From the sequence record NC_048821.1: DNA of 64,000 bases; one strand, written 5' to 3'. Below the pieces are notes generated by a model that had not been told where the DNA came from, made no database searches, and saw only the letters and a program-made list of their open reading frames with translations. Of this stretch, positions 1 to 64,000 are shown piece after piece. Positions within the stretch are counted from its first letter, which is position 1. Every line of letters starts with the position of its first letter. The position numbers and the translations under genes are program-made.

Positions 1-22
1 CCTAGTTTCACATTCACTGGGA

Positions 23-328
23 GTGTCGTCGGCAATAAGTTGTGAACGCGCAGACAAACAAGATTACTCGGAATCTAAATTGTTTGTAGATTGTACGATT
101 CACTCTCCTCAGTTGGATGGTGAGGGATCCACATTATTAGAAGACGGGTTTGTTAAAGAAATAACAGACGCGTTAGTGGATCAAGATCTGATTCTACCTA
201 ATTGGGAGTCAAAAGCAACTTTAGTATGTCCTACGGCGTTTTCTAAACTACCTGTCAAAGGTGTGAAACTTAAACAGTCTCGTAAAGAGATGTCGCCATT
301 AATGAAGCGCATGATGAAGCGCCTTTAA
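23..328 (+). CDS. hypothetical protein
   Basis: 101-aa ORF co-oriented with downstream genes; no motif recognised; start uncertain. Confidence 0.45.
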   Translation: MSSAISCERADKQDYSESKLFVDCTIHSPQLDGEGSTLLEDGFVKEITDALVDQDLILPNWESKATLVCPTAFSKLPVKGVKLKQSRKEMSPLMKRMMKRL

Positions 329-358
329 TTCATCAACCGATAACAACTGATTTTACCA

Positions 359-781
359 ATGCATCAATTAAGGATTTATACCATGACTATCAAGAAAGAC
401 GGCTCACTAAACCAAATTCGTATCTTCGCACTAGTTCAGCTAAGCAGCTGGATTTATCGTCACCATAAAGTGAAGAGTATCAAAGCGATGGCGGAGGTGG
501 CTGAAGTGAGTCCTTCAACGTTGAGCTCCATTAAGAACGGTAGCGTTAAAAGCATCTCACTTAATCGCATCTTTGCTATTATGGATAACTTGAACATCAA
601 CTACACTTTTCAAATGGTACGTCGTAGAGGGATCACCAGCTATTCGTTCCAGATGGACGTGTATAACGTTCGTAAGTCCGATACAAGAGAACTAGAAGTT
701 AGCTACCAAGAAGAGTACAACCAACTTCGTAGTCACCATCAGTTAAACGAAACTAGTTTCAATAACGTCGTACACCTTTAA
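359..781 (+). CDS. XRE/Cro-C1 family helix-turn-helix protein
   Basis: IKAMAEVAEVSPSTLSSIKNGSVKSISLNRIFAIMDNL fits the XRE HTH pattern; true start may be the internal MTIKK. Confidence 0.7.
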   Translation: MHQLRIYTMTIKKDGSLNQIRIFALVQLSSWIYRHHKVKSIKAMAEVAEVSPSTLSSIKNGSVKSISLNRIFAIMDNLNINYTFQMVRRRGITSYSFQMDVYNVRKSDTRELEVSYQEEYNQLRSHHQLNETSFNNVVHL

Positions 782-790
782 TCCACCTAA

Positions 791-822
791 ATACTCAGGG
801 GTCCTTCGGGGTCCCTGAGTAT
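791..822 (+). terminator. stem-loop with UUCG loop (terminator or mRNA-stabilising stem)
   Basis: ATACTCAGGGGTCC-TTCG-GGGTCCCTGAGTAT pairs fully only with two G-U wobbles; directly after the stop at 781. Confidence 0.6.
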
Positions 823-833
823 AGGAGTTTATT

Positions 834-995
834 ATGTTTTTAAAAGTTAATCCTATCTCACCTTATTTTGGTCATCACTCTAAACCAATCATCCAGAGTC
901 AAACAAAACGCCGTAAAACGAACAGAGACAGCGATAAAGACTTTCAGGCTGTATTGGTCCGAGAATTAAACAAAACGGTAAACAGAGGGCGTTGA
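834..995 (+). CDS. small basic hypothetical protein, 53 aa (not in the ORF track)
   Basis: AGGAG at 823-827, ATG at 834, open frame MFLKVNPISPYF...LNKTVNRGR, TGA at 993-995, next ATG at 997. Confidence 0.6.
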   Translation: MFLKVNPISPYFGHHSKPIIQSQTKRRKTNRDSDKDFQAVLVRELNKTVNRGR

Positions 996-996
996 G

Positions 997-1308
997 ATGC
1001 GTTTATTTAACTGTTTCAAAAAGAAACCCAAAGACTTTCCTTATGAGAATGTCGCAAGACTGTTAATAAGAACCAGTCCAGAAGAAGAACTCACTTTGAG
1101 AGTGACTCGATACAAGGACTTGTATTTCGTTAACGCTTACGATATTTTCCGATGGAGTAATGGGACTTGGTATAATCAGTACGTTGATCAAGCATCGGAC
1201 GAATTCCTGATCTCTGCTCTAAGGTCATTAAAGTGTGAGTTCGTAGTATCTGAATTTAATAACTTAATTCACGGAACTCTATTACTTGATCATTTCGAAT
1301 CTAAGTAA
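997..1308 (+). CDS. hypothetical protein
   Basis: 103-aa ORF coupled to the upstream small ORF. Confidence 0.55.
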   Translation: MRLFNCFKKKPKDFPYENVARLLIRTSPEEELTLRVTRYKDLYFVNAYDIFRWSNGTWYNQYVDQASDEFLISALRSLKCEFVVSEFNNLIHGTLLLDHFESK

Positions 1309-1330
1309 AATATTTTCTTACTGTGAAAGT

Positions 1331-1500
1331 TATCCTAATGGGGGAGGGGGCAAAGACTTGAAAACATCGAAGATAATTTAATTAATATATTAAGTTAAAT
1401 ATACCTTAGAGTATATACGACATTACGAAGTGATGGGAGTATATACGGTGAGTATTACGAAGTAATACGGATAAAGGTTATTTAACGTATACTGCATTAA
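1331..1500. other. structured intergenic element (G-tract, AT palindrome, two GAA-loop hairpins)
   Basis: GGGGAGGGGG 1341-1350; TTAATATATTAA 1382-1393; GAGTATATACG at 1409 and 1437; hairpins at 1421-1435 and 1452-1468. Confidence 0.6.
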
Positions 1501-1545
1501 AGACCGTTAGGTCACGATAACAATTGATAACAAAGAGAATACATT

Positions 1546-2385
1546 ATGACTAAGCTAACTTACACTCAGCGTTTCGCTACTCGTTTTGAAAAGAAAATCA
1601 TGTCTCAACAGCCTGAACTGTTAAAGCTATACCAGCGTATTTGTGGTCACGACTACTGGTATGATTTTTGTGACGCGTTACCGGGCTGGCGTGCAGGTCT
1701 AGAGAGTGAACGAGATATCATTCGACAGTTAGATGAAAATAAAGAACACAAATACTATCCTATCTTGCAATGCCTCTGGAGTAACAAAGGGGATAAGGAA
1801 TCGATCGATAGTGGGAACGTGTTCGAGGAGTGGTTAGAAAAATACCGAGATGAGTCCATGGATATGTATCGTTTCTTAGAGACACTAGATCGTCTTCAAA
1901 TGGATGATGAGAAAATTGCTAGAGCGGTTAGAGCAATGCGTCAAGTAAGTAAGTTCTTGATTGAAGAATCCGAGGTAGAATCTAAAGTCGTTGACTACTT
2001 CCCTAAGTTGGTTTACACGAAACACTTGGGTCCTAAGTCGATCGGTAAGTGTTACGTAGATAAAGTTCAACTTCCTAGAAAACTCCAGCGTTTCACAGAG
2101 GTGATGGTAACACGTGCCGAAATGTATGACTTTGATTGTTTAGGATTACTTACCCCTCATGTCGGTACGTTTGATACGGTCCGTTTTGATCCTGAGTCAG
2201 AGAACGAAGAACACTTGGCTTACATCAAGGGATATCACTTCAAGTCAGTATACATCCTTAAAGGCAAACTACTGGCTAAAATTCGTCGTATTGAACTGCG
2301 TGATCTGAAAGATCTAACCGAGGTGTTAAGAGGAAAGGGATCAGTTCAATCTCTTTACACTCCTAAAGACCTGGAGCGCGTATGA
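1546..2385 (+). CDS. hypothetical protein
   Basis: 279-aa ORF heading a run of overlapping (ATGA-type) co-oriented genes. Confidence 0.7.
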   Translation: MTKLTYTQRFATRFEKKIMSQQPELLKLYQRICGHDYWYDFCDALPGWRAGLESERDIIRQLDENKEHKYYPILQCLWSNKGDKESIDSGNVFEEWLEKYRDESMDMYRFLETLDRLQMDDEKIARAVRAMRQVSKFLIEESEVESKVVDYFPKLVYTKHLGPKSIGKCYVDKVQLPRKLQRFTEVMVTRAEMYDFDCLGLLTPHVGTFDTVRFDPESENEEHLAYIKGYHFKSVYILKGKLLAKIRRIELRDLKDLTEVLRGKGSVQSLYTPKDLERV

Positions 2386-2879
2386 GTGATCTAAGAAACC
2401 ATTACGTTCGAGATTGGCTAACCAACGATGAAGGAGCGCTATGTTGCGCCGAATTCTTTATTAGTGAGTCTTACAAAGGGAGGTTCATTAATGTAGGTTA
2501 CTCCATCAAAAACCGAAATGTCGCCTCCGTATTTTGTATGTTGGATGTTGACAACACACTGAATCAAGAACTCAACCGCCACATCCAACATGTCACCGAA
2601 CTCATTGGTGTACTAGATAAAGTTCATGAGTTCATCACCACTTCGAGTAGTGAAGGGAGTCGACAACGATCTTGGGCGGTCCCACATCGAGATATCCACG
2701 ATCAAGTGACTATTTCTATCCAACACCATTTTAAGAACTCTTTTAAAATGATCATACAAATAGGGACTTCTACCACGTATTTTTCTATGGAAGATGAAGA
2801 GATGGTGGATGTACTTTTAACATTGACAGACTTGGCGAAACAACATAACAAGGCATTGGGTAAATTGGTGGCGTCATGA
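2382..2879 (+). CDS. hypothetical protein (probable paralog of 2876..3382)
   Basis: 165 aa, ATGA overlap, similar length and sequence pattern to the next ORF. Confidence 0.65.
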   Translation: MSDLRNHYVRDWLTNDEGALCCAEFFISESYKGRFINVGYSIKNRNVASVFCMLDVDNTLNQELNRHIQHVTELIGVLDKVHEFITTSSSEGSRQRSWAVPHRDIHDQVTISIQHHFKNSFKMIIQIGTSTTYFSMEDEEMVDVLLTLTDLAKQHNKALGKLVAS

Positions 2880-3382
2880 AAAAGATCGGAAGAAGAGAGT
2901 TCTTGAGCGACAAAGGGTTGAGTATGGTCGCCTACAGTTGTTCGGTCAATGACAACAATTTGTTGAAGATGTATTTTACCATCTATCTAAATAAAACGGA
3001 CGTCACTTTACATCGTGAAGTGTCATTGAAAGAATACCCGCTTCGAGAACTCAACATCGAGTCGGCGTTCAACAAAATAGAGCGCCTCATCAAAACTTTA
3101 CAGGAGTACGTAAAACACTTACAAGACGGTGGAGTTGTAAATGATCACCGCCCGGTCGGGTTATTAGTTGAACCTGATACCGGAGACTACGTAGGAGAAA
3201 CCAGTACAGTTCATTTATGGGCTAATGGGGAACAGGTCGTTTTTAGCTTAACTAGTTGTGAAAAGAAACTAAGGACTACCTTGGATCGAGAACCTACGAT
3301 AGAACTACTGACAACACTCATCGGACACTTATGGTGTCACTTAAACGATGCGAAAACGATAACACAGAATGCACTAAAATAA
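2876..3382 (+). CDS. hypothetical protein (probable paralog of 2382..2879)
   Basis: 168 aa, ATGA overlap. Confidence 0.65.
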   Translation: MKKIGRREFLSDKGLSMVAYSCSVNDNNLLKMYFTIYLNKTDVTLHREVSLKEYPLRELNIESAFNKIERLIKTLQEYVKHLQDGGVVNDHRPVGLLVEPDTGDYVGETSTVHLWANGEQVVFSLTSCEKKLRTTLDREPTIELLTTLIGHLWCHLNDAKTITQNALK

Positions 3383-3396
3383 ACAAGGATTCCACC

Positions 3397-3801
3397 ATGA
3401 CTAAATATCGCACTCTCATAGACCATTACCGAGGCGTGTTAGGTTTAAGTCAAAAACTTAAACCTGTTGACATTAACCGCACCTCCCTCCACATCACCAA
3501 CTTGGGCATCAAAGACCAAGAGACGAAAGCGTTGTTTACCGTCGCTTATTTCCACCTCAAAATTCACACCCGTTTCGATGACAGAAAATCTCAAGTCACC
3601 GCATACACTTTATCCGAAGGCGTGCGATTATTGGGAGCGGGTTACGACAAAGAAACCGTCACAATGGAAATGATCGCTATGCCGAGTAAGTTCTACGACA
3701 ATGAAGAGATCATCGTCAACGTAGCGGATGTGGCATTAGACTACCTGGAACGCATGATAGGTTCTGTGGAAGAAGCATTAAAAGAGCGAGTCATGGCATG
3801 A
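3397..3801 (+). CDS. hypothetical protein
   Basis: ORF track 3331..3801; AAGGA before ATG 3397 favours the MTKYRTL start. Confidence 0.6.
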   Translation: MTKYRTLIDHYRGVLGLSQKLKPVDINRTSLHITNLGIKDQETKALFTVAYFHLKIHTRFDDRKSQVTAYTLSEGVRLLGAGYDKETVTMEMIAMPSKFYDNEEIIVNVADVALDYLERMIGSVEEALKERVMA

Positions 3802-4247
3802 AGATCTTGAATAAGACTTATCTGTACTTCGTTAGTTTGTTTTACAATATCTTCTATCGTATCAACCCAGAACAAGAAGTGTTTGTTGGTTATCTAACTC
3901 ACTATCTCTCTAGACTTGGTTTTGACAATGTCCACTTGTTTTTAAACAACGAACGAGTCCAGCGTCAAACCGAGTTTTTAAACTACCATAACTATAAACA
4001 GAATTACCAGGGAGCTGTGTTCATTGCTGGATGTTGTTATGCCGAGTTTAACCTCGGTTTTAAACACCATCATCAGTGCTTGGCATTTGGTCAAACGTTG
4101 TCGGACGTTTTTAAACATCGTCATCAATTTGAAGAAAAGCCAAGGAGCGTGGTGATTGCCGAATCCTTAGAGCGAATGGGGGTAACTGAAACCGTTGAAC
4201 TCTCAAGAGCACTCAATAAGGCTATCGACAAAATCTTAACTTACTGA
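3798..4247 (+). CDS. hypothetical protein
   Basis: 149 aa, ATGA overlap. Confidence 0.6.
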   Translation: MKILNKTYLYFVSLFYNIFYRINPEQEVFVGYLTHYLSRLGFDNVHLFLNNERVQRQTEFLNYHNYKQNYQGAVFIAGCCYAEFNLGFKHHHQCLAFGQTLSDVFKHRHQFEEKPRSVVIAESLERMGVTETVELSRALNKAIDKILTY

Positions 4248-4259
4248 ACAGGAACTATT

Positions 4260-4592
4260 ATGCTGAAGGAAATCATTCAAGCTTTCTCTGACAAAATGGA
4301 AGAGAACGGACCTATTGATCCGAACCAACACCAAGACGACACTATCCTTGTTTTAGGACTTCAGACCACATTACCGCACGAGTGCTTACACCCCAACGGC
4401 CATTTCCTTAACTTGATGGCTTGTGCGTTATCTGGACAACTGCTTGCTCTCAAAGCACTTACTAAGAGTGAAACCAATATCCTCAACGTTCTGCATTACA
4501 TCGACTACTTGCACGAGACAACGCTTTACGGATACGTGGATGTATCTGAGATAGAAGAGTTGAAAGATCAAATCATCTCGGTTACTTTTTAA
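4260..4592 (+). CDS. hypothetical protein
   Basis: 110 aa, AGGA RBS upstream. Confidence 0.6.
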   Translation: MLKEIIQAFSDKMEENGPIDPNQHQDDTILVLGLQTTLPHECLHPNGHFLNLMACALSGQLLALKALTKSETNILNVLHYIDYLHETTLYGYVDVSEIEELKDQIISVTF

Positions 4593-4602
4593 CATTTAAA
4601 AT

Positions 4603-4633
4603 AACTTACACCCATATTACTTGGGTGTAAGTT
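4603..4633 (+). terminator. 12-bp perfect hairpin overlapping an early-promoter-like motif
   Basis: AACTTACACCCA-TATTACT-TGGGTGTAAGTT. Confidence 0.55.
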
Positions 4634-4672
4634 CACTCTTAATATTTAATAAACCTTTATAGAGGAAACATC

Positions 4673-4861
4673 ATGAAAGACGTTAACCACCTACTAGCTG
4701 CGCTTGACATCAACCTTAACTTCAATCTACCTGAAACTAATGTCCAAGAGATCATGTGCAAAGTTTGTCCTAACCTAGCCTTACAGCTACTTAAGAAAAG
4801 AAATGAAATTCTTAAAGAGTCTCTGCAACTACACTGTATCTTTAGAGTTGGAAATGGTTGA
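4673..4861 (+). CDS. small hypothetical protein
   Basis: 62 aa, GAGGAAA RBS; stop overlaps ATG 4854 of the next gene. Confidence 0.55.
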   Translation: MKDVNHLLAALDINLNFNLPETNVQEIMCKVCPNLALQLLKKRNEILKESLQLHCIFRVGNG

Positions 4862-6536
4862 CGCACTTAACTTGTTGCAAAACAGTACCGGCTTCTTCAA
4901 TAGAAATTTCAACCACAACATCATCTCTGCACCACTTGCGTTTGGCGAGACTTACTACAACAAGTGTGTTCGTACTTTATCCACTTTAACCCAGGTACCA
5001 CCGCCGGTATCAGAAACCTTCATGCATTGGTTGGTGTTAGGTGAAACAGTTAACAAAACGTTGCCGAGCAACGTCTACTCTAATTTTGAGTATGCATGTT
5101 CATCCATTGGGTTAGGGGAAAGTTTCAAAGCTGTCTTCACTCCTGATGTTACTAATTCATCATTTGATGCGAAGAAAATTACAGCACTTGACCTCACTAA
5201 TTGTCTCAATCAAACGTCAGTGAGTCATGGTTCCGTGCAAGCTGCTCAATTAGCTGAATTTGGAATGAGAGTCACGAACTTAATAAGTGCCCCAATTCCA
5301 TTTGGGACTCGTGCTTTGGACTTAAGTGATCCAACACCGTTGTACGAATTGGTTCTAAAGCATCTAGGTAAATTAAGTGGAGTTAAGTACGAACCTAAGT
5401 TGATTAGTTTAACCAACTTATTGTTGCTTGGCGAAATACCTAAAGAACCTATCCTCCTAGAACCGAAAAATTACCAAAAGTTACTTTCTAATTTTGGTGC
5501 GCAGTATTCGAACATGGAGACTTACGCTTTAATCCAAACCTACGTAAGACCGGCTAGTACTTCTCCAAACATCGCTCAGCTATTAGGATGTGCGGGAACG
5601 TCAAATAGACCGTCGTTCTGTTTGCAAAGTATAGAACATGCTTTCAACACAGTTGCGGAGGAAAAGTTCTCTCGTAAGGAAGCAAGACTGTTGTCAAGAC
5701 TTTACTCCGACTTCCACACTCGTGAACCAGAGTACATCGTTACTCATTACGAATTGGAAGATTTCATGAAGCTAGACTGTTACATCCGTTCTCTGCTCCA
5801 AAAATACCACGGTACATTTGGTGGTGTGTTGAAAGGGGTGACTGCTTGGCACGAGATTCGTGGGAAGTTAAACGAAAAGGCTGATATGGAAATGAAAGAG
5901 AAAACCGATACACCTTTAGCTAAGTTGATGACCAAGTCTCGCTTACAAGCAGAGGCAGTCATCGCCGAAACAACACCTTTCTTATTTGAAGATCGTCAAC
6001 TTACTTCAGAAGAAATTAATGAAGTTCTTAGTCAAGCGGAACACGAGACTTATCTCCTAGCATTGTTAGCGTTAGAAAACCAAATCGACTTAGAAGGTGT
6101 TTTTGATAACCCTGATGAAATCACATCTCTAACCGTTAATAAAACTCAGTCATCGCAAACCTCCCTACCGGAACCGGAAATAACGGACACACCGCTTCAA
6201 ATCAAATTGGAAAAACCTTCCGATGAAGTAAAGGTTGTGAAGTATGTTTTGGACCGACTAAACGATAAACTCAAATATCAAGGGGGTGATCTGGATAATG
6301 TGCTCCAACAGTACTTCGCAACTCGTCCGGTCTCCATCGATACGGTTATTCGTTGTTTGGCCCTGCTTCCTAAATCCGTTGACACCTCAGGGTTAAGTGA
6401 GGAGATCAAAACCACTTACGAAGGACTGATCGCAGGTAAAGGTACAATGCAAATAGAAAGCTTCCCATCCCTGGGTCAATCTATTGCAGAAGCTATTTAC
6501 TTAGCGTTAAACCCTTTGGAATTTGCTGGATGGTAA
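4854..6536 (+). CDS. large hypothetical protein
   Basis: ORF track 4803..6536; ATG 4854 overlapping the upstream TGA is the likelier start; no motif recognised. Confidence 0.7.
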   Translation: MVDALNLLQNSTGFFNRNFNHNIISAPLAFGETYYNKCVRTLSTLTQVPPPVSETFMHWLVLGETVNKTLPSNVYSNFEYACSSIGLGESFKAVFTPDVTNSSFDAKKITALDLTNCLNQTSVSHGSVQAAQLAEFGMRVTNLISAPIPFGTRALDLSDPTPLYELVLKHLGKLSGVKYEPKLISLTNLLLLGEIPKEPILLEPKNYQKLLSNFGAQYSNMETYALIQTYVRPASTSPNIAQLLGCAGTSNRPSFCLQSIEHAFNTVAEEKFSRKEARLLSRLYSDFHTREPEYIVTHYELEDFMKLDCYIRSLLQKYHGTFGGVLKGVTAWHEIRGKLNEKADMEMKEKTDTPLAKLMTKSRLQAEAVIAETTPFLFEDRQLTSEEINEVLSQAEHETYLLALLALENQIDLEGVFDNPDEITSLTVNKTQSSQTSLPEPEITDTPLQIKLEKPSDEVKVVKYVLDRLNDKLKYQGGDLDNVLQQYFATRPVSIDTVIRCLALLPKSVDTSGLSEEIKTTYEGLIAGKGTMQIESFPSLGQSIAEAIYLALNPLEFAGW

Positions 6537-6885
6537 GATGTCTCTTGTAGATGAAATACAATCTCCCTTCTTTAGGGAGTTGTGTCAATACCTTAACCAA
6601 CTCACTTACACGTTGGATGATTTTGAAGATCCTTATCTTTATCAAAACCTCCAACAAGAATTAACGCGTGAACTCTTTCGTATATTGAAACCACACGTTA
6701 TATCTCGTCCAGACATTCGGGAGAAATACCGGCAAGCTGATTTAAGGGTACATCTCTTCCTAACGCCCCATGAGGTTCGCTACTGCGTAAAACCAGTAGT
6801 AGTTGACCTAGCGTGGGACTTAATGGAAGAAACCTTACCAGAGCCCGTAGAGAACCCGATGCCGTCGGACAAACTACCATTTTAA
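6523..6885 (+). CDS. hypothetical protein
   Basis: 120-aa ORF overlapping the end of the previous gene. Confidence 0.55.
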   Translation: MLDGKMSLVDEIQSPFFRELCQYLNQLTYTLDDFEDPYLYQNLQQELTRELFRILKPHVISRPDIREKYRQADLRVHLFLTPHEVRYCVKPVVVDLAWDLMEETLPEPVENPMPSDKLPF

Positions 6886-6898
6886 CATTTAACTAAAA

Positions 6899-6928
6899 AC
6901 ACTACCTGGTCGTAAGACTGGGTAGTGT
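6899..6928 (+). terminator. stem-loop with GUAA (GNRA) tetraloop
   Basis: ACACTACCTGGTC-GTAA-GACTGGGTAGTGT with two G-U pairs. Confidence 0.55.
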
Positions 6929-6946
6929 AATTATAAGGAGGGTAAT

Positions 6947-7252
6947 TTGAACGTACCTGCTGTCTTAGGTGCTATGTTTGGTACCGCTATTACTGGGGCT
7001 ACAACAGAAGACCTGAAAATGACTTTACTAGGTGCGGCTACGGGAGCAATCACCGTGGGTATATTGGACTCTACTCGTGATGAAGACAAACCTTCATTAG
7101 GGACTAGAGATTTTTGTACATCAGCATGTGCTTCTATTTGGCCTGTGCTGATCTACGAAAAACCTCAGGAATATATTCCTTACTACTTTGAAGAAGATGA
7201 ACAATTTACGGGTGACGATATCTTAGATATGCCATTAACATTTGATCATTAG
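6947..7252 (+). CDS. glycine-zipper membrane protein
   Basis: AAGGAGG RBS, TTG start; VLGAMFGTAITGA and LLGAATGAITVG GxxxG-type hydrophobic helices; acidic C-terminus. Confidence 0.6.
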   Translation: MNVPAVLGAMFGTAITGATTEDLKMTLLGAATGAITVGILDSTRDEDKPSLGTRDFCTSACASIWPVLIYEKPQEYIPYYFEEDEQFTGDDILDMPLTFDH

Positions 7253-7258
7253 CAATTA

Positions 7259-7292
7259 TAACTCCTACCTCCCATTTGGGAGGTAGGAGTTA
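7259..7292. terminator. bidirectional hairpin terminator (conserved family)
   Basis: TAACTCCTACCTCCC-ATTT-GGGAGGTAGGAGTTA, perfect 15-bp stem between convergent genes. Confidence 0.8.
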
Positions 7293-7313
7293 CTCACTCA
7301 TTTATTTTTTTTG

Positions 7314-8852
7314 TTATGCATCGAAATCGTCGAACTCATTACCGTCATCATCGAGTTGGACTTTAAACGAACGGCGACACTGGTTCTTACCATTTATGTC
7401 ATGAACTAAGCCTTTGGTCGGGTCGAGGTCATAAATGCCGAAGCGATCACTCATTGGAGAACCTTCACCACCTCGCGCTTTACCTAAGGACCATGTGAAG
7501 TACGCTCTATCTCCACCCGGTTTAGCAACGTGGAATGTGAACTCGTAATCTACTTCGTTGGTAATCTTCGTAGAAGTCTCGGTCATGGATTTGCCACCGA
7601 CTTCACGGGCGAAGTAAAGTTCAGATTCATCATCTGCTTCACGGAGATGTTTCTTTGCTTCTGGTGATAACTGGTGGGGAGTCACAAAAGCGATACCCCG
7701 GTTTACCATAAAGGCACGAGTCCGACGATATAAGTCTTGTAACTTATCGCCTTTAGTTTCACCCGTCATCCCCTTTAAGTCAGCCATCGCCAAATAGTCG
7801 TAAGCATAGAAAATGATCTCATGACCTTTCATCTCTAACTTACGGATACGGTCTGTGATGTTGTAGTAGTTATCTTCCGTTGGGTTAACACGGTTGATTT
7901 TCAACACCCAACCGTTCTCAGCAAAAGCGTCGATGATAACTTTAGCGATATCCGCAGCCGGTGTAGAAGTGAAGTCCCCAACTTCACCAGTCTTGTTTAC
8001 CATGATCAGTTTGTAGATACGTTCAATGATAACGTCCAACGCATCTTCTGCTGAATCCAATAATACGGTCGGTATACGACTTCGGTCACGCAACATCGGT
8101 TTGTTGTATAAACCAACAGACGCCACTACATGACCTAGACCAAATGACTTACCACGGTTAGTCAGGGCGTTAATCAAGTAGAACTTACCACGACGTAATC
8201 CACAGTCCGGATACAACGCACGGTTCATACCTTGCAAGCCTAATTTAAGTACACCCTCTGCGGAGGATTCTTCTTTGGCTCGTTCAATGATTTTAGTGAA
8301 AGAGTCTGGGTCATCAGTATCAACGGACTCCACCAGTGAAGGGTCTTTATCCCCTAACATCTTTTGAGTCAATTGATCTTCAATCATGTCGGCTAATGCT
8401 GCCCACTTCTCTTTGGTCATCTTAGATGGATCACCGAAGAAAGGTTCTTTGATTGCTTCTTTAAAATCCAGACCAAACTTTTCGTCTGCTCGTGCTTTAC
8501 GGATTTCTTTGATGTGCTGGTAGATGACCTGTCGGGTGCGTTCTTCTGATGGGTAATCTTCCAGACCGTATTCGATACTGGATTTTAATTCTGGAGCTTC
8601 TTTAGAGAAATCAAGCACACGCTGCATTAAGTTTGATTTTATGACCGGTTCGTCTTTTGGCTGGTCCAGAACCCACTTAATGGTGTCCCTGATTGAAACC
8701 TCTATCTTTTTGTCTTGGGTAAAAACGTCGCCCTTTGCTTCTGGTATGAGCGCCAAGGTATCGAGTAATTCTTGTGTCAAAGATTCGTCGGTCAGCTTAC
8801 TCGCTTGATAGAGAGACGTTAGTATCTTGACTAATTGTAACAGCGGACTCAT
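7314..8852 (-). CDS. DnaB-like (SF4) replicative helicase, phiKZ gp118-like
   Basis: Walker A variant ALTNRGKS, DYLAMAD Walker B-like, TPHQLS, KARGG; sits divergent from the capsid block as in phiKZ-like phages. Confidence 0.85.
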   Translation of the reverse strand: MSPLLQLVKILTSLYQASKLTDESLTQELLDTLALIPEAKGDVFTQDKKIEVSIRDTIKWVLDQPKDEPVIKSNLMQRVLDFSKEAPELKSSIEYGLEDYPSEERTRQVIYQHIKEIRKARADEKFGLDFKEAIKEPFFGDPSKMTKEKWAALADMIEDQLTQKMLGDKDPSLVESVDTDDPDSFTKIIERAKEESSAEGVLKLGLQGMNRALYPDCGLRRGKFYLINALTNRGKSFGLGHVVASVGLYNKPMLRDRSRIPTVLLDSAEDALDVIIERIYKLIMVNKTGEVGDFTSTPAADIAKVIIDAFAENGWVLKINRVNPTEDNYYNITDRIRKLEMKGHEIIFYAYDYLAMADLKGMTGETKGDKLQDLYRRTRAFMVNRGIAFVTPHQLSPEAKKHLREADDESELYFAREVGGKSMTETSTKITNEVDYEFTFHVAKPGGDRAYFTWSLGKARGGEGSPMSDRFGIYDLDPTKGLVHDINGKNQCRRSFKVQLDDDGNEFDDFDA

Positions 8853-8891
8853 AAATGCTCCAATTTAATGTATATCTTTAAAGGTTAAAGG

Positions 8892-9464
8892 TTGAATATG
8901 AAATTTGTGAATAGTGGTCTGTCCGCACCTAAAAAGGTTTGGGTGTTAACCGACCAACAGTTACTAAGTTTAGATGCAGCAGGTATAGGATTTGACCGTT
9001 TGTCAGAACTTCCTACTTTACTTGATAAGTTGCCTGAGCAAGATGTTATCGACATTGCATTAACTCAATACCGAGTCGGTTTGAAGTTTGGTGTGGACGT
9101 TGGAAACGTGTTCGAACAATTTAATGATGACTATAAAGATATCCTGCTCAGTAAAATTAAAACCGAACAGAAACGTCTTTCTAAGGTACAACATCTTACG
9201 GAATTGAAGAACTACAGTAAATTCTATGTACATAACACTAATGAATTATTGGTGTTGGTCATCACAGACGCTGAAGTGTCTATGAATTATATTAGTGGAC
9301 TATGTGCTTCGTTCACTGAGCTACATGTGCAGTCGTTTACCGAAAGCATGTTGAAAGCATTGTATCAAACTTACGGTTACACCTACCTTCATCATAAAGA
9401 GTGTTGCCGCAATTTGATAGATGGAGAGTTCAACTTGGCTAAGGTTTACCAAGCATTGGTCTAG
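8892..9464 (+). CDS. hypothetical protein between helicase and capsid gene
   Basis: 190 aa; occupies the phiKZ gp119 position (synteny only). Confidence 0.65.
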   Translation: MNMKFVNSGLSAPKKVWVLTDQQLLSLDAAGIGFDRLSELPTLLDKLPEQDVIDIALTQYRVGLKFGVDVGNVFEQFNDDYKDILLSKIKTEQKRLSKVQHLTELKNYSKFYVHNTNELLVLVITDAEVSMNYISGLCASFTELHVQSFTESMLKALYQTYGYTYLHHKECCRNLIDGEFNLAKVYQALV

Positions 9465-9563
9465 TGTGTTGTAACATTCTATGTGCAACAGAAAAGCACA
9501 AACAAATATTTGTTTATGTTTATCATTAAAATTAATACATTTTTTCGATAAAGGAAAAGAGTA

Positions 9564-11756
9564 ATGAAAAGAAATATCGTAGCTCAGCTGACCCCTAGTT
9601 CTGCTGGCGTTTACACAGCTATCAAAGCGGGTCTTAACCAAGGCGCTTTCCAGTCGTTTGCTGGTGTTGAATCTCTACAAACAGCGAGCGAGCAATTAGG
9701 CTTGGTTACTGGTAACGAATCATTCAGTGGTTCTGCGCGTGAAACACTTAAAGCCCTAACTGGTGAACAGCAATTCGCTGTAATCAACTCTGTGCAGCGT
9801 GCACTAGAGAAAAACTCTGTTGACGGCATGGAATCTCTACTAAGCGAAGAAAAGAAAGTCGCTGGTATGGAAGGTTTCTCTTGGGCTCAGTCTCCTGGTC
9901 ATTCTGTTGAAGGCAAAGCGGCTTCTATCACACTTAACGCTCTAGCTCACCGTCAAACTGACGCAGCTGAAGCGATGTTCAAGACGGTTTCTGTTCCTTA
10001 CGAATCAGAGCAACTTGAATACACAGTTCGTACTTCAGGTCTAGGTCGTTACATCTACGGTGCATCTGCATTTGATTCAGCGTCTCAACTACAACCTGTT
10101 ACAAGCCTACTGCGTCAGTCTAAATACTTCCTAGACGACACACTAGAGCTAACTCCGGTTTACCCAGCGGCATCTGATTCTCCAGTTCGCAAGCTATTCG
10201 TTGACGAAGCAGACTTCACTCCTTGGGAAAAGTCTTACTCTAACGCGGACGCACTACGTCGCTCAAACCACCTAACGTCTTTCATTAAGACTGGTAAAAC
10301 AATTACCAACCTACTAGGTATCGCTGAAGTACCTGGACAGACTCCTTTCGATAACTCAACTGACGAAATCGAAGCGAACTCTATCACTGTTCAGAAAGTT
10401 CTATTCAAAGTAACTATCGGTGGCACTGACCACGTTCTAGTACTTCCAACGAACAACTTCACAAACTCTTCTTTCGGTGTGACTTCTAACGGCCACAGCT
10501 CTGACGACCGTCTACTAAACATGGTTGTAAAAGCTCTACCTGTTACTGCGTTCCAAGCAAAAGACGGCACTGAAACAACAGCATTCGATCCAGTACAAGC
10601 TGGCGGCGCTAAAGCTTACTTCAGCTTTACACTTGGTGGTACTTACCAACGTCAAACTAACTCGATCACGACTAACGCGTCTGATCTAAACCTTGACTAC
10701 ATCGAACTAGATGACGTTAAGCACAACCAGGCTACTAAGTCTACTACTGTGAAAGCGCTATTCAGCAAGTTCGAAAACGGTCAAGTGATCGGTTGGTTGC
10801 CTTCGTACAACCACAACAACGTTAACCGTACTAACTTCGGTTACCGTGTTGAAGTGTTCGACGCACACAAAGTGATGAACGTTCGTCGCGAAACTCCTAT
10901 CTCTGTGAAATACCCAGTTGATAAGAACGACGTGAACGAAGAGTCTCTAAGCTTCGCTATCGAAGAGATGAACACAATCCTACAAGCGCAAACTACAGCT
11001 AAAGCTTACCAAGCTGCTGAAGGTCACATTGCACGCGTAGCATCTCTAAACGGTCACGCGATCGTAGGTAACGAACAGTCTGCTTCTGTAATGGCTGGTA
11101 TGCACTTCGTTAACGCTTCTTACCTAAACCGTAAGATGAAGCTAGCGGACGCTGTATCTGCTCTTGACTCTACTACAGTTCTAGAAGCTGTAGAGAAAAC
11201 GCTAACTATGAACATCACTGAGCTATGTGCAGCACTAAGCACAGTGTCTGGTCTAGCGGCGATTTCTGAGTACCGTCGTATCGACAAGAAGTGGGTAATC
11301 GTTGGTCACCAAAACCTAGCACGCTACATGATCCGTCAAGGTGATGCACGTACTATCGGTGCTGGTATCTCGTTCCAAGCGATCGAGTCTAACCTAGACG
11401 ACATGATCGGTAAGTTCTACATCTTCCCAGAATCTGACACTAACGGCGAAAACATCGACGTTATCGGTGGCATGGGTGTGATGGTTTCTAAAGAACACCA
11501 AGTGATCCAAGCGAACCTAACTCGTAACAACGCGGACTTCGGTATCGTAATCACTCAACCAGCATACAAACACCACTCTGTATGTCCTATCATCGGTGTA
11601 CTAGAAATCGAAGATGCGAAACACGCAATCGACGAAGAAGGTCTAATCCGTTACCTAAACGCTCAGCGCGTAAAAGTAACTAACGCCGACGAGTTCCCTG
11701 AAGCTGGTGGTGCTGCTGGTGCATCAGCTGACGCTGACGCTGGTAAACTACCATAG
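9564..11756 (+). CDS. major capsid protein, phiKZ gp120 / EL gp78-like
   Basis: 730 aa; TxAAEAMFKTVSVP and RRETPISVKYPV segments typical of the phiKZ-family capsid; strongly biased codon use; N-terminal G-x-E sites; strong terminator downstream. Confidence 0.85.
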   Translation: MKRNIVAQLTPSSAGVYTAIKAGLNQGAFQSFAGVESLQTASEQLGLVTGNESFSGSARETLKALTGEQQFAVINSVQRALEKNSVDGMESLLSEEKKVAGMEGFSWAQSPGHSVEGKAASITLNALAHRQTDAAEAMFKTVSVPYESEQLEYTVRTSGLGRYIYGASAFDSASQLQPVTSLLRQSKYFLDDTLELTPVYPAASDSPVRKLFVDEADFTPWEKSYSNADALRRSNHLTSFIKTGKTITNLLGIAEVPGQTPFDNSTDEIEANSITVQKVLFKVTIGGTDHVLVLPTNNFTNSSFGVTSNGHSSDDRLLNMVVKALPVTAFQAKDGTETTAFDPVQAGGAKAYFSFTLGGTYQRQTNSITTNASDLNLDYIELDDVKHNQATKSTTVKALFSKFENGQVIGWLPSYNHNNVNRTNFGYRVEVFDAHKVMNVRRETPISVKYPVDKNDVNEESLSFAIEEMNTILQAQTTAKAYQAAEGHIARVASLNGHAIVGNEQSASVMAGMHFVNASYLNRKMKLADAVSALDSTTVLEAVEKTLTMNITELCAALSTVSGLAAISEYRRIDKKWVIVGHQNLARYMIRQGDARTIGAGISFQAIESNLDDMIGKFYIFPESDTNGENIDVIGGMGVMVSKEHQVIQANLTRNNADFGIVITQPAYKHHSVCPIIGVLEIEDAKHAIDEEGLIRYLNAQRVKVTNADEFPEAGGAAGASADADAGKLP

Positions 11757-11789
11757 AGCGAACTAGTTAACTAAACCGTTAACTTACTT

Positions 11790-11827
11790 TAATACTCCTC
11801 CCTGCTTTCGGGCAGGGAGGAGTATTA
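11790..11827 (+). terminator. hairpin terminator after the capsid gene (conserved family)
   Basis: TAATACTCCTCCCTGC-TTTCGG-GCAGGGAGGAGTATTA. Confidence 0.8.
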
Positions 11828-11840
11828 TGTTTCTGTTAAA

Positions 11841-11861
11841 TTTTTACAAACCTATATTATC
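11841..11861 (+). promoter_or_regulatory. phiKZ-type early promoter candidate
   Basis: TTTTTACAAACCTATATTATC, resembles the phiKZ early TATATTAC motif; upstream of the operon holding the nvRNAP subunit. Confidence 0.55.
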
Positions 11862-11922
11862 TTCCTGATGCATGACGATGTATCGTTTAATTACTTAATT
11901 AAGTTTTGTTGTACATTACCTC

Positions 11923-13008
11923 ATGAGGAAATATATTATGTCTGTAAAGATCCCTTCTAACTTTCTTGAACGTCCGCAAATCTATGGACGTGAGAAACCA
12001 GCACATCGCGAACATATAAACGTCGAAGTCTTAAACTACACAACGGAAGACTTGTTCATAAAACGCAGTTCATACAACACCGTGTGTCAACCGCTTACTA
12101 TTATGGACGAGCCAAGATGTTGTGTAGAAGTCATTGTTACTTATTCTTTTAACTTCGAAAACATTCCTTCTTTCTTTGAACCGGAAACTCCACTGGACTT
12201 ATACATCATGTTTAAGATCAGAGAAGCGTACCGCAATAAGTCGGAGGAGGAATTAATCGCATTTGGTGGTCAAATCAATGGACGATTGGTAATCGGGATA
12301 TCCCGTACCAACTTAGGGGAATACGTAGGAAGCGATGGTGGTGTACACTCTCGGCTTTTAAGTATGTCTTTTTATCCCTTCCAAAAACTTGAAAAGGACT
12401 TTGTTAAGATTCCGTCTCCGTTTTATTCTGGTATCACTGTTGATCCCAGTGGTAATCGAGTAGATCGTAATTCTCCAACACAAGTTCTTTATGAGTACGT
12501 AAATAACACCAACCCGGACGCAGTCATTTATACGCCTGTAAACGGTCAGGTGTTGAAACTCGTCCCTAAGCAAGATCCAAATCAAGAAGATGGATTAAAA
12601 CTTACCGTAACTTCTATATTAGGTATGAAAGAAATATTTTCACCAATACCTGATCCGGTTGTTAATCGGGAAAAGTTCTTTAAAGCATTAGAAGATAACA
12701 ATCTTTATTTGTCGTCCTCTGAAGCCTTAGAGTCCATTAATAGTAAATCTTTACAGCAAGCCACATCTATGGTGTCCTCACTGCAAACTAAAGTGAAGGC
12801 GCTAGAGAAGGAAACCCTTACACTGAGGGAAGCACATGGTAAGCTTAAAGAAACGAATAGCAAGCAACAACTCAAACATGAACAAACTTCGGTTTGGAGT
12901 AAATTATTTGAATCGGTAATCAAAGTGCCATTCAACATAATCGGACACTTGCTAGAAGCTAAATTAACCCAGGTCTTAGCACCCAAGTTAATGTCAGCTA
13001 TTTTGTAA
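11923..13008 (+). CDS. conserved jumbo-phage hypothetical protein with C-terminal coiled coil
   Basis: 361 aa, between capsid and RNAP genes; heptad-rich LQTKVKALEKETLTLREAHGKLKE. Confidence 0.7.
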   Translation: MRKYIMSVKIPSNFLERPQIYGREKPAHREHINVEVLNYTTEDLFIKRSSYNTVCQPLTIMDEPRCCVEVIVTYSFNFENIPSFFEPETPLDLYIMFKIREAYRNKSEEELIAFGGQINGRLVIGISRTNLGEYVGSDGGVHSRLLSMSFYPFQKLEKDFVKIPSPFYSGITVDPSGNRVDRNSPTQVLYEYVNNTNPDAVIYTPVNGQVLKLVPKQDPNQEDGLKLTVTSILGMKEIFSPIPDPVVNREKFFKALEDNNLYLSSSEALESINSKSLQQATSMVSSLQTKVKALEKETLTLREAHGKLKETNSKQQLKHEQTSVWSKLFESVIKVPFNIIGHLLEAKLTQVLAPKLMSAIL

Positions 13009-13053
13009 TCTTACCTATGTGTTACCTCGCTAAAATAATAAGAGGAAACACAA

Positions 13054-14727
13054 ATGGACCCGAGGTTACTTGATGCTATCGACGAAACCATGCCCCGTAT
13101 GAATACGGAGTTAACAAAGGGATTCCATGCACGTCAGTTCGAAGATATCGAAAAATGGTACGAGCGGCAATTACGCATGATCCTAAAGTCGTTAGAATCC
13201 AAAGGGGTGAAGTTTCATGGGTTAAGACCCGTACGCCCCGATGAGATGTTCAAGGTTATTAGCGAAACGACTCAGAACAAAACCTTTGAGACCAATAAAG
13301 AATCACTTTATCCAACACGGCTAGACATCACATACACCGATAATCAAGGTGTGGAGCGTGTCTTCCCTAACATCTACGTTATGCTCCCGTTTACCGACGA
13401 GTATGGCGATATGTATTTACGTGACTCTTTATACTCATTGCAGATCGTTCTCGCAGACCGTGGTCTGAGTGTTACCAAAGATGAACAGATCTTTGTGAGA
13501 ATTCTTGGTTACAAGTTCAAAATAGGCACGGAGAACATCGGTTTCGATCGATTGTATCCGAGCTTAAATGGCAACCGTACTGCACCCATGCAGCTTAACT
13601 TGCCCGCCAACCGCTTCTATACACCAAAAGAAGCGTGGCGAGTTAACCCGAAGAAAGTACCTGAACCTTTATTGGCTTGGTACATGTTCGCGGAATACGG
13701 TGTAACCAAAACGATGGAAAAATATGGTGAATGCGAAATTGCCGTAGGGGAAAGTGATGTCATTAGTGACAGCTACCCTGAAAGCGAAGGTTGGGAGATC
13801 TACGCAAATAGTGGTCGACGTTCAGAGAGACAGTTGACGAAGACTTCTATTTTCAACTCCTTTGCGATTGCGGTTCGTCCGTTAAATCGTAAACGGGGAG
13901 AGATTCCAACAGTGACATTACAATACGTAGCAAGTTTAATATTCTTGTTTGATTGCGGTTCCACGCTAGTTGATTTAGATCGACTAGATGACCGAATGTT
14001 CTGGCGTTTGATTATTGGTATGTCGTCCATGTCCTCTCGAGGCGGTGCGGATAACATATTGCGTCAAATGAAAGACCATTTTCAAAGCATCTATGAATAC
14101 ATGGATGAGAGTTCAATCAAGCGCTTTGCAGCGCAACGAATTGTTGTGAATGATATGTTCGATTTGTTCAACTACATCATCGCAAACCGTACTGAAATCG
14201 TTAAAACTGTCGACCGAGCTGATATGCTCCATAAAGAAGTCTGTTCACTAGAATACACGATGGACCGTCTCATCGTCCGAGCTAATCGTTTTAAACACGA
14301 TATTAAAAATATCACTGATCTGAACACGAGCAAGGTAGGTCACACTATCGTCCGCTGGTTTGGTCTAAGAGATATAGAACCCGCCGCCCGAGAATCTAAC
14401 TTGATCCAAGAGTCAACACCAACCGATTGCCCATTGGCAGATTATGTGTTAGGTGTCATGACTCAGGCTAAGGTTTGTTCAACACGAGGCAGCAAACGAG
14501 CTGGCTTTAACGTCAGCGACCCGGCTAACGGTATTCATCCGTCGTTACCATTCACTATGTCTCCTGAGCGCATTACTAAACCGGATCCAGATGGTCGTGG
14601 GTATCTTAGCCCAACCGTTCATTTGAATCTGTCTAATTGTATCGTGCTTGATCCAAAACTTCGGGATTTGTATAACGCCACTACTGCTCGTTTGACGACA
14701 CGTCAGCCGAGAGACAACCAAAAATGA
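13054..14727 (+). CDS. non-virion RNA polymerase beta-subunit N-terminal part, phiKZ gp123-like
   Basis: N-terminus MDPRLLDAIDETMPRMNTELTKG, YSLQIVLADRGLS, C-terminal KPDPDGRGYLSP; position downstream of the capsid gene as in phiKZ. Confidence 0.75.
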   Translation: MDPRLLDAIDETMPRMNTELTKGFHARQFEDIEKWYERQLRMILKSLESKGVKFHGLRPVRPDEMFKVISETTQNKTFETNKESLYPTRLDITYTDNQGVERVFPNIYVMLPFTDEYGDMYLRDSLYSLQIVLADRGLSVTKDEQIFVRILGYKFKIGTENIGFDRLYPSLNGNRTAPMQLNLPANRFYTPKEAWRVNPKKVPEPLLAWYMFAEYGVTKTMEKYGECEIAVGESDVISDSYPESEGWEIYANSGRRSERQLTKTSIFNSFAIAVRPLNRKRGEIPTVTLQYVASLIFLFDCGSTLVDLDRLDDRMFWRLIIGMSSMSSRGGADNILRQMKDHFQSIYEYMDESSIKRFAAQRIVVNDMFDLFNYIIANRTEIVKTVDRADMLHKEVCSLEYTMDRLIVRANRFKHDIKNITDLNTSKVGHTIVRWFGLRDIEPAARESNLIQESTPTDCPLADYVLGVMTQAKVCSTRGSKRAGFNVSDPANGIHPSLPFTMSPERITKPDPDGRGYLSPTVHLNLSNCIVLDPKLRDLYNATTARLTTRQPRDNQK

Positions 14728-14763
14728 GTCATCAAAACCCAAACTTTCCACTGTGAAAATCAG

Positions 14764-15033
14764 TTGAGAAGTATTAGAGCTAACCACAAGACAAATTATT
14801 TTGCTGAACTCAATGTTAAATTCAATGGCGGACCTATCCAACCTGAAGAACCAACACAAAGCGTCAGCACGTCACCTGACACCCAGTCAGAGTGGGTGGC
14901 TAAAAAGGTTCCTCAACTTCTCTTACTTAAAGAGATCAACGCCCTTCGTGACAAATTAGAAATGCCACGATTAAAAGCTCGTTGGTCCCCTAACGGTGAT
15001 ATCATTGATATCGAGGAAGAACCATGCAAGTAA
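14764..15033 (+). CDS. hypothetical protein (start uncertain)
   Basis: frame open from 14728 to 15033, TTG start only. Confidence 0.4.
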   Translation: MRSIRANHKTNYFAELNVKFNGGPIQPEEPTQSVSTSPDTQSEWVAKKVPQLLLLKEINALRDKLEMPRLKARWSPNGDIIDIEEEPCK

Positions 15034-15761
15034 AATTAAGTGAATTGTCGTCACAACAATTAACGGAAACCATGATTGAGAGGCAGCACTTCGATGAAAA
15101 GTTGCTACGTGATTGGCTGAGTGTAAAATCGGAGATGGGTGAATTAGATTCACTACCTATGACTCTGAACATCGAAATCGACGGTAAATTCTATAACGTC
15201 ATTGTACCAATGAATACCCCGGAATACGCTTGTATCTCGAACCTTCCGTTTTATCCGGTGGCGGTGGCTAAGACTAAGTTAGAATACCACGAAATAGCCG
15301 ACTCCATAATCCTGAGTGATTACAAGTCACATGGTGTGGTTTCGAGCGCTATGCGTGAATTCCTGGTCATGGCTCAAAACAAGCAGAACTCTTATCCCTT
15401 CATTTATGAGATAGTGACGGAGGATGAAAAGCTTACTTTGAGCATGTTGACTGAGAACGCACTTCATATGAATCCTTCGGAGTGGACTGCTCGTTATGTC
15501 GATTACCAAGACTTAACTGTTTATAACCGTAAATCACTCAATGAGCGCGTTGAGGGTGGTCCCACTAATTCATCCGACGAGATGTTCAAAGAAGTTGGTA
15601 ACTCTTTACAGGAAGCCATACAGGAAGTTAAAGAGTCACCCCTGGGTGAGCACATCGAAGGTGGTATGGGTGAAGACGGTCGTTACGTAGTTAAAACCTT
15701 CCGTCAGTTCCATACCCGTGAAGAGTACTTGGATTACATGCGTAAAGTCATGGACCTATAA
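15024..15761 (+). CDS. hypothetical protein
   Basis: 245 aa, GAGG RBS, followed by a terminator. Confidence 0.7.
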   Translation: MQVKLSELSSQQLTETMIERQHFDEKLLRDWLSVKSEMGELDSLPMTLNIEIDGKFYNVIVPMNTPEYACISNLPFYPVAVAKTKLEYHEIADSIILSDYKSHGVVSSAMREFLVMAQNKQNSYPFIYEIVTEDEKLTLSMLTENALHMNPSEWTARYVDYQDLTVYNRKSLNERVEGGPTNSSDEMFKEVGNSLQEAIQEVKESPLGEHIEGGMGEDGRYVVKTFRQFHTREEYLDYMRKVMDL

Positions 15762-15769
15762 TAAAGACC

Positions 15770-15801
15770 TAACCCTACCTCCCGTAAAGGAGGTAGGGTT
15801 A
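15770..15801 (+). terminator. hairpin terminator (conserved family)
   Basis: TAACCCTACCTCC-CGTAAA-GGAGGTAGGGTTA followed by a T-rich run. Confidence 0.8.
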
Positions 15802-15831
15802 TCTTTACTTTCTTATTTTTTTAACATACAG

Positions 15832-15860
15832 TTTGTTTCAAACCTATATAACCTAAGTGT
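15832..15860 (+). promoter_or_regulatory. early promoter candidate
   Basis: TTTGTTTCAAACCTATATAACCTAAGTGT matches the motif at 11841, 40315, 50361 and 59860. Confidence 0.55.
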
Positions 15861-15913
15861 ATAAACATGAGTATATACGAAACTTAATCATTAACCTTAA
15901 GAAGGAACACACC

Positions 15914-16387
15914 ATGACTAACACTAACAAATCTCAAGAAACTAAAGCTACTCAAACTCAACCTATCATCACTGACGATTTCGATAAACCAGTGATCGGT
16001 AAGAATGAAGCAGTAGTTAATCCAACACCAGAACATGTTGACGATAAACCAAAAACTGAAGAAGAAGTTAGAGAAGAAGTTAAATCTAACATCAACATTT
16101 ACACTTTGGCGGGTGGTCTTATCGGCGCAGGCATAGGTGCGGCACGTACTAAATCCGTTGCTGGCTTTTGCACCGGGGTGGGTGCGTCAGCGGCAGCTAG
16201 CTGGATGACGGCTAAAGGTGAAGCTGAGCCACTTAAAGATGCGGCTAAAGGTCTACTTGCCGGGTTTGCCTCTAGTGTGCTTGTGAGCGAAGCACTCGCT
16301 TATACTAACATTGGGTCGGATTCATCACATGATTCTGACGAAGTAATCAAGACTGTAACTGAAACAGTAACTGAGAGTGAAGAGTAA
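15914..16387 (+). CDS. glycine-zipper membrane protein
   Basis: AAGGAA RBS before ATG 15914; LAGGLIGAGIGAA, GVGASAAA, KGLLAGFASSVLV. Confidence 0.65.
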   Translation: MTNTNKSQETKATQTQPIITDDFDKPVIGKNEAVVNPTPEHVDDKPKTEEEVREEVKSNINIYTLAGGLIGAGIGAARTKSVAGFCTGVGASAAASWMTAKGEAEPLKDAAKGLLAGFASSVLVSEALAYTNIGSDSSHDSDEVIKTVTETVTESEE

Positions 16388-16388
16388 C

Positions 16389-16694
16389 ATGGAAGAAATA
16401 ACCAAAGAGTTTTCAAAAACATACTACATTAACACCTCAACATTAGGTGGTGGGTTAATTGGTTCAGCGTTAGGAGGTTTAATTACTAACTCCTGTACTG
16501 GTGTGGTGAGCGGTGCTATTAACTCTGTCATCTACGCTACGTCTTCTGAACCTCGTCCGGAAGATGAAGAACCAGCTCCTTTACGAGATACTGTTAAAGG
16601 TCTTCTCATGGGAGCGGCGACGGCGACGATTACCGGATCCCTCGCTAACTCCATCTTTGGATCCAAAGACGATTCAGATGAAGTAGAGAAATAA
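16389..16694 (+). CDS. glycine-zipper membrane protein, paralog of 15914..16387
   Basis: INTSTLGGGLIGSALGG vs INIYTLAGGLIGAGIGA; PLRDTVKGLLMG vs PLKDAAKGLLAG. Confidence 0.65.
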   Translation: MEEITKEFSKTYYINTSTLGGGLIGSALGGLITNSCTGVVSGAINSVIYATSSEPRPEDEEPAPLRDTVKGLLMGAATATITGSLANSIFGSKDDSDEVEK

Positions 16695-16700
16695 ATAGAT

Positions 16701-16734
16701 TAAGATGTTATGGGTGAAAGCCCGTAACATCTTA
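16701..16734 (+). terminator. hairpin terminator with GAAA tetraloop
   Basis: TAAGATGTTATGGGT-GAAA-GCCCGTAACATCTTA then T-run. Confidence 0.7.
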
Positions 16735-16747
16735 CTAACTAATTTTT

Positions 16748-17140
16748 TTGTCTATTCTAATAAGGTCGAGTCCAATGAGCATTGAAGTCGCACCACACCC
16801 AGTACCGTTTCTTAAAGAAGCGTTTACACTGGGTGACATTCAAGACTTTAAACCCCGACTAAATAAGTTGTTGGTTGAGGAAAACATTCCTGACGATTAT
16901 TGTCATCCTTCGTTAGTGATGTGTAAAAACGTGCTTTACGATAAAGGCTGGTACCGTGGGGACGCGGAACTCACTCATAACGTCAGCGTGGTTTTTCTAT
17001 GGTGGTATCATAAGTGTGGTAATCGAGAACGGTTACTAAAGCACGCTTACGACCACTTCCATTTATTAGGTGATCATAACTTCAAATTCTTTGGTCACTT
17101 AGATGCGTTATACGACGCTTACGTTTCAATGAAAAAGTAA
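16748..17140 (+). CDS. hypothetical protein
   Basis: ORF of 122-130 aa; ATG 16775 after AAGG is the likely start. Confidence 0.55.
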   Translation: MSILIRSSPMSIEVAPHPVPFLKEAFTLGDIQDFKPRLNKLLVEENIPDDYCHPSLVMCKNVLYDKGWYRGDAELTHNVSVVFLWWYHKCGNRERLLKHAYDHFHLLGDHNFKFFGHLDALYDAYVSMKK

Positions 17141-17142
17141 AT

Positions 17143-17176
17143 AATACCTACCATCCCTTTGGGGATGGTAGGTATT
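17143..17176. terminator. bidirectional hairpin terminator (conserved family)
   Basis: AATACCTACCATCCC-TTTG-GGGATGGTAGGTATT between convergent genes. Confidence 0.8.
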
Positions 17177-17193
17177 TAAGTTATCTTTATTTT

Positions 17194-20115
17194 TTAGTCT
17201 TTCGGTTCTTCCAGTTCGTCAGGTTCTTCTTCCTCTTCCGTCTCTTCTTCGAGATCTTCAGATTCTTCTAAACCTTCTTCTTCATCTGAAAGTTCTTCTG
17301 ACTCTTCATCTAGTTCAGTTTCTTCAGATTCTTCCGACGCTTCATCATCAAATGATTCTTCTTCAAAATCGTCACTGAACTCATCGGCACCGGAGTTTTC
17401 TTCTAACTCCTCACCTTCACCTTCACTTCCTTCTGGGAGCGCTAGTGGATCGTCCCCTTCCCCTTCTTGGAATTCACTTTCAGGTTGAGGCATCGCTTTC
17501 ATTAGACGTTCGATGCGGTCATCAAATTGTTTCATGTATTCAATCATGAAGTGACCCAAGTTCTCGTTAAAGTAATCGAGTTCATTGAGCAATGAATACA
17601 TACCACCTTCTTTACCTTTGTTCATGATGTCATCGAACGGAGTAGGAACGTTAAACAACTTGAAAGCACGGAAACGAATAACTGCTGCAAACTGAGCTTC
17701 CAACTCGTCTGGTGCTAAGCGTTCGGTGTCAATGTTCATGCGGGATAGTAAAGGACCCATGATACCTTTAGCCGCAGACATCTCAACAACTTTCAAAGAC
17801 CACTCTTCAGCTAGCTCCATTTTCTCTTTGATCTTAGTCACCGACTCCATGGTCGTAGGACGAGGAAGTTCTACGTAGAAGTTCTGAATAAAGTCATTCA
17901 GAATAATCATCGCTTTCTCTTTCTCGTTACCCTTGATTTGTTCTTTGGAATCAGGTGTCCAGATCTTACGAGGAGCTTCTAGGATAACATCAATCAAACG
18001 GTTCATGACTTGTTCGTTCACCATAAGGTTCTTACGAATAACGTCACTCAACATCTTCGCTAATTGAGACTGATACATGATCGTTTGGTTACATAACGTT
18101 TCTTGTTCAGCCAAAGCTTCTATCTGGAAGTTGTTACCATTCTCGTCTCGTTCATCCAGCCAACTACGAGGTAAACCAAATGTATTAGCAATAGACGCTA
18201 ACAAGTACTGGCGTGAATCTTCATCCACACGTTTAAACCCGGTACGATCGATTTGGTTTAACTGCATTTGTGGTGCAGTGACGAATTTGTTGTCCCCTGC
18301 CTCCACACGAATAAGAAGAGACTGTTCTTTAAGAGCATCCACGATCATCGGCATGGAGAGTGTGCCGGTGGAGATCAAGTTGTGCACTGTAGGGTTGGAC
18401 TTAAAGAACTCATAACGAGCCATAGAGATCGTTAGATCAGGGTCTGTATCCTGAGACTCTAACGCTACCACCAACTCATTACGTGTCTGAGCATTATCGA
18501 GCTGAGCTAGTGCGTCCGCTACATCCAAAGCTGCCAAGCGAGCGATAAAGTCTTTAGCTTGTGTAGTCAAAGACTCACCGATACCTAGGCGGTTATGTTG
18601 GAATGCCATGTAAGTGAAGTAACATTCGGGAATGTACAATACACGTGTGCGTTGTTGTTGGAAAGCACGCTCTAAGAACAGCTTTAACACGTCTTCTTCT
18701 AAATCAATAGAAAGGTCTTCACCATCCCCACCGGACCACACCGCTTGATACAGTTCCTTTTCGATTTGGTTTTTCGCAATCATAGCGAATTGACTCATAT
18801 CGAAATCACACTCACCACCTTGTTGAACTTTACGCAAGTTAGCAATCAAAGTATTAGTGTCTGTACCAGAAGGTTTATCGTCGATCTTATTGGCTTGCGC
18901 ACTTAGTGACTGGTAGAACTGATAATCCTTACTCATTTTCAGGAATTCACCGTTCTCATCAATCAGAGCATAACCACCACGAAGGCGCTTTACATCACCG
19001 TGAACATGGATTGGGATAAAACACTCACTTGGCAAGTGATAACCCAACGGTGTTCCCCAAGGTGCCTGAGAATAAACTCTAGGGTTACGAATAGACTGAG
19101 CGCTCTTAGTTGGATAACTACGTTCACCCGGCATGACTTGTTGCAATGCTTCTTGCTGAGCCAAGTTAAGATTCTTAGTCTTAGCGCCTGGATTAGGTTG
19201 TTTAGTTTTACTCTTAGCCTTACCCTTAGAGTTTAGTTCGTCGGTTTTGTTGAGTCGGTTGTTGATGTAGTTGCTGATCGACTCATTACCTTCGATGTTA
19301 CTCAAACGCTCCTTTATACGTTGACGCATATTTTGCATCGCCAACACACTAACGTTATCGGTTACAGTAATCCCGAACTCCGGAGAGACGATGGGGAATT
19401 CGTATTCGTCATTCTTCTCCTCACCCCAGACTGACTCTAAGCCACCTACGTCTTTCTTACTTGGATCTGAAACGTAACCGATGTTGCGTGCCAGACGCAT
19501 CTTACGATTACCTACAGTAGTCTCTTTAAAGACCTTACTCATCTCCGATTCGATTTCTTGACGGTAAGTTTGTTTAGAGAAAGATTCATTACCTTCAACC
19601 AACTGGTTGCCGTTAATAATGTTATCAAGCGCAGGGCGTGTAATGTTAAGCTTAACATAACTGCCGCTACCAACGAGCAAGTCCGAAACCATTTGAGGTA
19701 ATTCGTCCTCGATTTTATAGTCGTTGGTGTAGTACTCACTTAAGACTTTTAACAAACTTTCATGAAGTTTGGTGTTCTTAAATTGACTCGAGTTGGAATC
19801 GTAAGTGAGGATGTTTTTGGTTGCACCGTTAGGATGCAATATCAACGTTTTCCAAATCACCTCAGCTTTAGTGATGTACGGTGTGATTTTCTTTAAATCC
19901 ACCGTAGCGTTGATCGTATTAGCGATAATGTCGCCTAAGCTCTTTAACTTACGACCTTCTACACGACGTAATTGTTCTTCTTCTGTCCCGGTACCAGTAG
20001 ATCTTGTTTCCGCTACTCGAACGTTAAGAATAGCTTCTAAAGGTTTAGGGACGTGCGTTAGCGATTTACGAAGTTTCGTAAGATCGGTTCGAGTATTACC
20101 TCTCGTTCCTGTCAT
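17194..20115 (-). CDS. portal protein, phiKZ gp129-like
   Basis: 973 aa; GYHLPSECFIPIHV, GGYALIDENG and LGIGESL segments; divergent from a gp128-like gene; E/D-rich C-terminal tail. Confidence 0.65.
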   Translation of the reverse strand: MTGTRGNTRTDLTKLRKSLTHVPKPLEAILNVRVAETRSTGTGTEEEQLRRVEGRKLKSLGDIIANTINATVDLKKITPYITKAEVIWKTLILHPNGATKNILTYDSNSSQFKNTKLHESLLKVLSEYYTNDYKIEDELPQMVSDLLVGSGSYVKLNITRPALDNIINGNQLVEGNESFSKQTYRQEIESEMSKVFKETTVGNRKMRLARNIGYVSDPSKKDVGGLESVWGEEKNDEYEFPIVSPEFGITVTDNVSVLAMQNMRQRIKERLSNIEGNESISNYINNRLNKTDELNSKGKAKSKTKQPNPGAKTKNLNLAQQEALQQVMPGERSYPTKSAQSIRNPRVYSQAPWGTPLGYHLPSECFIPIHVHGDVKRLRGGYALIDENGEFLKMSKDYQFYQSLSAQANKIDDKPSGTDTNTLIANLRKVQQGGECDFDMSQFAMIAKNQIEKELYQAVWSGGDGEDLSIDLEEDVLKLFLERAFQQQRTRVLYIPECYFTYMAFQHNRLGIGESLTTQAKDFIARLAALDVADALAQLDNAQTRNELVVALESQDTDPDLTISMARYEFFKSNPTVHNLISTGTLSMPMIVDALKEQSLLIRVEAGDNKFVTAPQMQLNQIDRTGFKRVDEDSRQYLLASIANTFGLPRSWLDERDENGNNFQIEALAEQETLCNQTIMYQSQLAKMLSDVIRKNLMVNEQVMNRLIDVILEAPRKIWTPDSKEQIKGNEKEKAMIILNDFIQNFYVELPRPTTMESVTKIKEKMELAEEWSLKVVEMSAAKGIMGPLLSRMNIDTERLAPDELEAQFAAVIRFRAFKLFNVPTPFDDIMNKGKEGGMYSLLNELDYFNENLGHFMIEYMKQFDDRIERLMKAMPQPESEFQEGEGDDPLALPEGSEGEGEELEENSGADEFSDDFEEESFDDEASEESEETELDEESEELSDEEEGLEESEDLEEETEEEEEPDELEEPKD

Positions 20116-20135
20116 AACACCCTCTTGGATAAACT

Positions 20136-22247
20136 ATGGAAAATATTGAATTTAACGCCCACGTGGAGAGCGTACTCAGTTTAATGCGTACCTTGGTTAT
20201 CAAATGTGAAGCCATCGGCGTCACCGATAACCGTCTCCTCGCAGAAGCGGGGTACCCGGTGTCCGAAGATAAACGCAAGTGGCGTTACTATCTAAATATG
20301 ACCGGGGAATACCATGAGACTGATGAACCCATGTACGTGGCTTCCATTGATAATGGAGACCAAATACTGTTTAGTAAGAACAGCTTGGATATACACTTAG
20401 CAACACGCCGAGCTTACCAACCTGGAACTTACTGGTATAAACGATTGACCGAACAGTTTCCTGGTCAAATCGATCTAATCAACGGGATTATGGACCCCAT
20501 TGATATGGAAACCGCCATCACAGCCGAAGACTATAAGATCTTACGATACAACAAAGATCTTATCGAATCTAACGAAGATCAGTTGATTCCCGGGTTGCAA
20601 AGATGGATTAACGCCTACACACAGCGTCACTTTAAAAGTGATTACATCTATACGGAAAACTTACAACTCCCTATAGATTTAGCAACGATGTACGGACTTA
20701 TGATTCCCTTGGTATTAATACTAAGGTTAGAAGCTTTTGGTACTCGCAATGTATCAGACTATCATGTCTGGAACCGTTTAAACTCTTATGGTGACTTCCG
20801 TACCTATCGTGCAGGGTTGGGTGATAAACAAAAGATGTGGTTGTACCGTAATATTGAATATTTACGTAATAACTTGGGTAAGAACTTCACCTTAGAACAA
20901 CTCATTGATAACTTGTTGACTCCCGAATCTATCCCTATCTTCCACTACCGTTCTCTCATTAATACGGAGAAAATGGAAGAACAACAAGGTCAACCTGAAG
21001 GTCTGTTCACCAAAGAGCGTCTCAACTTCAAAGAACTTGAATACGACACCGGGGAACGATTCACCAATAAACAACTCTTGACCTTAGAAGAACCTATGGC
21101 AAGAGATAACTCCACACTCCGTGCTTACCATGAAGTACTGGTGGAACCTGAGTCCAAAGAAGCGACCTTTAATGACCTCAGTACTAAAGTCCTAGATTCC
21201 ACCATGGAAGACTACACCAACCGTCATGATGACACGTTGATGAAGACATTATTCCATGAATGGATTTACATGTCTAAGCATAACCTGTACGAATCCATTG
21301 TAGACTTTGTGGATCCACTTAACGGCAACCATGTCCGACTCAATACCACCGACGCTTTAATATACTGGCAGTTATTGTTGCGTTCGTACTTAGGTACTCC
21401 GGTAGAGGTCATTGATCCATTTTGGTTCCAATGGGTGATGACCAAAAAGCTTCGTGATTGGGAAACTTTCCGTGCAGCCGGACCTTCCCCGCAATTGCAT
21501 GATTTTGTGGTGACGGATATTCGTAAACAGTGGGTACCTACACTTAAGGTGATCTCCCCTGATACTTTCTTTGATCAATGTTTTGAAATACATCAAGCAA
21601 AGTGGAAGGCTAGGAAGATTTACTCACAACACGATGAGCTATACCAACACGCTTACACTAAAGAGTGTGTGCGTCGTTTGTACGATCACGGTGTCTACTG
21701 GTTACACGACCCTGAAACTTATCCTTCGGCACAATCTTGGTTGGACGATAAAGAACTCCATTTGGCGCATTACTCGAAATCTGAACTAATTGAGTTGTGT
21801 TGGGAGATCTTTACTAAGGCAACTGGTTGGGATGTCAAAGGCGTGGTGTCTCTACGACAAATCCAATCCAACTTAGTTTCTTTGATGACCGACCTAAGTT
21901 CATACACCATTCAGATATTGAAAGATATTGACGATGGCAACACTACGGCTGAAAACAAAGACGCAGTGCACCTCGGTTTGACTGGTGACAACTACATGAG
22001 TAACGTAGGGGATTACTTAGTTAATCCAATCATTCCGGTAGATATCCATGCAGTCCCTTTAGCTGGACTTAATGAATACCTTATCCAGATTGATAACCGT
22101 AACCATCACGAAACCCTAGTAGCTAGTTGTTCAGACTATGTTAAGGGTGAGGTCGACATTAACATCCAAGAAATCCCACGCGATAACGTTGCTAACCTCA
22201 AGATCCCTCATCATGTTGGAATTAGAGAAGCAACCTGGGCGTACTAA
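20136..22247 (+). CDS. virion structural protein, phiKZ gp128-like
   Basis: WRYYLNMTGEYHETDEPMYVASID and NLGKNFTLEQLIDNLLT motifs recalled from the phiKZ-family virion protein next to the portal. Confidence 0.6.
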   Translation: MENIEFNAHVESVLSLMRTLVIKCEAIGVTDNRLLAEAGYPVSEDKRKWRYYLNMTGEYHETDEPMYVASIDNGDQILFSKNSLDIHLATRRAYQPGTYWYKRLTEQFPGQIDLINGIMDPIDMETAITAEDYKILRYNKDLIESNEDQLIPGLQRWINAYTQRHFKSDYIYTENLQLPIDLATMYGLMIPLVLILRLEAFGTRNVSDYHVWNRLNSYGDFRTYRAGLGDKQKMWLYRNIEYLRNNLGKNFTLEQLIDNLLTPESIPIFHYRSLINTEKMEEQQGQPEGLFTKERLNFKELEYDTGERFTNKQLLTLEEPMARDNSTLRAYHEVLVEPESKEATFNDLSTKVLDSTMEDYTNRHDDTLMKTLFHEWIYMSKHNLYESIVDFVDPLNGNHVRLNTTDALIYWQLLLRSYLGTPVEVIDPFWFQWVMTKKLRDWETFRAAGPSPQLHDFVVTDIRKQWVPTLKVISPDTFFDQCFEIHQAKWKARKIYSQHDELYQHAYTKECVRRLYDHGVYWLHDPETYPSAQSWLDDKELHLAHYSKSELIELCWEIFTKATGWDVKGVVSLRQIQSNLVSLMTDLSSYTIQILKDIDDGNTTAENKDAVHLGLTGDNYMSNVGDYLVNPIIPVDIHAVPLAGLNEYLIQIDNRNHHETLVASCSDYVKGEVDINIQEIPRDNVANLKIPHHVGIREATWAY

Positions 22248-22307
22248 TTTACTAAATCCCTAATGGTATGATAACCATTACAATTTGATCAAAAAGGATC
22301 TCTACAC

Positions 22308-23222
22308 ATGGCTAACCAAAACGACCTGATCCGAGAATCAGATAACTCTCGAGTTCCGGCACAGATGGTGTCTACCCAACCGATGGGTACGAATATCATG
22401 ATCGCTAAAGCGACTAACAAATCGCTTAACATCCCACCTAACACCACATTGAACGAACACCACGAAATCGAAGTGAACAACTCACTAGGTGTAAAGAACG
22501 GTCAAGACTTCGTGTTAGGTTATTTTGGTGTGGGTATCAAAGGTTATCAAGTTGTCGGTAACCACCCCGTTACTAACGTGCCGGTGAACTACACTAACCA
22601 ACACCAACCGTTTGACCAAAACTTGTTCTATTCGATTCCTTTATGTGCTCGTCCACTGGATGATGACCTAACAGAGCAAGAACGTGATAAGTACCGTATG
22701 CGTACGGTACAGATCCTAGACGGTATCCCAACAGCACTATACTGGTTGATGAAGACCGGCATGAGTGAGTTCAACCCTAAGACCAAACGTGCGTACCGTA
22801 ATCCTTCTACTGGTAACGAAGTCCCAATTGATTATGTTTACCGCCCAGAGTCTTTGAACCCAGAACCAATCACACTGTCTTCAGATGGTACCGTTCCATT
22901 AGCTAACACGTACTTAATGTCGTCTGGCCTTATGGACTTGTCACTGAATGGTACTGCGTTAGAAGAACTTCGTAATGTGTGTCGTTTGATGTTCGGCGAT
23001 CCTTCACTGGCTGCGGTATCAGAATACCAAATCGTTTGGGGCATTGAGTCAACTACAGAAGGTCAGGGACCTGGTGGTACAACATTCCGTCACAAAGAGT
23101 TGATCTCGGCAGTAACTCAATACGTAGTGTCTGAGCGACACGCTCGAGACGCAAACTCGAACGGCGACATCGTCCTTAAATATGACTTGGGTGCCGCTTA
23201 CCCAATGTTACTTGAGGAATAA
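22308..23222 (+). CDS. virion structural protein (phiKZ family)
   Basis: 304 aa; PLCARPLDDDLTEQERDKYRMR typical of conserved phiKZ-family structural proteins. Confidence 0.55.
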   Translation: MANQNDLIRESDNSRVPAQMVSTQPMGTNIMIAKATNKSLNIPPNTTLNEHHEIEVNNSLGVKNGQDFVLGYFGVGIKGYQVVGNHPVTNVPVNYTNQHQPFDQNLFYSIPLCARPLDDDLTEQERDKYRMRTVQILDGIPTALYWLMKTGMSEFNPKTKRAYRNPSTGNEVPIDYVYRPESLNPEPITLSSDGTVPLANTYLMSSGLMDLSLNGTALEELRNVCRLMFGDPSLAAVSEYQIVWGIESTTEGQGPGGTTFRHKELISAVTQYVVSERHARDANSNGDIVLKYDLGAAYPMLLEE

Positions 23223-23824
23223 TGGAAACACTTCCCCTCCCCGACGGGTGGATTCGTTCCATAGCGATAGACCCATCCACCTTACGGATGGGTATGTCTA
23301 TTATCGACGTCAACCTTCAACAACCTGAACGCTTCAAGTTACAATGGGTGGAAACCATCCATGGTGACAAAATGGGGCATTTCAGTTCAACGAACTATGA
23401 CGATGACGGTGCAGCACAATCCCGTATACTGGGACTGTCTAAAGCGTACCGCAAACTATTAGACTTCTTTAACCCTACAGTAGCGGCGTGTGAAGATAAC
23501 TTCTTAGGGGCGTCTCCAGACACCTTTAAGAGACTTGTCGAAGCGGTCTCATTGCTGCGTACTGAAACTGAGAATTATGGGAACGGACTCTACATGGTGA
23601 ACGTCCCACCTCGGGCGGCTAAGGAAACCGTTGGGGCCAACTTTAAAGGTGCTCAAAAAGAAGACGTGACCAAAGGCATTAAGAAATACGAGAACATTGA
23701 CCTTAATGGACACGACTTGGATGTGTTAGATGAACACTCGATCGATGCTATAGCGATAAACTTAAATGTGTGTGAGCGAATCGCTAAAGATCGAGGTAAA
23801 TTCCATGACACAAAAAATACCTGA
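23222..23824 (+). CDS. ruvC: RuvC-like Holliday junction resolvase
   Basis: IAIDPS (D), ACEDNF (E), AAKETVG..GAQKEDV, HSIDAIAI (D): RuvC acidic motifs. Confidence 0.75.
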   Translation: METLPLPDGWIRSIAIDPSTLRMGMSIIDVNLQQPERFKLQWVETIHGDKMGHFSSTNYDDDGAAQSRILGLSKAYRKLLDFFNPTVAACEDNFLGASPDTFKRLVEAVSLLRTETENYGNGLYMVNVPPRAAKETVGANFKGAQKEDVTKGIKKYENIDLNGHDLDVLDEHSIDAIAINLNVCERIAKDRGKFHDTKNT

Positions 23825-24161
23825 ACGCAATGATCATTTAGACACGGCAGAAGGCGTAGTTTTAGGTAAGTGGGGGACTCGGTTCCGAACGTTCTGTGGT
23901 ATCGTCGCGGTACTAACGACGTGTTGGGTTTCGTACTCTGGTATGAGCTCAGTAGTAGAGTCTGTGAAAGCAGGCAAAGGTTGGCCTAGTGAGATGACGC
24001 TGTTTTTGTTCGTCTTTGGTCCGGTCGCTATTGCTTGGCAATACATGAGTGTGAACAAACTTTTATCATTACTTTTCTCGTCCGATACTCAAGGTGCGGT
24101 TAGCATCAAAGATCGGTTACGTGGGTTCTTGATCCATCACCCTCACAAAAACCATAAGTAA
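23805..24161 (+). CDS. two-TM membrane protein, holin candidate
   Basis: GAGG RBS before ATG 23805; hydrophobic FCGIVAVLTTCWVSY and LFLFVFGPVAIAWQY; basic tail; converges on the spanin pair. Confidence 0.45.
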   Translation: MTQKIPERNDHLDTAEGVVLGKWGTRFRTFCGIVAVLTTCWVSYSGMSSVVESVKAGKGWPSEMTLFLFVFGPVAIAWQYMSVNKLLSLLFSSDTQGAVSIKDRLRGFLIHHPHKNHK

Positions 24162-24163
24162 AT

Positions 24164-24196
24164 ATAACTCCCTACCCGCTGAGGGTAGGGAGTTAT
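24164..24196. terminator. bidirectional hairpin terminator (conserved family)
   Basis: ATAACTCCCTACCC-GCTGA-GGGTAGGGAGTTAT between convergent genes. Confidence 0.8.
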
Positions 24197-24203
24197 TATT
24201 GCT

Positions 24204-24710
24204 TTATTCTTCTACACTGTCTGGTGGAGGAGGTTGTAGTATTGCATAAATACGATCAAGCGTTTTAAGCAATGACTGAATAGTAACCTTGGCTCCATAG
24301 AGTTCTTCAGATCTTGTGTCTGCACGATTGGCGAGTTCAATAGCATAGATCACACTAGCATAATGACATCGTTTCTCGACCAACTCACCTTCGCATTTGT
24401 TTGAACTCAAATACGTTTGCAACATTCCCAGTTCACTTGGGGAGAGCTTAGGTGGACTTTCTTTTAGGTAAGGAGGGATGTCTAGAACACTACTCCTTAA
24501 CGCACCTATGTTGGCACGAACTACATCCATCTTTGCTATTTCAGCATTGACTCGTAGTTGCGCGCTTCCTTCTTCAAAAGAAGGTTTACTTGAACACCCA
24601 GATAAAAGTAAGACCGCAATTACGACTACGGTCACTAGACCTATATTAACCTTCAGGCCCAGGCTCTTCAATATCTGGATCCATTTGAACACTTTCATCA
24701 ATAGACCCAC
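24204..24710 (-). CDS. lipoprotein, o-spanin (Rz1-like) candidate
   Basis: hydrophobic signal ending in lipobox LLSG-C; proline-rich PPYLKESPP; overlaps the 3' end of the i-spanin gene. Confidence 0.6.
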   Translation of the reverse strand: MGLLMKVFKWIQILKSLGLKVNIGLVTVVVIAVLLLSGCSSKPSFEEGSAQLRVNAEIAKMDVVRANIGALRSSVLDIPPYLKESPPKLSPSELGMLQTYLSSNKCEGELVEKRCHYASVIYAIELANRADTRSEELYGAKVTIQSLLKTLDRIYAILQPPPPDSVEE

Positions 24711-25035
24711 TAGGTATCACTCCTTTCATTTCTTGTTGATATTCATCCATCATCGATTGATATGTCTCACGACGCACGCCTTTCTTTTCTTCCAAGAATC
24801 GAGATAACTCGAGATTACTTTTACGGTTCTCTTCTAGGATGAGACGAGATTCCTTATTGATCTGTTTAAAGGTCTCCAGGATGTTTTCCAGTTGAGCAAT
24901 GCTCTCTTTTGACATCCCATCGTTTCTACTAGAGAAAGTTTCCATCAAACTAATGACGATCAGTAGTAGCAATAATCCAACGATCGTGCCGAACTGAATC
25001 GTCCTCGACGTCATTCTTTTATCTGCGTCAGGCAT
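24646..25035 (-). CDS. i-spanin (Rz-like) candidate
   Basis: single N-terminal TM IVGLLLLLIVISLM then helical coiled-coil periplasmic region. Confidence 0.55.
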   Translation of the reverse strand: MPDADKRMTSRTIQFGTIVGLLLLLIVISLMETFSSRNDGMSKESIAQLENILETFKQINKESRLILEENRKSNLELSRFLEEKKGVRRETYQSMMDEYQQEMKGVIPSGSIDESVQMDPDIEEPGPEG

Positions 25036-25038
25036 AAT

Positions 25039-26274
25039 TTACATGTCCTTAAATATCGAATAAATTTTGAAGTGGTAAGCTTCAACACTACGGTGGGGAT
25101 CATACTGATTAATCTTATCATGAAATAACCCACCCCCATTTTCAGAGCCAGTAGAGTAATCTGTCGAGATATCGATATATCTTACATCAAAGTCAAGCAA
25201 CCGTCTGCCCGCACCTAATCGGTGTCGGTAGGTAGGAAAGCGTCCATCCGATAACATAACTGGATGGTGGAACTTATCCTCGGTAGCAAACGTGGTAGGG
25301 AAGGTGTATTTTTCCAGAGGAACTACTTCCACTCCCATGTACGGATTTGACATATAGATAATGAAACTATTAATGTTGGTTAACAATCCCTTTATCACGT
25401 CAGGTCGCTCTAAGAGCTCCGCTTCGACAACACCGCTACGGCAATTTGCGATATTGTCCAAGTCGATATGCTTAGCACCTTTAACTAGTAAACGTCCTAA
25501 GTCTAAAACACGTAAATCCAATCGCAGGCTGTTATGACCCACTTTAGTTATAGCGGGGCTACCACACACCAGCTTACCTGCAATCACAAACCAGACAGTC
25601 TGTTCTAGAATTTCTCGGTCCACGGTAACCAGTACCGATCGTCCTTTCTCATCCACGTCCAGTTGTTCGATTTCAAAAGGTTCCGTTTCTACTGAAGTAA
25701 TACCTTTAAAATCGATGGCACCCACATGACCCGTATCATCTATGTGGAAGTTGCGACCCCCACCCAATAGGTAGAATCCATCCGGTCTCCCAATGGATCG
25801 AATGAAGTAACCATTGTAGGTGAATAACGTCGTCTTGTTAAACCCACGGTAATCCGGTGAACTCGCAGTGCGATGTTTCACTAACAAGTCTACTGCACCG
25901 GAAGAAGTTATTTTTTCTTGTCTACCAGCGGCAAAGTCTGCACGACCTGGTAATAAAGAATAACCTGCCATCTGCATGTCTTCCATGCGAGCATAGTGAT
26001 AGGTCTCACCCATCTTACCTAAGTAGACTTCCAAAGGTTGTCGTTCCTTGGTATCTAACCAGTCCTGAATAGTTCCGGTAAAGTAAAGGGCTTCGGAACG
26101 ATAAACACTCATGTCGATGGTAATTTCTCTGAGTAACAGACCATCCCACACAGTAATAAACAACGCTCGTGTTTTTTCCATAACCGAGCTTAACTTGGCG
26201 TTCTCTATTTTAAGCGGTTGTAGACCAGCCAGACTTCCCTTATAAGCCCCGATAGAGCGTCGGTAAAGATACAT
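25039..26274 (-). CDS. virion structural protein (phiKZ family)
   Basis: ORF track 25039..26370; AAGGAG on the minus strand at about 26283-26289 supports ATG 26274 (MYLYRRSIG). Confidence 0.55.
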   Translation of the reverse strand: MYLYRRSIGAYKGSLAGLQPLKIENAKLSSVMEKTRALFITVWDGLLLREITIDMSVYRSEALYFTGTIQDWLDTKERQPLEVYLGKMGETYHYARMEDMQMAGYSLLPGRADFAAGRQEKITSSGAVDLLVKHRTASSPDYRGFNKTTLFTYNGYFIRSIGRPDGFYLLGGGRNFHIDDTGHVGAIDFKGITSVETEPFEIEQLDVDEKGRSVLVTVDREILEQTVWFVIAGKLVCGSPAITKVGHNSLRLDLRVLDLGRLLVKGAKHIDLDNIANCRSGVVEAELLERPDVIKGLLTNINSFIIYMSNPYMGVEVVPLEKYTFPTTFATEDKFHHPVMLSDGRFPTYRHRLGAGRRLLDFDVRYIDISTDYSTGSENGGGLFHDKINQYDPHRSVEAYHFKIYSIFKDM

Positions 26275-26352
26275 TATGCGAATCTCCTTGGTGAATTCTA
26301 TAGAATCGTTACGATACTTGTGCGATTTGACACTAACATAAGGCCCTTTGTT

Positions 26353-28494
26353 ATGAGTTACATTATCCACCCTTGGAACCCCTTTGGGGACAACGAAAAG
26401 AGTGTGGTATATAACGAATCGATCAGTGCGTTAGGTGAAGAGCGGAGTCTATTAGTCCCTCGTTACGGCCCGTTCTTTGAGAAGGATTTAATTCTCAAAG
26501 ATGCGCAAACGGGTGTCGAACTAAAGCCGGGTCGAGATTTCGTTTTCAGCTACCCATTCGATGATTTCATTAAGTACTACAGTCGTACGATTTACGGTGG
26601 CATCACTCTGTTAGAGAGTGGTCGCAACCGCCAGCTGGTATTAGAACAATACAAAACAATCGGTGAACCGTTCACTCAGAACGACCAAGACTTTATTCGT
26701 CTTTGTTCTACGATTATTCACTCCGAACGCATTGCGGACTGGAGTCAGGTAGTTAACCTACCTATGGAGGGGTTCCCTTCCGATCCCCACGAACATGAAC
26801 CGGACTTGACTTATAACTATCATAAATTCATCGAAGTGATGAAGGCGATAGACCAAGGTCAACGTACCGAGTTCAACAACCCGACGGTCGCTTCCCAATT
26901 AGTGGAACACGTCACCCAAGCCTTTAAACTCGCTCACCCTAATGCGACTGCCGATGATTTTAATCTCGGTAACGTAGAAGACTTTGGTGTTGCAACTGAG
27001 GCCGATCTTCAGGGTAACTCAGATCAACTTTATTTGACCTTAGCTAAAGGTCGTAAATTGACTGAGATCATCTTGAAAGAGCTAGGCATCTACCCTGATG
27101 ACGAACCTACCGCTCCTGGTTCCGACGATGAGCTTGATAAACCACTTACCTTGCGAGAAGCCTTAAAACTATTTACAGGTAAAGACAGTGATTTAGCTGA
27201 GATCGACGGACGAGGTAAAATAGCTCGTCGTAATGCCCGCAATAACCTAGGGTTAGGGGATGCGGCAACCGCTACGATCGAACAAACTGTAGGTCAAGGT
27301 CTTAAAGCTCTGATGTCGCAAAAAGCGATAACCGATGCTTTAAACTTATTGGTACCTCAGACGCGTACCATTAATGGCATGCCGTTGACTAAAGACATTA
27401 CTATTGATGTTAATGACAATGACTCTTACTCTCGCGATGAAACCGATAACTTACTTAATAAGAAGTTTGATAAGTCATCAGTGTCTCAGAGTACGGGCTC
27501 CAGCACATCAGCAGTTATGTCGCAGAAAGCGACCACAGACGCTCTTAACGCCAAGGTTCCTAATACCCGTAAGGTGAATGGGAAGCCGTTAAGTTCTGAT
27601 GTTAGTCTGTCTCCTGGGGATGTCGGTGCGTACACCAAGACTCAAGTTAACGACTTGGTTAATGGTCGTGTACCGAATGGTCGAACCGTCAACGGTAAAC
27701 CGTTAAGTGCAAATATCTCTTTGAGTGCGGGTGATGTCGGTGCTTACACTAAGTCTGAAGTTAACAGTAAGTTAGGTGGGAAGTTTGATAAGTCAAATAT
27801 CACCAATTATTCAGGTTCTAGCGAAGTTCACGTTATTTCGCAAAAAGGTGTGACTAACTACCTTAACGGTAAAGTCCCTACCAGTCGTACCATTAACGGC
27901 AAACCTTTGACTTCCAACATCAGTTTATCGGCATCTAACGTTGGTGCTTACACCAAATCTGAAACTGACTCCCGTTTAAATAACAAGTTCGACAAAGCCT
28001 ACATCTCTCAAGGTACGGGTAATAACTCGCTTTATGTGATGTCCCAAAAAGCAGTGACGGATAACCTTAATAAAAAGGTGCCAACTACTCGTACTGTTAA
28101 CGGTAAGGCGTTGAGTTCTAACATAACCTTAAACGCTACTGACATCGGATTAAGTCGTGTTGAAAACAAACGTTGGGTCAAGGTGAAGGATGCATCGGTG
28201 AGTTTCAACCTACGTAATGGTTACCGTGTTTACACGGGTGAAGTCGATACCGGGTTACGTCTACCTTATGAAGACGGACGTCGTTTCGATAAAGGTCGCT
28301 TCCGTGTTATCCCAGAAACCTTAGGCAATATTACGTCCAGCAATGCTAACGCTTGTTGGTGGGGTGTTGACTATGAGGTGGTCCTGAAACAGTACTGGAA
28401 CAAAGGACATCAAATCTGGATCAAGTTCTACGGCTCGGGTGCGTATATCTCTTCCGGTAAGATCAGTAACTACGAGTTGTACGAATGGAAATAA
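26353..28494 (+). CDS. tail fibre protein with repeated shaft motifs
   Basis: phiKZ gp130/131-type N-terminus (LLVPRYGPFF; WSQVVNLP..FP..PHEH); repeated VNGKPLS/DVGAYTK and MSQKAxTD motifs; start reset to ATG 26353. Confidence 0.75.
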   Translation: MSYIIHPWNPFGDNEKSVVYNESISALGEERSLLVPRYGPFFEKDLILKDAQTGVELKPGRDFVFSYPFDDFIKYYSRTIYGGITLLESGRNRQLVLEQYKTIGEPFTQNDQDFIRLCSTIIHSERIADWSQVVNLPMEGFPSDPHEHEPDLTYNYHKFIEVMKAIDQGQRTEFNNPTVASQLVEHVTQAFKLAHPNATADDFNLGNVEDFGVATEADLQGNSDQLYLTLAKGRKLTEIILKELGIYPDDEPTAPGSDDELDKPLTLREALKLFTGKDSDLAEIDGRGKIARRNARNNLGLGDAATATIEQTVGQGLKALMSQKAITDALNLLVPQTRTINGMPLTKDITIDVNDNDSYSRDETDNLLNKKFDKSSVSQSTGSSTSAVMSQKATTDALNAKVPNTRKVNGKPLSSDVSLSPGDVGAYTKTQVNDLVNGRVPNGRTVNGKPLSANISLSAGDVGAYTKSEVNSKLGGKFDKSNITNYSGSSEVHVISQKGVTNYLNGKVPTSRTINGKPLTSNISLSASNVGAYTKSETDSRLNNKFDKAYISQGTGNNSLYVMSQKAVTDNLNKKVPTTRTVNGKALSSNITLNATDIGLSRVENKRWVKVKDASVSFNLRNGYRVYTGEVDTGLRLPYEDGRRFDKGRFRVIPETLGNITSSNANACWWGVDYEVVLKQYWNKGHQIWIKFYGSGAYISSGKISNYELYEWK
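27277..28149 (+). repeat. intragenic tail-fibre repeats (A-B-A-B-B-A-B-A-B)
   Basis: A = QxxGxxxxxxMSQKAxTDxLN (4 copies); B = VPxxRxVNGKPLSxxIxL (5 copies). Confidence 0.8.
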
Positions 28495-28506
28495 CACTTC
28501 CTTAAC

Positions 28507-28542
28507 TATAATCCAGGGGTCCTATCGGGCTCCTGGATTATA
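28507..28542 (+). terminator. stem-loop after the tail fibre gene
   Basis: TATAATCCAGGGGTCC-TATC-GGGCTCCTGGATTATA with G-U pairs. Confidence 0.65.
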
Positions 28543-28613
28543 TTACTGTGTGAAGAATTTTATGATTCATTAACTTCTAGGGTGAATGCCCGGAACTTAT
28601 TAAAGGACGGATT

Positions 28614-31600
28614 ATGAACCTCCCCGAGATTAAACAATATCGGTTCGATGTATCAGGTACAGCAAAAGAAAACCTAATACCTCGTGAACTGATCCCTGCA
28701 AGCGACGAACGTAATGCAAAGATCGTGGTCCCTAGACACGCACCTTTCTTTATTGAGTCGGTTCACGTCTATCGTGCAGGACACACTATTCCACTGACTT
28801 TAGGTGAACACTACGACTTCGTGAGCATTGATCATGACTTGTCAGAATACTGCGGTAATCGCGTATCCTGGGTCATTCGTAAATTAAAGAATGACTTACC
28901 TGATCTAGAAATCACCTATCAAACACTAGGTACTATCCCGGCATTAACAGAGACCACTAAATATTGGTACGAAGCTGCTGCGTTAGACCAACGACCAGTG
29001 TGGTTCGATCAATTACTGAATAAGCCAAAGCATTTCATTCCCATGTTACACGGTCATGACTTAGCTCAAGGTTTCTTCAACTTCCAACGATTAATCGAAA
29101 TCTACGAAGATCGTTACGAGACGTTATTTGGTGATCAAGCATTAATCCCTTATCGTGAATGGTTCTTAGGTCAACTTAATAACCTTAAAACCTACGTAGA
29201 GCCTTTCAGACTGTTTTTAGATCGTTACACCGACAATCACATCAATCACGACCAAGATCCTCACAGAACACGTTCTAGAGACATTCCTGGGTTGGATCAA
29301 ATTGATGAAGTGCAGACGGCTAGCAACGACGAAGCCCAATTAGGGTTAAGTAAACGACTACGAACAGTAAGTGCGCAAGCACATAATCACATCCAGCAAC
29401 AAGGTCCTGATCACGAAGGACATATTCCCAACATCTTTCTGAACGAAGACGGAACGCGTACCGCTAGTGTCATCGATAACAAAAAGATTTCCCCGGTCAC
29501 CGAACTGACTGTAGGAATTAAAGATTTGCTCGTTAATGCTTACGTTGATCGTAGCGGTGTCGGGCGAGGTGAGATCACACTAACGGGTTCTAATGGGAAT
29601 AAGGTGTTGAGTTTTACCAACCCTAACCCAGTCGGACAGTCTCGTAACCCAGAGCCAAACATTTGGTATTGTGATCAACAACCTACTGGTTATGACATCA
29701 TGATCGCTGGCGGCAATTCGGATGCTAGAGTCTTTTATAAAGACCGTTGGTACTTGGTTATCGATAATGCGGAGCTTACCGAATACGACCAACTCCCAAG
29801 TCAGCGTATAGCGATTTCAGGTGACATGTCCGACGTTCTGGCGAATCACCGTGATTATCGTTTGATTCATACCGAGGAAGCAGTACATTTAATTCGAACC
29901 ACAGATCATGCTTCCAAACCAACGGTGATATGGAAAACGATCAAGTACGATAAAGCGGCAGGTACCGCAGAACCTGTGACTGAATACACGTTTAAATACA
30001 ACACCATCAATGATGGTACTTCTTATAACGAGAAGGGACGTGTTATTATGTTCCACCGTGGCTTCAGTTCAGGTAAGTACTCTAACGGTGACCTGGTGTT
30101 CTCTGAACCAGTGGAATTAGTCAAACGTGACGCCCAAGTCTTGGTACTCCCTACGGTCTTTAAAGGCAAGCTTTATTTTGAGTTCTTACTCCCAGAGTCG
30201 TTCAGCTATAAAGGTGAAGAACGAAATTACGTTCACTCTCACATGGCCGAAGCCAACATGAACCATGTTAATAAGACTGTGTCTTTAACCTGGACTGACG
30301 CTCGAGCAAGACCGTATATTGTTACGGAGCGTTTGTTCTCGGCTAACCCGGAAGCAAACAACTACTTTGAACAAGTCGCTGTCCCATTCCCATTCGAACT
30401 AACAAGTCGTCGGGCTTCTTTAGTCGCTATGTCCCAAGAAGGATTCTTTGGATTTGGGTTTAAAACAGAAGGTCACGGTGAAATGTTTGTTGTTCGTTTT
30501 ACCCCGGGCGATTACACTTTAAATGAACTTGGTCGATTATGGCACCTGGCGGATACGGAAGAATGGGTGGTGACTCGAGCAGGTGGTTGCACTCCTAAAA
30601 CCTATAATCGAGTTGACGTGGGACATATCAGTCCTATGAACCCTTACATGGGTGTATGGGCGGAATCTAATGAACGTAACCGTTACGGGTTAGTTAAAGG
30701 CATACATTCTGAACACGGTATGGGTTTCTTTTATAAGAACCTTTACGGGGGAGTGAATGAAATCAAGATTGGTGGAACTAAAGTTCATACTAGTTTGCCA
30801 CTCGACAACATTGATTTTGTCAAACACTTAACTCCTGAACACTGGATTGGGACCTCCCTAGATGTGGAAGAACAAGAAAGTGAGTTCGTGTGGTCTGTGG
30901 GTGGGTCAGATTCCCCTTCCAGACTTATCCCTAACCGAGTTGGATTTGGTGGTAGTAGCTTTAATCCACTAAGCTACGTGGAAGTCACTGACGAGTTCTT
31001 GACCGCCATGGGGGTGGACCTTAACGGGCATTGGGTGCTGGTCCTAGGTGGACGTTACGGACTCCCTGATTTCATTTATAACACTTATGTGGAAAATGGT
31101 AGTCTGAAAACGAAAGTTCAAGTATTTCGTTTAAACTCTTCGGTACTGACAAGAGTGGATGGCGTGAAATCACGCATTCCAACTACTAAGTTAACCGCAG
31201 CTGATAAAGCCACCCTAAGTGGGGGACGTGTAGTGACCCACGACACACCCGCTCATTTGGATCTGACTAAAGTAGAGAACCCAGAGCCAACATTGGACAC
31301 TAACGTAATCAACGTGTTAATTAGTGACTCCGGTCGCACTACGGTTTTACTGTGTCCTAACAACCGATTTGGTAATGACTCCTACAGTCAAACGTTCCCC
31401 ACTGTATTAAACTTCAATCAAGCTGATGACAGCATTGTATTATTTGATGAAGATCAGTTCGAAGGATGCATCGGTCTCTCTCCCGACCTTGGTTGGGTTA
31501 GAACCAACTTTAGTGATCAAACTGATTTTGGTGGTCTGGTCAACGCCGGGGAACAATTAAACTCAGGTTACCAAGCTCGACCTTCTTATATCCCTAGCTA

Positions 31601-31874
31601 TAGTGGTTTAGTAGGTATGTTCAACATGGTGCCTGAAAATGAACACCAAGTTTACTTCCCTGTGCCTTTGTTGGTATTAGAAGGTAACACTCTGCATCGA
31701 CTTGATGCAACGGCGTTTAACACCAAGCATTTGATTACTCCTGGTTCCACTGCAAGCTACACACTCAATTTGGTCAACGGACTTACCGGGCCTTACTTTG
31801 ATGTGGATTCGCACCATGCACTGGACGAAGGTTGGTATATTGATGTCGAAGAAACCGGTGTGAAATTAAATTAA
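28614..31874 (+). CDS. large tail-fibre/baseplate-associated virion protein
   Basis: shares N-terminal IVVPRHAPFF and WFDQLLNKP..HGH motifs with 26353..28494. Confidence 0.65.
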   Translation: MNLPEIKQYRFDVSGTAKENLIPRELIPASDERNAKIVVPRHAPFFIESVHVYRAGHTIPLTLGEHYDFVSIDHDLSEYCGNRVSWVIRKLKNDLPDLEITYQTLGTIPALTETTKYWYEAAALDQRPVWFDQLLNKPKHFIPMLHGHDLAQGFFNFQRLIEIYEDRYETLFGDQALIPYREWFLGQLNNLKTYVEPFRLFLDRYTDNHINHDQDPHRTRSRDIPGLDQIDEVQTASNDEAQLGLSKRLRTVSAQAHNHIQQQGPDHEGHIPNIFLNEDGTRTASVIDNKKISPVTELTVGIKDLLVNAYVDRSGVGRGEITLTGSNGNKVLSFTNPNPVGQSRNPEPNIWYCDQQPTGYDIMIAGGNSDARVFYKDRWYLVIDNAELTEYDQLPSQRIAISGDMSDVLANHRDYRLIHTEEAVHLIRTTDHASKPTVIWKTIKYDKAAGTAEPVTEYTFKYNTINDGTSYNEKGRVIMFHRGFSSGKYSNGDLVFSEPVELVKRDAQVLVLPTVFKGKLYFEFLLPESFSYKGEERNYVHSHMAEANMNHVNKTVSLTWTDARARPYIVTERLFSANPEANNYFEQVAVPFPFELTSRRASLVAMSQEGFFGFGFKTEGHGEMFVVRFTPGDYTLNELGRLWHLADTEEWVVTRAGGCTPKTYNRVDVGHISPMNPYMGVWAESNERNRYGLVKGIHSEHGMGFFYKNLYGGVNEIKIGGTKVHTSLPLDNIDFVKHLTPEHWIGTSLDVEEQESEFVWSVGGSDSPSRLIPNRVGFGGSSFNPLSYVEVTDEFLTAMGVDLNGHWVLVLGGRYGLPDFIYNTYVENGSLKTKVQVFRLNSSVLTRVDGVKSRIPTTKLTAADKATLSGGRVVTHDTPAHLDLTKVENPEPTLDTNVINVLISDSGRTTVLLCPNNRFGNDSYSQTFPTVLNFNQADDSIVLFDEDQFEGCIGLSPDLGWVRTNFSDQTDFGGLVNAGEQLNSGYQARPSYIPSYSGLVGMFNMVPENEHQVYFPVPLLVLEGNTLHRLDATAFNTKHLITPGSTASYTLNLVNGLTGPYFDVDSHHALDEGWYIDVEETGVKLN

Positions 31875-31916
31875 ATTAAAGGGAGTAACCTCCCTTTACT
31901 TTCATAACGAGGACTT

Positions 31917-34133
31917 ATGGAAATTGTTAAGGTTTTACCCTTAGACTTACGTGCTGAGTTAGAGTCCAACTATTTGGATGAGACTCAGCCTGTAACCATT
32001 TTGTCAAGAGACTGGTATCGCCCAGATTACAGTCCCTTCTTTATCGATGACTTTGAGTTGTTTGACGGCGACGGAATGTTACTGAAGCGTAACAAGCATT
32101 ATACCTTGGAATCTATGAATTCGGAGTTAGTTAAAAAGACTGGACGACCAGTCTACCACTTTTTCCGTATTTTGGATACAACATTAAACTACAAAAAGTC
32201 TTACCGCATCAAATATCGTAGTGTGGGTAATACGGGCTTCCCGCGCTCACTAATCTCCAAGATGGTGAACGATTTGATCAACAGTGATTACTGGGTTGAT
32301 TGGGACACACAGGTGTTAGGTAAACCGCCTACATTCCCTGCATACCAACATTGGCACGATATCGAAACAGAAGTTGCGAACTGGGATCAGTTTACTCGCT
32401 TTGCCACTCAGCACTTGAACTACGTAATGGAAACTAAACGCGCGCATTACGATCGTGTCATGGCAATGATCAATAAAGTGGAGGGTTTGTTCAGCAAAGA
32501 ACACCGTGATTATCGTGCTCGATTAAAGGCCCACGATCAAGATTACAATAACCCACACAAGTTAAAGCGGGAACACTTTGAGTTAGATCATATACCTAAC
32601 TTACCGCTCTCGACTATTTCAGAAGACCACCAGGGTAATCGTAACAACCGCTTCACCACCCCTAAAGGTTTAATGTGTGCGGTCAACTATCAACAGCGGT
32701 TATCTCCGAACATGGTTCGGTCTGGTGAGATTAAACTGAACGCGTTCCATGAACTGGGTGGGTTAAGTACCCTGGCTCCGGGACGCACTTTCCAGACCGA
32801 CCAAATGACCAAAGCTTCTGTGGTCCGAGATCGTGATGGTGGGGTTAACTTATACGTTGGTGACGCTACGGGGCAAGTGAGTACCTCACTATACGGTAAA
32901 TCCGGGGAACTCACTTTAACCGGAAAGTACAATACGTTGAAGAACGACGTCCCTAAGTTTGATGTGGTTTTAAGAACCGCGGGTCAAGGAGTGGTGTTAA
33001 AACAATCTACCACTCAAATGGGTCGTTACTATCCCAACCCTAATGATTTCTTAGATCCAAATAACACCGATTATTGTCAGTTGGATTTTGAGGACCTAGA
33101 AGCCCAATTAGGTTCGGGGTGGGAAGAACGTTCTTGGTTTATCCCTACCCCAGAAGGGTTGATGGTCACCCACCGCACTACGGTAAACCCAGGTCGTCCT
33201 TTTACGTTTGAATTCCGTATGTTTGAAATGACTTATGGTGTGGGTCCCTTCCCGGTATTATCACCAAGTTATTTCACCTTTGATTACGACACGATAACTG
33301 GAGTTAGTTTGAAGGACGCTAATAAGTTATCTATGGTCGATATGGTGGAAGGAACGATAAGTGGCACTTACGATCGTTTTCATCATACCTTCACTGATCC
33401 TATCAAAGTATTTGATTTAAACGGCTACGGAATCTCATTGGTTTCAGACATTGACGTCAACGGTGGGAATAAAGTGATGATTAAACTTTTAACCACAGCG
33501 ACCTTAGATGGGAAACCATACCCGATTGAAACGGCTTGGGAGTTTGATTACACTAATCGAGTTTTCACTCGTTTGCTGTCTGGATCAAATAGTCGTTCAG
33601 TAGACAATTTGTCTGGAGACGTTGTTTTTGGCGAACCACTGGTTAAATTAACTAGAGGTAGCACCCAATACCCAACCCTGGGATTAGGTCATAAAGGTGA
33701 AGTGTTTAACTACTTTGGCGGGACTAAATACAACGTGGGTAAAATAGAGTTGGATAACTTAATTGAGTTCTACCGTACCTCTATTGAAAATCGATTAAAC
33801 GATAGCGTAACATCTAAGGAAGTTAACGTGGGGTTAATCGTTGATCCACAACCTGACAGCTTTAACTGGATGTTAGTGGTTCCTAATGACTGTTCTATTA
33901 TCTACCGCGGACGACCTATGACACTCAAGCGCGGGATGGTGGACGTCAGAACTAACCCTATGGTATCACCTGGGTTTGCTGGAACCATTACTGTTGGTGT
34001 TTACTCCACACCAAGTGGTTTACGTTTAACCGCAGACGCTAACAGTCACCCATTGAAAAACGTCTTTGCTATTGCTAGGGTGGAAATCGACTCTTCAGGT
34101 ATAGTAAAGGTTACCAAACTCACCGAGGTTTAA
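31917..34133 (+). CDS. tail-fibre/baseplate-associated virion protein
   Basis: RPDYSPFF, WDTQVLGKPPTFP..QHWH and HDQDYNNPH motifs shared with its paralogs. Confidence 0.65.
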   Translation: MEIVKVLPLDLRAELESNYLDETQPVTILSRDWYRPDYSPFFIDDFELFDGDGMLLKRNKHYTLESMNSELVKKTGRPVYHFFRILDTTLNYKKSYRIKYRSVGNTGFPRSLISKMVNDLINSDYWVDWDTQVLGKPPTFPAYQHWHDIETEVANWDQFTRFATQHLNYVMETKRAHYDRVMAMINKVEGLFSKEHRDYRARLKAHDQDYNNPHKLKREHFELDHIPNLPLSTISEDHQGNRNNRFTTPKGLMCAVNYQQRLSPNMVRSGEIKLNAFHELGGLSTLAPGRTFQTDQMTKASVVRDRDGGVNLYVGDATGQVSTSLYGKSGELTLTGKYNTLKNDVPKFDVVLRTAGQGVVLKQSTTQMGRYYPNPNDFLDPNNTDYCQLDFEDLEAQLGSGWEERSWFIPTPEGLMVTHRTTVNPGRPFTFEFRMFEMTYGVGPFPVLSPSYFTFDYDTITGVSLKDANKLSMVDMVEGTISGTYDRFHHTFTDPIKVFDLNGYGISLVSDIDVNGGNKVMIKLLTTATLDGKPYPIETAWEFDYTNRVFTRLLSGSNSRSVDNLSGDVVFGEPLVKLTRGSTQYPTLGLGHKGEVFNYFGGTKYNVGKIELDNLIEFYRTSIENRLNDSVTSKEVNVGLIVDPQPDSFNWMLVVPNDCSIIYRGRPMTLKRGMVDVRTNPMVSPGFAGTITVGVYSTPSGLRLTADANSHPLKNVFAIARVEIDSSGIVKVTKLTEV

Positions 34134-34134
34134 T

Positions 34135-36690
34135 ATGAAAGTAATAAGTGGAGGTATTCCTGGAGTACCGCAACACACGACTAAAGTTGGGGACGTTTAT
34201 GCACAACTGCATCGTATTGCCTTTGCTCGCGGTGAACAACTCAACGAAACCGAACGTCTAACCAAAGCTCTTGGTAACGAGATCACTGACACTCTTAATG
34301 TTAATTACGAGTCACTTAATCTTAAGTTATCCGAACATATGGCTAAAGAAGGTCCTCAACACGGTGAGGACTTAAAGACGTTAGGCTTAAGCATGGTCGG
34401 GGATTTCCCTCTAACCCACGCACAACATATCCTGGAAGGTGGGGTTTACAACGAGTATGTTACTCCCCGTGCGTTAAGTGATGCGTTACATCAAACTATC
34501 CACACACCTACACCAGAACTCATGTCTGTCGGACGTACTCATTTTTGTATGGTCGACTTGGCACCGGAGTTGAGCGGATGGACTCGTGCCACCGGAGAGA
34601 GTGGGGGAACACAACAGTGGGAACGAGGTGGGTCGATTTATCACTTAGATGGACATGCGTACGTAGGCTTCCCAATTCGTGGTAAGTCCACTTCTATGCT
34701 AGTAGACGAAACCCCGGGTGCTAAACAAATCCATGGGTTGCGTCAAGTCGGCGTACGATCTGGTGCTGGAACGGGTGATGTGTTAGGCTGGAACGCAATT
34801 GCTTTAAGGGAATATCGTGCCTCCCACCCCCTTACGTTCTTGGGAACAAACGGGTTTGCCTACGACGCTCTCTACGCCCCAATTGGGCATGATCTGTCTA
34901 ACACCCAACTTACTGCCAATCACGTGACCTGGCTTGACACAGACAACGTGAACAACCATTTTGGTGGAACCATCTCCGCTAATTCAAACGGAGTTCGTTT
35001 CGGTCTCATTCATTGTGAGAAAGCCGTCTCTGGTTTCCACAACGGGATTAACGGTGGTTCGTTCTTTGGTTGGGGTAGTAACGTTATTACTGATAGTTCT
35101 GTCTTCCAATACACTTTCGAAGGTCAGCAATCTACTGATTCGTTGATTGACATAGATTGGGAAACATTGACAGGTAAAACTGGAATTGTCTTCGATCATG
35201 AAAGTGAGGTTCATGGTGGGTTTGAGTGGATCGAGTACAATCGAGATTTGTTTATTTTCTTGAGTGCGAATTTAACGGATGCCGATGGAAATAAATACAC
35301 AGCGTTCTTTGGTTGGATTGCGAATGTAAGAGATCCGTCGTCAGTGACGATCACAAGACTACGTACCCCGTTTGATTGGAGCGACTCAGCTACCCCTCAA
35401 TTGAACGTCACGCATCCTTTCCACCCTTACCATGGATCGGGCGCAATGCGTCCCCGTGGTGGTCATGCTTCGGTTTACACTTACAACCTCAAATGCATGG
35501 TTCGAGATCATGTTCATGAAATCCGTAGTTTAAAGGAACTCTTTGATCGTTGTAAAGAAATTCCTTCTATCCCTGTTAGTACGAATTTAAAGTTACACTT
35601 CGGCACGTCTCCGTCTGTACTAGGAAGTAGTCAAGGTCGTTTCTTCCTCCAGAACGACCACACGCTGATCAACGGACAATTCAAGGCTAACGGTGAATGG
35701 GATTTCTATCGACAAGAATTCCAAGACGGAATGCTAGATGACGGTGGGTTTGGTGGACTCTCTTGGAACACTAGTACTTCTAGTCGACTGATTTCTGAAC
35801 TAGAGGACTTTAACCAAGAATGTGTTAACACCATTGCTGATGATGGAACGATCACCTTAACCGGAATGGTTTGGTCTACTGACAACCTGCACCGTGCCAG
35901 AGGAACTATTCGAGGTGTTGTTGGTAAAGGGATGTTATCTAAACCTGTACACTTAACCGACGAGTCGTTGACTGCTATTGAGAAAGAGCACCAATCTTAC
36001 TTAATAGCTAACGATCACGATGCATATGCGTGTGTCATGGTTTATCCTGTTGGGGACTTATACGAAGGCTTAGGTATGCGTTGTGATTCACAAGGCAATG
36101 TGGAAGTGGTTAAGTATGACGTAGCTAAGTCCGGGGAACGTTTCCAAGTTACTCGAAAAGGGGATTACCAAAACGTCTACCAAAGTGAAGGTCCTGTAAC
36201 AGGCGCGCCTGATAACTTACGTCGTTTCCTCAAGCGCGACTTTTTCGTCTACCTGGTGAATGGTGAAACACCTAAGGTCACTATCAAGCATCCTTTGATG
36301 GATCGAACTCTGATTCTGAGATTGGATATTGGTGAAACCATTACCGTGGAAGAGACCTTGGCACCGGAACCTAATGAAGTCGGACTCACGTTGTTCTACT
36401 TCCCATTCCCAACTATTCATGGTGTCTTCATGCCGGTATTAGGTGGTCTAGATGGTTTCTATCGTTTAGGCGATAAGAGTATGACTGGTGGTAATGTTGT
36501 TTACAGTGACGACGTTTACGCGAACGACAGTGACCGTGTCGTTATCAAAGGACGTCCTTACTCTATCCCACCTGGTTTCAAGTGGCTAGATCCGTACGGT
36601 AAAGAAATCAGTTTCAACATAAAAGACGGGGAACTCAACCCAGAGACCTCGGATAATGTGATTGATTCTAATTTGTCTTACCCGAATTAA
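34135..36690 (+). CDS. tail-associated virion protein
   Basis: HMAKEGPQHGEDLKTLGLSMVGDFP matches the H..xxPH...GL..V.xxP motif of the three upstream paralogs. Confidence 0.55.
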   Translation: MKVISGGIPGVPQHTTKVGDVYAQLHRIAFARGEQLNETERLTKALGNEITDTLNVNYESLNLKLSEHMAKEGPQHGEDLKTLGLSMVGDFPLTHAQHILEGGVYNEYVTPRALSDALHQTIHTPTPELMSVGRTHFCMVDLAPELSGWTRATGESGGTQQWERGGSIYHLDGHAYVGFPIRGKSTSMLVDETPGAKQIHGLRQVGVRSGAGTGDVLGWNAIALREYRASHPLTFLGTNGFAYDALYAPIGHDLSNTQLTANHVTWLDTDNVNNHFGGTISANSNGVRFGLIHCEKAVSGFHNGINGGSFFGWGSNVITDSSVFQYTFEGQQSTDSLIDIDWETLTGKTGIVFDHESEVHGGFEWIEYNRDLFIFLSANLTDADGNKYTAFFGWIANVRDPSSVTITRLRTPFDWSDSATPQLNVTHPFHPYHGSGAMRPRGGHASVYTYNLKCMVRDHVHEIRSLKELFDRCKEIPSIPVSTNLKLHFGTSPSVLGSSQGRFFLQNDHTLINGQFKANGEWDFYRQEFQDGMLDDGGFGGLSWNTSTSSRLISELEDFNQECVNTIADDGTITLTGMVWSTDNLHRARGTIRGVVGKGMLSKPVHLTDESLTAIEKEHQSYLIANDHDAYACVMVYPVGDLYEGLGMRCDSQGNVEVVKYDVAKSGERFQVTRKGDYQNVYQSEGPVTGAPDNLRRFLKRDFFVYLVNGETPKVTIKHPLMDRTLILRLDIGETITVEETLAPEPNEVGLTLFYFPFPTIHGVFMPVLGGLDGFYRLGDKSMTGGNVVYSDDVYANDSDRVVIKGRPYSIPPGFKWLDPYGKEISFNIKDGELNPETSDNVIDSNLSYPN

Positions 36691-36697
36691 TAAGTGT

Positions 36698-36734
36698 TAT
36701 AACTCCTACTCCCTTGCCGGGAGTAGGAGTTATA
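36698..36734. terminator. bidirectional hairpin terminator (conserved family)
   Basis: TATAACTCCTACTCCC-TTGCC-GGGAGTAGGAGTTATA, 16-bp perfect stem between convergent genes. Confidence 0.8.
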
Positions 36735-36740
36735 TTTAGT

Positions 36741-37793
36741 TTATATTGGTGGGGAAGTTGGAGATCCCTTATTACCAGTGTGCTTATGGTTCTTTAACGA
36801 TACACCCGCAGCAACAACGTCTACATCGGACTCTACTACATCCTGGGCTTTAATCCCCCCGGAAGTCGCCAATGTGCCACCGCTACCACCTGGTCCCGCT
36901 GAACAACTCATGCCTCCTGCAACACCCAGATTACCTTGAATACCGACGTTACCTTTAATAGAAGTCGTAGGGCACACAATGTTAATGGAATCACCTTTCC
37001 AATCGGTTTTCTTGGCTTCCATAGTTAAGGAATCAGTAGTGACTTTCATTGTCCCTGCGTTCATGACGAAATCATTACACTTCACAAAGAATTTGTCCGT
37101 CTTCATGTTGATCGATTTAGCGGCATCAAACAGTTGAGTCCCTTTATTAATCAAAGAAATATCTTTACGGTTAATGTTGAAGATAGATCCTTCACGGTTA
37201 CGCATCACCCAGGAGTGTTTCAGTGAATCCAATGCAAAGGCATTTTTCTCAGTGTCGGTCAATGCCCACGTCCCATTTCGGGTATTGAAGCCAAGCCGAT
37301 AAGCAACAGGTTCTTTATTCGCTTGGGTGGTCTTGAACACCACTTCCTGGTGACGAGTAGAGAAAACTAAGGTGTAGTAATCTTCGAAACTAAACGGAGC
37401 ATTGCGATCAGTGTGAGGATTAGCGTTCCAAGCATACAGTACGTGTTCTAACCGGAAGCTCTCGTTTCCTATCCCCCATGTAGTCCAATAAAGCTGATCG
37501 TCATCGTTAAACTTATAGAGTGCGACCTTAGACCCTACTCGAACATCAGGGGCGGTTAATCGGTTTGGGGTGAACGGCATCCACTTGGCGGTGTAAAAGT
37601 TAGCACGTAAACCCTTGCTGGTCTGGTAACCACTTTCACCTGTGGGATTGGAACTACTGACAGCTTCGGCGTTTGCTATCCCGGCTCCGTCACTTTGTGG
37701 AAATTCAGCTTTGTTAGTGACCTTAATGAAATATGAATTCTCAGGCTTATTTTCTAAAACTGTCCCCACCCCGATGAAATTAAGTAAATTCAT
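36741..37793 (-). CDS. baseplate central spike protein (gpV/gp138-type), phiKZ gp164-like
   Basis: OB-fold-like N-terminus (APDVRVGSKVALY), beta-helix-like middle, C-terminal SLKNHKHTGNKGSPTSPPI with HxH metal motif; adjacent to SbcC as in phiKZ. Confidence 0.75.
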   Translation of the reverse strand: MNLLNFIGVGTVLENKPENSYFIKVTNKAEFPQSDGAGIANAEAVSSSNPTGESGYQTSKGLRANFYTAKWMPFTPNRLTAPDVRVGSKVALYKFNDDDQLYWTTWGIGNESFRLEHVLYAWNANPHTDRNAPFSFEDYYTLVFSTRHQEVVFKTTQANKEPVAYRLGFNTRNGTWALTDTEKNAFALDSLKHSWVMRNREGSIFNINRKDISLINKGTQLFDAAKSINMKTDKFFVKCNDFVMNAGTMKVTTDSLTMEAKKTDWKGDSINIVCPTTSIKGNVGIQGNLGVAGGMSCSAGPGGSGGTLATSGGIKAQDVVESDVDVVAAGVSLKNHKHTGNKGSPTSPPI

Positions 37794-37838
37794 ACATGGT
37801 GTCCTATAGATAAGTAGGGTAAATTAATTGAGTCAATT

Positions 37839-40316
37839 ATGATCACAGAATTACGTTTAAAGAATAATACAGGGTTGCTGACCAAAGGCACGCGTTCTGT
37901 CGAGTTAGTGTTCAGCGACCTTGTAAATATCTTCATGGGAAGAAATGGTTTTGGTAAGACCAGTATATTGAAGGAATGTCACCCATTACCACCAGATAAC
38001 GCAGACTACGCCAAAGGTGGTTACAAATACGTTAAGTGGGTAGTCAGTGAACAAGAGTTTTACATCTTGGAGTCCCACACTGGTTCCAGTTCCAAACACT
38101 CCTTTAAAAAGAATGGGGTAGAGGAACTCAATACTGGTGGTACGTTAACCGTACAAAAAGATTTATGTAAAGAGTATTTCGGTCTTACTCCATCTTTGGT
38201 TAAATACCTTACAGGTCTTAAAGTCAATGATTTATTCACTGCATTATCGACTGCTGCAAGAAAACAAATCATCATGGACATGTACCCTAACGATACCCGT
38301 TATGCGGTCGGTGTCTACAATAAAATCAAAAGCGAGTTGCGTAACTGTACCGGTGCAATTAAAAACCAACACCATCGATTAGCTGAAGAAAATCAGCGCA
38401 AAGAACAATTGATGGGTAAAAGTGTTGAACAGCTCGAACAAGAAATTGAACAACTAGACGGACGTATTAAAGAAGCCATGGTGTTGTCTGGCGCACTTGC
38501 TAACGTTGTTCCAATGGATGAAGAATTAAACCGAGACATCCGTCGTTTCGTTAAAACCACCAAAGAACTCGTGGTGGGTTCAGTCACCTCTATACAAACT
38601 CCAGAGGAATTAGAGCAACAAGCCTTACAGTATAAACGTATCATGACTAAGATGAATACGCAGATTACTGTACGTCGTTCTAAGATCACTGACTTAATGG
38701 AAACACTCAGCGGGGTTAATTACATTACTGAAACTCCAGAAGTGTTAGAGGAACAACGACTAAGACTACAGTCGCTACATCAACAAGATAGTGTTAGTGC
38801 TGCTGACGCTCAGCGTATCGTTTATCAAACCTTTGGTGAGATCAGTGACGATACCGTAGATCTAATAGCTCGCAGTTCTGGTCAACTAGTGAGCGTGTTA
38901 GACCAAGTCACTTTGGCGAGTAGCCCACAAGTCACATTGATGGATTATCGTCTTTGGGAAGAACGTTTAGAGGAAGTTAACTCTCAAGGTCGTAATCTCA
39001 AATATCAAGTTGAAGAACTTCGTCATGCTTTGAAACACTTTGATATGACCGAGGACATGAAGTGTCCTGAATGTGAACACGAGTTTAAGCCGGGATTTGA
39101 TCTAAAGGATGTCGAGCACAAACGTGCGGAGTTAACTCGATTAACAGAACAACTAAAGCGCGTTGTAGAAGAGCGCAATCGGTTAAAACAAAAACTTTCT
39201 TTAGACGAGGAATTCTACAGTTCTTTGTCCAAGGTAGTTTCCACTACCCGTTACTTGGATGATGACAACCGCACCCTGTTAAACATCCTTAAAGAACACA
39301 AAGTAGGTTACGTCGATGCGGACCCAGTCATTAACGGTATTAAGATGACAGTCCTATATCGTGAGAAACGTGACCTTATTAAACAACATGAATCTGAGAT
39401 TCAATCGTTGTCTATTCGAATAGACACTCTAAGAAGAAATGATATTTCCGAACTGGGGCGTCAATTAACAGAGCATGAATCGTTGTTGGCAAGTGAACAA
39501 GAATCGCTACGTCGCTTCAACGAAAAGCTCGAGCAAGTTGAATATAAACTAGAGGAGATGCGAACTAGAGACACCAAAATAGATTTACTAAGTGCGTTGG
39601 GTGAACACATCATGGATGCGTTCAGAGAACAAGGTAAGTTTATTTTACAGCAAGCTACTAATAATGCGATCAATGAGTGGGTTCCCGCTAAAGACCAACA
39701 CATGCAGATGTTGATTAGGGGTCGTAGTACAGAGTCTGTGATTGAATCCATCGAGCAAGATATTGTGCGTTTGGAAAACCGTCGCGAGAAACTCCAATTA
39801 TTACAAGATACGATTTGTCCTAACAAGGGCATGATCGCTAAATTGATGGAAGACTTTATTAAGGCATTAGTGGGAAATATGAATGCCGTTATACGTGAGG
39901 TATTTACCACCCCACTTTATGTATTGCCGTGTGTCAATAACAAAGGGGAGTTGTCTTACCGTTTCCCAGTCATTAACTCCATAGATGGAAAACCTTCTAA
40001 GGATGTCAGTGATTGCTCGGGTGGGGAACAAGACATCATCAACCTCGCTTTCCGTATGGTGTTGATGCGTTATCAGTCTCGCAACCGATTCCCGTTAGTT
40101 TTGGATGAAGTTGGGGTGAAACTTGATACGTACCACCAACAACGTTTGTTTGACTACATCTTAAGCATATCAACGAACGGTGACGTGAACCAGATTCTCA
40201 TGGTATCACACTTCTTCACCCACATTAGTATGTTTAAAGGTGCGAACGTCGTGGCGTTAAATTCAGAAGGCATTACTGTTCCGGAAGACGCGAATCGTAA
40301 TGCCAAGTTCAAATAA
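37839..40316 (+). CDS. sbcC: SbcC/Rad50-like SMC ATPase
   Basis: Walker A GRNGFGKTS, long coiled coils, CPEC zinc hook, signature CSGGE, Walker B LVLDE, VSH. Confidence 0.92.
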   Translation: MITELRLKNNTGLLTKGTRSVELVFSDLVNIFMGRNGFGKTSILKECHPLPPDNADYAKGGYKYVKWVVSEQEFYILESHTGSSSKHSFKKNGVEELNTGGTLTVQKDLCKEYFGLTPSLVKYLTGLKVNDLFTALSTAARKQIIMDMYPNDTRYAVGVYNKIKSELRNCTGAIKNQHHRLAEENQRKEQLMGKSVEQLEQEIEQLDGRIKEAMVLSGALANVVPMDEELNRDIRRFVKTTKELVVGSVTSIQTPEELEQQALQYKRIMTKMNTQITVRRSKITDLMETLSGVNYITETPEVLEEQRLRLQSLHQQDSVSAADAQRIVYQTFGEISDDTVDLIARSSGQLVSVLDQVTLASSPQVTLMDYRLWEERLEEVNSQGRNLKYQVEELRHALKHFDMTEDMKCPECEHEFKPGFDLKDVEHKRAELTRLTEQLKRVVEERNRLKQKLSLDEEFYSSLSKVVSTTRYLDDDNRTLLNILKEHKVGYVDADPVINGIKMTVLYREKRDLIKQHESEIQSLSIRIDTLRRNDISELGRQLTEHESLLASEQESLRRFNEKLEQVEYKLEEMRTRDTKIDLLSALGEHIMDAFREQGKFILQQATNNAINEWVPAKDQHMQMLIRGRSTESVIESIEQDIVRLENRREKLQLLQDTICPNKGMIAKLMEDFIKALVGNMNAVIREVFTTPLYVLPCVNNKGELSYRFPVINSIDGKPSKDVSDCSGGEQDIINLAFRMVLMRYQSRNRFPLVLDEVGVKLDTYHQQRLFDYILSISTNGDVNQILMVSHFFTHISMFKGANVVALNSEGITVPEDANRNAKFK

Positions 40317-40340
40317 ATTTAAATCTATATTATCTGGGTG
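40315..40340 (+). promoter_or_regulatory. early promoter candidate
   Basis: AAATTTAAATCTATATTATCTGGGTGT upstream of the nucleotidase-ligase operon. Confidence 0.55.
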
Positions 40341-40405
40341 TCCTTAGTGATTCGTAACAACTAATGCACTTTTATAGACACTCAGTTTTTAAAGGAAGTT
40401 TAATC

Positions 40406-40681
40406 ATGTCGAACACGAGAGAACCAGTGTGTCTGACCGGCACATACGACGCTAATGGCGTCATCCATTGTGATCCTAACGGTAATGAAAATATCCGTGT
40501 GGAGTTCACTAAAACACATAACCATTTGCAAGCATCGGTGTACGTTAACGAAATCAACCAAGGATTCGTAACCTTTGGGCTGAGTAACGAACGTGCCATC
40601 AGTACCTTTGCTCAAGGTGGATGTTGGAACGAGAACCAAGTGGCAGAATCGATCCACAACATCATCTCGGTTATACACTAA
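40406..40681 (+). CDS. hypothetical protein
   Basis: AAGGAAG RBS before ATG 40406 (ORF track 40364..40681). Confidence 0.55.
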   Translation: MSNTREPVCLTGTYDANGVIHCDPNGNENIRVEFTKTHNHLQASVYVNEINQGFVTFGLSNERAISTFAQGGCWNENQVAESIHNIISVIH

Positions 40682-40744
40682 TTAAGTAACGGTCTGTGGG
40701 GTGGTTGTCCATCTCACAGATCTGCTTTATTTAAGAGAAAGTCC

Positions 40745-41194
40745 ATGAATAATAAAGAAGTAATAGGGAACACCATCCCTTTATTAGACACTGAAGGGTT
40801 TTTCTCCGACGAAGGCTATCGACTTAAATCTAAGCTTTCTTTACGTTATGAACCTTACGAAGCAGTATTGGTAATCGGTAATGAATTTGAATTTGCTTTA
40901 GATGGTTGTATATTTAACCAAGGACTTATTCAAATCACCCGAGAAACGAACTGGGATGAGACCCTCCCTGAATCTCCGGTCGATTACGCCATCGATGAAA
41001 TGTTAACCACGATACAAAAACCCTGTGTGGAAATAGAGGACTTGGACCCTAGTTACCGAGAAAAGTTCAATGAGATGAGTAAAGAATTACTCGAGGCTTT
41101 TAGGGCGCAGGGTGAACAAGGCGGCAACTCATGGTTACGTGGAGATCTTTACCGTTTCAACAATGACATACAACATTTAAAACAAACCAACTAG
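40745..41194 (+). CDS. hypothetical protein
   Basis: 149 aa, co-oriented. Confidence 0.6.
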   Translation: MNNKEVIGNTIPLLDTEGFFSDEGYRLKSKLSLRYEPYEAVLVIGNEFEFALDGCIFNQGLIQITRETNWDETLPESPVDYAIDEMLTTIQKPCVEIEDLDPSYREKFNEMSKELLEAFRAQGEQGGNSWLRGDLYRFNNDIQHLKQTN

Positions 41195-41205
41195 GAACAT
41201 CACCA

Positions 41206-41850
41206 ATGCATAAACACATCACTTTTGATATGGATGACACACTCACAGCAACACATGCTTATATTCGAGAGAACTTAAAGCCGACGACTGAAGCCAACCT
41301 CCAAGCGATGATTGAATGTGATCGTGCCGGACATGCTTACATCAATGCATCCAGCGAGTTACAAGATGACATTCATGACCAGATCCTAACGAGTCAAGAG
41401 TTCATGTTAAAGTCTGGCGTGGCAGAGTGGGTCGCTAACCACTATGAAGAATTTTGTGCATTGATTATGTCCTTAAAGGCTCAAGGGCACACGTTCAGTA
41501 TTTGTACACACCGTGGCTGGTCAGAACAAGGTAAACCTTTAACCTCAGAATGGTTGAATGCTAAAGCGCTAGATCTGTTTGAGGAGATTCATTGTTTGGA
41601 CTCTAAAGAGCATCCTTGCAAGCTAACTTATTTAGAAGACCTATATGGGCGTGACTTTATCATAGTGGATGATAACCCGTATCATGGTATCGACCGCTCC
41701 AAGGAATTGAGTTACAACCAGAACGTCATTCAGTGTATTGGGGAACATACTGTTCCGGAGTACGTCCACTTCCGTACCTTTGCTAGTTTCCCTGAGTTCA
41801 AAGAACATTTATTAACCTTATTGTTAGGAGTCAAGCATGAGTCTATTTAA
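41206..41850 (+). CDS. HAD-superfamily phosphatase, 5'(3')-deoxyribonucleotidase-like
   Basis: motif I ITFDMDDTL, motif II ICTHRG, lysine in HPCKL, motif IV IIVDDNP. Confidence 0.75.
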   Translation: MHKHITFDMDDTLTATHAYIRENLKPTTEANLQAMIECDRAGHAYINASSELQDDIHDQILTSQEFMLKSGVAEWVANHYEEFCALIMSLKAQGHTFSICTHRGWSEQGKPLTSEWLNAKALDLFEEIHCLDSKEHPCKLTYLEDLYGRDFIIVDDNPYHGIDRSKELSYNQNVIQCIGEHTVPEYVHFRTFASFPEFKEHLLTLLLGVKHESI

Positions 41851-43801
41851 AACTAGACTGGAAACCCTAGTAAAACAAATCCGCTACCATGCTGGTGTGT
41901 ATTACCGGGAAGACCGCAGTGAGATCAGTGATGCTGATTACGACCTCTTGGTCCAGGAATACAACCAGATCATAAACGAACACCCCGAGTTACTCACCAC
42001 AGACACGGATGTGTTTAAAGGTAAAGCGGTTCCCATAGACACAACCGGGGCAGAATTCCAGAAAGTGAATCATGATCCCGCAATGTTGTCACTGGACAAC
42101 GTCTTTACGCCAGAAGCCTACGAGGAATGGAAGGCTAAACTCCCAGAACAAGACCAGAGCGACATTGCTTTGGAATGGAAGTTTGATGGTATCGCTTTAC
42201 GTCTGATTTACGAAGATGGTAAATTACAACAACTACTGACTCGTGGGACTGGATTGATTGGTGAGGACGTGACGGAGAACGTCGATCATTATACTAATAT
42301 CCCTGAAGAACTGCCTGAAGACTTCACTGCTGGTAAGAAAATTATCATTGACGGGGAAGGGGTGATAGACACCAAGCTATTTGAGGAATTGAATGACTTG
42401 GTCCCTACTCCTTATGTCACTCCGCGTCATGCCGCTTCAGGAATCACCCGTAACCGAAGTATGAAGGAATTGGTTAAAGGTTCCTTAACGTTCATTGCAC
42501 ACTCTTTTCCACGTGCTATTAAGAGTGGTTATAATGACACTATGATGGCGTTACGTAAGCTAGGATTCAGTACTAGTCAGGACTATCGCGTGGATGGTAT
42601 TACTGTAGATCGTCCCACACATATTCCTTTTGCGGTTGATGGGATAGTCGCTAAGGTGCGTGACCATGAGCGACGTAAGGCGTTGGGAGAAACCAACCAC
42701 CATCCCCGTTGGGCTACGGCTTACAAATTCCCTACGTTATTTGAATCCCCTAAGTTGGAAGATGTGATTTGGGAAACTGGTCGTACGGGAACCATCACTC
42801 CGGTGGCTACGTTTTCCCCTGTCATGATAGCTGGTGTAACCGTGCGACGAGCGACACTACATAACTTCCGTACGTTCCAACGAGAATCAGAAGGACTTCG
42901 TGTAGGTTCGGTGATTAAGGTTGGTATGGCAGGTGATATCATCCCTCAGTTCTTTGAAGTAGAAAAAGTAGGAAAGGGTCGTCAATGTAAGCCACCCAAG
43001 AACTGTCCTGCTTGTGAAGAACCGTTGCGTTACGAAGGTGCGGATCAAGAACAAATCTTCTTGACTTGTACCAACCACGCAAAGTGTCCAGCACAGACCC
43101 TAGGTCGCTTGTACAACTTCGGTAGCACCCATGCGATGAACATCCGTGGATTAGGTCCAGCTTCCATTAGTCGCTTCAATCAACTGGGTTTGTTAAATAA
43201 CTTTGTGGACTTCTTCCATCTCCGTGATTTAACTCAAAACACCCCGTTGTCTAAGAATGAATTAAAACTCTTAGATGAGATTGACAAGTGTCGTAAGACC
43301 AGCTTTGCCCGATTCATTACCGCTTTAGGTATCAACGGTGTCGGTAAAGGAACCGCTCGCGACTTGGCGTCACACATTAAGTCTAAGGAAGACTTCATCT
43401 CGTTCTTGGAAGATACCGAGGGATTAATGGAAATCCCCGATATTGGTTGGGGTATCGCCATGAATGTCTCGAGTTACATTAAGGAGAATCGTACTACTAT
43501 TGAAACCCTATTAGAACTGATGGAGTTTGAAGTTACGGAAGTACCGGACTCCTTAATACCAATCGTGGTGACGGGTAAGTTCCCTATCCGTCGTAAAGCA
43601 ATCGAAGAAGGGCTTTTGGCTCACGGTTATGATGTTGGTGATCGTGTGACTTCCAAGACCAAAGCAGTGGTCTTAGGTGACTTCCCTACTAAACATAAAG
43701 AGGTCACCGCAAACGAACTGGGGATCCCTGTGTTGAACATTAGCGTTCATCCGGAACTTACGGTCAGTGATATCTTAAAAGAGCTACAAGGGCGTTTATA
43801 G
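41837..43801 (+). CDS. ligA: NAD-dependent DNA ligase
   Basis: YY..D...ISDADYD domain Ia, EWKFDG, TRG.G..GEDVT, DGIVAKV, WATAYKFP, TGTITPVA, CPAC..C..C zinc finger, HhH repeats, C-terminal BRCT-like segment. Confidence 0.95.
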   Translation: MSLFKTRLETLVKQIRYHAGVYYREDRSEISDADYDLLVQEYNQIINEHPELLTTDTDVFKGKAVPIDTTGAEFQKVNHDPAMLSLDNVFTPEAYEEWKAKLPEQDQSDIALEWKFDGIALRLIYEDGKLQQLLTRGTGLIGEDVTENVDHYTNIPEELPEDFTAGKKIIIDGEGVIDTKLFEELNDLVPTPYVTPRHAASGITRNRSMKELVKGSLTFIAHSFPRAIKSGYNDTMMALRKLGFSTSQDYRVDGITVDRPTHIPFAVDGIVAKVRDHERRKALGETNHHPRWATAYKFPTLFESPKLEDVIWETGRTGTITPVATFSPVMIAGVTVRRATLHNFRTFQRESEGLRVGSVIKVGMAGDIIPQFFEVEKVGKGRQCKPPKNCPACEEPLRYEGADQEQIFLTCTNHAKCPAQTLGRLYNFGSTHAMNIRGLGPASISRFNQLGLLNNFVDFFHLRDLTQNTPLSKNELKLLDEIDKCRKTSFARFITALGINGVGKGTARDLASHIKSKEDFISFLEDTEGLMEIPDIGWGIAMNVSSYIKENRTTIETLLELMEFEVTEVPDSLIPIVVTGKFPIRRKAIEEGLLAHGYDVGDRVTSKTKAVVLGDFPTKHKEVTANELGIPVLNISVHPELTVSDILKELQGRL

Positions 43802-43831
43802 CGCCCTCCTTACCATCAAGAGGAAAACATA

Positions 43832-44140
43832 ATGGAACAAATTTACTTAGTGACTGTTCACATTGGTGAATTAACTGGGAAGGAGATCGAGGATAAGTTA
43901 AAAGCTTTTCCTAAATCCCGTATCCACTCCGTTGAAAAGTATCAGGTGACTTATTACACTAAGTTGAATAATGAAAATGTCATACTGTCTGAGTTGGAAG
44001 ATGTGACGTCTATTTCAACAAGTGGCACTGACATGATGAAACTAAGTGACCACCATTTTGTTGTTTGTCTAAAACCAAACGGTGACATCAATTTTAATAA
44101 GAAAGATCATCAACTTGCTGGTCATCTTTTTAACAATTAA
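43832..44140 (+). CDS. hypothetical protein
   Basis: 102 aa, GAGGAAA RBS. Confidence 0.6.
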   Translation: MEQIYLVTVHIGELTGKEIEDKLKAFPKSRIHSVEKYQVTYYTKLNNENVILSELEDVTSISTSGTDMMKLSDHHFVVCLKPNGDINFNKKDHQLAGHLFNN

Positions 44141-44171
44141 TCCCTCCATCTAAAGAAAAAGGAACCCCATA

Positions 44172-45410
44172 ATGGCTAACACTAAGAAAGCTGTAAAAGT
44201 AGAAACTCCTGAAGTTCCAGCGGCGGCAGAAGCTCCGGTAGTAAAAGAAGAAACAAAAATGCACATCAGTGCCCTTAAAGGTGGTGTTGTGGATAAGAAG
44301 GGTAACGTCATCATGATTGACGAATCCGGCCCTTCAAAGAAATTATCCGACCTACTAATGAGTCGTGGCTCATACCGTTACAGCGACTTAAAACGCAAGT
44401 TAAATGGTACCTCACAAAGTCGTGGGTTCTTTGACCATGACTTACCTGAACCTAAGTTAGAAGAGGTTGATTTTTATCCGATTGAAATGGGTGACGGTCT
44501 TACCATCTGGATGGACAAATCTTCTAGTGTGAAATTTGAGATCGAACGTCATCGTCCGGCATTTCTAAGAGCCAATGAAGACCCTAAAGATACCAGACCG
44601 TGTACCTTGATCGTATACAACTCAGAGGTAGAATTAGATATTGTTTCTTATTCTGACATGTTTGATAACGGCACTTCCCTCCTATTTTCAGTTGAAGGTA
44701 AAGTGGATCATATCCGAAACTCCGTCCTAGTCGGACCTGACTCCCGTCGCGGAGCGGTGGAACTAAATGCGATTCTGGATTCTGAAGTTTACTTTAACGG
44801 GTTTAAGTTCGAAGCACATCGTGTCACCAAGTCTAACGTTGAAAACTCCTACGTTCGACTATCTGGTAGCATCGAAGATTCCTTTATCACGGATTCTCAT
44901 ATCAGTTCTGAGAAATACTCTCATATTTCCAACTCAACAATCAAAAATAGTCACCTGGTTTGTAAATCAATAAGAGTCGGACGCCTTACACCATCAGACG
45001 GTGGTTACTACATCCCACGATTACATATCACGGACTTCCATTTCTACCAGTCCGATGAAGGCATTGAGATCTTCCGTGGATTCGAATTTGACACCATCGG
45101 TTCTGGTTATATGTACAACACTCTGGCGTTTGTTCCTCTGGACCGCGTTAGTGATAAAGTTGAGTTCTTGTTGTTCGCACCTAAGAAAGAAGGTGAAGAC
45201 TACGCCACACCAACTACCCGTGTGACGTGGGATATGAATAAACAAGAACTTCGTAAACACGTCAGTGCGTTGTTGTTCCCTAAACAAAGCACTGAAGACG
45301 TTCTGGGTACCATCGGTACTATTGAAGGTTCGGTAATCAACGAAGCAGTATCGGTCCTATACAACCGCCTACGCATCATTAAACAAGTTCGCACAGCTTC
45401 TATGCTGTAA
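44172..45410 (+). CDS. hypothetical protein with beta-solenoid-like I-x-(N/D)-S repeats
   Basis: IRNSVL, ILDSEV, VTKSNVENSYV, IEDSFITDSHI, ISNSTIKNSHL. Confidence 0.6.
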   Translation: MANTKKAVKVETPEVPAAAEAPVVKEETKMHISALKGGVVDKKGNVIMIDESGPSKKLSDLLMSRGSYRYSDLKRKLNGTSQSRGFFDHDLPEPKLEEVDFYPIEMGDGLTIWMDKSSSVKFEIERHRPAFLRANEDPKDTRPCTLIVYNSEVELDIVSYSDMFDNGTSLLFSVEGKVDHIRNSVLVGPDSRRGAVELNAILDSEVYFNGFKFEAHRVTKSNVENSYVRLSGSIEDSFITDSHISSEKYSHISNSTIKNSHLVCKSIRVGRLTPSDGGYYIPRLHITDFHFYQSDEGIEIFRGFEFDTIGSGYMYNTLAFVPLDRVSDKVEFLLFAPKKEGEDYATPTTRVTWDMNKQELRKHVSALLFPKQSTEDVLGTIGTIEGSVINEAVSVLYNRLRIIKQVRTASML

Positions 45411-45467
45411 GTCGTAATTAGTCCTCAGAGAGCCTTACCGGGCCTCTGAGGGTTATTAGGAGTCCCT

Positions 45468-45950
45468 ATGGATAATTTACCAACTACTGAAGTTCCCATC
45501 ACCATCAATGGGGTGGAAGAAACCGTAACGGTCACCATTAGCAATAAACCTTTATTGGTCCCTATGGCGGTTAATGCAGTAATGAATGATGACCCGTTCA
45601 TCAAATTAGCAATAAACGAGTGGGTAGCTAGCTTTCCTGAAGATGGTGTTATTTACACCTATGTGAGCGATGACGAGCTGATTACGATTGAGTTCCAACC
45701 AGAGTGTCACCTGGACATAGAAGTCACTCCTGGACAGCATGTGGCGTTCTGGACATTCAACAGTTCTTGGCAAGGCCGATTGCGTGTCGAAGGTGTGTGC
45801 GGTATGTTCAACTCCCATATCCCGGCGGCAGGTGTTGTAATGAAAGATTCGTTCTTGTTTAACCAGTACGCACTTAGTCCCGGTATTACGTTGTACAACA
45901 CCACACTCATTAAGTTAGAAGGTAACACTCGTAACGTACATATTACTTAA
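45468..45950 (+). CDS. hypothetical protein
   Basis: 160 aa, AGGAG RBS; ends in VVMKDSFL..ITLYNTTL, similar to the repeat pattern of the previous gene. Confidence 0.55.
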   Translation: MDNLPTTEVPITINGVEETVTVTISNKPLLVPMAVNAVMNDDPFIKLAINEWVASFPEDGVIYTYVSDDELITIEFQPECHLDIEVTPGQHVAFWTFNSSWQGRLRVEGVCGMFNSHIPAAGVVMKDSFLFNQYALSPGITLYNTTLIKLEGNTRNVHIT

Positions 45951-45955
45951 AAGGC

Positions 45956-45984
45956 ATCCCTCTTCCTTTATCGGGAAGAGGGAT
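45956..45984 (+). terminator. hairpin terminator
   Basis: ATCCCTCTTCC-TTTATCG-GGAAGAGGGAT followed by an A/T-rich run. Confidence 0.7.
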
Positions 45985-46005
45985 TATTAATTATTTTTTA
46001 ACTAC

Positions 46006-46095
46006 TATCCCCATCTTTTTGGGGAGGGGGAGAAAGAAAAAAGAAAAAACGTTGTCTATTTATTATTTTTAATATATTTATATACTTAATATAAC
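46006..46095. other. second copy of the G-tract/AT-rich intergenic element
   Basis: TATCC..GGGGAGGGGG 46021-46030, A-tract, TAATATATT 46070-46078, ATATACTTA. Confidence 0.55.
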
Positions 46096-46160
46096 AGCAA
46101 ATGTATTAAGTTCCTTTAATCTATACACCAGCAAATAATTAACCTTTACTAAGGAATAAC

Positions 46161-47129
46161 ATGGAACAAGCAAACAACAAAACCCTAGATCATCTTTCCA
46201 ATAAAGAAAAAGAATTATGGGAAAGGATTAACCAAGAGGTCCAGGGTAAAGCACACAGAGTCACTTTAAAACACTTATCTCAACTTTTCGGCATAGATAA
46301 GTCCATCATCTCTAAATTGATTGTTAAAGCGACAGACATGGGCTCTGTCCAATGGTTTGTGATCCAAAGAGAAAAAGCAGTACTCGACTTACTCAGAGAC
46401 CCCAACTTTGATCTGAATCAGTTGCATGTGAAGATGGGTTATGGGGACCCACGCAACCTTTGTGTTTATTTCCGTGAGAAATTCAAGTTCACCGTTTCCG
46501 AGATAACATACTTGCGCTCACTTGGTCTTTCTAAGGATTACCTAGAAAGCGAATTTGATAATGTTGATGAGTACTTAGCGTTTGAGATGATACGAATGAT
46601 ACAACGTGCTAAGGGAAAGATCAAAGTTAAAGAAGACCTACTAAATTTCTTTAGGTGCAGTCACACTTGGTTTTATCGAATTTGGAATAGTTACAACGGA
46701 CCAGAAAGTCCTTCTGAATTTATCTCCTTTACCCGAATTTCATGCATTAGAAAAGATTTCTTAAAAAGTAAGATGACTCCCAAGGAGTACTTCTTAAAGA
46801 ACGATCTTCCTTCTCATAACGTGGACTATATTCATAAAGTCCATTACGGAGTCACTTTCCGTTCTTGGGCAGGCAAGCAAGTTAAAGGGATCCCTAGACG
46901 CCGTAATAAAGGTTACGATGAACTTCTAGGTGAAGAGTGGTTGGAAGTTATAAAGCAACACATTACCGACTGGGAGATACGTATCGAAACGATAGCCAAA
47001 GAGATCAATTTACCTCCGCAAGCTATACGCAGCATTATCACTTATTATCGTAAACAAACTTATTTGGAATTCAAATATGATGTACTTGGTTCCAAACAAT
47101 CAAACTTAACTGTCGGGTCGTATGTATGA
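46161..47129 (+). CDS. protein with tandem AraC/XylS-type HTH modules
   Basis: TLKHLSQLFGIDKSIISKLI...REKAVLDLLRDPNFDLNQLHVKMGYGDPRNLCVYFREKFKFTVSE is a complete AraC double-HTH; two further degenerate modules follow. Confidence 0.7.
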   Translation: MEQANNKTLDHLSNKEKELWERINQEVQGKAHRVTLKHLSQLFGIDKSIISKLIVKATDMGSVQWFVIQREKAVLDLLRDPNFDLNQLHVKMGYGDPRNLCVYFREKFKFTVSEITYLRSLGLSKDYLESEFDNVDEYLAFEMIRMIQRAKGKIKVKEDLLNFFRCSHTWFYRIWNSYNGPESPSEFISFTRISCIRKDFLKSKMTPKEYFLKNDLPSHNVDYIHKVHYGVTFRSWAGKQVKGIPRRRNKGYDELLGEEWLEVIKQHITDWEIRIETIAKEINLPPQAIRSIITYYRKQTYLEFKYDVLGSKQSNLTVGSYV

Positions 47130-47153
47130 CGATAATTCAAAAGGAAACTTATC

Positions 47154-47678
47154 ATGCTTATTATCAACACCGATGGCTCCTGTGTGGGGGAATCCGGTGC
47201 CGGCCCTGCTGGGTACGGAATAGTAATACGTGAGGGAGAAGTAACCATAGAGTTGAGTGCGGGGTATCGACGCTCCACTAACAACCGTATGGAAATGCTT
47301 GCTACGATTGTGGCTCTGGAAGGTTTACCAAATAGGAGAAAAGTTAGCGTAACAACTGATTCTCAATATGTTAAACAAGGAATCGAACAATGGATTCATG
47401 GTTGGCGTAGACGAGGATGGAAACGTGCGGACGGTGGTCCTGTTAAAAACGTGGACCTTTGGAAACGACTTTATGACATGACTCGTTATCATGACGTGAC
47501 GTGGAATTGGGTTAAAGGTCACTCTGGGGATCCAGATAACGAACGTTGTGATACGTTAGCTCAAGAAGCAGCGCGTAACAATGCCACATTGGAAGATGAA
47601 GGGTATTTCACCTACAACGAGAACCTCCCTAAATTCACACCAGATAAATCCAGACAATGGTGGAGACACAAGCGATGA
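47154..47678 (+). CDS. rnhA: ribonuclease HI
   Basis: INTDGSC, TNNRME, TDSQY, WVKGHSG, NERCD: full catalytic set. Confidence 0.95.
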
Positions 47679-47995
47679 TCGACATGACCGAATCCAAAGA
47701 GATTCTGAAAAAGATTAAGGAAGCCTCAGAAAAAACATACAAAGACATGACGCCTTTGGAGGTGAGTGAATTTAATACTAACATTTCACAAAACCCTTTG
47801 GTCAACAGCATTGTACGTCACAACCTCATGACGAGACCCAACTATTCGCCGTACTGTGGTGGGATAGACGAGTGTGACCAAATGCCGAGAACTAACTACG
47901 TGAACGGACAGTTCGAATGCCCGACGTGTGGTTGGCGTAGTAGCTTCCCAGAACCTTTCATGAAGATCTATCGAACCCATTGGGGGCTCGACTAA
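47657..47995 (+). CDS. small zinc-ribbon protein
   Basis: CGGIDEC and CPTC pairs. Confidence 0.55.
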
Positions 47996-47999
47996 CAGT

Positions 48000-48020
48000 A
48001 GGAGCTTCGGCTCCTCTTTT
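48000..48020 (+). terminator. UUCG hairpin terminator
   Basis: AGGAGC-TTCG-GCTCCT followed by CTTTTATTT. Confidence 0.65.
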
Positions 48021-48056
48021 ATTTGCTTATTGAATATTTAACCGAGAGTTATAACC

Positions 48057-48527
48057 ATGACTAAAGAAGTAAGAAAGGAAAAAGGTTACGTTAGTGTTGA
48101 TTTAGCTTACCACCAATGTGGGGTTATCCGTGACATGTTGGTCAGTCAGAACATCACACCTATTGACCAAGGGAAGTTTCATTGTACTATCGCATTTGAT
48201 AAGGATTTGATTGACAATGCCTTAGAGCCTAAACTTGATCCAAGTAAAGTTTTTGAAGCGAAAGTGATTGGTGTGGAACTTATGGGGAAAGTGAAGGAAG
48301 GTTTGCAAAGTGCGGTAGCACTTACCTTAGAATCCAGCGATTTGACCGAAGAGCATTATAACTGGATGTCTCTGGGTTATGAGCACAACTGGCCCGACTA
48401 CATCCCGCACATGAGTGTGGCTTACGATGTCCCGGTAGAAGAAGCAGAGCGTTTAGTGGATATCCTGCAACCTTTTGTGGGTCAAACTTTCTACTTTAAC
48501 AATCTAACCGAAGAACCAATCAAGTAA
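48057..48527 (+). CDS. acb1: 2H phosphoesterase, Acb1 (T4 gp57B)-like anti-CBASS nuclease
   Basis: GYVSV, KFHCTIAFD, HNWPDYIPHMSVAYDV and terminal EEPIK parallel T4 Acb1 GLYVA, KIHSTICYS, HDFDDYTPHITLSYNV and KEPLK (recalled sequence). Confidence 0.75.
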   Translation: MTKEVRKEKGYVSVDLAYHQCGVIRDMLVSQNITPIDQGKFHCTIAFDKDLIDNALEPKLDPSKVFEAKVIGVELMGKVKEGLQSAVALTLESSDLTEEHYNWMSLGYEHNWPDYIPHMSVAYDVPVEEAERLVDILQPFVGQTFYFNNLTEEPIK

Positions 48528-48548
48528 AAGTGGGAACAGAACAAAATC

Positions 48549-49196
48549 ATGAGTAAGAAAAACAAAGGCACACGCAGAGGTGTCCAAATTAAAGGTCGCC
48601 AGCAACGTCTGACCAAGCTAAACCAATACACTATCGCTAATACGGTAAAAGAGATCAGCGATCATTTCTATTTCTTTGGTAGTCATGCTCATCAGCTCAG
48701 TACTATGGACTGGGCTCCTAAGCTATTGAAGTTAAAACAATCCAAAGATCGTCAAGTTGCAATAAAGGCGCTGATCACGTTGTTGAGTGAACCTTCTCCT
48801 TGGCAACTGTTTTTATTCGTCGGTGTGGATACCGGAGAAACTGTAGAAGTATTTTCTTACTTACAAGAATTCAAGAATGAGACACATGTTAAAATAGCTA
48901 CTCCTTGTGGTGAATTCATTACCGAGTGTTTAAATGGAGTTAAGCGCAATATTCTTAACGAAAAAGAATACAAAGGTACACAGTTAAAGTCAACTCACAA
49001 GGTATGCGGGTTTGGGTATTATCTGTTTAACTCCGATGAATATAACCTCGACGCAGCGGAAGACTCCATAGCAGACTCGCTGTACGAGACAGGTGTCTTC
49101 GATCATCCGTTTGATGAGAACGATTACGTCACCATCAAACCATCTCATTTCACTGAGCTGTTCACAAGACAAGAACTCAAAACTATTAAGGGTTAA
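48549..49196 (+). CDS. hypothetical protein with basic N-terminus
   Basis: 215 aa, MSKKNKGTRRGVQIKGRQQR. Confidence 0.65.
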   Translation: MSKKNKGTRRGVQIKGRQQRLTKLNQYTIANTVKEISDHFYFFGSHAHQLSTMDWAPKLLKLKQSKDRQVAIKALITLLSEPSPWQLFLFVGVDTGETVEVFSYLQEFKNETHVKIATPCGEFITECLNGVKRNILNEKEYKGTQLKSTHKVCGFGYYLFNSDEYNLDAAEDSIADSLYETGVFDHPFDENDYVTIKPSHFTELFTRQELKTIKG

Positions 49197-49198
49197 TT

Positions 49199-50356
49199 AT
49201 GAAACATTTTATCGACGCACTAGAACAAGTGGTAATTGCAGGCAATGAAAGCAATGGAGATCATTATGCGTTGCATTGGCATCATAAGTTCGATATTAAC
49301 AAAGAAGGTTACTTACCACAGTGGTCAGCAATCGCCAAGACTCCTGGGGTGGACGTTGCCATTAAAGAACTGGAGTGGGTGTTGAGTCAAGATAGCTCAT
49401 TGGACATTTTACATGACGCTGGCTTGAACCACCGTGATTACATGGCTGTGGAAGAAGATGTCATGTATCTCCGTAATTATACTTTCGATGAGCGTGTGGA
49501 AAAAGCCAAACAACGTTTCTTTGAAGCTGGTGTGATTTTGGAGGACACCGATGCACTCAAGTCAGCTTTCCTAGATAACGGTATGATGGATAAACATCTT
49601 ACTTTGGGTGGATGTATGGCTGCGATGGGACTACCTGAAGCAGCAGAAGAAGTGGTGGTCAAGAAAGGTGAGATCGGATTAAGTCAAGGTAAGGCATTCC
49701 AGACACCAACCAGTACCGGTGTAATTTTGTTCCACGCACCTGAGTTACTTCCAGAACCAACACACTCCATAGCAGAGGCCGCTGGAGAAGGTCGCTACAT
49801 TAATACACCTAAACAAATCCAGATGAGCTTCTTGCAAAATGAAATCCCGGTAGATCGTCGCATTGAGATCATGCATTCTCGCGGGGAGAATCAAGCAACA
49901 AAACTCATCACTGGTATCGTTAATGACCTGCCTTACAAAGATTTGGTGGAGTTGGGTCTGGATATGAGCGAAGAAGATTACGACTTGGTAGACCGTGGTA
50001 ATGTCATCACCGACATGTTAACCACGATACACGTTCCGCGCTTTGAACTCCATACCCGTTTGATGTTATCAACACTATCTCCCCTAAAAGAGTATTCAAC
50101 CGAAGTACTGCCTTACATGCTTTATGCGGAACAGGTAGCACTTAAAACTAACATGATCAACACGTCCTTTACGTTGGATGTCGATTACTTGTTGTTGGAT
50201 AAAGAAACTCTGGGTATGCTGATTAAAATCAAAGAGTCCGAGTTAGACTACACTAAAGTAGGTAAAGTGCAACTACAGCGTCCCGGCAACCTAAGTATTG
50301 TCGACGTCCCTTTGACTAAAGAAGAAGTCAAGACCTTCGATTACATCGGTCTCTAA
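49199..50356 (+). CDS. thymidylate-synthase-fold protein, apparently catalytically dead
   Basis: collinear with ThyA (MKHFIDALEQVVIAG, KELEWVLSQDS, GEIGLSQGKAFQ, LHTRLML, YMLYAEQVA) but with no DRTG, RR, PCH, RSxD, N177 or HxY motif. Confidence 0.7.
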   Translation: MKHFIDALEQVVIAGNESNGDHYALHWHHKFDINKEGYLPQWSAIAKTPGVDVAIKELEWVLSQDSSLDILHDAGLNHRDYMAVEEDVMYLRNYTFDERVEKAKQRFFEAGVILEDTDALKSAFLDNGMMDKHLTLGGCMAAMGLPEAAEEVVVKKGEIGLSQGKAFQTPTSTGVILFHAPELLPEPTHSIAEAAGEGRYINTPKQIQMSFLQNEIPVDRRIEIMHSRGENQATKLITGIVNDLPYKDLVELGLDMSEEDYDLVDRGNVITDMLTTIHVPRFELHTRLMLSTLSPLKEYSTEVLPYMLYAEQVALKTNMINTSFTLDVDYLLLDKETLGMLIKIKESELDYTKVGKVQLQRPGNLSIVDVPLTKEEVKTFDYIGL

Positions 50357-50360
50357 AAGA

Positions 50361-50387
50361 ATACAACTCTATATTACTTGAGTGTAC
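50361..50387 (+). promoter_or_regulatory. early promoter candidate
   Basis: ATACAACTCTATATTACTTGAGTGTAC containing exact TATATTAC; upstream of the chaperonin. Confidence 0.6.
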
Positions 50388-50427
50388 TAACCACCTATTA
50401 ATAAAACCTTTCATGAGGAATTAAAAC

Positions 50428-51987
50428 ATGTTATACCAAGCTTCTGAAACTACCACTATCAAAGATGAAGTTGTTAGAAAAGTTACCGGAACCGTTATCT
50501 CCACGATGGGTCCCGATGGTAAATTTGTGTTATGTGACAAAAGCGGTATCCCACATCCCACTAAAGATGGTGTGACCGCAGCGAAAGCCATGCGCTTCGA
50601 TGAACCACCAAAGGACTTGATCGCGTCGATGATCGCCGAGTGCTGTCTGCGCACCGACAAGATTTGTGGTGACGGAACCACCACTACTGCTTTCTTATTG
50701 CGTGAGATTTACAATCGCTTCAAGTTTAAATGTGATTTCCGTAATAAGAAGTTGATCAATAAGTACTCTCAAGAAATCGTAGGCATTTTAAAACAATTGT
50801 CTGTCCAAGTTAACATCGATTCAGATTTACTGCGTCAAGTTATGATGACTACCAGTAATAACGACGAACGTATCGTTGACAAAGTTCTAGAGATCTACGC
50901 CGAGCATCCACACTTGCCGGATTTAGATTTACGTGAAGCAAATGACGACAAGGACCAAATTCAATCCAACACGGGTTGTAGTTGGCCGGGTGGTTTTGGG
51001 TCTCCTGAGTTCTCTAACCTAGGTACTGGTGCGCCAGAACACTTTGACCAAAAAGACCAATATCGACCAATCTTACTTTCAGGTGAATTGAACGGGTTGG
51101 CTGATAAAGCAAGTTTGGATAAGTTTATTGGTTACACCAAAGAGTATGTTGCAGCTGGCGGTACGTACTTAATCTTTTGTCGTAGCACCGAGGGTGTGAG
51201 CGAAAATGCCATTAAAGCGATGAACTCACATGTAGGTCGTATCGCGTACAAAGTGGTGACTATCCGTGCAGCTGGTTCTTCTGGTGTTTCACTAATGAAT
51301 GACATTGCAACAGTCATGGGTGCTAAGATGTACACTGAGTTGGTAGCTGACCATCCTGAGTACCGTGTGGCTAAAGAGTACCCTATTGTCCATATCTCCA
51401 GTGCGGCGGTTACGATTGTAGGGTTTTCTGAAGAACATGACAAACAACTGGATGCGGCGATCAAAGAGGTGAACCGTACCTTAGCTGATCTAAACGTGGA
51501 TCAACGTCATTCAGCATTAGGTCGCATCGTTGAATCTCGCTTGCGTATTTTATCTGGCGGTTCCGTAACACTTTATGTGGGTGGTTTGACTGAGTCTGAC
51601 ATTCGTGAACGTAAAGACCGTTTTGAAGACGTTGGTCGCGTTTGTAAATCTGCGCTCCGTAATGGTGTATTGCAAGGTTGTGGTTACTCATTGGTAATGG
51701 CATCTAAAATCTTAGAAGCTAAATACCCTAAGTGTGACATCGCTCAAGACTTTGTTTCTATTCTGAAGCAGCAAACACAATATCTGATGAAAACAGATTA
51801 CGTGGATGGTATGACTTTCGTTAACCTAGCAACAGGGGAAGAAGGTAAAGAGCCAGGTGAGATCGGTATCTGGGATGCGGCGTTAGCGACGATCACTGCA
51901 TTAGAAGCAGCGGTTTCTATGGCTATTATGTTGATCGACACTGACTCTATGATTCTTAACTCACGCCTTAGTGAACTTCGTTTCTAA
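50428..51987 (+). CDS. groEL: GroEL-like chaperonin (EL gp146-type)
   Basis: STMGPDG, TKDGVTAAK, GDGTTTT, YVGGLTESDIRERKDRFED, GVLQGCG. Confidence 0.92.
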   Translation: MLYQASETTTIKDEVVRKVTGTVISTMGPDGKFVLCDKSGIPHPTKDGVTAAKAMRFDEPPKDLIASMIAECCLRTDKICGDGTTTTAFLLREIYNRFKFKCDFRNKKLINKYSQEIVGILKQLSVQVNIDSDLLRQVMMTTSNNDERIVDKVLEIYAEHPHLPDLDLREANDDKDQIQSNTGCSWPGGFGSPEFSNLGTGAPEHFDQKDQYRPILLSGELNGLADKASLDKFIGYTKEYVAAGGTYLIFCRSTEGVSENAIKAMNSHVGRIAYKVVTIRAAGSSGVSLMNDIATVMGAKMYTELVADHPEYRVAKEYPIVHISSAAVTIVGFSEEHDKQLDAAIKEVNRTLADLNVDQRHSALGRIVESRLRILSGGSVTLYVGGLTESDIRERKDRFEDVGRVCKSALRNGVLQGCGYSLVMASKILEAKYPKCDIAQDFVSILKQQTQYLMKTDYVDGMTFVNLATGEEGKEPGEIGIWDAALATITALEAAVSMAIMLIDTDSMILNSRLSELRF

Positions 51988-51996
51988 ATAAAAAGA

Positions 51997-52024
51997 TATG
52001 TGGACTCCTACGGGGGTCCACATA
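51997..52024 (+). terminator. hairpin terminator after the chaperonin
   Basis: TATGTGGACTCC-TACG-GGGGTCCACATA. Confidence 0.7.
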
Positions 52025-52054
52025 CTTTAGATCATTATTTTTTTAAGGTAATCT

Positions 52055-52429
52055 ATGTTAAAGAAACTTTACTTATGGTTACGTGAAAAGGTGGCGGGTG
52101 AGGAACTAAGAGAATTAGCTGAGTTGAAGAAAAGACTTGGTGAGGCACGTTCCTATATGCGGGAAGACCCAAGAGTGGTCGACACGGTTGATTGGATAAG
52201 TGGTAAGAACAAATCCGACATCCGAGGCTTCCGTGACCACTATCGTTTTAAATACACCGCCATAGCTCGTTCGTTACCTAATTTAAAATACTCCCGGGAA
52301 GAACTGATCAAGTCTCAACCCAAGTATTACCGAACACGCGATACCTCTGAATTAACTTCCGGGTCACCTAGCCTGACTATCAACGATGAACTCGGTTCAT
52401 CCAATGTCGTCCCGTTCCCAAGGGATTGA
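52055..52429 (+). CDS. hypothetical protein (paralog of 52458..52937)
   Basis: shared N-terminal ~65-aa domain. Confidence 0.65.
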   Translation: MLKKLYLWLREKVAGEELRELAELKKRLGEARSYMREDPRVVDTVDWISGKNKSDIRGFRDHYRFKYTAIARSLPNLKYSREELIKSQPKYYRTRDTSELTSGSPSLTINDELGSSNVVPFPRD

Positions 52430-52457
52430 GTTATAAATAAAAAAGAAAGGAATAAAC

Positions 52458-52937
52458 ATGAACTGGTTTAAACGTTTTATTAAACTTAAAGTAGCGAAAA
52501 AAGAAATCCAACGTTTATGGGTTTTGGAACAACGTATCCGAGATATGGAAGCTTGGCTATCTACGGAACCTAAGTTAGTGCGTGCCGCTGAGTGGTTAAA
52601 GGAAAAAGATAACCCGAAATCGATCTCAGACTTCCGAACTCAGTTTGAAGCAGAGTTTGGTAGCAATCGCACGGTACAACATAGACAACAAGCAAACTCC
52701 CCTAAGCGTAGTACGCCAAGCCAAACGCTAAGAAACAACCCATCCCGTACAAGACACGACCAAGACCACCTCGGAACCGTAGTAACTCAGCACCAACATC
52801 ATCACTACCACGATGAGAGTACTTGCCACTCCAATACTCGAAGTGAGTGTGATCGTTCACCTGAACCAACTCCTGTTCGTGATGAACCATCTGGGTCTTG
52901 TAACAACCAATCAAGTATGGACACGTCTTATGATTAA
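52458..52937 (+). CDS. hypothetical protein with disordered His/Ser-rich tail
   Basis: AAGGAAT RBS; N-terminus parallels 52055..52429. Confidence 0.65.
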   Translation: MNWFKRFIKLKVAKKEIQRLWVLEQRIRDMEAWLSTEPKLVRAAEWLKEKDNPKSISDFRTQFEAEFGSNRTVQHRQQANSPKRSTPSQTLRNNPSRTRHDQDHLGTVVTQHQHHHYHDESTCHSNTRSECDRSPEPTPVRDEPSGSCNNQSSMDTSYD

Positions 52938-53232
52938 CATGGAAATGGTTTTTAATAGGTTAGGGTTAAAGGGTGCTTATGATGTACTCAATAACGATCG
53001 TGACTTATTCCGAATAGTAATAATCATTACCGTTGGTAATGTCTTTCATGTTTGTGGACTTCCTTCAGTGAAAGGAGGTTTGGCAATAGGAATACTGTAC
53101 GGCTTGGCAGTTGCTTCTTTTGTGACTCGACCTTACGAACCAGATAGCAATTGGTTTACCATGGGAAGAATCATCGGGTCCTTTATAGCAGGTCTAGGTA
53201 TTTGGCATTTCTTGGATTGGGTGTTATATTGA
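52930..53232 (+). CDS. small multi-TM membrane protein
   Basis: ATG 52930 overlapping the upstream stop; three hydrophobic segments. Confidence 0.5.
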   Translation: MINMEMVFNRLGLKGAYDVLNNDRDLFRIVIIITVGNVFHVCGLPSVKGGLAIGILYGLAVASFVTRPYEPDSNWFTMGRIIGSFIAGLGIWHFLDWVLY

Positions 53233-53369
53233 ACAAAACAACTTATTGGGCCCTGAATTGTATCGGGGCCTTCGTCTTTGTTGGAGTGGTGGTGATGGGT
53301 CTCATCATCGCTCCTTTCTTTTTTATTTATCGACAACTAACTAAAACGAAAAAGGCAACACATGTCTAA
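53229..53369 (+). CDS. single-TM small protein
   Basis: TTG overlapping the upstream TGA; CIGAFVFVGVVVMGLIIAPFFFIY then basic tail. Confidence 0.35.
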   Translation: MNKTTYWALNCIGAFVFVGVVVMGLIIAPFFFIYRQLTKTKKATHV

Positions 53370-53958
53370 AATTTATTTTTATACAAGTGCGATGTCTTCT
53401 GGTAAAACAACTACAGCCATCCAAACGGCTTACAATTACCAAGAGCGCGGTATGACACCTTATGTCTTAAAACCGGTGGTTGATACTCGAGACGGTTGCC
53501 CTCGTACTTTAACCAGTCGCAGTGGTGCTAAATGGGATAACTGCATTCCTTTCCCTAAAGAAGGGATGGGTGAAATGGAACTTTGGTTACGTAACCCGGA
53601 TCAGCGTCCAGATGTCATCATTATTGATGAAGTCCAGTTTATTAGTGAAGAACAAATCGCGGGATTGGCGGAGTTAACCCGTGAACTCGGAATTCCTTTG
53701 TTGTGTTACGGACTGCGTAATAACTTCCAGGGTGGTGGATTCCCTGCGAGTGATTGGTTGTTGAGACATGCTTCTAGCATCAACATTGTGAAGGGAATGT
53801 GTTGGTGCGGTAAGAACGCGACACATAACTTAATGGTGGTTGACGGGAAACCTTATTACGGAGCTCCTGGTGAATCCACCGTAGTAGTGGGTGGTAACGA
53901 AACTTACCATGCGGTGTGTTTCACCCACTTTAAGTCGGGAACTCACAAAAAGTCTTAA
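53362..53958 (+). CDS. tdk: thymidine kinase
   Basis: AMSSGKTT P-loop, IIIDEVQF, YGLRNNFQG, CWCG and YHAVC zinc ligands. Confidence 0.93.
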   Translation: MSKIYFYTSAMSSGKTTTAIQTAYNYQERGMTPYVLKPVVDTRDGCPRTLTSRSGAKWDNCIPFPKEGMGEMELWLRNPDQRPDVIIIDEVQFISEEQIAGLAELTRELGIPLLCYGLRNNFQGGGFPASDWLLRHASSINIVKGMCWCGKNATHNLMVVDGKPYYGAPGESTVVVGGNETYHAVCFTHFKSGTHKKS

Positions 53959-54016
53959 CACTCCGGAATGCTATGGAGGTTCATGAGGAACCTCTTTAGT
54001 TAATCAAGGAGATGCC

Positions 54017-55201
54017 ATGAAAGACGTAAGACAAATGCTCATTAATCGAATGAGTGAAGTCCATATCCGTAATGCGATGGAAACAGGAGATCCAGCTAAA
54101 ATAGAGCAAGCTAACACGTTGTTTAAAGACTTGTTAGTGGAAGAAGTAACAATCAGTAACATCGAAGAAGTAGGTCGTGGTACTCAGCGTTACCGTGCGG
54201 ATATCGATCTTAGCCAACGTGGGGGTTCGGTGATCAAGCAGTACTGGTCACCGGCTAATCCTACCGAGGCTCTAATCGAATTATACGAAACGGGAGAATA
54301 TTCTCAGAACGGGGATAACGTGACCAAAATACGTCTGAGTAGTAAAGCTGCGTTTCTGCATTACTTTAATACTCATGATTTGATGACCCTGACTACTACT
54401 GGTTATTTGTCTCAAACCGAACTTGAAACCCTTTTCCCTTTTGATCCTCAAGACGTGCGTGTAGAAAACTTCGGCGACTACATCAATTTTGACGGTCCTT
54501 TCATCAGTGGTCGCATGATAGTGCGTGATGGTAAAGAAGGGATATTGACTGGGACCCACGACCCGGTGGACGTTCGCATTTGGACAGAGGATGAAAACGG
54601 GGATAAGGAAGTGGTGTTGGGTGACGTGAACTACTTCCCGGTCGGTCATAACGTGGATGCTAAGTTCCGCATTTATCTGGAGGACTCACCAGATTATCAA
54701 AGCGGTGACACATTTACGGTTTCTTATACTGGAGACTACCGACCTCTTGAAAAAGATACCCTAACTTATCAACAAGGTCAACCTTTAGAGATCCCTACCG
54801 ATGAACGTATGGTACCTGGACAAATTATCCAGTTCACTATCACCGGTAAGGGTGGGTTTAGTTGTATGGTGAGTGGTGTTGTGGTGGTTGCGCACGCTTA
54901 CACCTATACCCCAGATGGACGTATAGATATTGAAGTCACTTACCCTGAGGTCATCACTGGTAGTTTGGTATTTAAGGGTAAACCTGAACAAACTTGGTAC
55001 GTTCCTGAGGACGACCAACCACCTGGCATGTATCTCTACGATCGTGGACGCTTCGTGCACTTTGTTCCTATGGACGACACCACACTAAACGACTTTGAAC
55101 TACCTTTACTCGAGCCTGGAAAATACGGTATGTACTTCCGTTCACCGGGTAGTTACAAGAATACCTTTGGAGGACTTTTGACGGTTAACGCCCCAGAATA
55201 A
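54017..55201 (+). CDS. putative virion surface protein with shared N-terminal module and beta-sandwich domains
   Basis: N-terminus collinear with 55272..59798 (GDPAKIEQA..F..L..EEV, YWSP). Confidence 0.55.
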   Translation: MKDVRQMLINRMSEVHIRNAMETGDPAKIEQANTLFKDLLVEEVTISNIEEVGRGTQRYRADIDLSQRGGSVIKQYWSPANPTEALIELYETGEYSQNGDNVTKIRLSSKAAFLHYFNTHDLMTLTTTGYLSQTELETLFPFDPQDVRVENFGDYINFDGPFISGRMIVRDGKEGILTGTHDPVDVRIWTEDENGDKEVVLGDVNYFPVGHNVDAKFRIYLEDSPDYQSGDTFTVSYTGDYRPLEKDTLTYQQGQPLEIPTDERMVPGQIIQFTITGKGGFSCMVSGVVVVAHAYTYTPDGRIDIEVTYPEVITGSLVFKGKPEQTWYVPEDDQPPGMYLYDRGRFVHFVPMDDTTLNDFELPLLEPGKYGMYFRSPGSYKNTFGGLLTVNAPE

Positions 55202-55223
55202 CTCCTTAATTTTTTGTCATTTT

Positions 55224-55249
55224 ATGAGCGGGGGTCCGTCCCCGCTCAT
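55224..55249 (+). terminator. hairpin terminator
   Basis: ATGAGCGGGG-GTCCGT-CCCCGCTCAT then TTTT. Confidence 0.7.
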
Positions 55250-55271
55250 TTTTGACGCATGCTAAGGAAAC

Positions 55272-58200
55272 ATGATGAAACATATTCGACAAATCCTGTT
55301 GGACAAAACCGCACTGATTCGAATCAGTTACGCTGAGTCCCAAGGTGACCCGGCGGAGATCGCTTTAGCTAAATCCCGCTTCGACGGTCTGATGGACGAC
55401 GAGGTCCAGTTTCTAAGTATTAAAGAACGTTACGAAGGTGCCGGTACTTTCATCGGTGAAATCAAATTAACTGGCCGTGATGGGTTTGAATTCGTTCAAG
55501 AATGGTCCCCGGGTGATACCGTTCCAGTATTAAGTAAGAAAGAACGCATTAAGGTCCCTAACCTAGAAGTATTCCGTAATATCGTTATTCCTGGACTTTA
55601 TTACGTTGAAGACATTGCCGAACTATGTTTGGTAGTAAAAGAGTCCATGTCAATCCTGGATATCCAGAAGCTATTAGGTTTTGAATTTGACCCAGGTGAA
55701 CTAGAAGTTCGCTTGAGTCACTTAAAGGTACAGTCCCCTATCGTGGACGGCACGTTACCCCTTAAAACAGTGACACCTAATCCAGACGGTACTATGACTG
55801 ACGGGACAGGTATTAATATTACGGACTCTTCTGTTGAAGGTAATATTTTGCCAGCCAACCCATACGCCCCTACTCAATACATTACTGTGGAACGAGTAGG
55901 TAGTGAACCGGTAATGTCGGCAGAAATTGATAAAGCTTTTAAAGCTGAATTCGTTGGCACGTACCGTCAAGGTGAGATCATCGAAGGGACTCTAGGTGAA
56001 GATAACACTTTCAACTTAGACTTGGACCTTAAGAATCAACAAACCGACGATTTACAGATGATCGTTTCTGTAGGTCTAGACCGTGATAAACTTACCGATG
56101 TTTACTCAGTCACTTATATTGACGAACATTGGACTATTGGTGAAGTCACCACACCAGTAGAGTTAACTCGTGTTGGACACCCTTTCCGTATTGCAGGTCA
56201 TGTGGTCGGGGACTTTGGACGCACACCTTGGGGTGACGAACTCCATGAACCTAAGATCATCATTGAAGAAGTTGATCAAGAACCGGTTGTGGTTCAATTC
56301 GACACAAACGGGATGTTTGATATTCAACACACCCCAGTAGTGGCGGGTGACATGACCATTAAATTTGTTTGTGGTCTTCCTCAAGATCTGAACGTATTCT
56401 CTGAAACACATCAGATCCTTGCTGCATTGTCAGTCGACGATCTCGTCTTAGGTCCTTTGACTGCGGATAAAACCGAAGTAAGAGCTGATGAGTTAGTCAC
56501 ACTCACCAGCACACTGCGTTCATCAGACGGACTAACCCTTACCGATACCCCAGTGGACTTTATCGTTGACGACCAAGTAACCAGTCAACTATTCGCCTCT
56601 CCGGAAGGTGTATTAGAACACATTTACGATGTAGAGAACGATACTCTGGATCCCGTAACTTACGCTGTTAAATTACGACTTGGTACCGATGAGAGCAATG
56701 TGATTACGATTACGGTTCAACCATCTGATCAAGTCCCTGGTCGTTTTGAAATTATCAACGACCAAGGTGAGTTATTTAAAGAAGGTGAGTTGCGCTTCCG
56801 TATTTACGACACGGTAGATCGTCCTATGGTCGGTACTAGCGGTACTTGGTTCCGCGAAGGTGGCGCACCTAAAGCTTACGCTGTGGACGGTGAAGAATAC
56901 GTAGCTACGCTAGATTCTCCGGTTGACGTTGAAAACACTGTGGTTGAATCAATCACATTAAAATGTCAATCACTAGAAACTCCAGTAGACTTCACCTGGA
57001 ATTTGGTTCGTCGTTTCGATGAAGTGTTCTTAGAACCTGATAACCCAACGACTGGTGTAACTGACGACACCATTACCTTAACAGGTAAAACCTTGGATCA
57101 AATCGATGACCCAGTGGGCAATGTTCCATTAGTGTTTAAAACTGATGGTCTTAAGGTCTCTGACATCACATCCAACGAACTGGGTGTGTTCAGTGTGGAA
57201 GTAAGTGAGAGTGATGAAGCGGAACATCTATATTCGTTTATTGGTGAGAACGATATCGGTGCTTCTTTAGCAGTAACCTGGGCAAAAGTTCACCAACTAA
57301 CTTCTATTGACTTGACTAGTCCTACTACAGTAAGTCTCTTTACTGATGAAACCTTCCAGGTTACCGGTAGACTGTTGGATCAGTATTCAGAGAACCTAGT
57401 AGGTGAAACTGTGACGTTAGAGTTCCCTGACGGTTATACTGAACAACAAGTTACAACCGAGTCGGGCTTTAGCTTCACAGCGACTTACCGTGATAACGGT
57501 TCCCTATCGCACACCATTAACGTTAAGGCTGGAGAGTTCACCACCCCAATTAATGTGACTTGGGAAGTTAAGAGTGAACCTATCATCGCTAACCTTACCG
57601 TGGTTCCTAACACGGTAGATATTGGTGAAGATTACACCGTGACTGGTGAAATCGAAGTCAACTACCCTCACGATTGGTCAAGCACTCGTGTTGCTATCAC
57701 CAACGATGCAGGTGAAACAACTAACGTGACTTGTGCGACTGATGGTACGTTTACTTATACCGGTACTGCAAGTGCGCAAGGAACCCACCAGATCAGTGCT
57801 GATGCTGTGGACGTAGTAACACCTGAAGAAGCCATCACGTTAACTGTTCGTGAACCTCGTGTCCCGACCGCTATTAACGTTCTTAACCTACCTGAGAGTG
57901 CAAATACTTTTGAAGGTCAAACCGCTACTATTACAGGTAACGTACTAGATCAAGAAAGTGAAGTCATTGATACTGAAGTCACTGCAACCCTTGACGGGAC
58001 ACCATTGACCAACACCGCGGTAGAACCTGGAACGTTCAGCTTTGACGCTACTCACGACGGCGTAGGTACCGCAGTGATGACAATCAGTGCTGGTGATGTG
58101 ACACGTGATGTAACAATTACATGGCGTGCAGTCACTTACGAATTCACTAACGTTAAGATGTTAGAAGAATCCGTGCTTCAGGGCGAAGCGTTTGGCTTCC

Positions 58201-59798
58201 AAGGCACTTTGTTCAGTGAAGGCGGTGGTAACGTAGCCGGTAAGACTATCGAAGTATTAGATAGTTCTAACAATCCACTGACTACCGTGGTTACTGAACC
58301 TGATGGTTCTTACTCTGGCACTTACACGTCCAACACCCCTGGTGCGCTGGCGGTTAAATTCCGTTACGGTACGGTAGAGAGTGGACAGTACACGGTAATT
58401 ATCCGTGAGATCATGGTACCGACTACGGTTTCAATCAACACTGATCCTAAGACCTCAGACATTAACCAATCAGTCACTTTCGCTGGCCTAGTTAAAGACC
58501 AGAAAGGTAACATTATGGTTGGTGTGTTAGCTGAACTTAAAGAAGGTGGCACGACACTGGCTTCACAGGAAACGTTGTTCAACGGTCGCTTTAGCATCGA
58601 TCACACTGAAACCGATGCAGGTGTTAAAACTTACACTGTTAAGGTTGGTGATGTTACTCACGACATCCAAGTTACTTGGGTTGATCCTAACTTAGTTACT
58701 GAAATCAATCAAATCGCACCAATCGATAACGACGTAGTAGCGGGTGAAGAACTTAGTGTAACAGTAGAAATGTTAAACTCTTCAGGTGATGTGGTTTCAA
58801 GTAAAGAACCAACGTTCACTTACACTGGTGCAGCGACTCCGACTCAAGCTGGTAATGTGTTCACCATCACTGAAACCGAAGCAGCAACCGCTACCTTGAC
58901 GGTGAGTGCGGACGGTGTAGACCTTCCAATCGAACTAACATGGTCAGCTCCTCCAGCGGTTTACAGTACTATCGAGGTAGTCTCAGGTGAAACTACGGGT
59001 ACGACAGGTGAATCAGTTTCAGTTAAGATCGTGACTAAAGACCAAAACGGTGATCCAATGTCTAACCAAGCGGTTACTTGGAATACCGGTGGTGCGCCAT
59101 TCCCAGTTAGCTTTACTGACGGAAACGGTGAACTCACATTCAGCTTCAGCTCTGAGGATGAAGGTGCGGTAACGTATAACTTCTCAGGTGGTGCTGGTGT
59201 AACTGGTACTTCACACACCATCACTTGGGCAAACCCAGCTCCCGTTTACAGTGCTATTGAGTTAGTGTCTGGTGCAACAACTGGAGAAGTAGGCACACCT
59301 ACGGAAGTCGTTATTCGTACCGTGGATCAAAACGGCAACCCAATGGCGGATCAATCAGTATCGTGGAATACTGGTGGAATCCCATTCCCGACATCGACTT
59401 CAGACTCAGAAGGTAAGATCGTTTATAATTTTGAGTCAGAAGAAGCCAAAGAAGTTACCTATAACTTCAGCGGTGGCACTGGTGTGACCAAACTCAACCA
59501 CACCATCACGTGGTCTGAACCTACTCCGGTTTACACAGGCATTGATGTTCAACACGGTAATCTGGATGTCGCGGCGGGTGAAACAGTAACCTTCACTATC
59601 ACTACTCTTGACCAGAATGGACAACCAATGGATCAAGAACAAGTGGTGATGTACGACGGCAACATGACTTGGCCGGCTCGTACCTCTAATCTAGAAGGTG
59701 TGGTCGTGTTTGAGTTTACGGAAGCCGAAGCTAAGAGTGTGACCTACGCCTTCCTAGGTGGAGACGATCGTAAAGAGTACACCGTAACTTGGAGTTAA
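55272..59798 (+). CDS. very large Ig-like (Big_1-type) repeat virion protein
   Basis: about 10 T/V/G-rich ~95-aa modules with xDQNGxPMxxQxVxW motifs; acidic. Confidence 0.75.
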   Translation: MMKHIRQILLDKTALIRISYAESQGDPAEIALAKSRFDGLMDDEVQFLSIKERYEGAGTFIGEIKLTGRDGFEFVQEWSPGDTVPVLSKKERIKVPNLEVFRNIVIPGLYYVEDIAELCLVVKESMSILDIQKLLGFEFDPGELEVRLSHLKVQSPIVDGTLPLKTVTPNPDGTMTDGTGINITDSSVEGNILPANPYAPTQYITVERVGSEPVMSAEIDKAFKAEFVGTYRQGEIIEGTLGEDNTFNLDLDLKNQQTDDLQMIVSVGLDRDKLTDVYSVTYIDEHWTIGEVTTPVELTRVGHPFRIAGHVVGDFGRTPWGDELHEPKIIIEEVDQEPVVVQFDTNGMFDIQHTPVVAGDMTIKFVCGLPQDLNVFSETHQILAALSVDDLVLGPLTADKTEVRADELVTLTSTLRSSDGLTLTDTPVDFIVDDQVTSQLFASPEGVLEHIYDVENDTLDPVTYAVKLRLGTDESNVITITVQPSDQVPGRFEIINDQGELFKEGELRFRIYDTVDRPMVGTSGTWFREGGAPKAYAVDGEEYVATLDSPVDVENTVVESITLKCQSLETPVDFTWNLVRRFDEVFLEPDNPTTGVTDDTITLTGKTLDQIDDPVGNVPLVFKTDGLKVSDITSNELGVFSVEVSESDEAEHLYSFIGENDIGASLAVTWAKVHQLTSIDLTSPTTVSLFTDETFQVTGRLLDQYSENLVGETVTLEFPDGYTEQQVTTESGFSFTATYRDNGSLSHTINVKAGEFTTPINVTWEVKSEPIIANLTVVPNTVDIGEDYTVTGEIEVNYPHDWSSTRVAITNDAGETTNVTCATDGTFTYTGTASAQGTHQISADAVDVVTPEEAITLTVREPRVPTAINVLNLPESANTFEGQTATITGNVLDQESEVIDTEVTATLDGTPLTNTAVEPGTFSFDATHDGVGTAVMTISAGDVTRDVTITWRAVTYEFTNVKMLEESVLQGEAFGFQGTLFSEGGGNVAGKTIEVLDSSNNPLTTVVTEPDGSYSGTYTSNTPGALAVKFRYGTVESGQYTVIIREIMVPTTVSINTDPKTSDINQSVTFAGLVKDQKGNIMVGVLAELKEGGTTLASQETLFNGRFSIDHTETDAGVKTYTVKVGDVTHDIQVTWVDPNLVTEINQIAPIDNDVVAGEELSVTVEMLNSSGDVVSSKEPTFTYTGAATPTQAGNVFTITETEAATATLTVSADGVDLPIELTWSAPPAVYSTIEVVSGETTGTTGESVSVKIVTKDQNGDPMSNQAVTWNTGGAPFPVSFTDGNGELTFSFSSEDEGAVTYNFSGGAGVTGTSHTITWANPAPVYSAIELVSGATTGEVGTPTEVVIRTVDQNGNPMADQSVSWNTGGIPFPTSTSDSEGKIVYNFESEEAKEVTYNFSGGTGVTKLNHTITWSEPTPVYTGIDVQHGNLDVAAGETVTFTITTLDQNGQPMDQEQVVMYDGNMTWPARTSNLEGVVVFEFTEAEAKSVTYAFLGGDDRKEYTVTWS
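58959..59798 (+). repeat. three tandem Ig-like units at 285-nt spacing
   Basis: VYSTIEVVSG (58959), VYSAIELVSG (59244), VYTGIDVQHG (59529). Confidence 0.8.
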
Positions 59799-59829
59799 CT
59801 CTAAATCAAAATAATTAAAATAAGAAATA

Positions 59830-59854
59830 TAAAGCGGACTAAACATCCGCTTTA
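59830..59854 (+). terminator. hairpin terminator
   Basis: TAAAGCGGA-CTAAACA-TCCGCTTTA. Confidence 0.6.
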
Positions 59855-59859
59855 TATTA

Positions 59860-59886
59860 TTTCGAGTCTATATCATAAGAGTGTAA
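59860..59886 (+). promoter_or_regulatory. early promoter candidate
   Basis: TTTCGAGTCTATATCATAAGAGTGTAA heads a block of hypothetical genes. Confidence 0.45.
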
Positions 59887-59907
59887 GGGAAACTTAATTA
59901 AGCTTTT

Positions 59908-60678
59908 ATGAGTAAGGAAATGTCTATGCAACATCAACGTTATTGTCATGACTTCCAGAAGTTAATGGTCTCTTTGTCATGGCTAGGGCAAATTATGGGT
60001 TACGTGGAAGTGTTCGATGAATACCGAGACCGTAAACTCATTAGTACCGACCATGTGTCGTTTGGCATACACCATGAAAACCAATACGCTTCGTTCTTCT
60101 TTGTAGATGAAGATGGTAAGTATCATGAAGTCACTCTGAATGATAAAGGTCGTGTCCCGGCTGTTAAAGTGGTTCAAGAACTCCGCACACTTATTTTAAA
60201 TCAACCGGAATTATTCCGATTGTTAGCAGAGAACGCTGAATCACTTAATTCATTAGTCATCAAAGTGGTAGGGGAAACCATGAAACTCCACAGCGATGAC
60301 TTAGCCAGTAAGTTACTACGATATGGACTGAGTGATTACCAAAAGCTCCTGGATGAAGATCTAAAGGACTTTAGCAGTAATTGGATGTCTTTATGGGTGT
60401 GGTTCTTCACACTCCCTCATATCGCCGCAGAGTTCGATTTAAAGCTAGATGAATCGATCACGTTAACTTATTGTATGATTCGTCCTCGTTCCAGAGAGTA
60501 TTGTGAAACAAAAGTTCAAATGGTTCATACCGAGTTAGATAACTTTTACGTCACGTTACACTTTGAAACGATCAATACCAACAACAGCGCCATCGTGTAC
60601 AAACATTTGGATCCAACGTTCTGGGACGATAATCGTCTGGATTCATTTGAACTCATCCAACATCTATATCAAGGTTAA
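59908..60678 (+). CDS. hypothetical protein
   Basis: 256 aa. Confidence 0.65.
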   Translation: MSKEMSMQHQRYCHDFQKLMVSLSWLGQIMGYVEVFDEYRDRKLISTDHVSFGIHHENQYASFFFVDEDGKYHEVTLNDKGRVPAVKVVQELRTLILNQPELFRLLAENAESLNSLVIKVVGETMKLHSDDLASKLLRYGLSDYQKLLDEDLKDFSSNWMSLWVWFFTLPHIAAEFDLKLDESITLTYCMIRPRSREYCETKVQMVHTELDNFYVTLHFETINTNNSAIVYKHLDPTFWDDNRLDSFELIQHLYQG

Positions 60679-60680
60679 CG

Positions 60681-60708
60681 ACTAAGGGTGTCTTCGGACA
60701 CCTTTAGT
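60681..60708 (+). terminator. UUCG stem-loop
   Basis: ACTAAGGGTGTC-TTCG-GACACCTTTAGT. Confidence 0.6.
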
Positions 60709-60725
60709 TACTTACCGGAGTCAGT

Positions 60726-61745
60726 ATGAAAAAATTAATACAAGCTATAAAAACCACCTTAGGTGGGCTCGATGTAAACTTTGTTCCTTTTGCAACTGAG
60801 GTGAGTGGAGACCATAATGTTGTTTTGGAATGCCGATCTCCTGAAGATTGGAAGTTAAGGACAGCTGAACAAGAAGACATCTTAACTTGTAGTCAAGGTA
60901 AGGTGGACGTAATTTTTAAAGAACACCCTAATAAGTTCAACTACTTAATCGGACGTTTAGGTGACGCAGTAAACCTAGCTTACTTAGACCACCGTGACAT
61001 CAATCGATGGATTCCTAGAATTGTGGATCGTGATATCACGCGTGGTTATTTTAACCTACTCGTTACGATCCGAACTATTCTTCGACACCTAAAAGCTAAT
61101 GAAGAAGATTTCCCGTTCCCAATTAAGTTGAATGAAGATACTACTTTACCTATGTTTCTAGGTCGTTACAGCGATCACCCAGACTTAATCCTTTGGTCCT
61201 TTGAATTGGAAGGGACTGAGATATGGCAGTTCTTGGATGACCCTGAACCTTGTCATACCCCAACGAGTGAACGTTTGGCTATGTGGTGTTCCCGTAATGA
61301 ATTGGTCGTGGATGAGCTAATTCAACAACTCCGCCAAGAGGCAAAGACTCGTTTCGGTGTGGAGTTCCATTACGATCCTCCTGTTGGCCTAACTATTCTG
61401 GCTGAGCTAATGGATCACCCTAAGTACCTTTCTACTTACGGACACTTACCTGCTCCTCATATAGAAGGGACTAAAGATGGTGTTTCTTTATCCTTGAGCC
61501 CTAGTGAAGAACATGGACGTATTTTGGAAGTGGAAATCGAAGATAAGCATTTCTGTGTCTCTGTGGAATCAGGAGCGGTCTTAGATCTACCTGAAGACAT
61601 TCTCCCAAGTGACTACTTAAAATTGAATGTGGTGCTTATCACGTACATTTACAACTACTTTGGGAATCATGATGCGGAACCCTATGGTCGTGTGTTGTTC
61701 TGCGATATGATCGACGAGAAAATCAACCAACTCACCGAGATTTAA
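60726..61745 (+). CDS. hypothetical protein
   Basis: 339 aa, GGAG RBS. Confidence 0.7.
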   Translation: MKKLIQAIKTTLGGLDVNFVPFATEVSGDHNVVLECRSPEDWKLRTAEQEDILTCSQGKVDVIFKEHPNKFNYLIGRLGDAVNLAYLDHRDINRWIPRIVDRDITRGYFNLLVTIRTILRHLKANEEDFPFPIKLNEDTTLPMFLGRYSDHPDLILWSFELEGTEIWQFLDDPEPCHTPTSERLAMWCSRNELVVDELIQQLRQEAKTRFGVEFHYDPPVGLTILAELMDHPKYLSTYGHLPAPHIEGTKDGVSLSLSPSEEHGRILEVEIEDKHFCVSVESGAVLDLPEDILPSDYLKLNVVLITYIYNYFGNHDAEPYGRVLFCDMIDEKINQLTEI

Positions 61746-61748
61746 ATT

Positions 61749-62081
61749 ATGTTAGAAACCCAATTAGAGCTTTACAAAAAGACCATCGAAGAAACTAACC
61801 AAATCACTACCCACGCGCCAACCGGGAAATACTTCAAAGTCCTTAACTTTGAAATTCTGGTGACCGCTACTAAGATATCTGTCCCGGGAACCGATAACCT
61901 CCCAGCGCTAGAAACCAGCAAACTGGACCCAGTAGAACGTGAATTACTCGTCGGCGTCAAGAAGGTTTTTGAGGGACCTTATTTAAGTGCAACGGATATC
62001 TTGCCTGATGGCACCCCATTCCAAAAAGCCTGGGTGGTAGGAGATTACTTATTTGGTCTCACCTTTAAAAAGACTCGATAA
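61749..62081 (+). CDS. hypothetical protein
   Basis: 110 aa. Confidence 0.55.
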   Translation: MLETQLELYKKTIEETNQITTHAPTGKYFKVLNFEILVTATKISVPGTDNLPALETSKLDPVERELLVGVKKVFEGPYLSATDILPDGTPFQKAWVVGDYLFGLTFKKTR

Positions 62082-62175
62082 GTAACTTTAGACTGTGCCT
62101 TTGAATTTTATTGATCAAAAAACTTCACTCTCTCAAAAAAAGTGAAAACTCAGTAAAAATAATAAGGTACAGTCT

Positions 62176-62628
62176 ATGAAAGCGTCACTAGCGGAAATGA
62201 TTAAGCGTTTGGTAATCTCACAACACGGTATTAGTTTAGATGGGGAATTCGAAGTCAACTTTGACACCATCAAACAAAACCCAGATTATCCAGATCGTTT
62301 CACGGCAGAGGGGTTTAACAACGGCAAACGAATTCCATTATCTTGGAAACGTGTAAGTATCACACCTAAACTCAATGACCTTTGTAACACCCAGGGTGAA
62401 CGAAAGCATGGAGAAGAAGGGTTGTACTACGACGAAGGTGCCATGCATCATTATGTTGCTGTTCGTCCTAACCACAAGCTCGAAGACATTAACCGCTTAC
62501 TAGGTTCTTCTTTTACGGAAGATCAACTCTTATTTAAACCGGAAGGTTTTGAAGGCCGTTGGGTATTAAACCACCCATGTTATTACGGTCGTATTTTCAC
62601 CAACGTCTTGCTACCTGAAGCAAGCTAA
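62176..62628 (+). CDS. stand-alone copy of the N-terminal module of the Ig-like proteins
   Basis: GLYYDE...DINRLLGSSF..DQL..HP.YYG vs GLYYVE...DIQKLLGFEF..GEL..SP.VDG in 55272..59798. Confidence 0.55.
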   Translation: MKASLAEMIKRLVISQHGISLDGEFEVNFDTIKQNPDYPDRFTAEGFNNGKRIPLSWKRVSITPKLNDLCNTQGERKHGEEGLYYDEGAMHHYVAVRPNHKLEDINRLLGSSFTEDQLLFKPEGFEGRWVLNHPCYYGRIFTNVLLPEAS

Positions 62629-62648
62629 TAGATTAAGGTTTTATAACC

Positions 62649-63173
62649 ATGAGCAAGGAAATAATTTTTATAAAAATGGCAGAGGATTTTGCTAGTTCAG
62701 TTGTCTCTCTACGTAAAAGCAGTGAGTCTGCTTGTTTGCGTGGAATCTCTACTCGGCTTAATGATGCTCGTCGTCAAGTACATCGTGAAGTAACACACCT
62801 AGGGGCGAAACCGGGAACACTCACTGTTTCCAACTGCATTCAAATGACGGTTTTACCTAAAGGGTTTACTTCTACACTGAACACCAAACTCGGTCTCAAG
62901 AACGGACTCAAGTACAAAGAGTTCCCTGTCACCAATGATTTGAAGCGGGTATTACCGGAAGAGTTTTTCCGTCATATTTGCGTAGAGTCTTACCGTCTTG
63001 CTAAAGAAGAAAATGGTAAGTACTTTACAGGTGAAGATTTACAAGAACGCTTTGTAGACCAACTCAATAATCATTTACCTGAAGACAGTCGTTTGGGATT
63101 AAGTGGGACGATATTCAACCCCCACACTCCTAGCGCGTCTTTTAACCTAGTGTTAACGGATTTGGTAGAATGA
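62649..63173 (+). CDS. hypothetical protein
   Basis: 174 aa. Confidence 0.6.
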   Translation: MSKEIIFIKMAEDFASSVVSLRKSSESACLRGISTRLNDARRQVHREVTHLGAKPGTLTVSNCIQMTVLPKGFTSTLNTKLGLKNGLKYKEFPVTNDLKRVLPEEFFRHICVESYRLAKEENGKYFTGEDLQERFVDQLNNHLPEDSRLGLSGTIFNPHTPSASFNLVLTDLVE

Positions 63174-63174
63174 T

Positions 63175-63672
63175 ATGGATACTGACCTCCCTGACCTCCC
63201 TGATGACATAGACGTCTCCAGGTCGGCATTGTACTCGCACCAACAATACTGGTGTGTGGTGGAAAAACGGGAAGGTAAGTGGTTAGGTTACGTTGGTTCC
63301 TCCGGTAAGGGGAACCAACGTACCAAGTATGCTGCTTTTACTATTTTCCGACCAGTTCACTCTAACGATCTAGTTAGTGTGTTATTTGAATTCTTAACCA
63401 ACCAACATTTATTTAATCAGTTCAGTCGTCGAACTTACAAGTTCGTATTAGCGACTTTAAAACAATTACTCGACACTTTAGATGAAACAGAGTGGAAGGT
63501 AAATTATCGTAATCGTAAGGCATCCCTCTACTTAAAAGAAGGTCGTAAGATCGGATTGAAGGTAGCAGGTACACACAATCTTATTTTAAACATAGATGAC
63601 TGGAAACCAAGCATAGTAGATAAACGAGTCTTTCAGCATCATCACTTCATTAAGGAATCTTTCCATGCATAA
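63175..63672 (+). CDS. hypothetical protein
   Basis: 165 aa. Confidence 0.6.
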   Translation: MDTDLPDLPDDIDVSRSALYSHQQYWCVVEKREGKWLGYVGSSGKGNQRTKYAAFTIFRPVHSNDLVSVLFEFLTNQHLFNQFSRRTYKFVLATLKQLLDTLDETEWKVNYRNRKASLYLKEGRKIGLKVAGTHNLILNIDDWKPSIVDKRVFQHHHFIKESFHA

Positions 63673-64000
63673 AGAAACTATTTTTAAGGGACGTCGTTTT
63701 TCTCTTAGCACACAAACCACTTCTACAATTGAATCAGAGATGAGTGGGAATTACGGGGTCTTAGTGATCTCCCTTGATAACGGTCAGGAAACTACCACCA
63801 TTAGACGCACTTATCCAAAAAGCTTCATCGACGGGTTTTATGGTAGTGAAGAATGGGGTCCGCAAAACTTAACCCAAATCTTATTGGGGTTATTCTTGAT
63901 TGAACCTAATGGTGTGATCACGCTAAGCCGCACACCTCGCACTTGTCTATCCATACTCATTAATGTATACCGTGAAGAGTTCTGCATCCAAGGTTGCTAC
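63665..64000 (+). CDS. hypothetical protein, partial (runs off the window)
   Basis: AAGGA RBS, ATG 63665, frame open to the window end (MHKETIFKGRRF...). Confidence 0.55.
   Translation, partial: MHKETIFKGRRFSLSTQTTSTIESEMSGNYGVLVISLDNGQETTTIRRTYPKSFIDGFYGSEEWGPQNLTQILLGLFLIEPNGVITLSRTPRTCLSILINVYREEFCIQGCY

Follow-up and report, generated by a model that had tools for sequence, protein, structure and literature searches.

A conserved G-run and AT-block module between transcription units of Photobacterium phage PDCC-1, a candidate start site of transcription or DNA replication

Results

A short module recurs in the intergenic DNA of PDCC-1

The window analysed here, a stretch of 64,000 nucleotides from record NC_048821.1, comes from Photobacterium phage PDCC-1 (Chimalliviridae, Gorgonvirinae), a nucleus-forming jumbo phage with a genome of 237,509 bp. 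We found that two of its intergenic gaps carry the same module, composed in this order of a T-run box, two G-runs, and a very AT-rich block, and that a related third site lies outside the window (Table 1). The module is real and undescribed: no description of it was found in Rfam or in the literature searched, in line with the first-pass annotation, which knew of no such element. The modules are found where one transcription unit has ended and the following gene has not yet begun, invariably in the orientation of the genes, and most likely mark special start sites of transcription or, possibly, of DNA replication.

The first-pass annotation had reported the same G-tract and AT element in two gaps 45 kb apart, and the sequence was as described. 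The shared 10-mer, GGGGAGGGGG, which lies at 1341-1350 inside the twin G-run of site 1, occurs exactly twice in the PDCC-1 genome when both strands are scanned. Both copies are on the same strand, which is the coding strand, and both are intergenic, although only 5.7% of the genome is intergenic DNA; under a first-order Markov model, 0.126 occurrences are expected in 237,509 bp (P = 0.007 for at least two). An nhmmer profile of 55 nt, covering positions -40 to +15 around the G-run and built from 15 copies in eight phages, matches PDCC-1 at sites 1 and 2 only (E 4e-13 and 6e-13; next E = 2), and ATATAC(C)TTA is found in the intergenic DNA of the genome at these same two sites only. A BLAST comparison of the two gaps gave no significant similarity; their likeness is modular, with boxes at fixed spacing and no long repeat. 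The gaps, which had been called the two largest, are indeed the largest annotated ones in the window, but rank approximately 10th and 14th genome-wide.

Table 1. Positions of the module parts and neighbouring features. Positions are those of the window unless marked as genome positions.
Feature	Position	Strand	Remarks
Modules	genome 63.3, 108.0, 223.9 kb
Site 1 T-run/WACT box ATATTTTCTTACT	1310..1322	+	WAC ends 18 nt 5' of G-run
Site 1 twin G-run G5AG5, GGGGGAGGGGG	1340..1350	+	non-template strand; present in 8/8 relatives
Site 1 AT block	1371..1404	+	opens with AGATAATTTAAT; invariant in relatives
Site 1 promoter-like core ATATACCTTAG	1399..1409	+	+52..+57 from G-run
Site 1 structured element	1411..1468	+	helix 1 (1411-1446), helix 2 (1452-1468)
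Site 1 second T-run/AAC-like box and GTATACTGC	1478..1495	+	common to end of site 3 element
Site 1 hairpin 3 (GACC-GTTA-GGTC)	1502..1513	+	in gp059 leader
gp059, 279 aa	1546..2385	+	first gene 3' of site 1; PHROG 27923, function not assigned
Site 2 terminator hairpin of upstream unit	45956..45984	+	11-bp stem, compensatory changes among relatives
Site 2 T-run/WAC box ATTATTTTTTAAC	45990..46002	+	ends 18 nt 5' of G-run
Site 2 twin G-run G4AG5, GGGGAGGGGG	46021-46030	+	opens purine tract 46021..46049
Site 2 AT block	46052..46097	+	with TAATATATT (46070-46078), ATATACTTA (46080-46088)
Site 2 hairpin, start of leader	46083..46110	+	read from alignment
Site 2 decayed class I-type promoter core AATCTATACACCAGC	46118..46132	+	aligned with intact class I core of KT1019
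gp100, AraC-type HTH	46161..47129	+	first gene 3' of site 2; multi-HTH
RNase HI	47154-47678	+	after gp100; RNase_H E 2e-43
Site 3, related third site	genome 223.7-224.2 kb		outside window; several G-runs, iterons, same AT block

The module is conserved with a fixed geometry

Sites 1 and 2 are present at orthologous positions in all eight distinct relatives compared, which belong to two genera (Aphroditevirus and Tidunavirus), and their geometry is fixed; the central proposal of the first-pass annotation, a dispersed cis-element, holds, and the element is functional and kept at both loci. The distance from the end of the T-run/WAC box to the G-run is 18 nt. Counted from the central A of the G-run, WACT is at -26/-25 in 15/15 copies examined; RGATAA lies at +22 to +27 relative to the G-run, and the ATATAC core is at +52 to +57 in every copy of site 1 and in site 2 of Aphroditevirus. 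In the G-rich part, the presence of two or more G-runs is conserved and the exact sequence is not (G5AG5, G4AG5, and G4TAG4 occur). Every copy has a pair of G4-5 runs on the coding strand; at site 1 the run lengths vary from 4 to 5 among relatives, with compensating indels that preserve the spacing, and the canonical four-run G motif appears only at site 3 of Aphrodite1 and KT1028. The G-run of site 2 is kept in seven relatives and reads GGGGTAGGGG in KT1028, and between Aphroditevirus and Tidunavirus this site retains nothing more than its box, T-rich stretch, G-run, and AAG. Of the flanking words that had been taken as parts of the element, TATCC 5' of the G-run is not conserved in relatives, and AAAGA after it is retained as AAAG or AAG but not in full.

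Within the top 1% of conservation between PDCC-1 and pTD1, sites 1 and 3 are the sole long, fully intergenic blocks (approximately 95% identity against a median of 73%). Searches of IMG/VR and a metagenome scan for further relatives for footprinting gave known isolates or chance AT-rich matches only. No coding-strand G-run like that of the module was found in the four more distant chimalliviruses examined: Erwinia phage RisingSun has no comparable G-run, Aeromonas phage PS1 has a comparable run inside a gene only, and Klebsiella phage Miami (12-mer) and Shewanella phage FishSpeaker (9-mer) each have a single intergenic homopolymer with C on the coding strand.

It is very improbable that two AT-rich gaps, each with a G-run, are alike by chance. 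Short AT-rich words recur easily in AT-rich spacers, and the gap-versus-gap BLAST was not significant, but the exact 10-mer (0.13 expected, two found, both intergenic), the two places only that the 55-nt profile finds (E ~1e-13), the retention of both loci with identical geometry in eight phages of two genera, and the 95% identity of site 1 to pTD1, where the genome median is 73%, point the other way. In our view, conservation of this kind already refutes chance as the explanation.

Architecture of the three sites

The AT block has 29 A/T bases in 30 at all three sites, which places it in the top 0.008% of genome windows. At site 1, it contains the palindrome TAATATATT (1383-1391), with ATATACCTTA at 1399-1408; AGATAATT(T)AAT is restricted to sites 1 and 3. 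The promoter-like core of site 1 bears a weak resemblance to the core of the class I promoters considered below (PWM -10). The structured element that follows has 97.7% of its cells paired, and its MFE z-score is -2.9; when the three helices of the site are pooled, five pairs show compensatory changes, and the covariation score was reached by 0/500 shuffles. Within helix 1 (1411-1446) lies a hairpin whose triloop is C-GAA-G; in KT1019 and pTD1, both middle pairs of hairpin 3 are exchanged jointly. The conserved G-U pairs suggest that + strand RNA forms the structure. The conserved block closes, at sites 1 and 3, with TATACTGC and then T-rich sequence, which may be a 3' end signal. No Pfam family was found in gp059; the XRE-type gp057 is encoded upstream of the site, which in PDCC-1 lacks a hairpin terminator of its own. 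The earlier interpretation of the AT palindrome as an unwinding element proved half right, since few stretches of the genome are as AT-rich as this block, which also contains a promoter-like core and, at site 1, runs into covarying RNA.

No purine or pyrimidine tract of the genome is longer than the 29-nt all-purine tract of site 2 (the next has 19 nt), and the AT block of this site, with 38/40 A/T, is the most AT-rich 40-nt window of the genome. The segment with the leader hairpin is deleted in Aphrodite1 and forms an 11-bp perfect version in USC-1. In pTD1 and VP4B, the class I core of site 2 is intact and stands at +67 relative to the G-run. The product of gp100 matches HTH_18 with E 1e-4, under the gathering score, and the transcriptional regulator PHROG 7620 with E 2e-16.

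Site 3 is a third member of the family that the first-pass annotation had missed. It carries 3-5 direct repeats of GTCAAG(G)T beside the AT-rich block, with an irregular spacing of 11-20 nt; no iterons were found at sites 1 and 2. No initiator-like family was found in the genes neighbouring site 3, and no HTH gene was seen beside it, whereas HTH genes adjoin the other two sites.

Several other identities were tried and rejected. A leader peptide or small ORF 3' of the G-run is not a suitable candidate: the ATG/TTG frames of site 1 have 7-13 codons and are shifted by indels among relatives, and site 2 has none. GGAGG within G5AG5 could be seen as a Shine-Dalgarno or anti-SD mimic, an idea discarded on the KT1028 variant of site 2 (GGGGTAGGGG). 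The TTGAAA of a possible sigma-70 promoter at site 1 is replaced by GTTAAA in USC-1 and Aphrodite1, and its distances to AT hexamers are 8, 15 or 19 nt, where such a promoter has 16-18 nt. TTATCC at site 1 and TATCCCC at site 2, considered as DnaA boxes (TTATCCACA-like), are replaced in relatives. The record of Vibrio phage 5 TSL-2019 starts inside site 2, as a genome terminus or pac site might, but its two ends have a 25-nt overlap that falls in an (AT)n run, which indicates an assembly break and not a terminus. A site 2 hairpin between the pyrimidine stretch 5' and the purine stretch 3' of the G-run is perfect in KT1019, weak in PDCC-1, and absent from site 1. The Rfam 15 covariance models gave no match in the window at gathering scores and, with E up to 1, nothing at sites 1 and 3 but a chance miRNA match. 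A role in tethering the genome to the phage nucleus, which had also been suggested, received no support.

The G-run takes the position of a promoter core

The best explanation of the module, to which we assign a probability of roughly 40%, is that of a specialised control module in promoter format. The matrix for class I, the ordinary early promoters, was built from 19 sites and finds 21 sites in the PDCC-1 genome, of which 20 score at least 25 and the weakest 17.1; the class I core is approximately 10 nt long, CTATAT(A/T)AC, followed by CTAAGTG. Inside the three gaps, the best scores of this matrix are 0 to -10, and no part of the sites is recognised; the module lacks the AT-rich core with CTAAGTG, its G-run not being AT-rich. 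What the G-runs have in common with class I cores is a T-rich stretch just 5', AAG/AAAG 12-16 nt past the start, and, in the strongest class I members, a box 18 nt upstream. Among the 67 T-run/WAC boxes of PDCC-1, the sole recurrent offset to class I cores or G-runs is +18 (four class I cores and two G-runs), and among 44 boxes of pTD1, the +18 cases are two class I cores and two G-runs. The four boxed class I promoters have the top four promoter-matrix scores, so that the G-run stands where the strongest early-type promoters have their AT-rich core CTATATAAC. Three of these four belong to paralogous cassettes, and the +18 coincidence consequently comprises fewer independent cases. The special promoter class named in the first-pass annotation is thus the reading that fits best, although not as a variant that the class I matrix would recognise.

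From the module, its geometry, its conservation, its coincidence with the promoter frame, and the RNA structure, all directly observed, we infer a transcription start at the module, the polymerase used, and any factor involved. The bipartite arrangement of a T-run ending in WAC(T), an 18-nt spacer, and two G4/G5 runs on the non-template strand would be a specialised and infrequent site at which transcription is initiated or RNA polymerase is loaded. The core would be read as a G-rich duplex, a step in which a dedicated phage DNA-binding factor would probably assist, and the site would differ from the 21 ordinary early promoters in its timing or polymerase form. The module would fire or gate rightward transcription into the very AT-rich block, where ATATAC(C)TTA forms a second and weaker core of promoter-like sequence; in the case of site 1 and probably of site 3, the transcript would continue into a structured leader or small RNA 5' of the downstream operon. 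At site 2 of Aphroditevirus, the class I core is decayed and a strong terminator lies 5', so gp100 still needs a promoter.

The comparison with phage phiKZ shows both likenesses and differences. Its early promoters have a T-rich motif upstream of -19 (PMC8244752), and the module resembles promoters of this kind, used by the virion RNA polymerase, in being intergenic, co-oriented with genes, and T-rich upstream (PMC7598289, PMC8244752), but has a twin G-run instead of an AT-rich 10-mer, occurs in 2-3 copies, and adds 50 nt of conserved AT block with a second core. The middle promoters of phiKZ have TACT centred at -22 (PMC8244752), comparable to the (T/A)ACT 22-26 nt 5' of the G-run, and if the same rule were carried over, transcripts of the module would begin in or at the G-run. 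Unlike the module, in which a T-run precedes WACT, phiKZ has an A-rich repeat before TACT, and no G-run has been described for it.

Several observations weigh against a promoter. A G-rich core is hard to melt and is the opposite of the described chimallivirus promoters, which are all AT-rich (PMC7598289); 2-3 copies per genome are few for a promoter class; and the presence of the most AT-rich DNA of the genome 3' of the G-run is left unexplained. Judging from the variable G-rich part at site 3 and in KT1028, a structure-forming element would fit better there than sequence-specific recognition. No phage reads were found in three RNA-seq runs with the label of the host species, and a DNA run gave contigs of a relative only.

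Discussion

Replication origins, operators, and insulators as alternatives

A replication origin, also named in the first-pass annotation, is the serious rival of a promoter-format module, and we regard it as possible but rather unlikely. The modules would be transcription-primed origins replacing the primase, and the idea is attractive because chimalliviruses lack one; priming by R-loops is a published proposal for this group (PMC13648698). A transcript of the twin G-run, whether begun at the T-run/WACT box or produced by read-through, would remain paired with the C-rich template, forming an R-loop or a DNA:RNA hybrid G-quadruplex. The AT block beside it would open, and trimming by RNase H would turn the transcript into the primer used by the phage DNA polymerase. 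In agreement with this, the top three intergenic G4Hunter peaks are the G-rich tracts of the three sites, and in predicted stability of RNA:DNA over DNA:DNA among approximately 475,000 windows, the tracts rank 2, 4, and 9 with 15 nt (site 1 being rank 2), while with 30 nt, site 3 ranks 1 and site 2 ranks 6; the nearest-neighbour values are reportedly those of Sugimoto 1995 and SantaLucia 1998. The G-runs are on the non-template strand in every case, multiple runs and not an exact sequence are conserved, and each tract is followed by the 29/30 A/T block, site 2 combining the longest purine tract with the most AT-rich 40-mer of the genome. Site 3 has iterons, site 2 lies amid the genes for ligase, RNase HI, and RNA ligase, and site 1 is 6-12 kb from the helicase and polymerase genes. 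Against an origin, a permutation test finds no significant turning point in the third-position GC skew, taken over + strand genes (p = 0.31), a terminator hairpin stands just 5' of the site 2 G-run, sites 1 and 2 have no iterons and no initiator gene is evident, no comparable coding-strand G-run was found in the four more distant chimalliviruses, and the AT block can also be accounted for more plainly, as promoter and beginning of a structured RNA. Near site 3 there is an AT3 minimum, but a block of giant genes lies at the same place, and the minimum is not trusted as evidence of an origin. Cumulative GC skew tracks gene orientation in this genome.

Known origins offer partial parallels. T4 oriF/oriG, of which there are several, measure approximately 100 bp and consist of a promoter and an AT-rich unwinding element, with processing by the phage RNase H (PMC3016281); the module shares the promoter-format element of ~100 bp followed by an AT-rich block, the several copies, and a phage RNase H gene, but T4 has no G-run and uses the host RNA polymerase with MotA, while here the promoter nature is putative. 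At the mitochondrial CSB II, a DNA:RNA hybrid quadruplex stops transcription and yields a replication primer (PMC3488243, PMC4176368), and G-runs split by a single A lie on the non-template strand, as in the module, with a promoter 5' that in the module is putative; CSB II is longer (G6AG8, against G4-5 here) and served by a single-subunit polymerase, in contrast to the multisubunit polymerases and putative transcription considered here. With two runs, sites 1 and 2 do not have the four runs of at least three G with loops of 1-7 nt of a canonical intramolecular G-quadruplex. Iteron-type plasmid and phage origins combine tandem repeats, an AT block, and an initiator gene; site 3 has direct repeats beside its AT-rich block, but they are irregular, confined to this site, and without a recognisable initiator gene adjoining.

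The box and the G-run could instead be two half-sites of one phage regulator, such as gp100 or gp057, that represses or activates the adjacent ATATAC-type promoters. We consider such an operator, the last of the four roles that the first-pass annotation listed with no preference among them, improbable. Its bipartite form, fixed spacing, and 2-3 copies per genome are usual for operators, an HTH gene adjoins two of the sites, the ATATAC core stands at a constant 52-57 nt (about five helical turns) from the G-run, a distance that would be appropriate for activation from upstream, and the 3-5 short direct repeats of site 3 are typical of protein binding; but AraC and XRE proteins normally bind AT-rich or mixed sites and not G-runs, the placement of the HTH gene differs among the three sites, with none seen at site 3, the make-up of the G-rich part varies while the G-runs are kept, and a plain operator needs no strict strand polarity. 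There is still less to recommend a transcription stop or insulator, in which the twin G-run after a U-rich stretch would halt read-through from the upstream unit by forming a hybrid quadruplex during transcription, in the manner of CSB II though with no replication role, and so shield the downstream promoter and RNA. Both modules do come where a transcription unit ends, site 1 of PDCC-1 having no hairpin terminator of its own, the polarity and the minimum of two G-runs agree with such a function (PMC4176368), and the T-run box could serve as a U-tract. Yet site 2 already has a good hairpin terminator 5', dozens of other unit ends in the genome lack the module, and this reading would leave unexplained why exactly the 18-nt spacing of promoter cores recurs and why RGATAA and the AT block are conserved at a fixed distance.

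Significance for nucleus-forming phages

To our knowledge, there is no usable consensus for middle or other non-early transcription in the nucleus-forming jumbo phages. The start of replication in phages without a primase is likewise an open question on which the module bears. It is short, sharply defined, and strongly conserved, occurs at three places in a 237-kb genome, and joins a promoter-like build with a G-rich core to the most AT-rich DNA of that genome. As by-products, our analysis gives the early-promoter set of the Gorgonvirinae and two conserved structured RNAs. Whichever reading holds, the module offers a precise target of approximately 150 bp at three known coordinates; if it does act in replication, it would be the first cis-acting origin defined in the Chimalliviridae and would explain how chimalliviruses replicate without a primase.

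Genomes compared

The window corresponds to bases 62,001-126,000 of Photobacterium phage PDCC-1 (237,509 bp, 43% G+C), a member of Aphroditevirus in the Gorgonvirinae, within the Chimalliviridae, the nucleus-forming jumbo phages. The + strand holds 181 of its 211 gene calls, and intergenic DNA makes up about 5.7% of the genome. The distinct relatives with genomes are Vibrio phages 2 TSL-2019, USC-1, Aphrodite1, phiKT1019, pTD1, VP4B, and phiKT1028, and the comparison is limited to eight distinct genomes; 5 TSL-2019 is near-identical to USC-1 and approximately the same phage. Searches of IMG/VR and metagenomes yielded no additional relatives. The PDCC-1 record has the same 54 bases at either end, which is circular-assembly redundancy rather than a demonstrated terminal repeat.

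Location of the modules and of other features in PDCC-1 and related phages. Coordinates refer to the window or to the whole PDCC-1 genome; handles beginning with L denote further DNA stretches.
Feature	Location	Description
Site 1	window 1340-1350	Twin G-run module upstream of gp059
Site 2	window 46021-46030	Twin G-run module upstream of gp100
Site 3	genome 223,708-224,160 (L026:809-1261), outside the window	~450-nt conserved non-coding region adjoining HNH endonuclease gene
Site 3, part 1		T-run/CAC box, 20 nt ahead of GGGGAGAAAGAGGGG
Site 3, part 2		Additional G-runs after GGGGAGAAAGAGGGG
Site 3, part 3		GTCAAG(G)T repeats, 3-5 copies
Site 3, part 4		Small hairpin, after the GTCAAG(G)T repeats
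Site 3, part 5		AGATAATTAAT, AT palindrome, then TAGAGTAT
Class I core starts in the window	4612, 11852, 15844, 40325, 50369, 59868	
Helicase block	window 8761-8961	100% identity PDCC-1 vs pTD1 over 100 nt, far above the genome median; DnaB-like helicase gene start (- strand) and 39-nt divergent gap before gp070
Major head protein gene leader	window 9451-9601	96% identical to pTD1; AT-rich inverted repeat inside
Divergent gap block	genome 187,491-187,831, outside the window	99% identical to pTD1; spans 145-nt gap separating divergent gene blocks; includes 20-nt palindrome
Translation-initiation context TTAACCTTTACTAAGGA	window 46139-46155; genome 32,703-32,864 and 172,091-172,234	Upstream of several genes
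PDCC-1 record ends	genome 17-70; 237,456-237,509	
5 TSL-2019 record ends	L032:1-25; L033:476-500	
VP4B site 1	L002:2089-2140	
Klebsiella phage Miami homopolymer	L262, 86,924-86,935	12 nt
Shewanella phage FishSpeaker homopolymer	L263, 158,025-158,033	9 nt

Occurrence and conservation of the twin G-run

The first-pass annotation had described the same G-tract and AT-palindrome element in two gaps, and every item that it listed is present in the PDCC-1 sequence. When the whole genome was scanned on both strands, the 10-mer GGGGAGGGGG was found exactly twice, above the 0.126 occurrences expected under a first-order Markov model, and both copies are intergenic and lie on the coding strand. When 15 copies from eight phages were combined into a 55-nt profile that spans the G-run, PDCC-1 was matched at these two places alone (E = 4e-13 and 6e-13; the next match has E = 2). 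Since direct BLAST of the site 1 gap against the site 2 gap gave no significant match, their likeness is modular and not that of a long repeat. Both sites occupy orthologous positions in every relative, site 1 ahead of the gp059 homologue and site 2 between a terminator on one side and the AraC-type gene, followed by RNase HI, on the other. As the source of this likeness, chance can in practice be dismissed.

The length of the G-run differs among copies (G5AG5, G5AG4, and G4AG5; site 2 of phiKT1028 reads GGGGTAGGGG), while nearby compensating indels preserve the spacing. What the copies share is not one exact word but the presence of two or more G-runs, and these invariably lie on the non-template strand. 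The blastn matches of VP4B and phiKT1028 at site 1 span the gap alone, excluding the flanking genes. Compared with pTD1 over the whole genome (median identity 73%), site 1 is 95% and site 3 is 94% identical, and no other long block lying entirely between genes falls in the top ~1% of 100-nt windows. A comparable coding-strand G-run was not found in four more distant chimalliviruses, and the element may therefore be specific to Gorgonvirinae. Among distant chimalliviruses, Miami and FishSpeaker each have a single long intergenic homopolymer directly past a stop codon, which reads C on the coding strand, a polarity opposite to that of the Gorgonvirinae G-runs.

Architecture of the module and its third member

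Counting from the central A of the G-run, in all 15 copies (T/A)ACT closes a T-run at -26 or -25, and AAG or AAAG comes next after the runs of G. RGATAA occupies +22 to +27 in all but Aphroditevirus site 2, which has a 29-nt all-purine tract instead, and ATATAC is located at +52 to +57 in Aphroditevirus site 2 and in every site 1 copy. Across the two genera, site 2 retains only the T-run box, the G-run, AAG, and a T-rich stretch, and these four parts make up the minimal module.

At site 3, VP4B carries an exact G5AG5, and a canonical quadruplex motif with four runs is present in Aphrodite1 and phiKT1028. Among intergenic DNA, AGATAATT(T)AAT and TAGAGTAT are limited to sites 1 and 3; ATATAC(C)TTA is likewise limited to sites 1 and 2. 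By these shared words the three sites form one family. A 20-mer of the AT block is common to sites 1 and 2 of phiKT1028. Site 3 also holds a ~130-nt structured element, which ends in a hairpin, TATACTGC, and a T-run, and this region is probably a small RNA gene; its fold is similar to that of site 1, with little variation to test there.

The G-rich tracts of the three sites are the top intergenic G4Hunter peaks. All three also lie at the extreme top of the genome's windows when these are ranked, with nearest-neighbour values from the literature, by predicted stability of RNA:DNA over DNA:DNA. The site 2 G-run begins the longest purine tract of the genome.

The AT block and the structured RNA

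The AT palindrome followed by ATATAC had been likened to an unwinding element. Its AT-richness stands: the AT blocks of the sites are 29/30 A/T (top 0.008% of the genome), and site 2 contains the genome's AT-richest 40-mer. The ATATAC(C)TTA cores bear only a weak likeness to class I promoters. The stretch that follows the core of site 1 forms three helices with 97.7% of cells paired. Five pairs show compensatory changes, the covariation score is reached by 0 of 500 shuffles, and pairing falls to 16-47% when the partners are slid. Because G-U pairs are conserved, the folding strand is the + strand RNA. What was noted as a palindrome and ATATAC is thus a promoter-like core with the beginning of a structured leader or small RNA. 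In VP4B site 1, the AT block and ATATAC core are duplicated and leader helix 1 is absent; helix 2 is retained, shows compensatory changes, and has an inner stem inserted. The 5 TSL-2019 record opens in an (AT)n run of site 2; a physical terminus there was rejected, the ends overlapping by 25 nt as at an assembly break in low-complexity DNA.

Class I promoters and the position of the G-run

PDCC-1 has one easily detected promoter class, with 21 sites genome-wide, the consensus tttTTTCAa.TCTATATtACcTaaGTG, and a location ~40-95 nt upstream of genes, in agreement with the known early, virion-polymerase promoters of such phages (PMC7598289, PMC8244752). None was found in the major head protein leader, which may be a late control region. 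From the 67 T-runs ending in WAC in PDCC-1, the sole recurrent offset to a class I core or G-run is +18, seen six times, at four class I promoters and two G-runs, although these cases are not all independent, three of the four boxed promoters being paralogous terminator-promoter cassettes. These four are the best scorers of their class, and their box is T-run/AAC. The offset recurs in pTD1 at two class I promoters and two G-runs. The G-run thus occupies the position of a promoter core. Middle promoters of phiKZ are distinguished by a TACT located 22 nt upstream (PMC8244752).

Promoter, origin, operator, or stop signal

An operator for the neighbouring HTH proteins, one of the roles first guessed for the element, seems unlikely, and a quadruplex-based stop signal is less probable still. 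A stronger competitor, if a somewhat doubtful one, is that the modules are transcription-primed replication origins, which would suit the G-run and AT extremes of the genome, the tolerance of differing G-run arrangements, the iterons at site 3, and the replication genes neighbouring site 2. Replication primers are made via a G-run DNA:RNA hybrid quadruplex at mitochondrial CSB II (PMC4176368, PMC3488243), and T4 oriF and oriG consist of a promoter and an AT-rich unwinding element (PMC3016281). Chimalliviruses are without primase, and a suggestion has been made that they prime by R-loops (PMC13648698). A recent review of nucleus-forming phages mentions no origin.

We tentatively favour, at a probability of about 0.4, a specialised control module in promoter format. 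The coincidence with the promoter frame, the polarity of the G-runs, their position past the ends of units, and the decay of the ordinary promoter at Aphroditevirus site 2 all argue that the module would act as such in these phages.

Follow-up and report, generated by a model that had tools for sequence, protein, structure and literature searches.

A thymidylate synthase fold lacking the thymidylate synthase catalytic residues, paired with a second gene in Gorgonvirinae jumbo phages

Nearly everything described in the thymidylate synthase (TS) superfamily is an enzyme built on a cysteine nucleophile and an arginine clamp: TS itself and the hydroxymethylases of dCMP and dUMP. As an obligate dimer, TS equips each active site with two arginines from the other chain, and the cellular enzyme also moonlights by binding its own mRNA. 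The hydroxymethylases of the T4 gp42 and SPO1 gp29 type are members of this superfamily repurposed by phages, in which the nucleophilic Cys and the phosphate-binding arginines are both retained, with Asp at the N177 position of dCMP hydroxymethylase. Jumbo phages carry a further form, the long TS (phiKZ gp235, 488 aa; 201phi2-1, PhiPA3, Phabio and others), with one insert after the I-W-x-E-W helix and a second one where the central beta hairpin follows the P-C-H strand. The 18 long TSs compared in this study keep R21, E58, W80, Y94, R126, R127, C146, H147, R166, S167, D169, N177, H207 and Y209, and show three stretches of match to TS models. Regarding nucleus-forming phages, the dTMP synthase is a long ThyA in the Pseudomonas relatives, ThyX in BONAISHI and a compact ThyA in Gorgonvirinae. 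As for dead paralogs standing beside an active enzyme, the prozymes are the described case, namely the trypanosomatid AdoMetDC prozyme and the deoxyhypusine synthase paralog (PMC6221367, PMC3663545), which are reported to activate the live paralog by hetero-oligomerisation. Our literature searches turned up no account of a TS-superfamily member that is catalytically dead and at the same time conserved and under selection.

The window analysed here is a stretch of 64,000 nt from record NC_048821.1, the genome of Photobacterium phage PDCC-1, a nucleus-forming jumbo phage of the Gorgonvirinae; all features given below lie on its plus strand. The gene under study, gp105 (49199..50356), starts with ATG and runs for 385 aa with zero internal stops, so that the intact frame reported by a first-pass annotation of the letters was borne out. 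The product is identical to YP_009853457 of PDCC-1, annotated as 'hypothetical protein', and matches PHROG 26020, whose category is function unknown. There are zero sequence matches to gp105 in Pfam (including PF00303), in NCBIfam (including its TS models) and among PDB sequences, while PADLOC and PHROG give no functional match, and no known sponge, anti-defence or enzyme family was seen to resemble it. BLASTP against E. coli ThyA aligns residues 1-85 only, with 24% identity and a pairwise E of 0.006. The profile of the gp105 family meets PDB TS chains at E 0.3-1.8, with residues 1-83 always placed on the TS N-terminus, mostly on 1-84, and the best that PF00303 achieves among the relatives is one of 12 members at E 3.3e-4. 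Judged from sequence searches alone, the assignment to TS would be a weak one.

The fold evidence is decisive over that from sequence. The AF2 model of gp105 has a pLDDT of 89.4 and a pTM of 0.81, and Foldseek returns 381 PDB matches for it at E<=1e-3; among the matches listed, 49 of 50 are thymidylate synthases at probability 1.00, and the TM-score to TS is 0.65-0.68, normalised to the E. coli enzyme. The modelled protein has the TS alpha/beta fold, as the first-pass annotation had proposed. The one non-TS entry among the 50 matches listed is 4f2v, a de novo designed serine hydrolase. With canonical ThyA, represented by the E. coli enzyme and by gp168 of the same phage, gp105 shares the fold and an alignable N-terminal stretch of 85 residues; it differs from them in having no Pfam or NCBIfam match, in two large inserts and in the loss of the catalytic set.

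Among TSs, the long ones of jumbo phages are the closest to gp105. Profile-profile alignment with hhalign of the gp105 family (12 members) against the 18 long, phiKZ gp235-like TSs gives Prob 97.7 and E 2.5e-12 over 359 collinear columns, whereas against compact TSs it gives Prob 1.8 and E 0.027 and covers residues 1-83 only. Forced global or greedy alignments to the compact enzymes were unreliable in their middle sections and were discarded. In BFVD the named non-family matches that rank above ordinary TSs are again long jumbo-phage TSs, namely the 457-aa protein of 201phi2-1 (E 8e-12) and that of Aeromonas phage D3 (460 aa); proteins of the gp42 type match weakly, at E about 1e-2. The tree shows the gp105 family as monophyletic, on a stem too long for its attachment to be placed, and hence the case for descent from a long TS is made by the inserts in common and by the profile scores. 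gp105 has the long-TS fold with an insert at both long-TS sites, and it differs from the long TSs in matching TS models in no stretch, in lacking the helix H/strand iii segment, in the conserved motif that is new in its insert 1 and in retaining E58 alone of their catalytic list. By these alignments it is a derivative of the long two-insert subfamily and not as a functional member of it, and we consider it very probable that gp105 is a dead long-TS derivative kept by selection.

The fate of individual residues was read from the same hhalign alignment, with residue numbers of TS as in the E. coli enzyme. The N-terminal TS core (aa 1-83, 49199..49447), which comprises helix A, strand i and helix B, is found by BLASTP, by the profile against PDB chains and by hhalign, and as a sub-alignment with the long TSs it reaches Prob 95.8 and E 7e-9. 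Here E58 is retained as E57, R21 has become N16, and H78-R79-D80 sits where TS has I79-W80-D81. The glycine-rich stretch G157-x2-G160-x3-G164-x2-F167 (49667..49699) is the counterpart of G88-G91-Y94-G95-W98 of TS, with Q163 in the place of the catalytic Y94; His stands at this position in 8 of the 12 relatives, and the Aphroditevirus subclade, PDCC-1 included, has Gln, Ala, Ser or Trp instead. The nucleophile motif P145-C146-H147 corresponds to P204-K205-Q206 (49808..49816) in the hhalign comparison with gp235 and the 18 long TSs, the C146 position being Lys in nine members, as in Lys205 of gp105, and Asn in three. This placement rests on the match of the residues that follow (I-P-V-D-R-R / L-T-V-D-E-R) and on P280 being unconserved. 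Accordingly P280-R281, which a greedy alignment had offered as the P-C-H motif, was rejected, the long-TS profile placing P204-K205-Q206 there. Another candidate, Cys139 as a shifted C146, was suggested by the spacing from N127, which mimics N134...C146; it was rejected as well, for the G-x2-G-x3-G-x2-F motif follows C139, whereas in TS it precedes the Cys. The stretch from strand v into the beginning of helix J (aa 282-302, 50042..50104) places L290 on Q165, S291 on R166, T292 on S167, S294 on D169 and E302 on N177, and this Glu is invariant across the family. The columns of R21 and R166 are variable, the segment with R126 and R127 is deleted and absent from the alignment, and H207 and Y209 are replaced by L331 and L333. 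None of the folate-contact residues I79, W80, W83, L172, G173 and F176 is kept in the gp105 family, and of the base-recognition and proton-relay set (E58, Y94, N177, H207, Y209 and D169) only E58 remains.

These losses are common to all 12 family members, and those that the first-pass annotation had listed (R21, R126-R127, the PCH Cys, R166, D169, N177 as Glu, and H207/Y209) are all among them. It had aligned six blocks with ThyA by eye, and five of them, given here as gp105/ThyA, coincide with the profile map: 1-15/1-15, 56-73/57-74, 157-168/88-99, 284-294/159-169 and 300-314/175-189, the last of which puts E302 on N177. The sixth, NQATKLITGIVND (231-243), taken for helix H, was misplaced: it belongs to insert 2 and follows the P-C-H position. 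Its description of the whole active site as erased was too strong: the losses stand, but E58 is kept as E57 and the pocket is conserved with new residues. In fact, the 17 old pocket positions have a conservation of 0.659 against 0.491 for random core positions (permutation p 0.0027), while the phosphate-site positions are variable. The former base and folate pocket is remodelled with new residues rather than left to drift. Since neither a nucleophile nor a phosphate clamp is left, gp105 would be incapable of the chemistry of TS, dCMP hydroxymethylase or dUMP hydroxymethylase, in agreement with the earlier opinion that it is not a base-modifying enzyme in the hydroxymethylase sense. It shares with dCMP hydroxymethylase an acidic residue at the N177 position, though E302 is neither the Asp nor the Asn found there, and both the Cys nucleophile and the arginine clamp of the hydroxymethylases are missing. 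The descent from a long TS, as opposed to decay of an ordinary ThyA, Lys205 at the catalytic Cys position and the remodelling of the pocket are points absent from the first-pass annotation.

DSSP on the model puts helical inserts at 84-156 and 216-281. Insert 1 (aa 84-156, 49448..49666; two strands and four helices in the model, delimited by DSSP and the collinear hhalign) coincides in position with insert 1 of phiKZ gp235 and with the L. casei small-domain insert, at a site that borders the folate cleft in other TSs. Aligned by itself with the long TSs it shows a weak homology (E 0.0027). It contains a family-specific motif (aa 127-146, 49577..49636) with N127, G128, M130, L134, T135, L136, C139 and G144, which is the most conserved stretch of the family, and R99 upstream of it is also invariant. 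gp105 has a single cysteine, Cys139, which does lie in an insertion as had been noticed, and its column is the only Cys column common to the 12 members. At the positions of this motif the active long TSs lack conserved residues, and insert 1 of the gp105 family has newly gained an invariant motif that contains a Cys. Insert 2 (aa 216-281, 49844..50041) is helical and lies in the hairpin between the two central strands, as delimited by DSSP and an insert-only hhalign; aligned alone with insert 2 of the long TSs it gives Prob 89.4 and E 2e-6 over 66 columns. Its R221 is invariant and equals gp235 R314, invariant in the active long TSs, within an E-L-T-x-x-E-R motif. Its survival after the loss of catalysis makes an independent role of insert 2 probable. 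The function of the two inserts, so far unexplained in long TSs, can now be addressed in live and dead proteins alike.

The same genome encodes a second TS of a different lineage. The search for an active paralog, which the first-pass annotation had proposed, led to gp168 of PDCC-1, which matches PF00303 at E 2.9e-53 with all catalytic columns kept. It is a compact, 283-aa Vibrio-type ThyA of the NF002498 lineage, 56% identical to gammaproteobacterial enzymes; each of the 15 phage records with gp105 has a copy of it, and the full-length copies are 91-97% identical. With its residues for dTMP synthesis complete, gp168 is apparently an active TS.

Directly upstream of gp105 lies gp104 (48549..49196), a 215-aa protein with a Lys/Arg-rich N-terminus. 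The two genes are present in the same 15 phage records, always adjacent, and gp104 also adjoins the TS-like gene in seven of eight metagenomic contigs, the eighth of which starts 47 nt before the TS-like gene; the gene pairing of gp104 and gp105 is obligate. At their junction (49194..49201) the TAA stop of gp104 (49194-49196) is followed after 2 nt by the ATG at 49199, and a purine run AAGGG lies just 5' of it, inside the end of gp104. From this arrangement the junction is likely a site of translational coupling; the coupling to the upstream neighbour claimed earlier agrees with the 2-nt gap in PDCC-1 and with the constant pairing. The AF2 model of gp104 has a pLDDT of 87 and matches no PDB fold at E<=1e-3. 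Nothing above the curated cut-off was found for gp104 in Pfam and nothing in NCBIfam or PADLOC; a weak Pfam match to Nmad2 (E 0.12) was treated as noise. No homology was found between gp104 and phiKZ gp233, the gene upstream of gp235. Because gp104 has no recognisable fold or family, the pairing is uninformative on the function of the unit.

In all longer contexts fetched the locus reads RNase H, Acb1-like, gp104, gp105, Cpn60 and, further on, thymidine kinase (TK). The Acb1-like gene (PF23474, E 2.2e-15) is two genes upstream of gp105, which corrects the earlier description of the two as neighbours. No terminator-like hairpin was found between it and gp105. One lineage has a genuine DHFR that overlaps the TS-like gene at its stop codon. 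In PDCC-1 tblastn detected no DHFR in 226 kb, all of the genome but its last 11.5 kb. Gene 127 of Erwinia phage AH06, in which a 365-aa N-terminal part is fused to DHFR, was tested as a relative of gp105 and proved unrelated.

gp105 is full length in 15 of 15 phage records and in all metagenomic members, which add eight further clusters, and across an identity range of 24-89% the family keeps 17 invariant and 21 near-invariant columns. A scan of IMG/VR returned three genomes only, all of them already in the set. Against Vibrio phage 2 TSL-2019, the only close pair, dN/dS is 0.036, a value that is approximate because dS (1.7) is near saturation; dN is 0.062, similar to the 0.066 of GroEL. gp105 is under purifying selection, and the check by dN/dS and by a search for frameshift decay, suggested with the first-pass annotation, gave a ratio of about 0.04 and copies that are all full length. 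At greater depth the gene changes faster: between PDCC-1 and pTD1 it is 31% identical, whereas the Acb1-like gene, GroEL, RNase H and TK are 57-84% identical, and gp105 is the second fastest-diverging of eight block genes compared. Such fast divergence could instead reflect a host-interacting or arms-race role. Taken at the level of sequence, family-wide loss of the catalytic residues, purifying selection, intact frames and a live enzyme in the same genome would characterise gp105 as a pseudoenzyme. A functionless relic heading for loss, for which one may cite that catalysis was lost after a second TS arrived and that gp105 ranks second in divergence within its block, is effectively refuted by this conservation and has practically no probability left: the gene is intact in the 15 records and the eight clusters, and its conserved columns include the newly gained motif.

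We explain these observations as follows. In an ancestor of the Gorgonvirinae, the compact Vibrio-type thyA (gp168) would have taken over dTMP synthesis, a displacement that we infer, and the older long TS would have remained in the nucleotide-metabolism block near thymidine kinase, with DHFR still attached in one relative. From the retained protein the nucleophilic Cys, N177, Y94, H207 and Y209 would then have disappeared, together with the four arginines of the phosphate clamp, two of which went with the deleted helix H/strand iii segment, while its fold, both inserts and E57 were kept. New conserved pocket residues would have been gained, namely H78-R79-D80, His163 in most members, K205-Q206 and E302, in addition to the insert 1 motif. 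Probably translated together with gp104, gp105 may act with it as one unit, presumably in physical association, the TS fold then serving as a non-catalytic module of regulatory or scaffold type that binds some ligand or partner, though not dUMP. For this explanation as a whole, a dead long TS reused as a non-catalytic binding module with gp104, we estimate a probability of about 0.6; the more specific part, that gp105 is a non-catalytic binding partner of gp104, is put forward tentatively, at somewhat less than even odds. Like the prozymes, gp105 is a dead paralog retained by selection beside a live enzyme of the same superfamily; unlike them, its live TS belongs to another lineage evolving at a very different rate and its constant partner is the unrelated gp104, and for these reasons an activation of TS by gp105 is not indicated.

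The conserved polar pocket and the invariant Cys would suit a new enzyme equally well as a binder. It is possible, though on the whole unlikely, that the TS fold was rebuilt with gp104 into a new enzyme or into a base- or nucleic-acid-reading factor of nucleus-forming vibriophages, with a pocket for a substrate that has no 5'-phosphate or for a base in a polymer. That pocket may consist of E57, H78-R79-D80, His163, K205-Q206 and E302, possibly with Cys139 of insert 1 as a relocated nucleophile; gp104 would then supply a subunit or carry the substrate. The old pocket positions are polar, and their conservation significantly exceeds that of the remaining core; E302 and C139 do not vary in the family, E57, H78, R79 and D80 each occur in 11 of 12 members, insert 1 would stand at the site that in other TSs borders the folate cleft, and DHFR is adjacent in one lineage. 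Such a catalytic site is harder to reconcile with a nucleophile position that varies between Lys and Asn, with the replacement of His163 in the Aphroditevirus subclade, with the loss of every folate contact and with the failure of any known enzyme family to match. If true, the rebuilt activity would be the first function other than TS or hydroxymethylase described for the superfamily. The moonlighting of cellular TS suggests another descent of function, in which gp105 retains only RNA-binding translational control, helped by the basic tail of gp104; the Lys/Arg-rich start of gp104 would fit, but the Pfam search for RNA-binding domains finds none, and we regard this as very improbable.

Two other readings, close to roles that the first-pass annotation had offered alongside the RNA-binding one, turn on partners outside the gp104-gp105 unit. 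gp105 might form heterodimers with gp168 or host ThyA by way of the conserved TS sheet and so regulate the partner, or poison it in a dominant-negative manner, being unable to donate R126'/R127' to the partner's active site. It lacks exactly the R126/R127 segment, and a TS partner is always found in the same genomes; yet the lineages differ, gp105 deriving from the E. coli-type/long one and both gp168 and host ThyA belonging to the divergent 283-aa type, and the strand iii region, itself part of the sheet, is deleted. A co-evolving interface fits poorly with gp168 being 92% identical between PDCC-1 and pTD1 and gp105 31%, poisoning TS seems counter-productive for a phage in need of dTMP, and the constant partner gene is gp104 rather than a TS, so that we hold this reading improbable. 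Marginally less probable again is a role as nucleotide sponge or as anti-defence decoy, in which gp105, expressed along with the Acb1-like phosphodiesterase, would either soak up a signalling nucleotide or mimic a phage protein sensed by a defence system. The position of the Acb1-family gene in all longer contexts, the lack of a hairpin in between and the fast divergence at depth, often seen in host-interface proteins, speak in its favour, but the adjacency means little because the block also holds the housekeeping genes RNase H, Cpn60 and TK. The idea of a sponge or dUMP decoy is weakened by the loss of all four phosphate-binding arginines, at positions that are now variable, and no similarity to known sponges or PADLOC models is seen. 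The known sponges Tad1, Tad2 and Acb2 are, moreover, far smaller than 385 aa.

Under the preferred reading, a dead long TS turned into a binding module, a displaced dTMP synthase of nucleus-forming phages would have been reused rather than lost. The gp104-gp105 pair is a Gorgonvirinae-specific gene pair that had stood unannotated, and two of its carriers, phiKT1019 and phiKT1028, form a phage nucleus experimentally (PMC10587174).

From 48000 to 52000 the window shows 100% identity to Photobacterium phage PDCC-1 (NC_048821; Gorgonvirinae, Aphroditevirus), a phage of 237.5 kb in whose record window position 1 falls at about 62001. Among the annotated products of that record are a nuclear shell protein and multisubunit RNA polymerases that are split. 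In its close relatives phiKT1019 and phiKT1028, formation of a phage nucleus has been shown experimentally (PMC10587174). Both carry the gene studied here, gp105 (window 49199-50356, YP_009853457). Its annotation reads 'hypothetical protein', and its group, PHROG 26020, has no function listed. Its ORF begins with ATG and encodes 385 aa; 2 nt separate it from the TAA stop of gp104, the gene directly upstream. tblastn located full-length copies of gp105 in 15 phage records, every one from a Vibrio or Photobacterium member of the Gorgonvirinae, and gp104 is present in exactly the same 15; the intact frame and the coupling to its neighbour, both pointed out in the first-pass annotation, are borne out, and the two genes form an obligate pair. 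For gp105, HMMER run exhaustively over 1.84 billion representative proteins returned only 9 clusters.

Sequence searches with gp105 against Pfam, NCBIfam and PDB sequences gave no match. BLASTP aligned E. coli ThyA with residues 1-85 only (24% identity, pairwise E 0.006), and the profile of the 12-member family matched thymidylate synthase (TS) chains in PDB at E 0.3-1.8, in every case through residues 1-83, which paired with the TS N-terminus (mostly with residues 1-84 of the TS); one relative reached PF00303 at E 3.3e-4. An AlphaFold2 model was built from the 12-sequence alignment (pLDDT 89.4, pTM 0.81), and Foldseek found 381 PDB matches at E<=1e-3, with TS making up 49 of the 50 listed at probability 1.00 and a serine hydrolase designed de novo as the exception; normalised to E. 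coli TS, the TM-score is 0.65-0.68. Thus the TS fold that had been read by eye, nearly invisible to sequence methods, is settled by comparison of the predicted structure.

The catalytic set of TS is lost in the whole gp105 family. By the profile map, R21 corresponds to N16 in a variable column, Y94 to Q163 (His in 8 of 12 members), Q165, R166, S167 and D169 to L290, S291, T292 and S294, and H207 and Y209 to L331 and L333, while the segment holding D110, Q111, R126, R127, W133 and N134 has no counterpart. P145-C146-H147 becomes P204-K205-Q206, with Lys (9) or Asn (3) at the nucleophile position, and N177 is replaced by E302, invariant in the family. What is retained is E58 (E57, in 11 of 12) and the pattern of G91, G95 and W98 (G160, G164, F167); at I79-W80-D81 stands H78-R79-D80, each residue of which occurs in 11 of 12. 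These losses agree with those listed in the first-pass annotation, as do five of its six aligned blocks; the sixth, which placed residues 231-243 on helix H, lies inside insert 2 (described below) and is a chance resemblance. In contrast to gp105, every mapped residue is invariant among 18 long TSs of jumbo phages, and all but R127 and H147 are invariant in the compact TS alignment, of which gp168, the other TS of PDCC-1, is a member.

In a viral structure library, the named non-family matches ranking above ordinary TSs are such unusually long jumbo-phage TSs, including those of 201phi2-1 (457 aa, E 8e-12) and Aeromonas phage D3 (460 aa). phiKZ gp235, a TS of 488 aa, has catalytic blocks 52-53% identical to E. 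coli ThyA and is broken into three matching stretches by large inserts. When the 18 long TSs were aligned and their profile was compared with that of the gp105 family, the two matched end to end over 359 collinear columns (Prob 97.7%, E 2.5e-12), against Prob 1.8% and E 0.027 for compact TSs. Both gp105 inserts are placed at long-TS insert sites: insert 1 spans aa 84-156 and follows the I-W-x-E-W helix, and insert 2 spans aa 216-281, within the hairpin that follows the P-C-H strand. Compared alone, insert 2 keeps its homology (Prob 89.4%, E 2e-6), with an invariant Arg common to both (gp105 R221, gp235 R314), and insert 1 is weakly similar (E 0.0027). The TS fold of gp105 is therefore derived from a long jumbo-phage TS. 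In the tree the dead family forms a single clade (SH-aLRT 100), with a very long stem whose attachment point is not placed. The best structural matches to gp105 outside its family, BFVD entries UPI001EA56C5A (393 aa, E 1e-16) and A0A1C3NFC4 (471 aa, E 4e-13), could likewise be TS-like proteins of the long or the dead kind.

The same genomes also encode a TS from a different lineage that appears to be active. A search for a paralog found gp168 (PDCC-1 record 176449-177357; PF00303, E 2.9e-53), a predicted active compact ThyA of the 283-aa type (NF002498), about 56% identical to ThyA of Vibrio and other gammaproteobacteria and falling apart from the gp105 clade in the tree. This type is present in every phage record with gp105, its full-length copies being 91.7-97.4% identical. 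From one Gorgonvirinae genus to another, compact ThyA shows 92-97% identity and the other proteins 25-84%, which suggests either recent spread of the ThyA gene among these phages or unusually strong constraint on it. Vibrio chimallivirus BONAISHI, outside the subfamily, uses ThyX instead (PMC6207643), so dTMP synthases are often exchanged in the group. The phiKT1028 copy matches as two pieces; the first (OP123707, near 146028-146630) spans residues 1-201 only, and this gene may be interrupted, e.g. by an intron, intein or homing endonuclease. Directly upstream of gp168, gp167 (record 175654-176445), annotated hypothetical, is an HD-domain phosphohydrolase (PF01966, E 4e-5).

Between PDCC-1 and Vibrio phage 2 TSL-2019, gp105 has dN 0.062 and dS 1.74, hence a dN/dS of 0.036 that is approximate because dS is near saturation; dN of the adjoining GroEL gene is 0.066. 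Deep divergence is fast, with gp105 31% identical between PDCC-1 and pTD1 as against 57-84% for the Acb1-like protein, GroEL, RNase H and TK. Frameshift decay, which the first reading had set against itself, is absent from all 15 records, and gp105 is under purifying selection; its conservation excludes a functionless relic. We put at about 0.9 the probability that gp105 is a selected, dead derivative of a long TS. The ancestral long TS would have been displaced by the compact thyA and then reused.

In the gp105 family, the 17 positions that form the TS base and folate pocket are better conserved than core positions drawn at random (mean top-residue fraction 0.659 versus 0.491, permutation p 0.0027). 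Positions of the phosphate site vary (0.3-0.5), and insert 1 has gained a motif (N127, G128, M130, L134, T135, L136, C139, G144, plus R99) that active long TSs do not have. Taken together, the phosphate clamp has decayed, while pocket and insert 1 are constrained for something new; the claim that the whole active site is erased holds for the clamp and fails for the pocket and E57. The only Cys, rightly assigned to an insertion, is Cys139 of insert 1, also the sole Cys column common to all 12 members. A rebuilt enzyme using the conserved polar pocket, perhaps with Cys139, is the main rival, yet we consider it unlikely. The reading we adopt is a non-catalytic binding module working with gp104, at somewhat below even odds. 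As for a TS heterodimer partner, a sponge or decoy, or an RNA binder, nothing positive was found for any of them and some evidence stands against each. gp105 is a pseudoenzyme, or re-tooled member, of the TS superfamily; in our literature search, neither the gp105 family nor any conserved, catalytically dead protein of this superfamily was found described. What the gp104-gp105 pair does, and what the long-TS inserts preserved in gp105 do, is now a concrete, testable question.

The gene order is RNase H, at least one small ORF, an Acb1-family 2H phosphoesterase, gp104, gp105, Cpn60/GroEL, small ORFs and thymidine kinase, and across the fetched stretches it is unchanged in pTD1, 2 TSL-2019, phiKT1028 and four metagenomic contigs; two short contigs show one flank each. 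gp104 (window 48549-49196, + strand) is modelled by AF2 (pLDDT 87) as a long N-terminal helix, a beta sheet and helices, its first ~25 residues being rich in Lys and Arg and of low confidence in the model (pLDDT 45-57 across the first 20). It has no family match above a curated cut-off and, because nothing in the PDB matches the fold of its model at E<=1e-3, its fold may be new. gp103 (window 48057-48527, +), whose position is conserved in all longer contexts fetched, is annotated 'RNA ligase', yet its match is to PF23474, the Acb1 family of anti-CBASS 2H phosphodiesterases (E 2.2e-15; 57 bits, where the cut-off is 27). Cpn60/GroEL (window 50428-51987, +; PF00118; phrog_5725, E 5e-151) directly follows the pair in every context reaching it (short contig L012 left out), and a functional link with the chaperonin is possible; in one context only a DHFR gene lies between.

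TS-DHFR is a classic gene arrangement. In one distant metagenomic relative a DHFR gene (L017/L021, its fetched stretch, 2048-2785; PF00186, E 1.9e-34), with its best phage matches in DHFRs of Erwinia and Pseudomonas jumbo phages, overlaps the dead-TS stop codon by 11 nt; this adjacency suggests that the gp105 locus is the old TS locus and looks like the relic of a TS-DHFR operon. Gene 127 of Erwinia phage AH06 (2900-4519 of its fetched stretch, L022; 539 aa, annotated DHFR) matches DHFR at residues 368-512 only; its N-terminal part of ~365 residues matches nothing in Pfam and is unrelated to gp105.

A consensus scan placed terminator-like hairpins at 48000-48015 and 53248-53314 and none on the + strand from the Acb1-like start to 53025, so the Acb1-like gene through GroEL may be one transcript. 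Further downstream, gp107 and gp108 (window 52055-52429 and 52458-52937, +) have N-terminal halves that are similar by eye and look like tandem paralogs, and the C-terminal part of gp108 is His-rich and of low complexity (HQHHHYHD).
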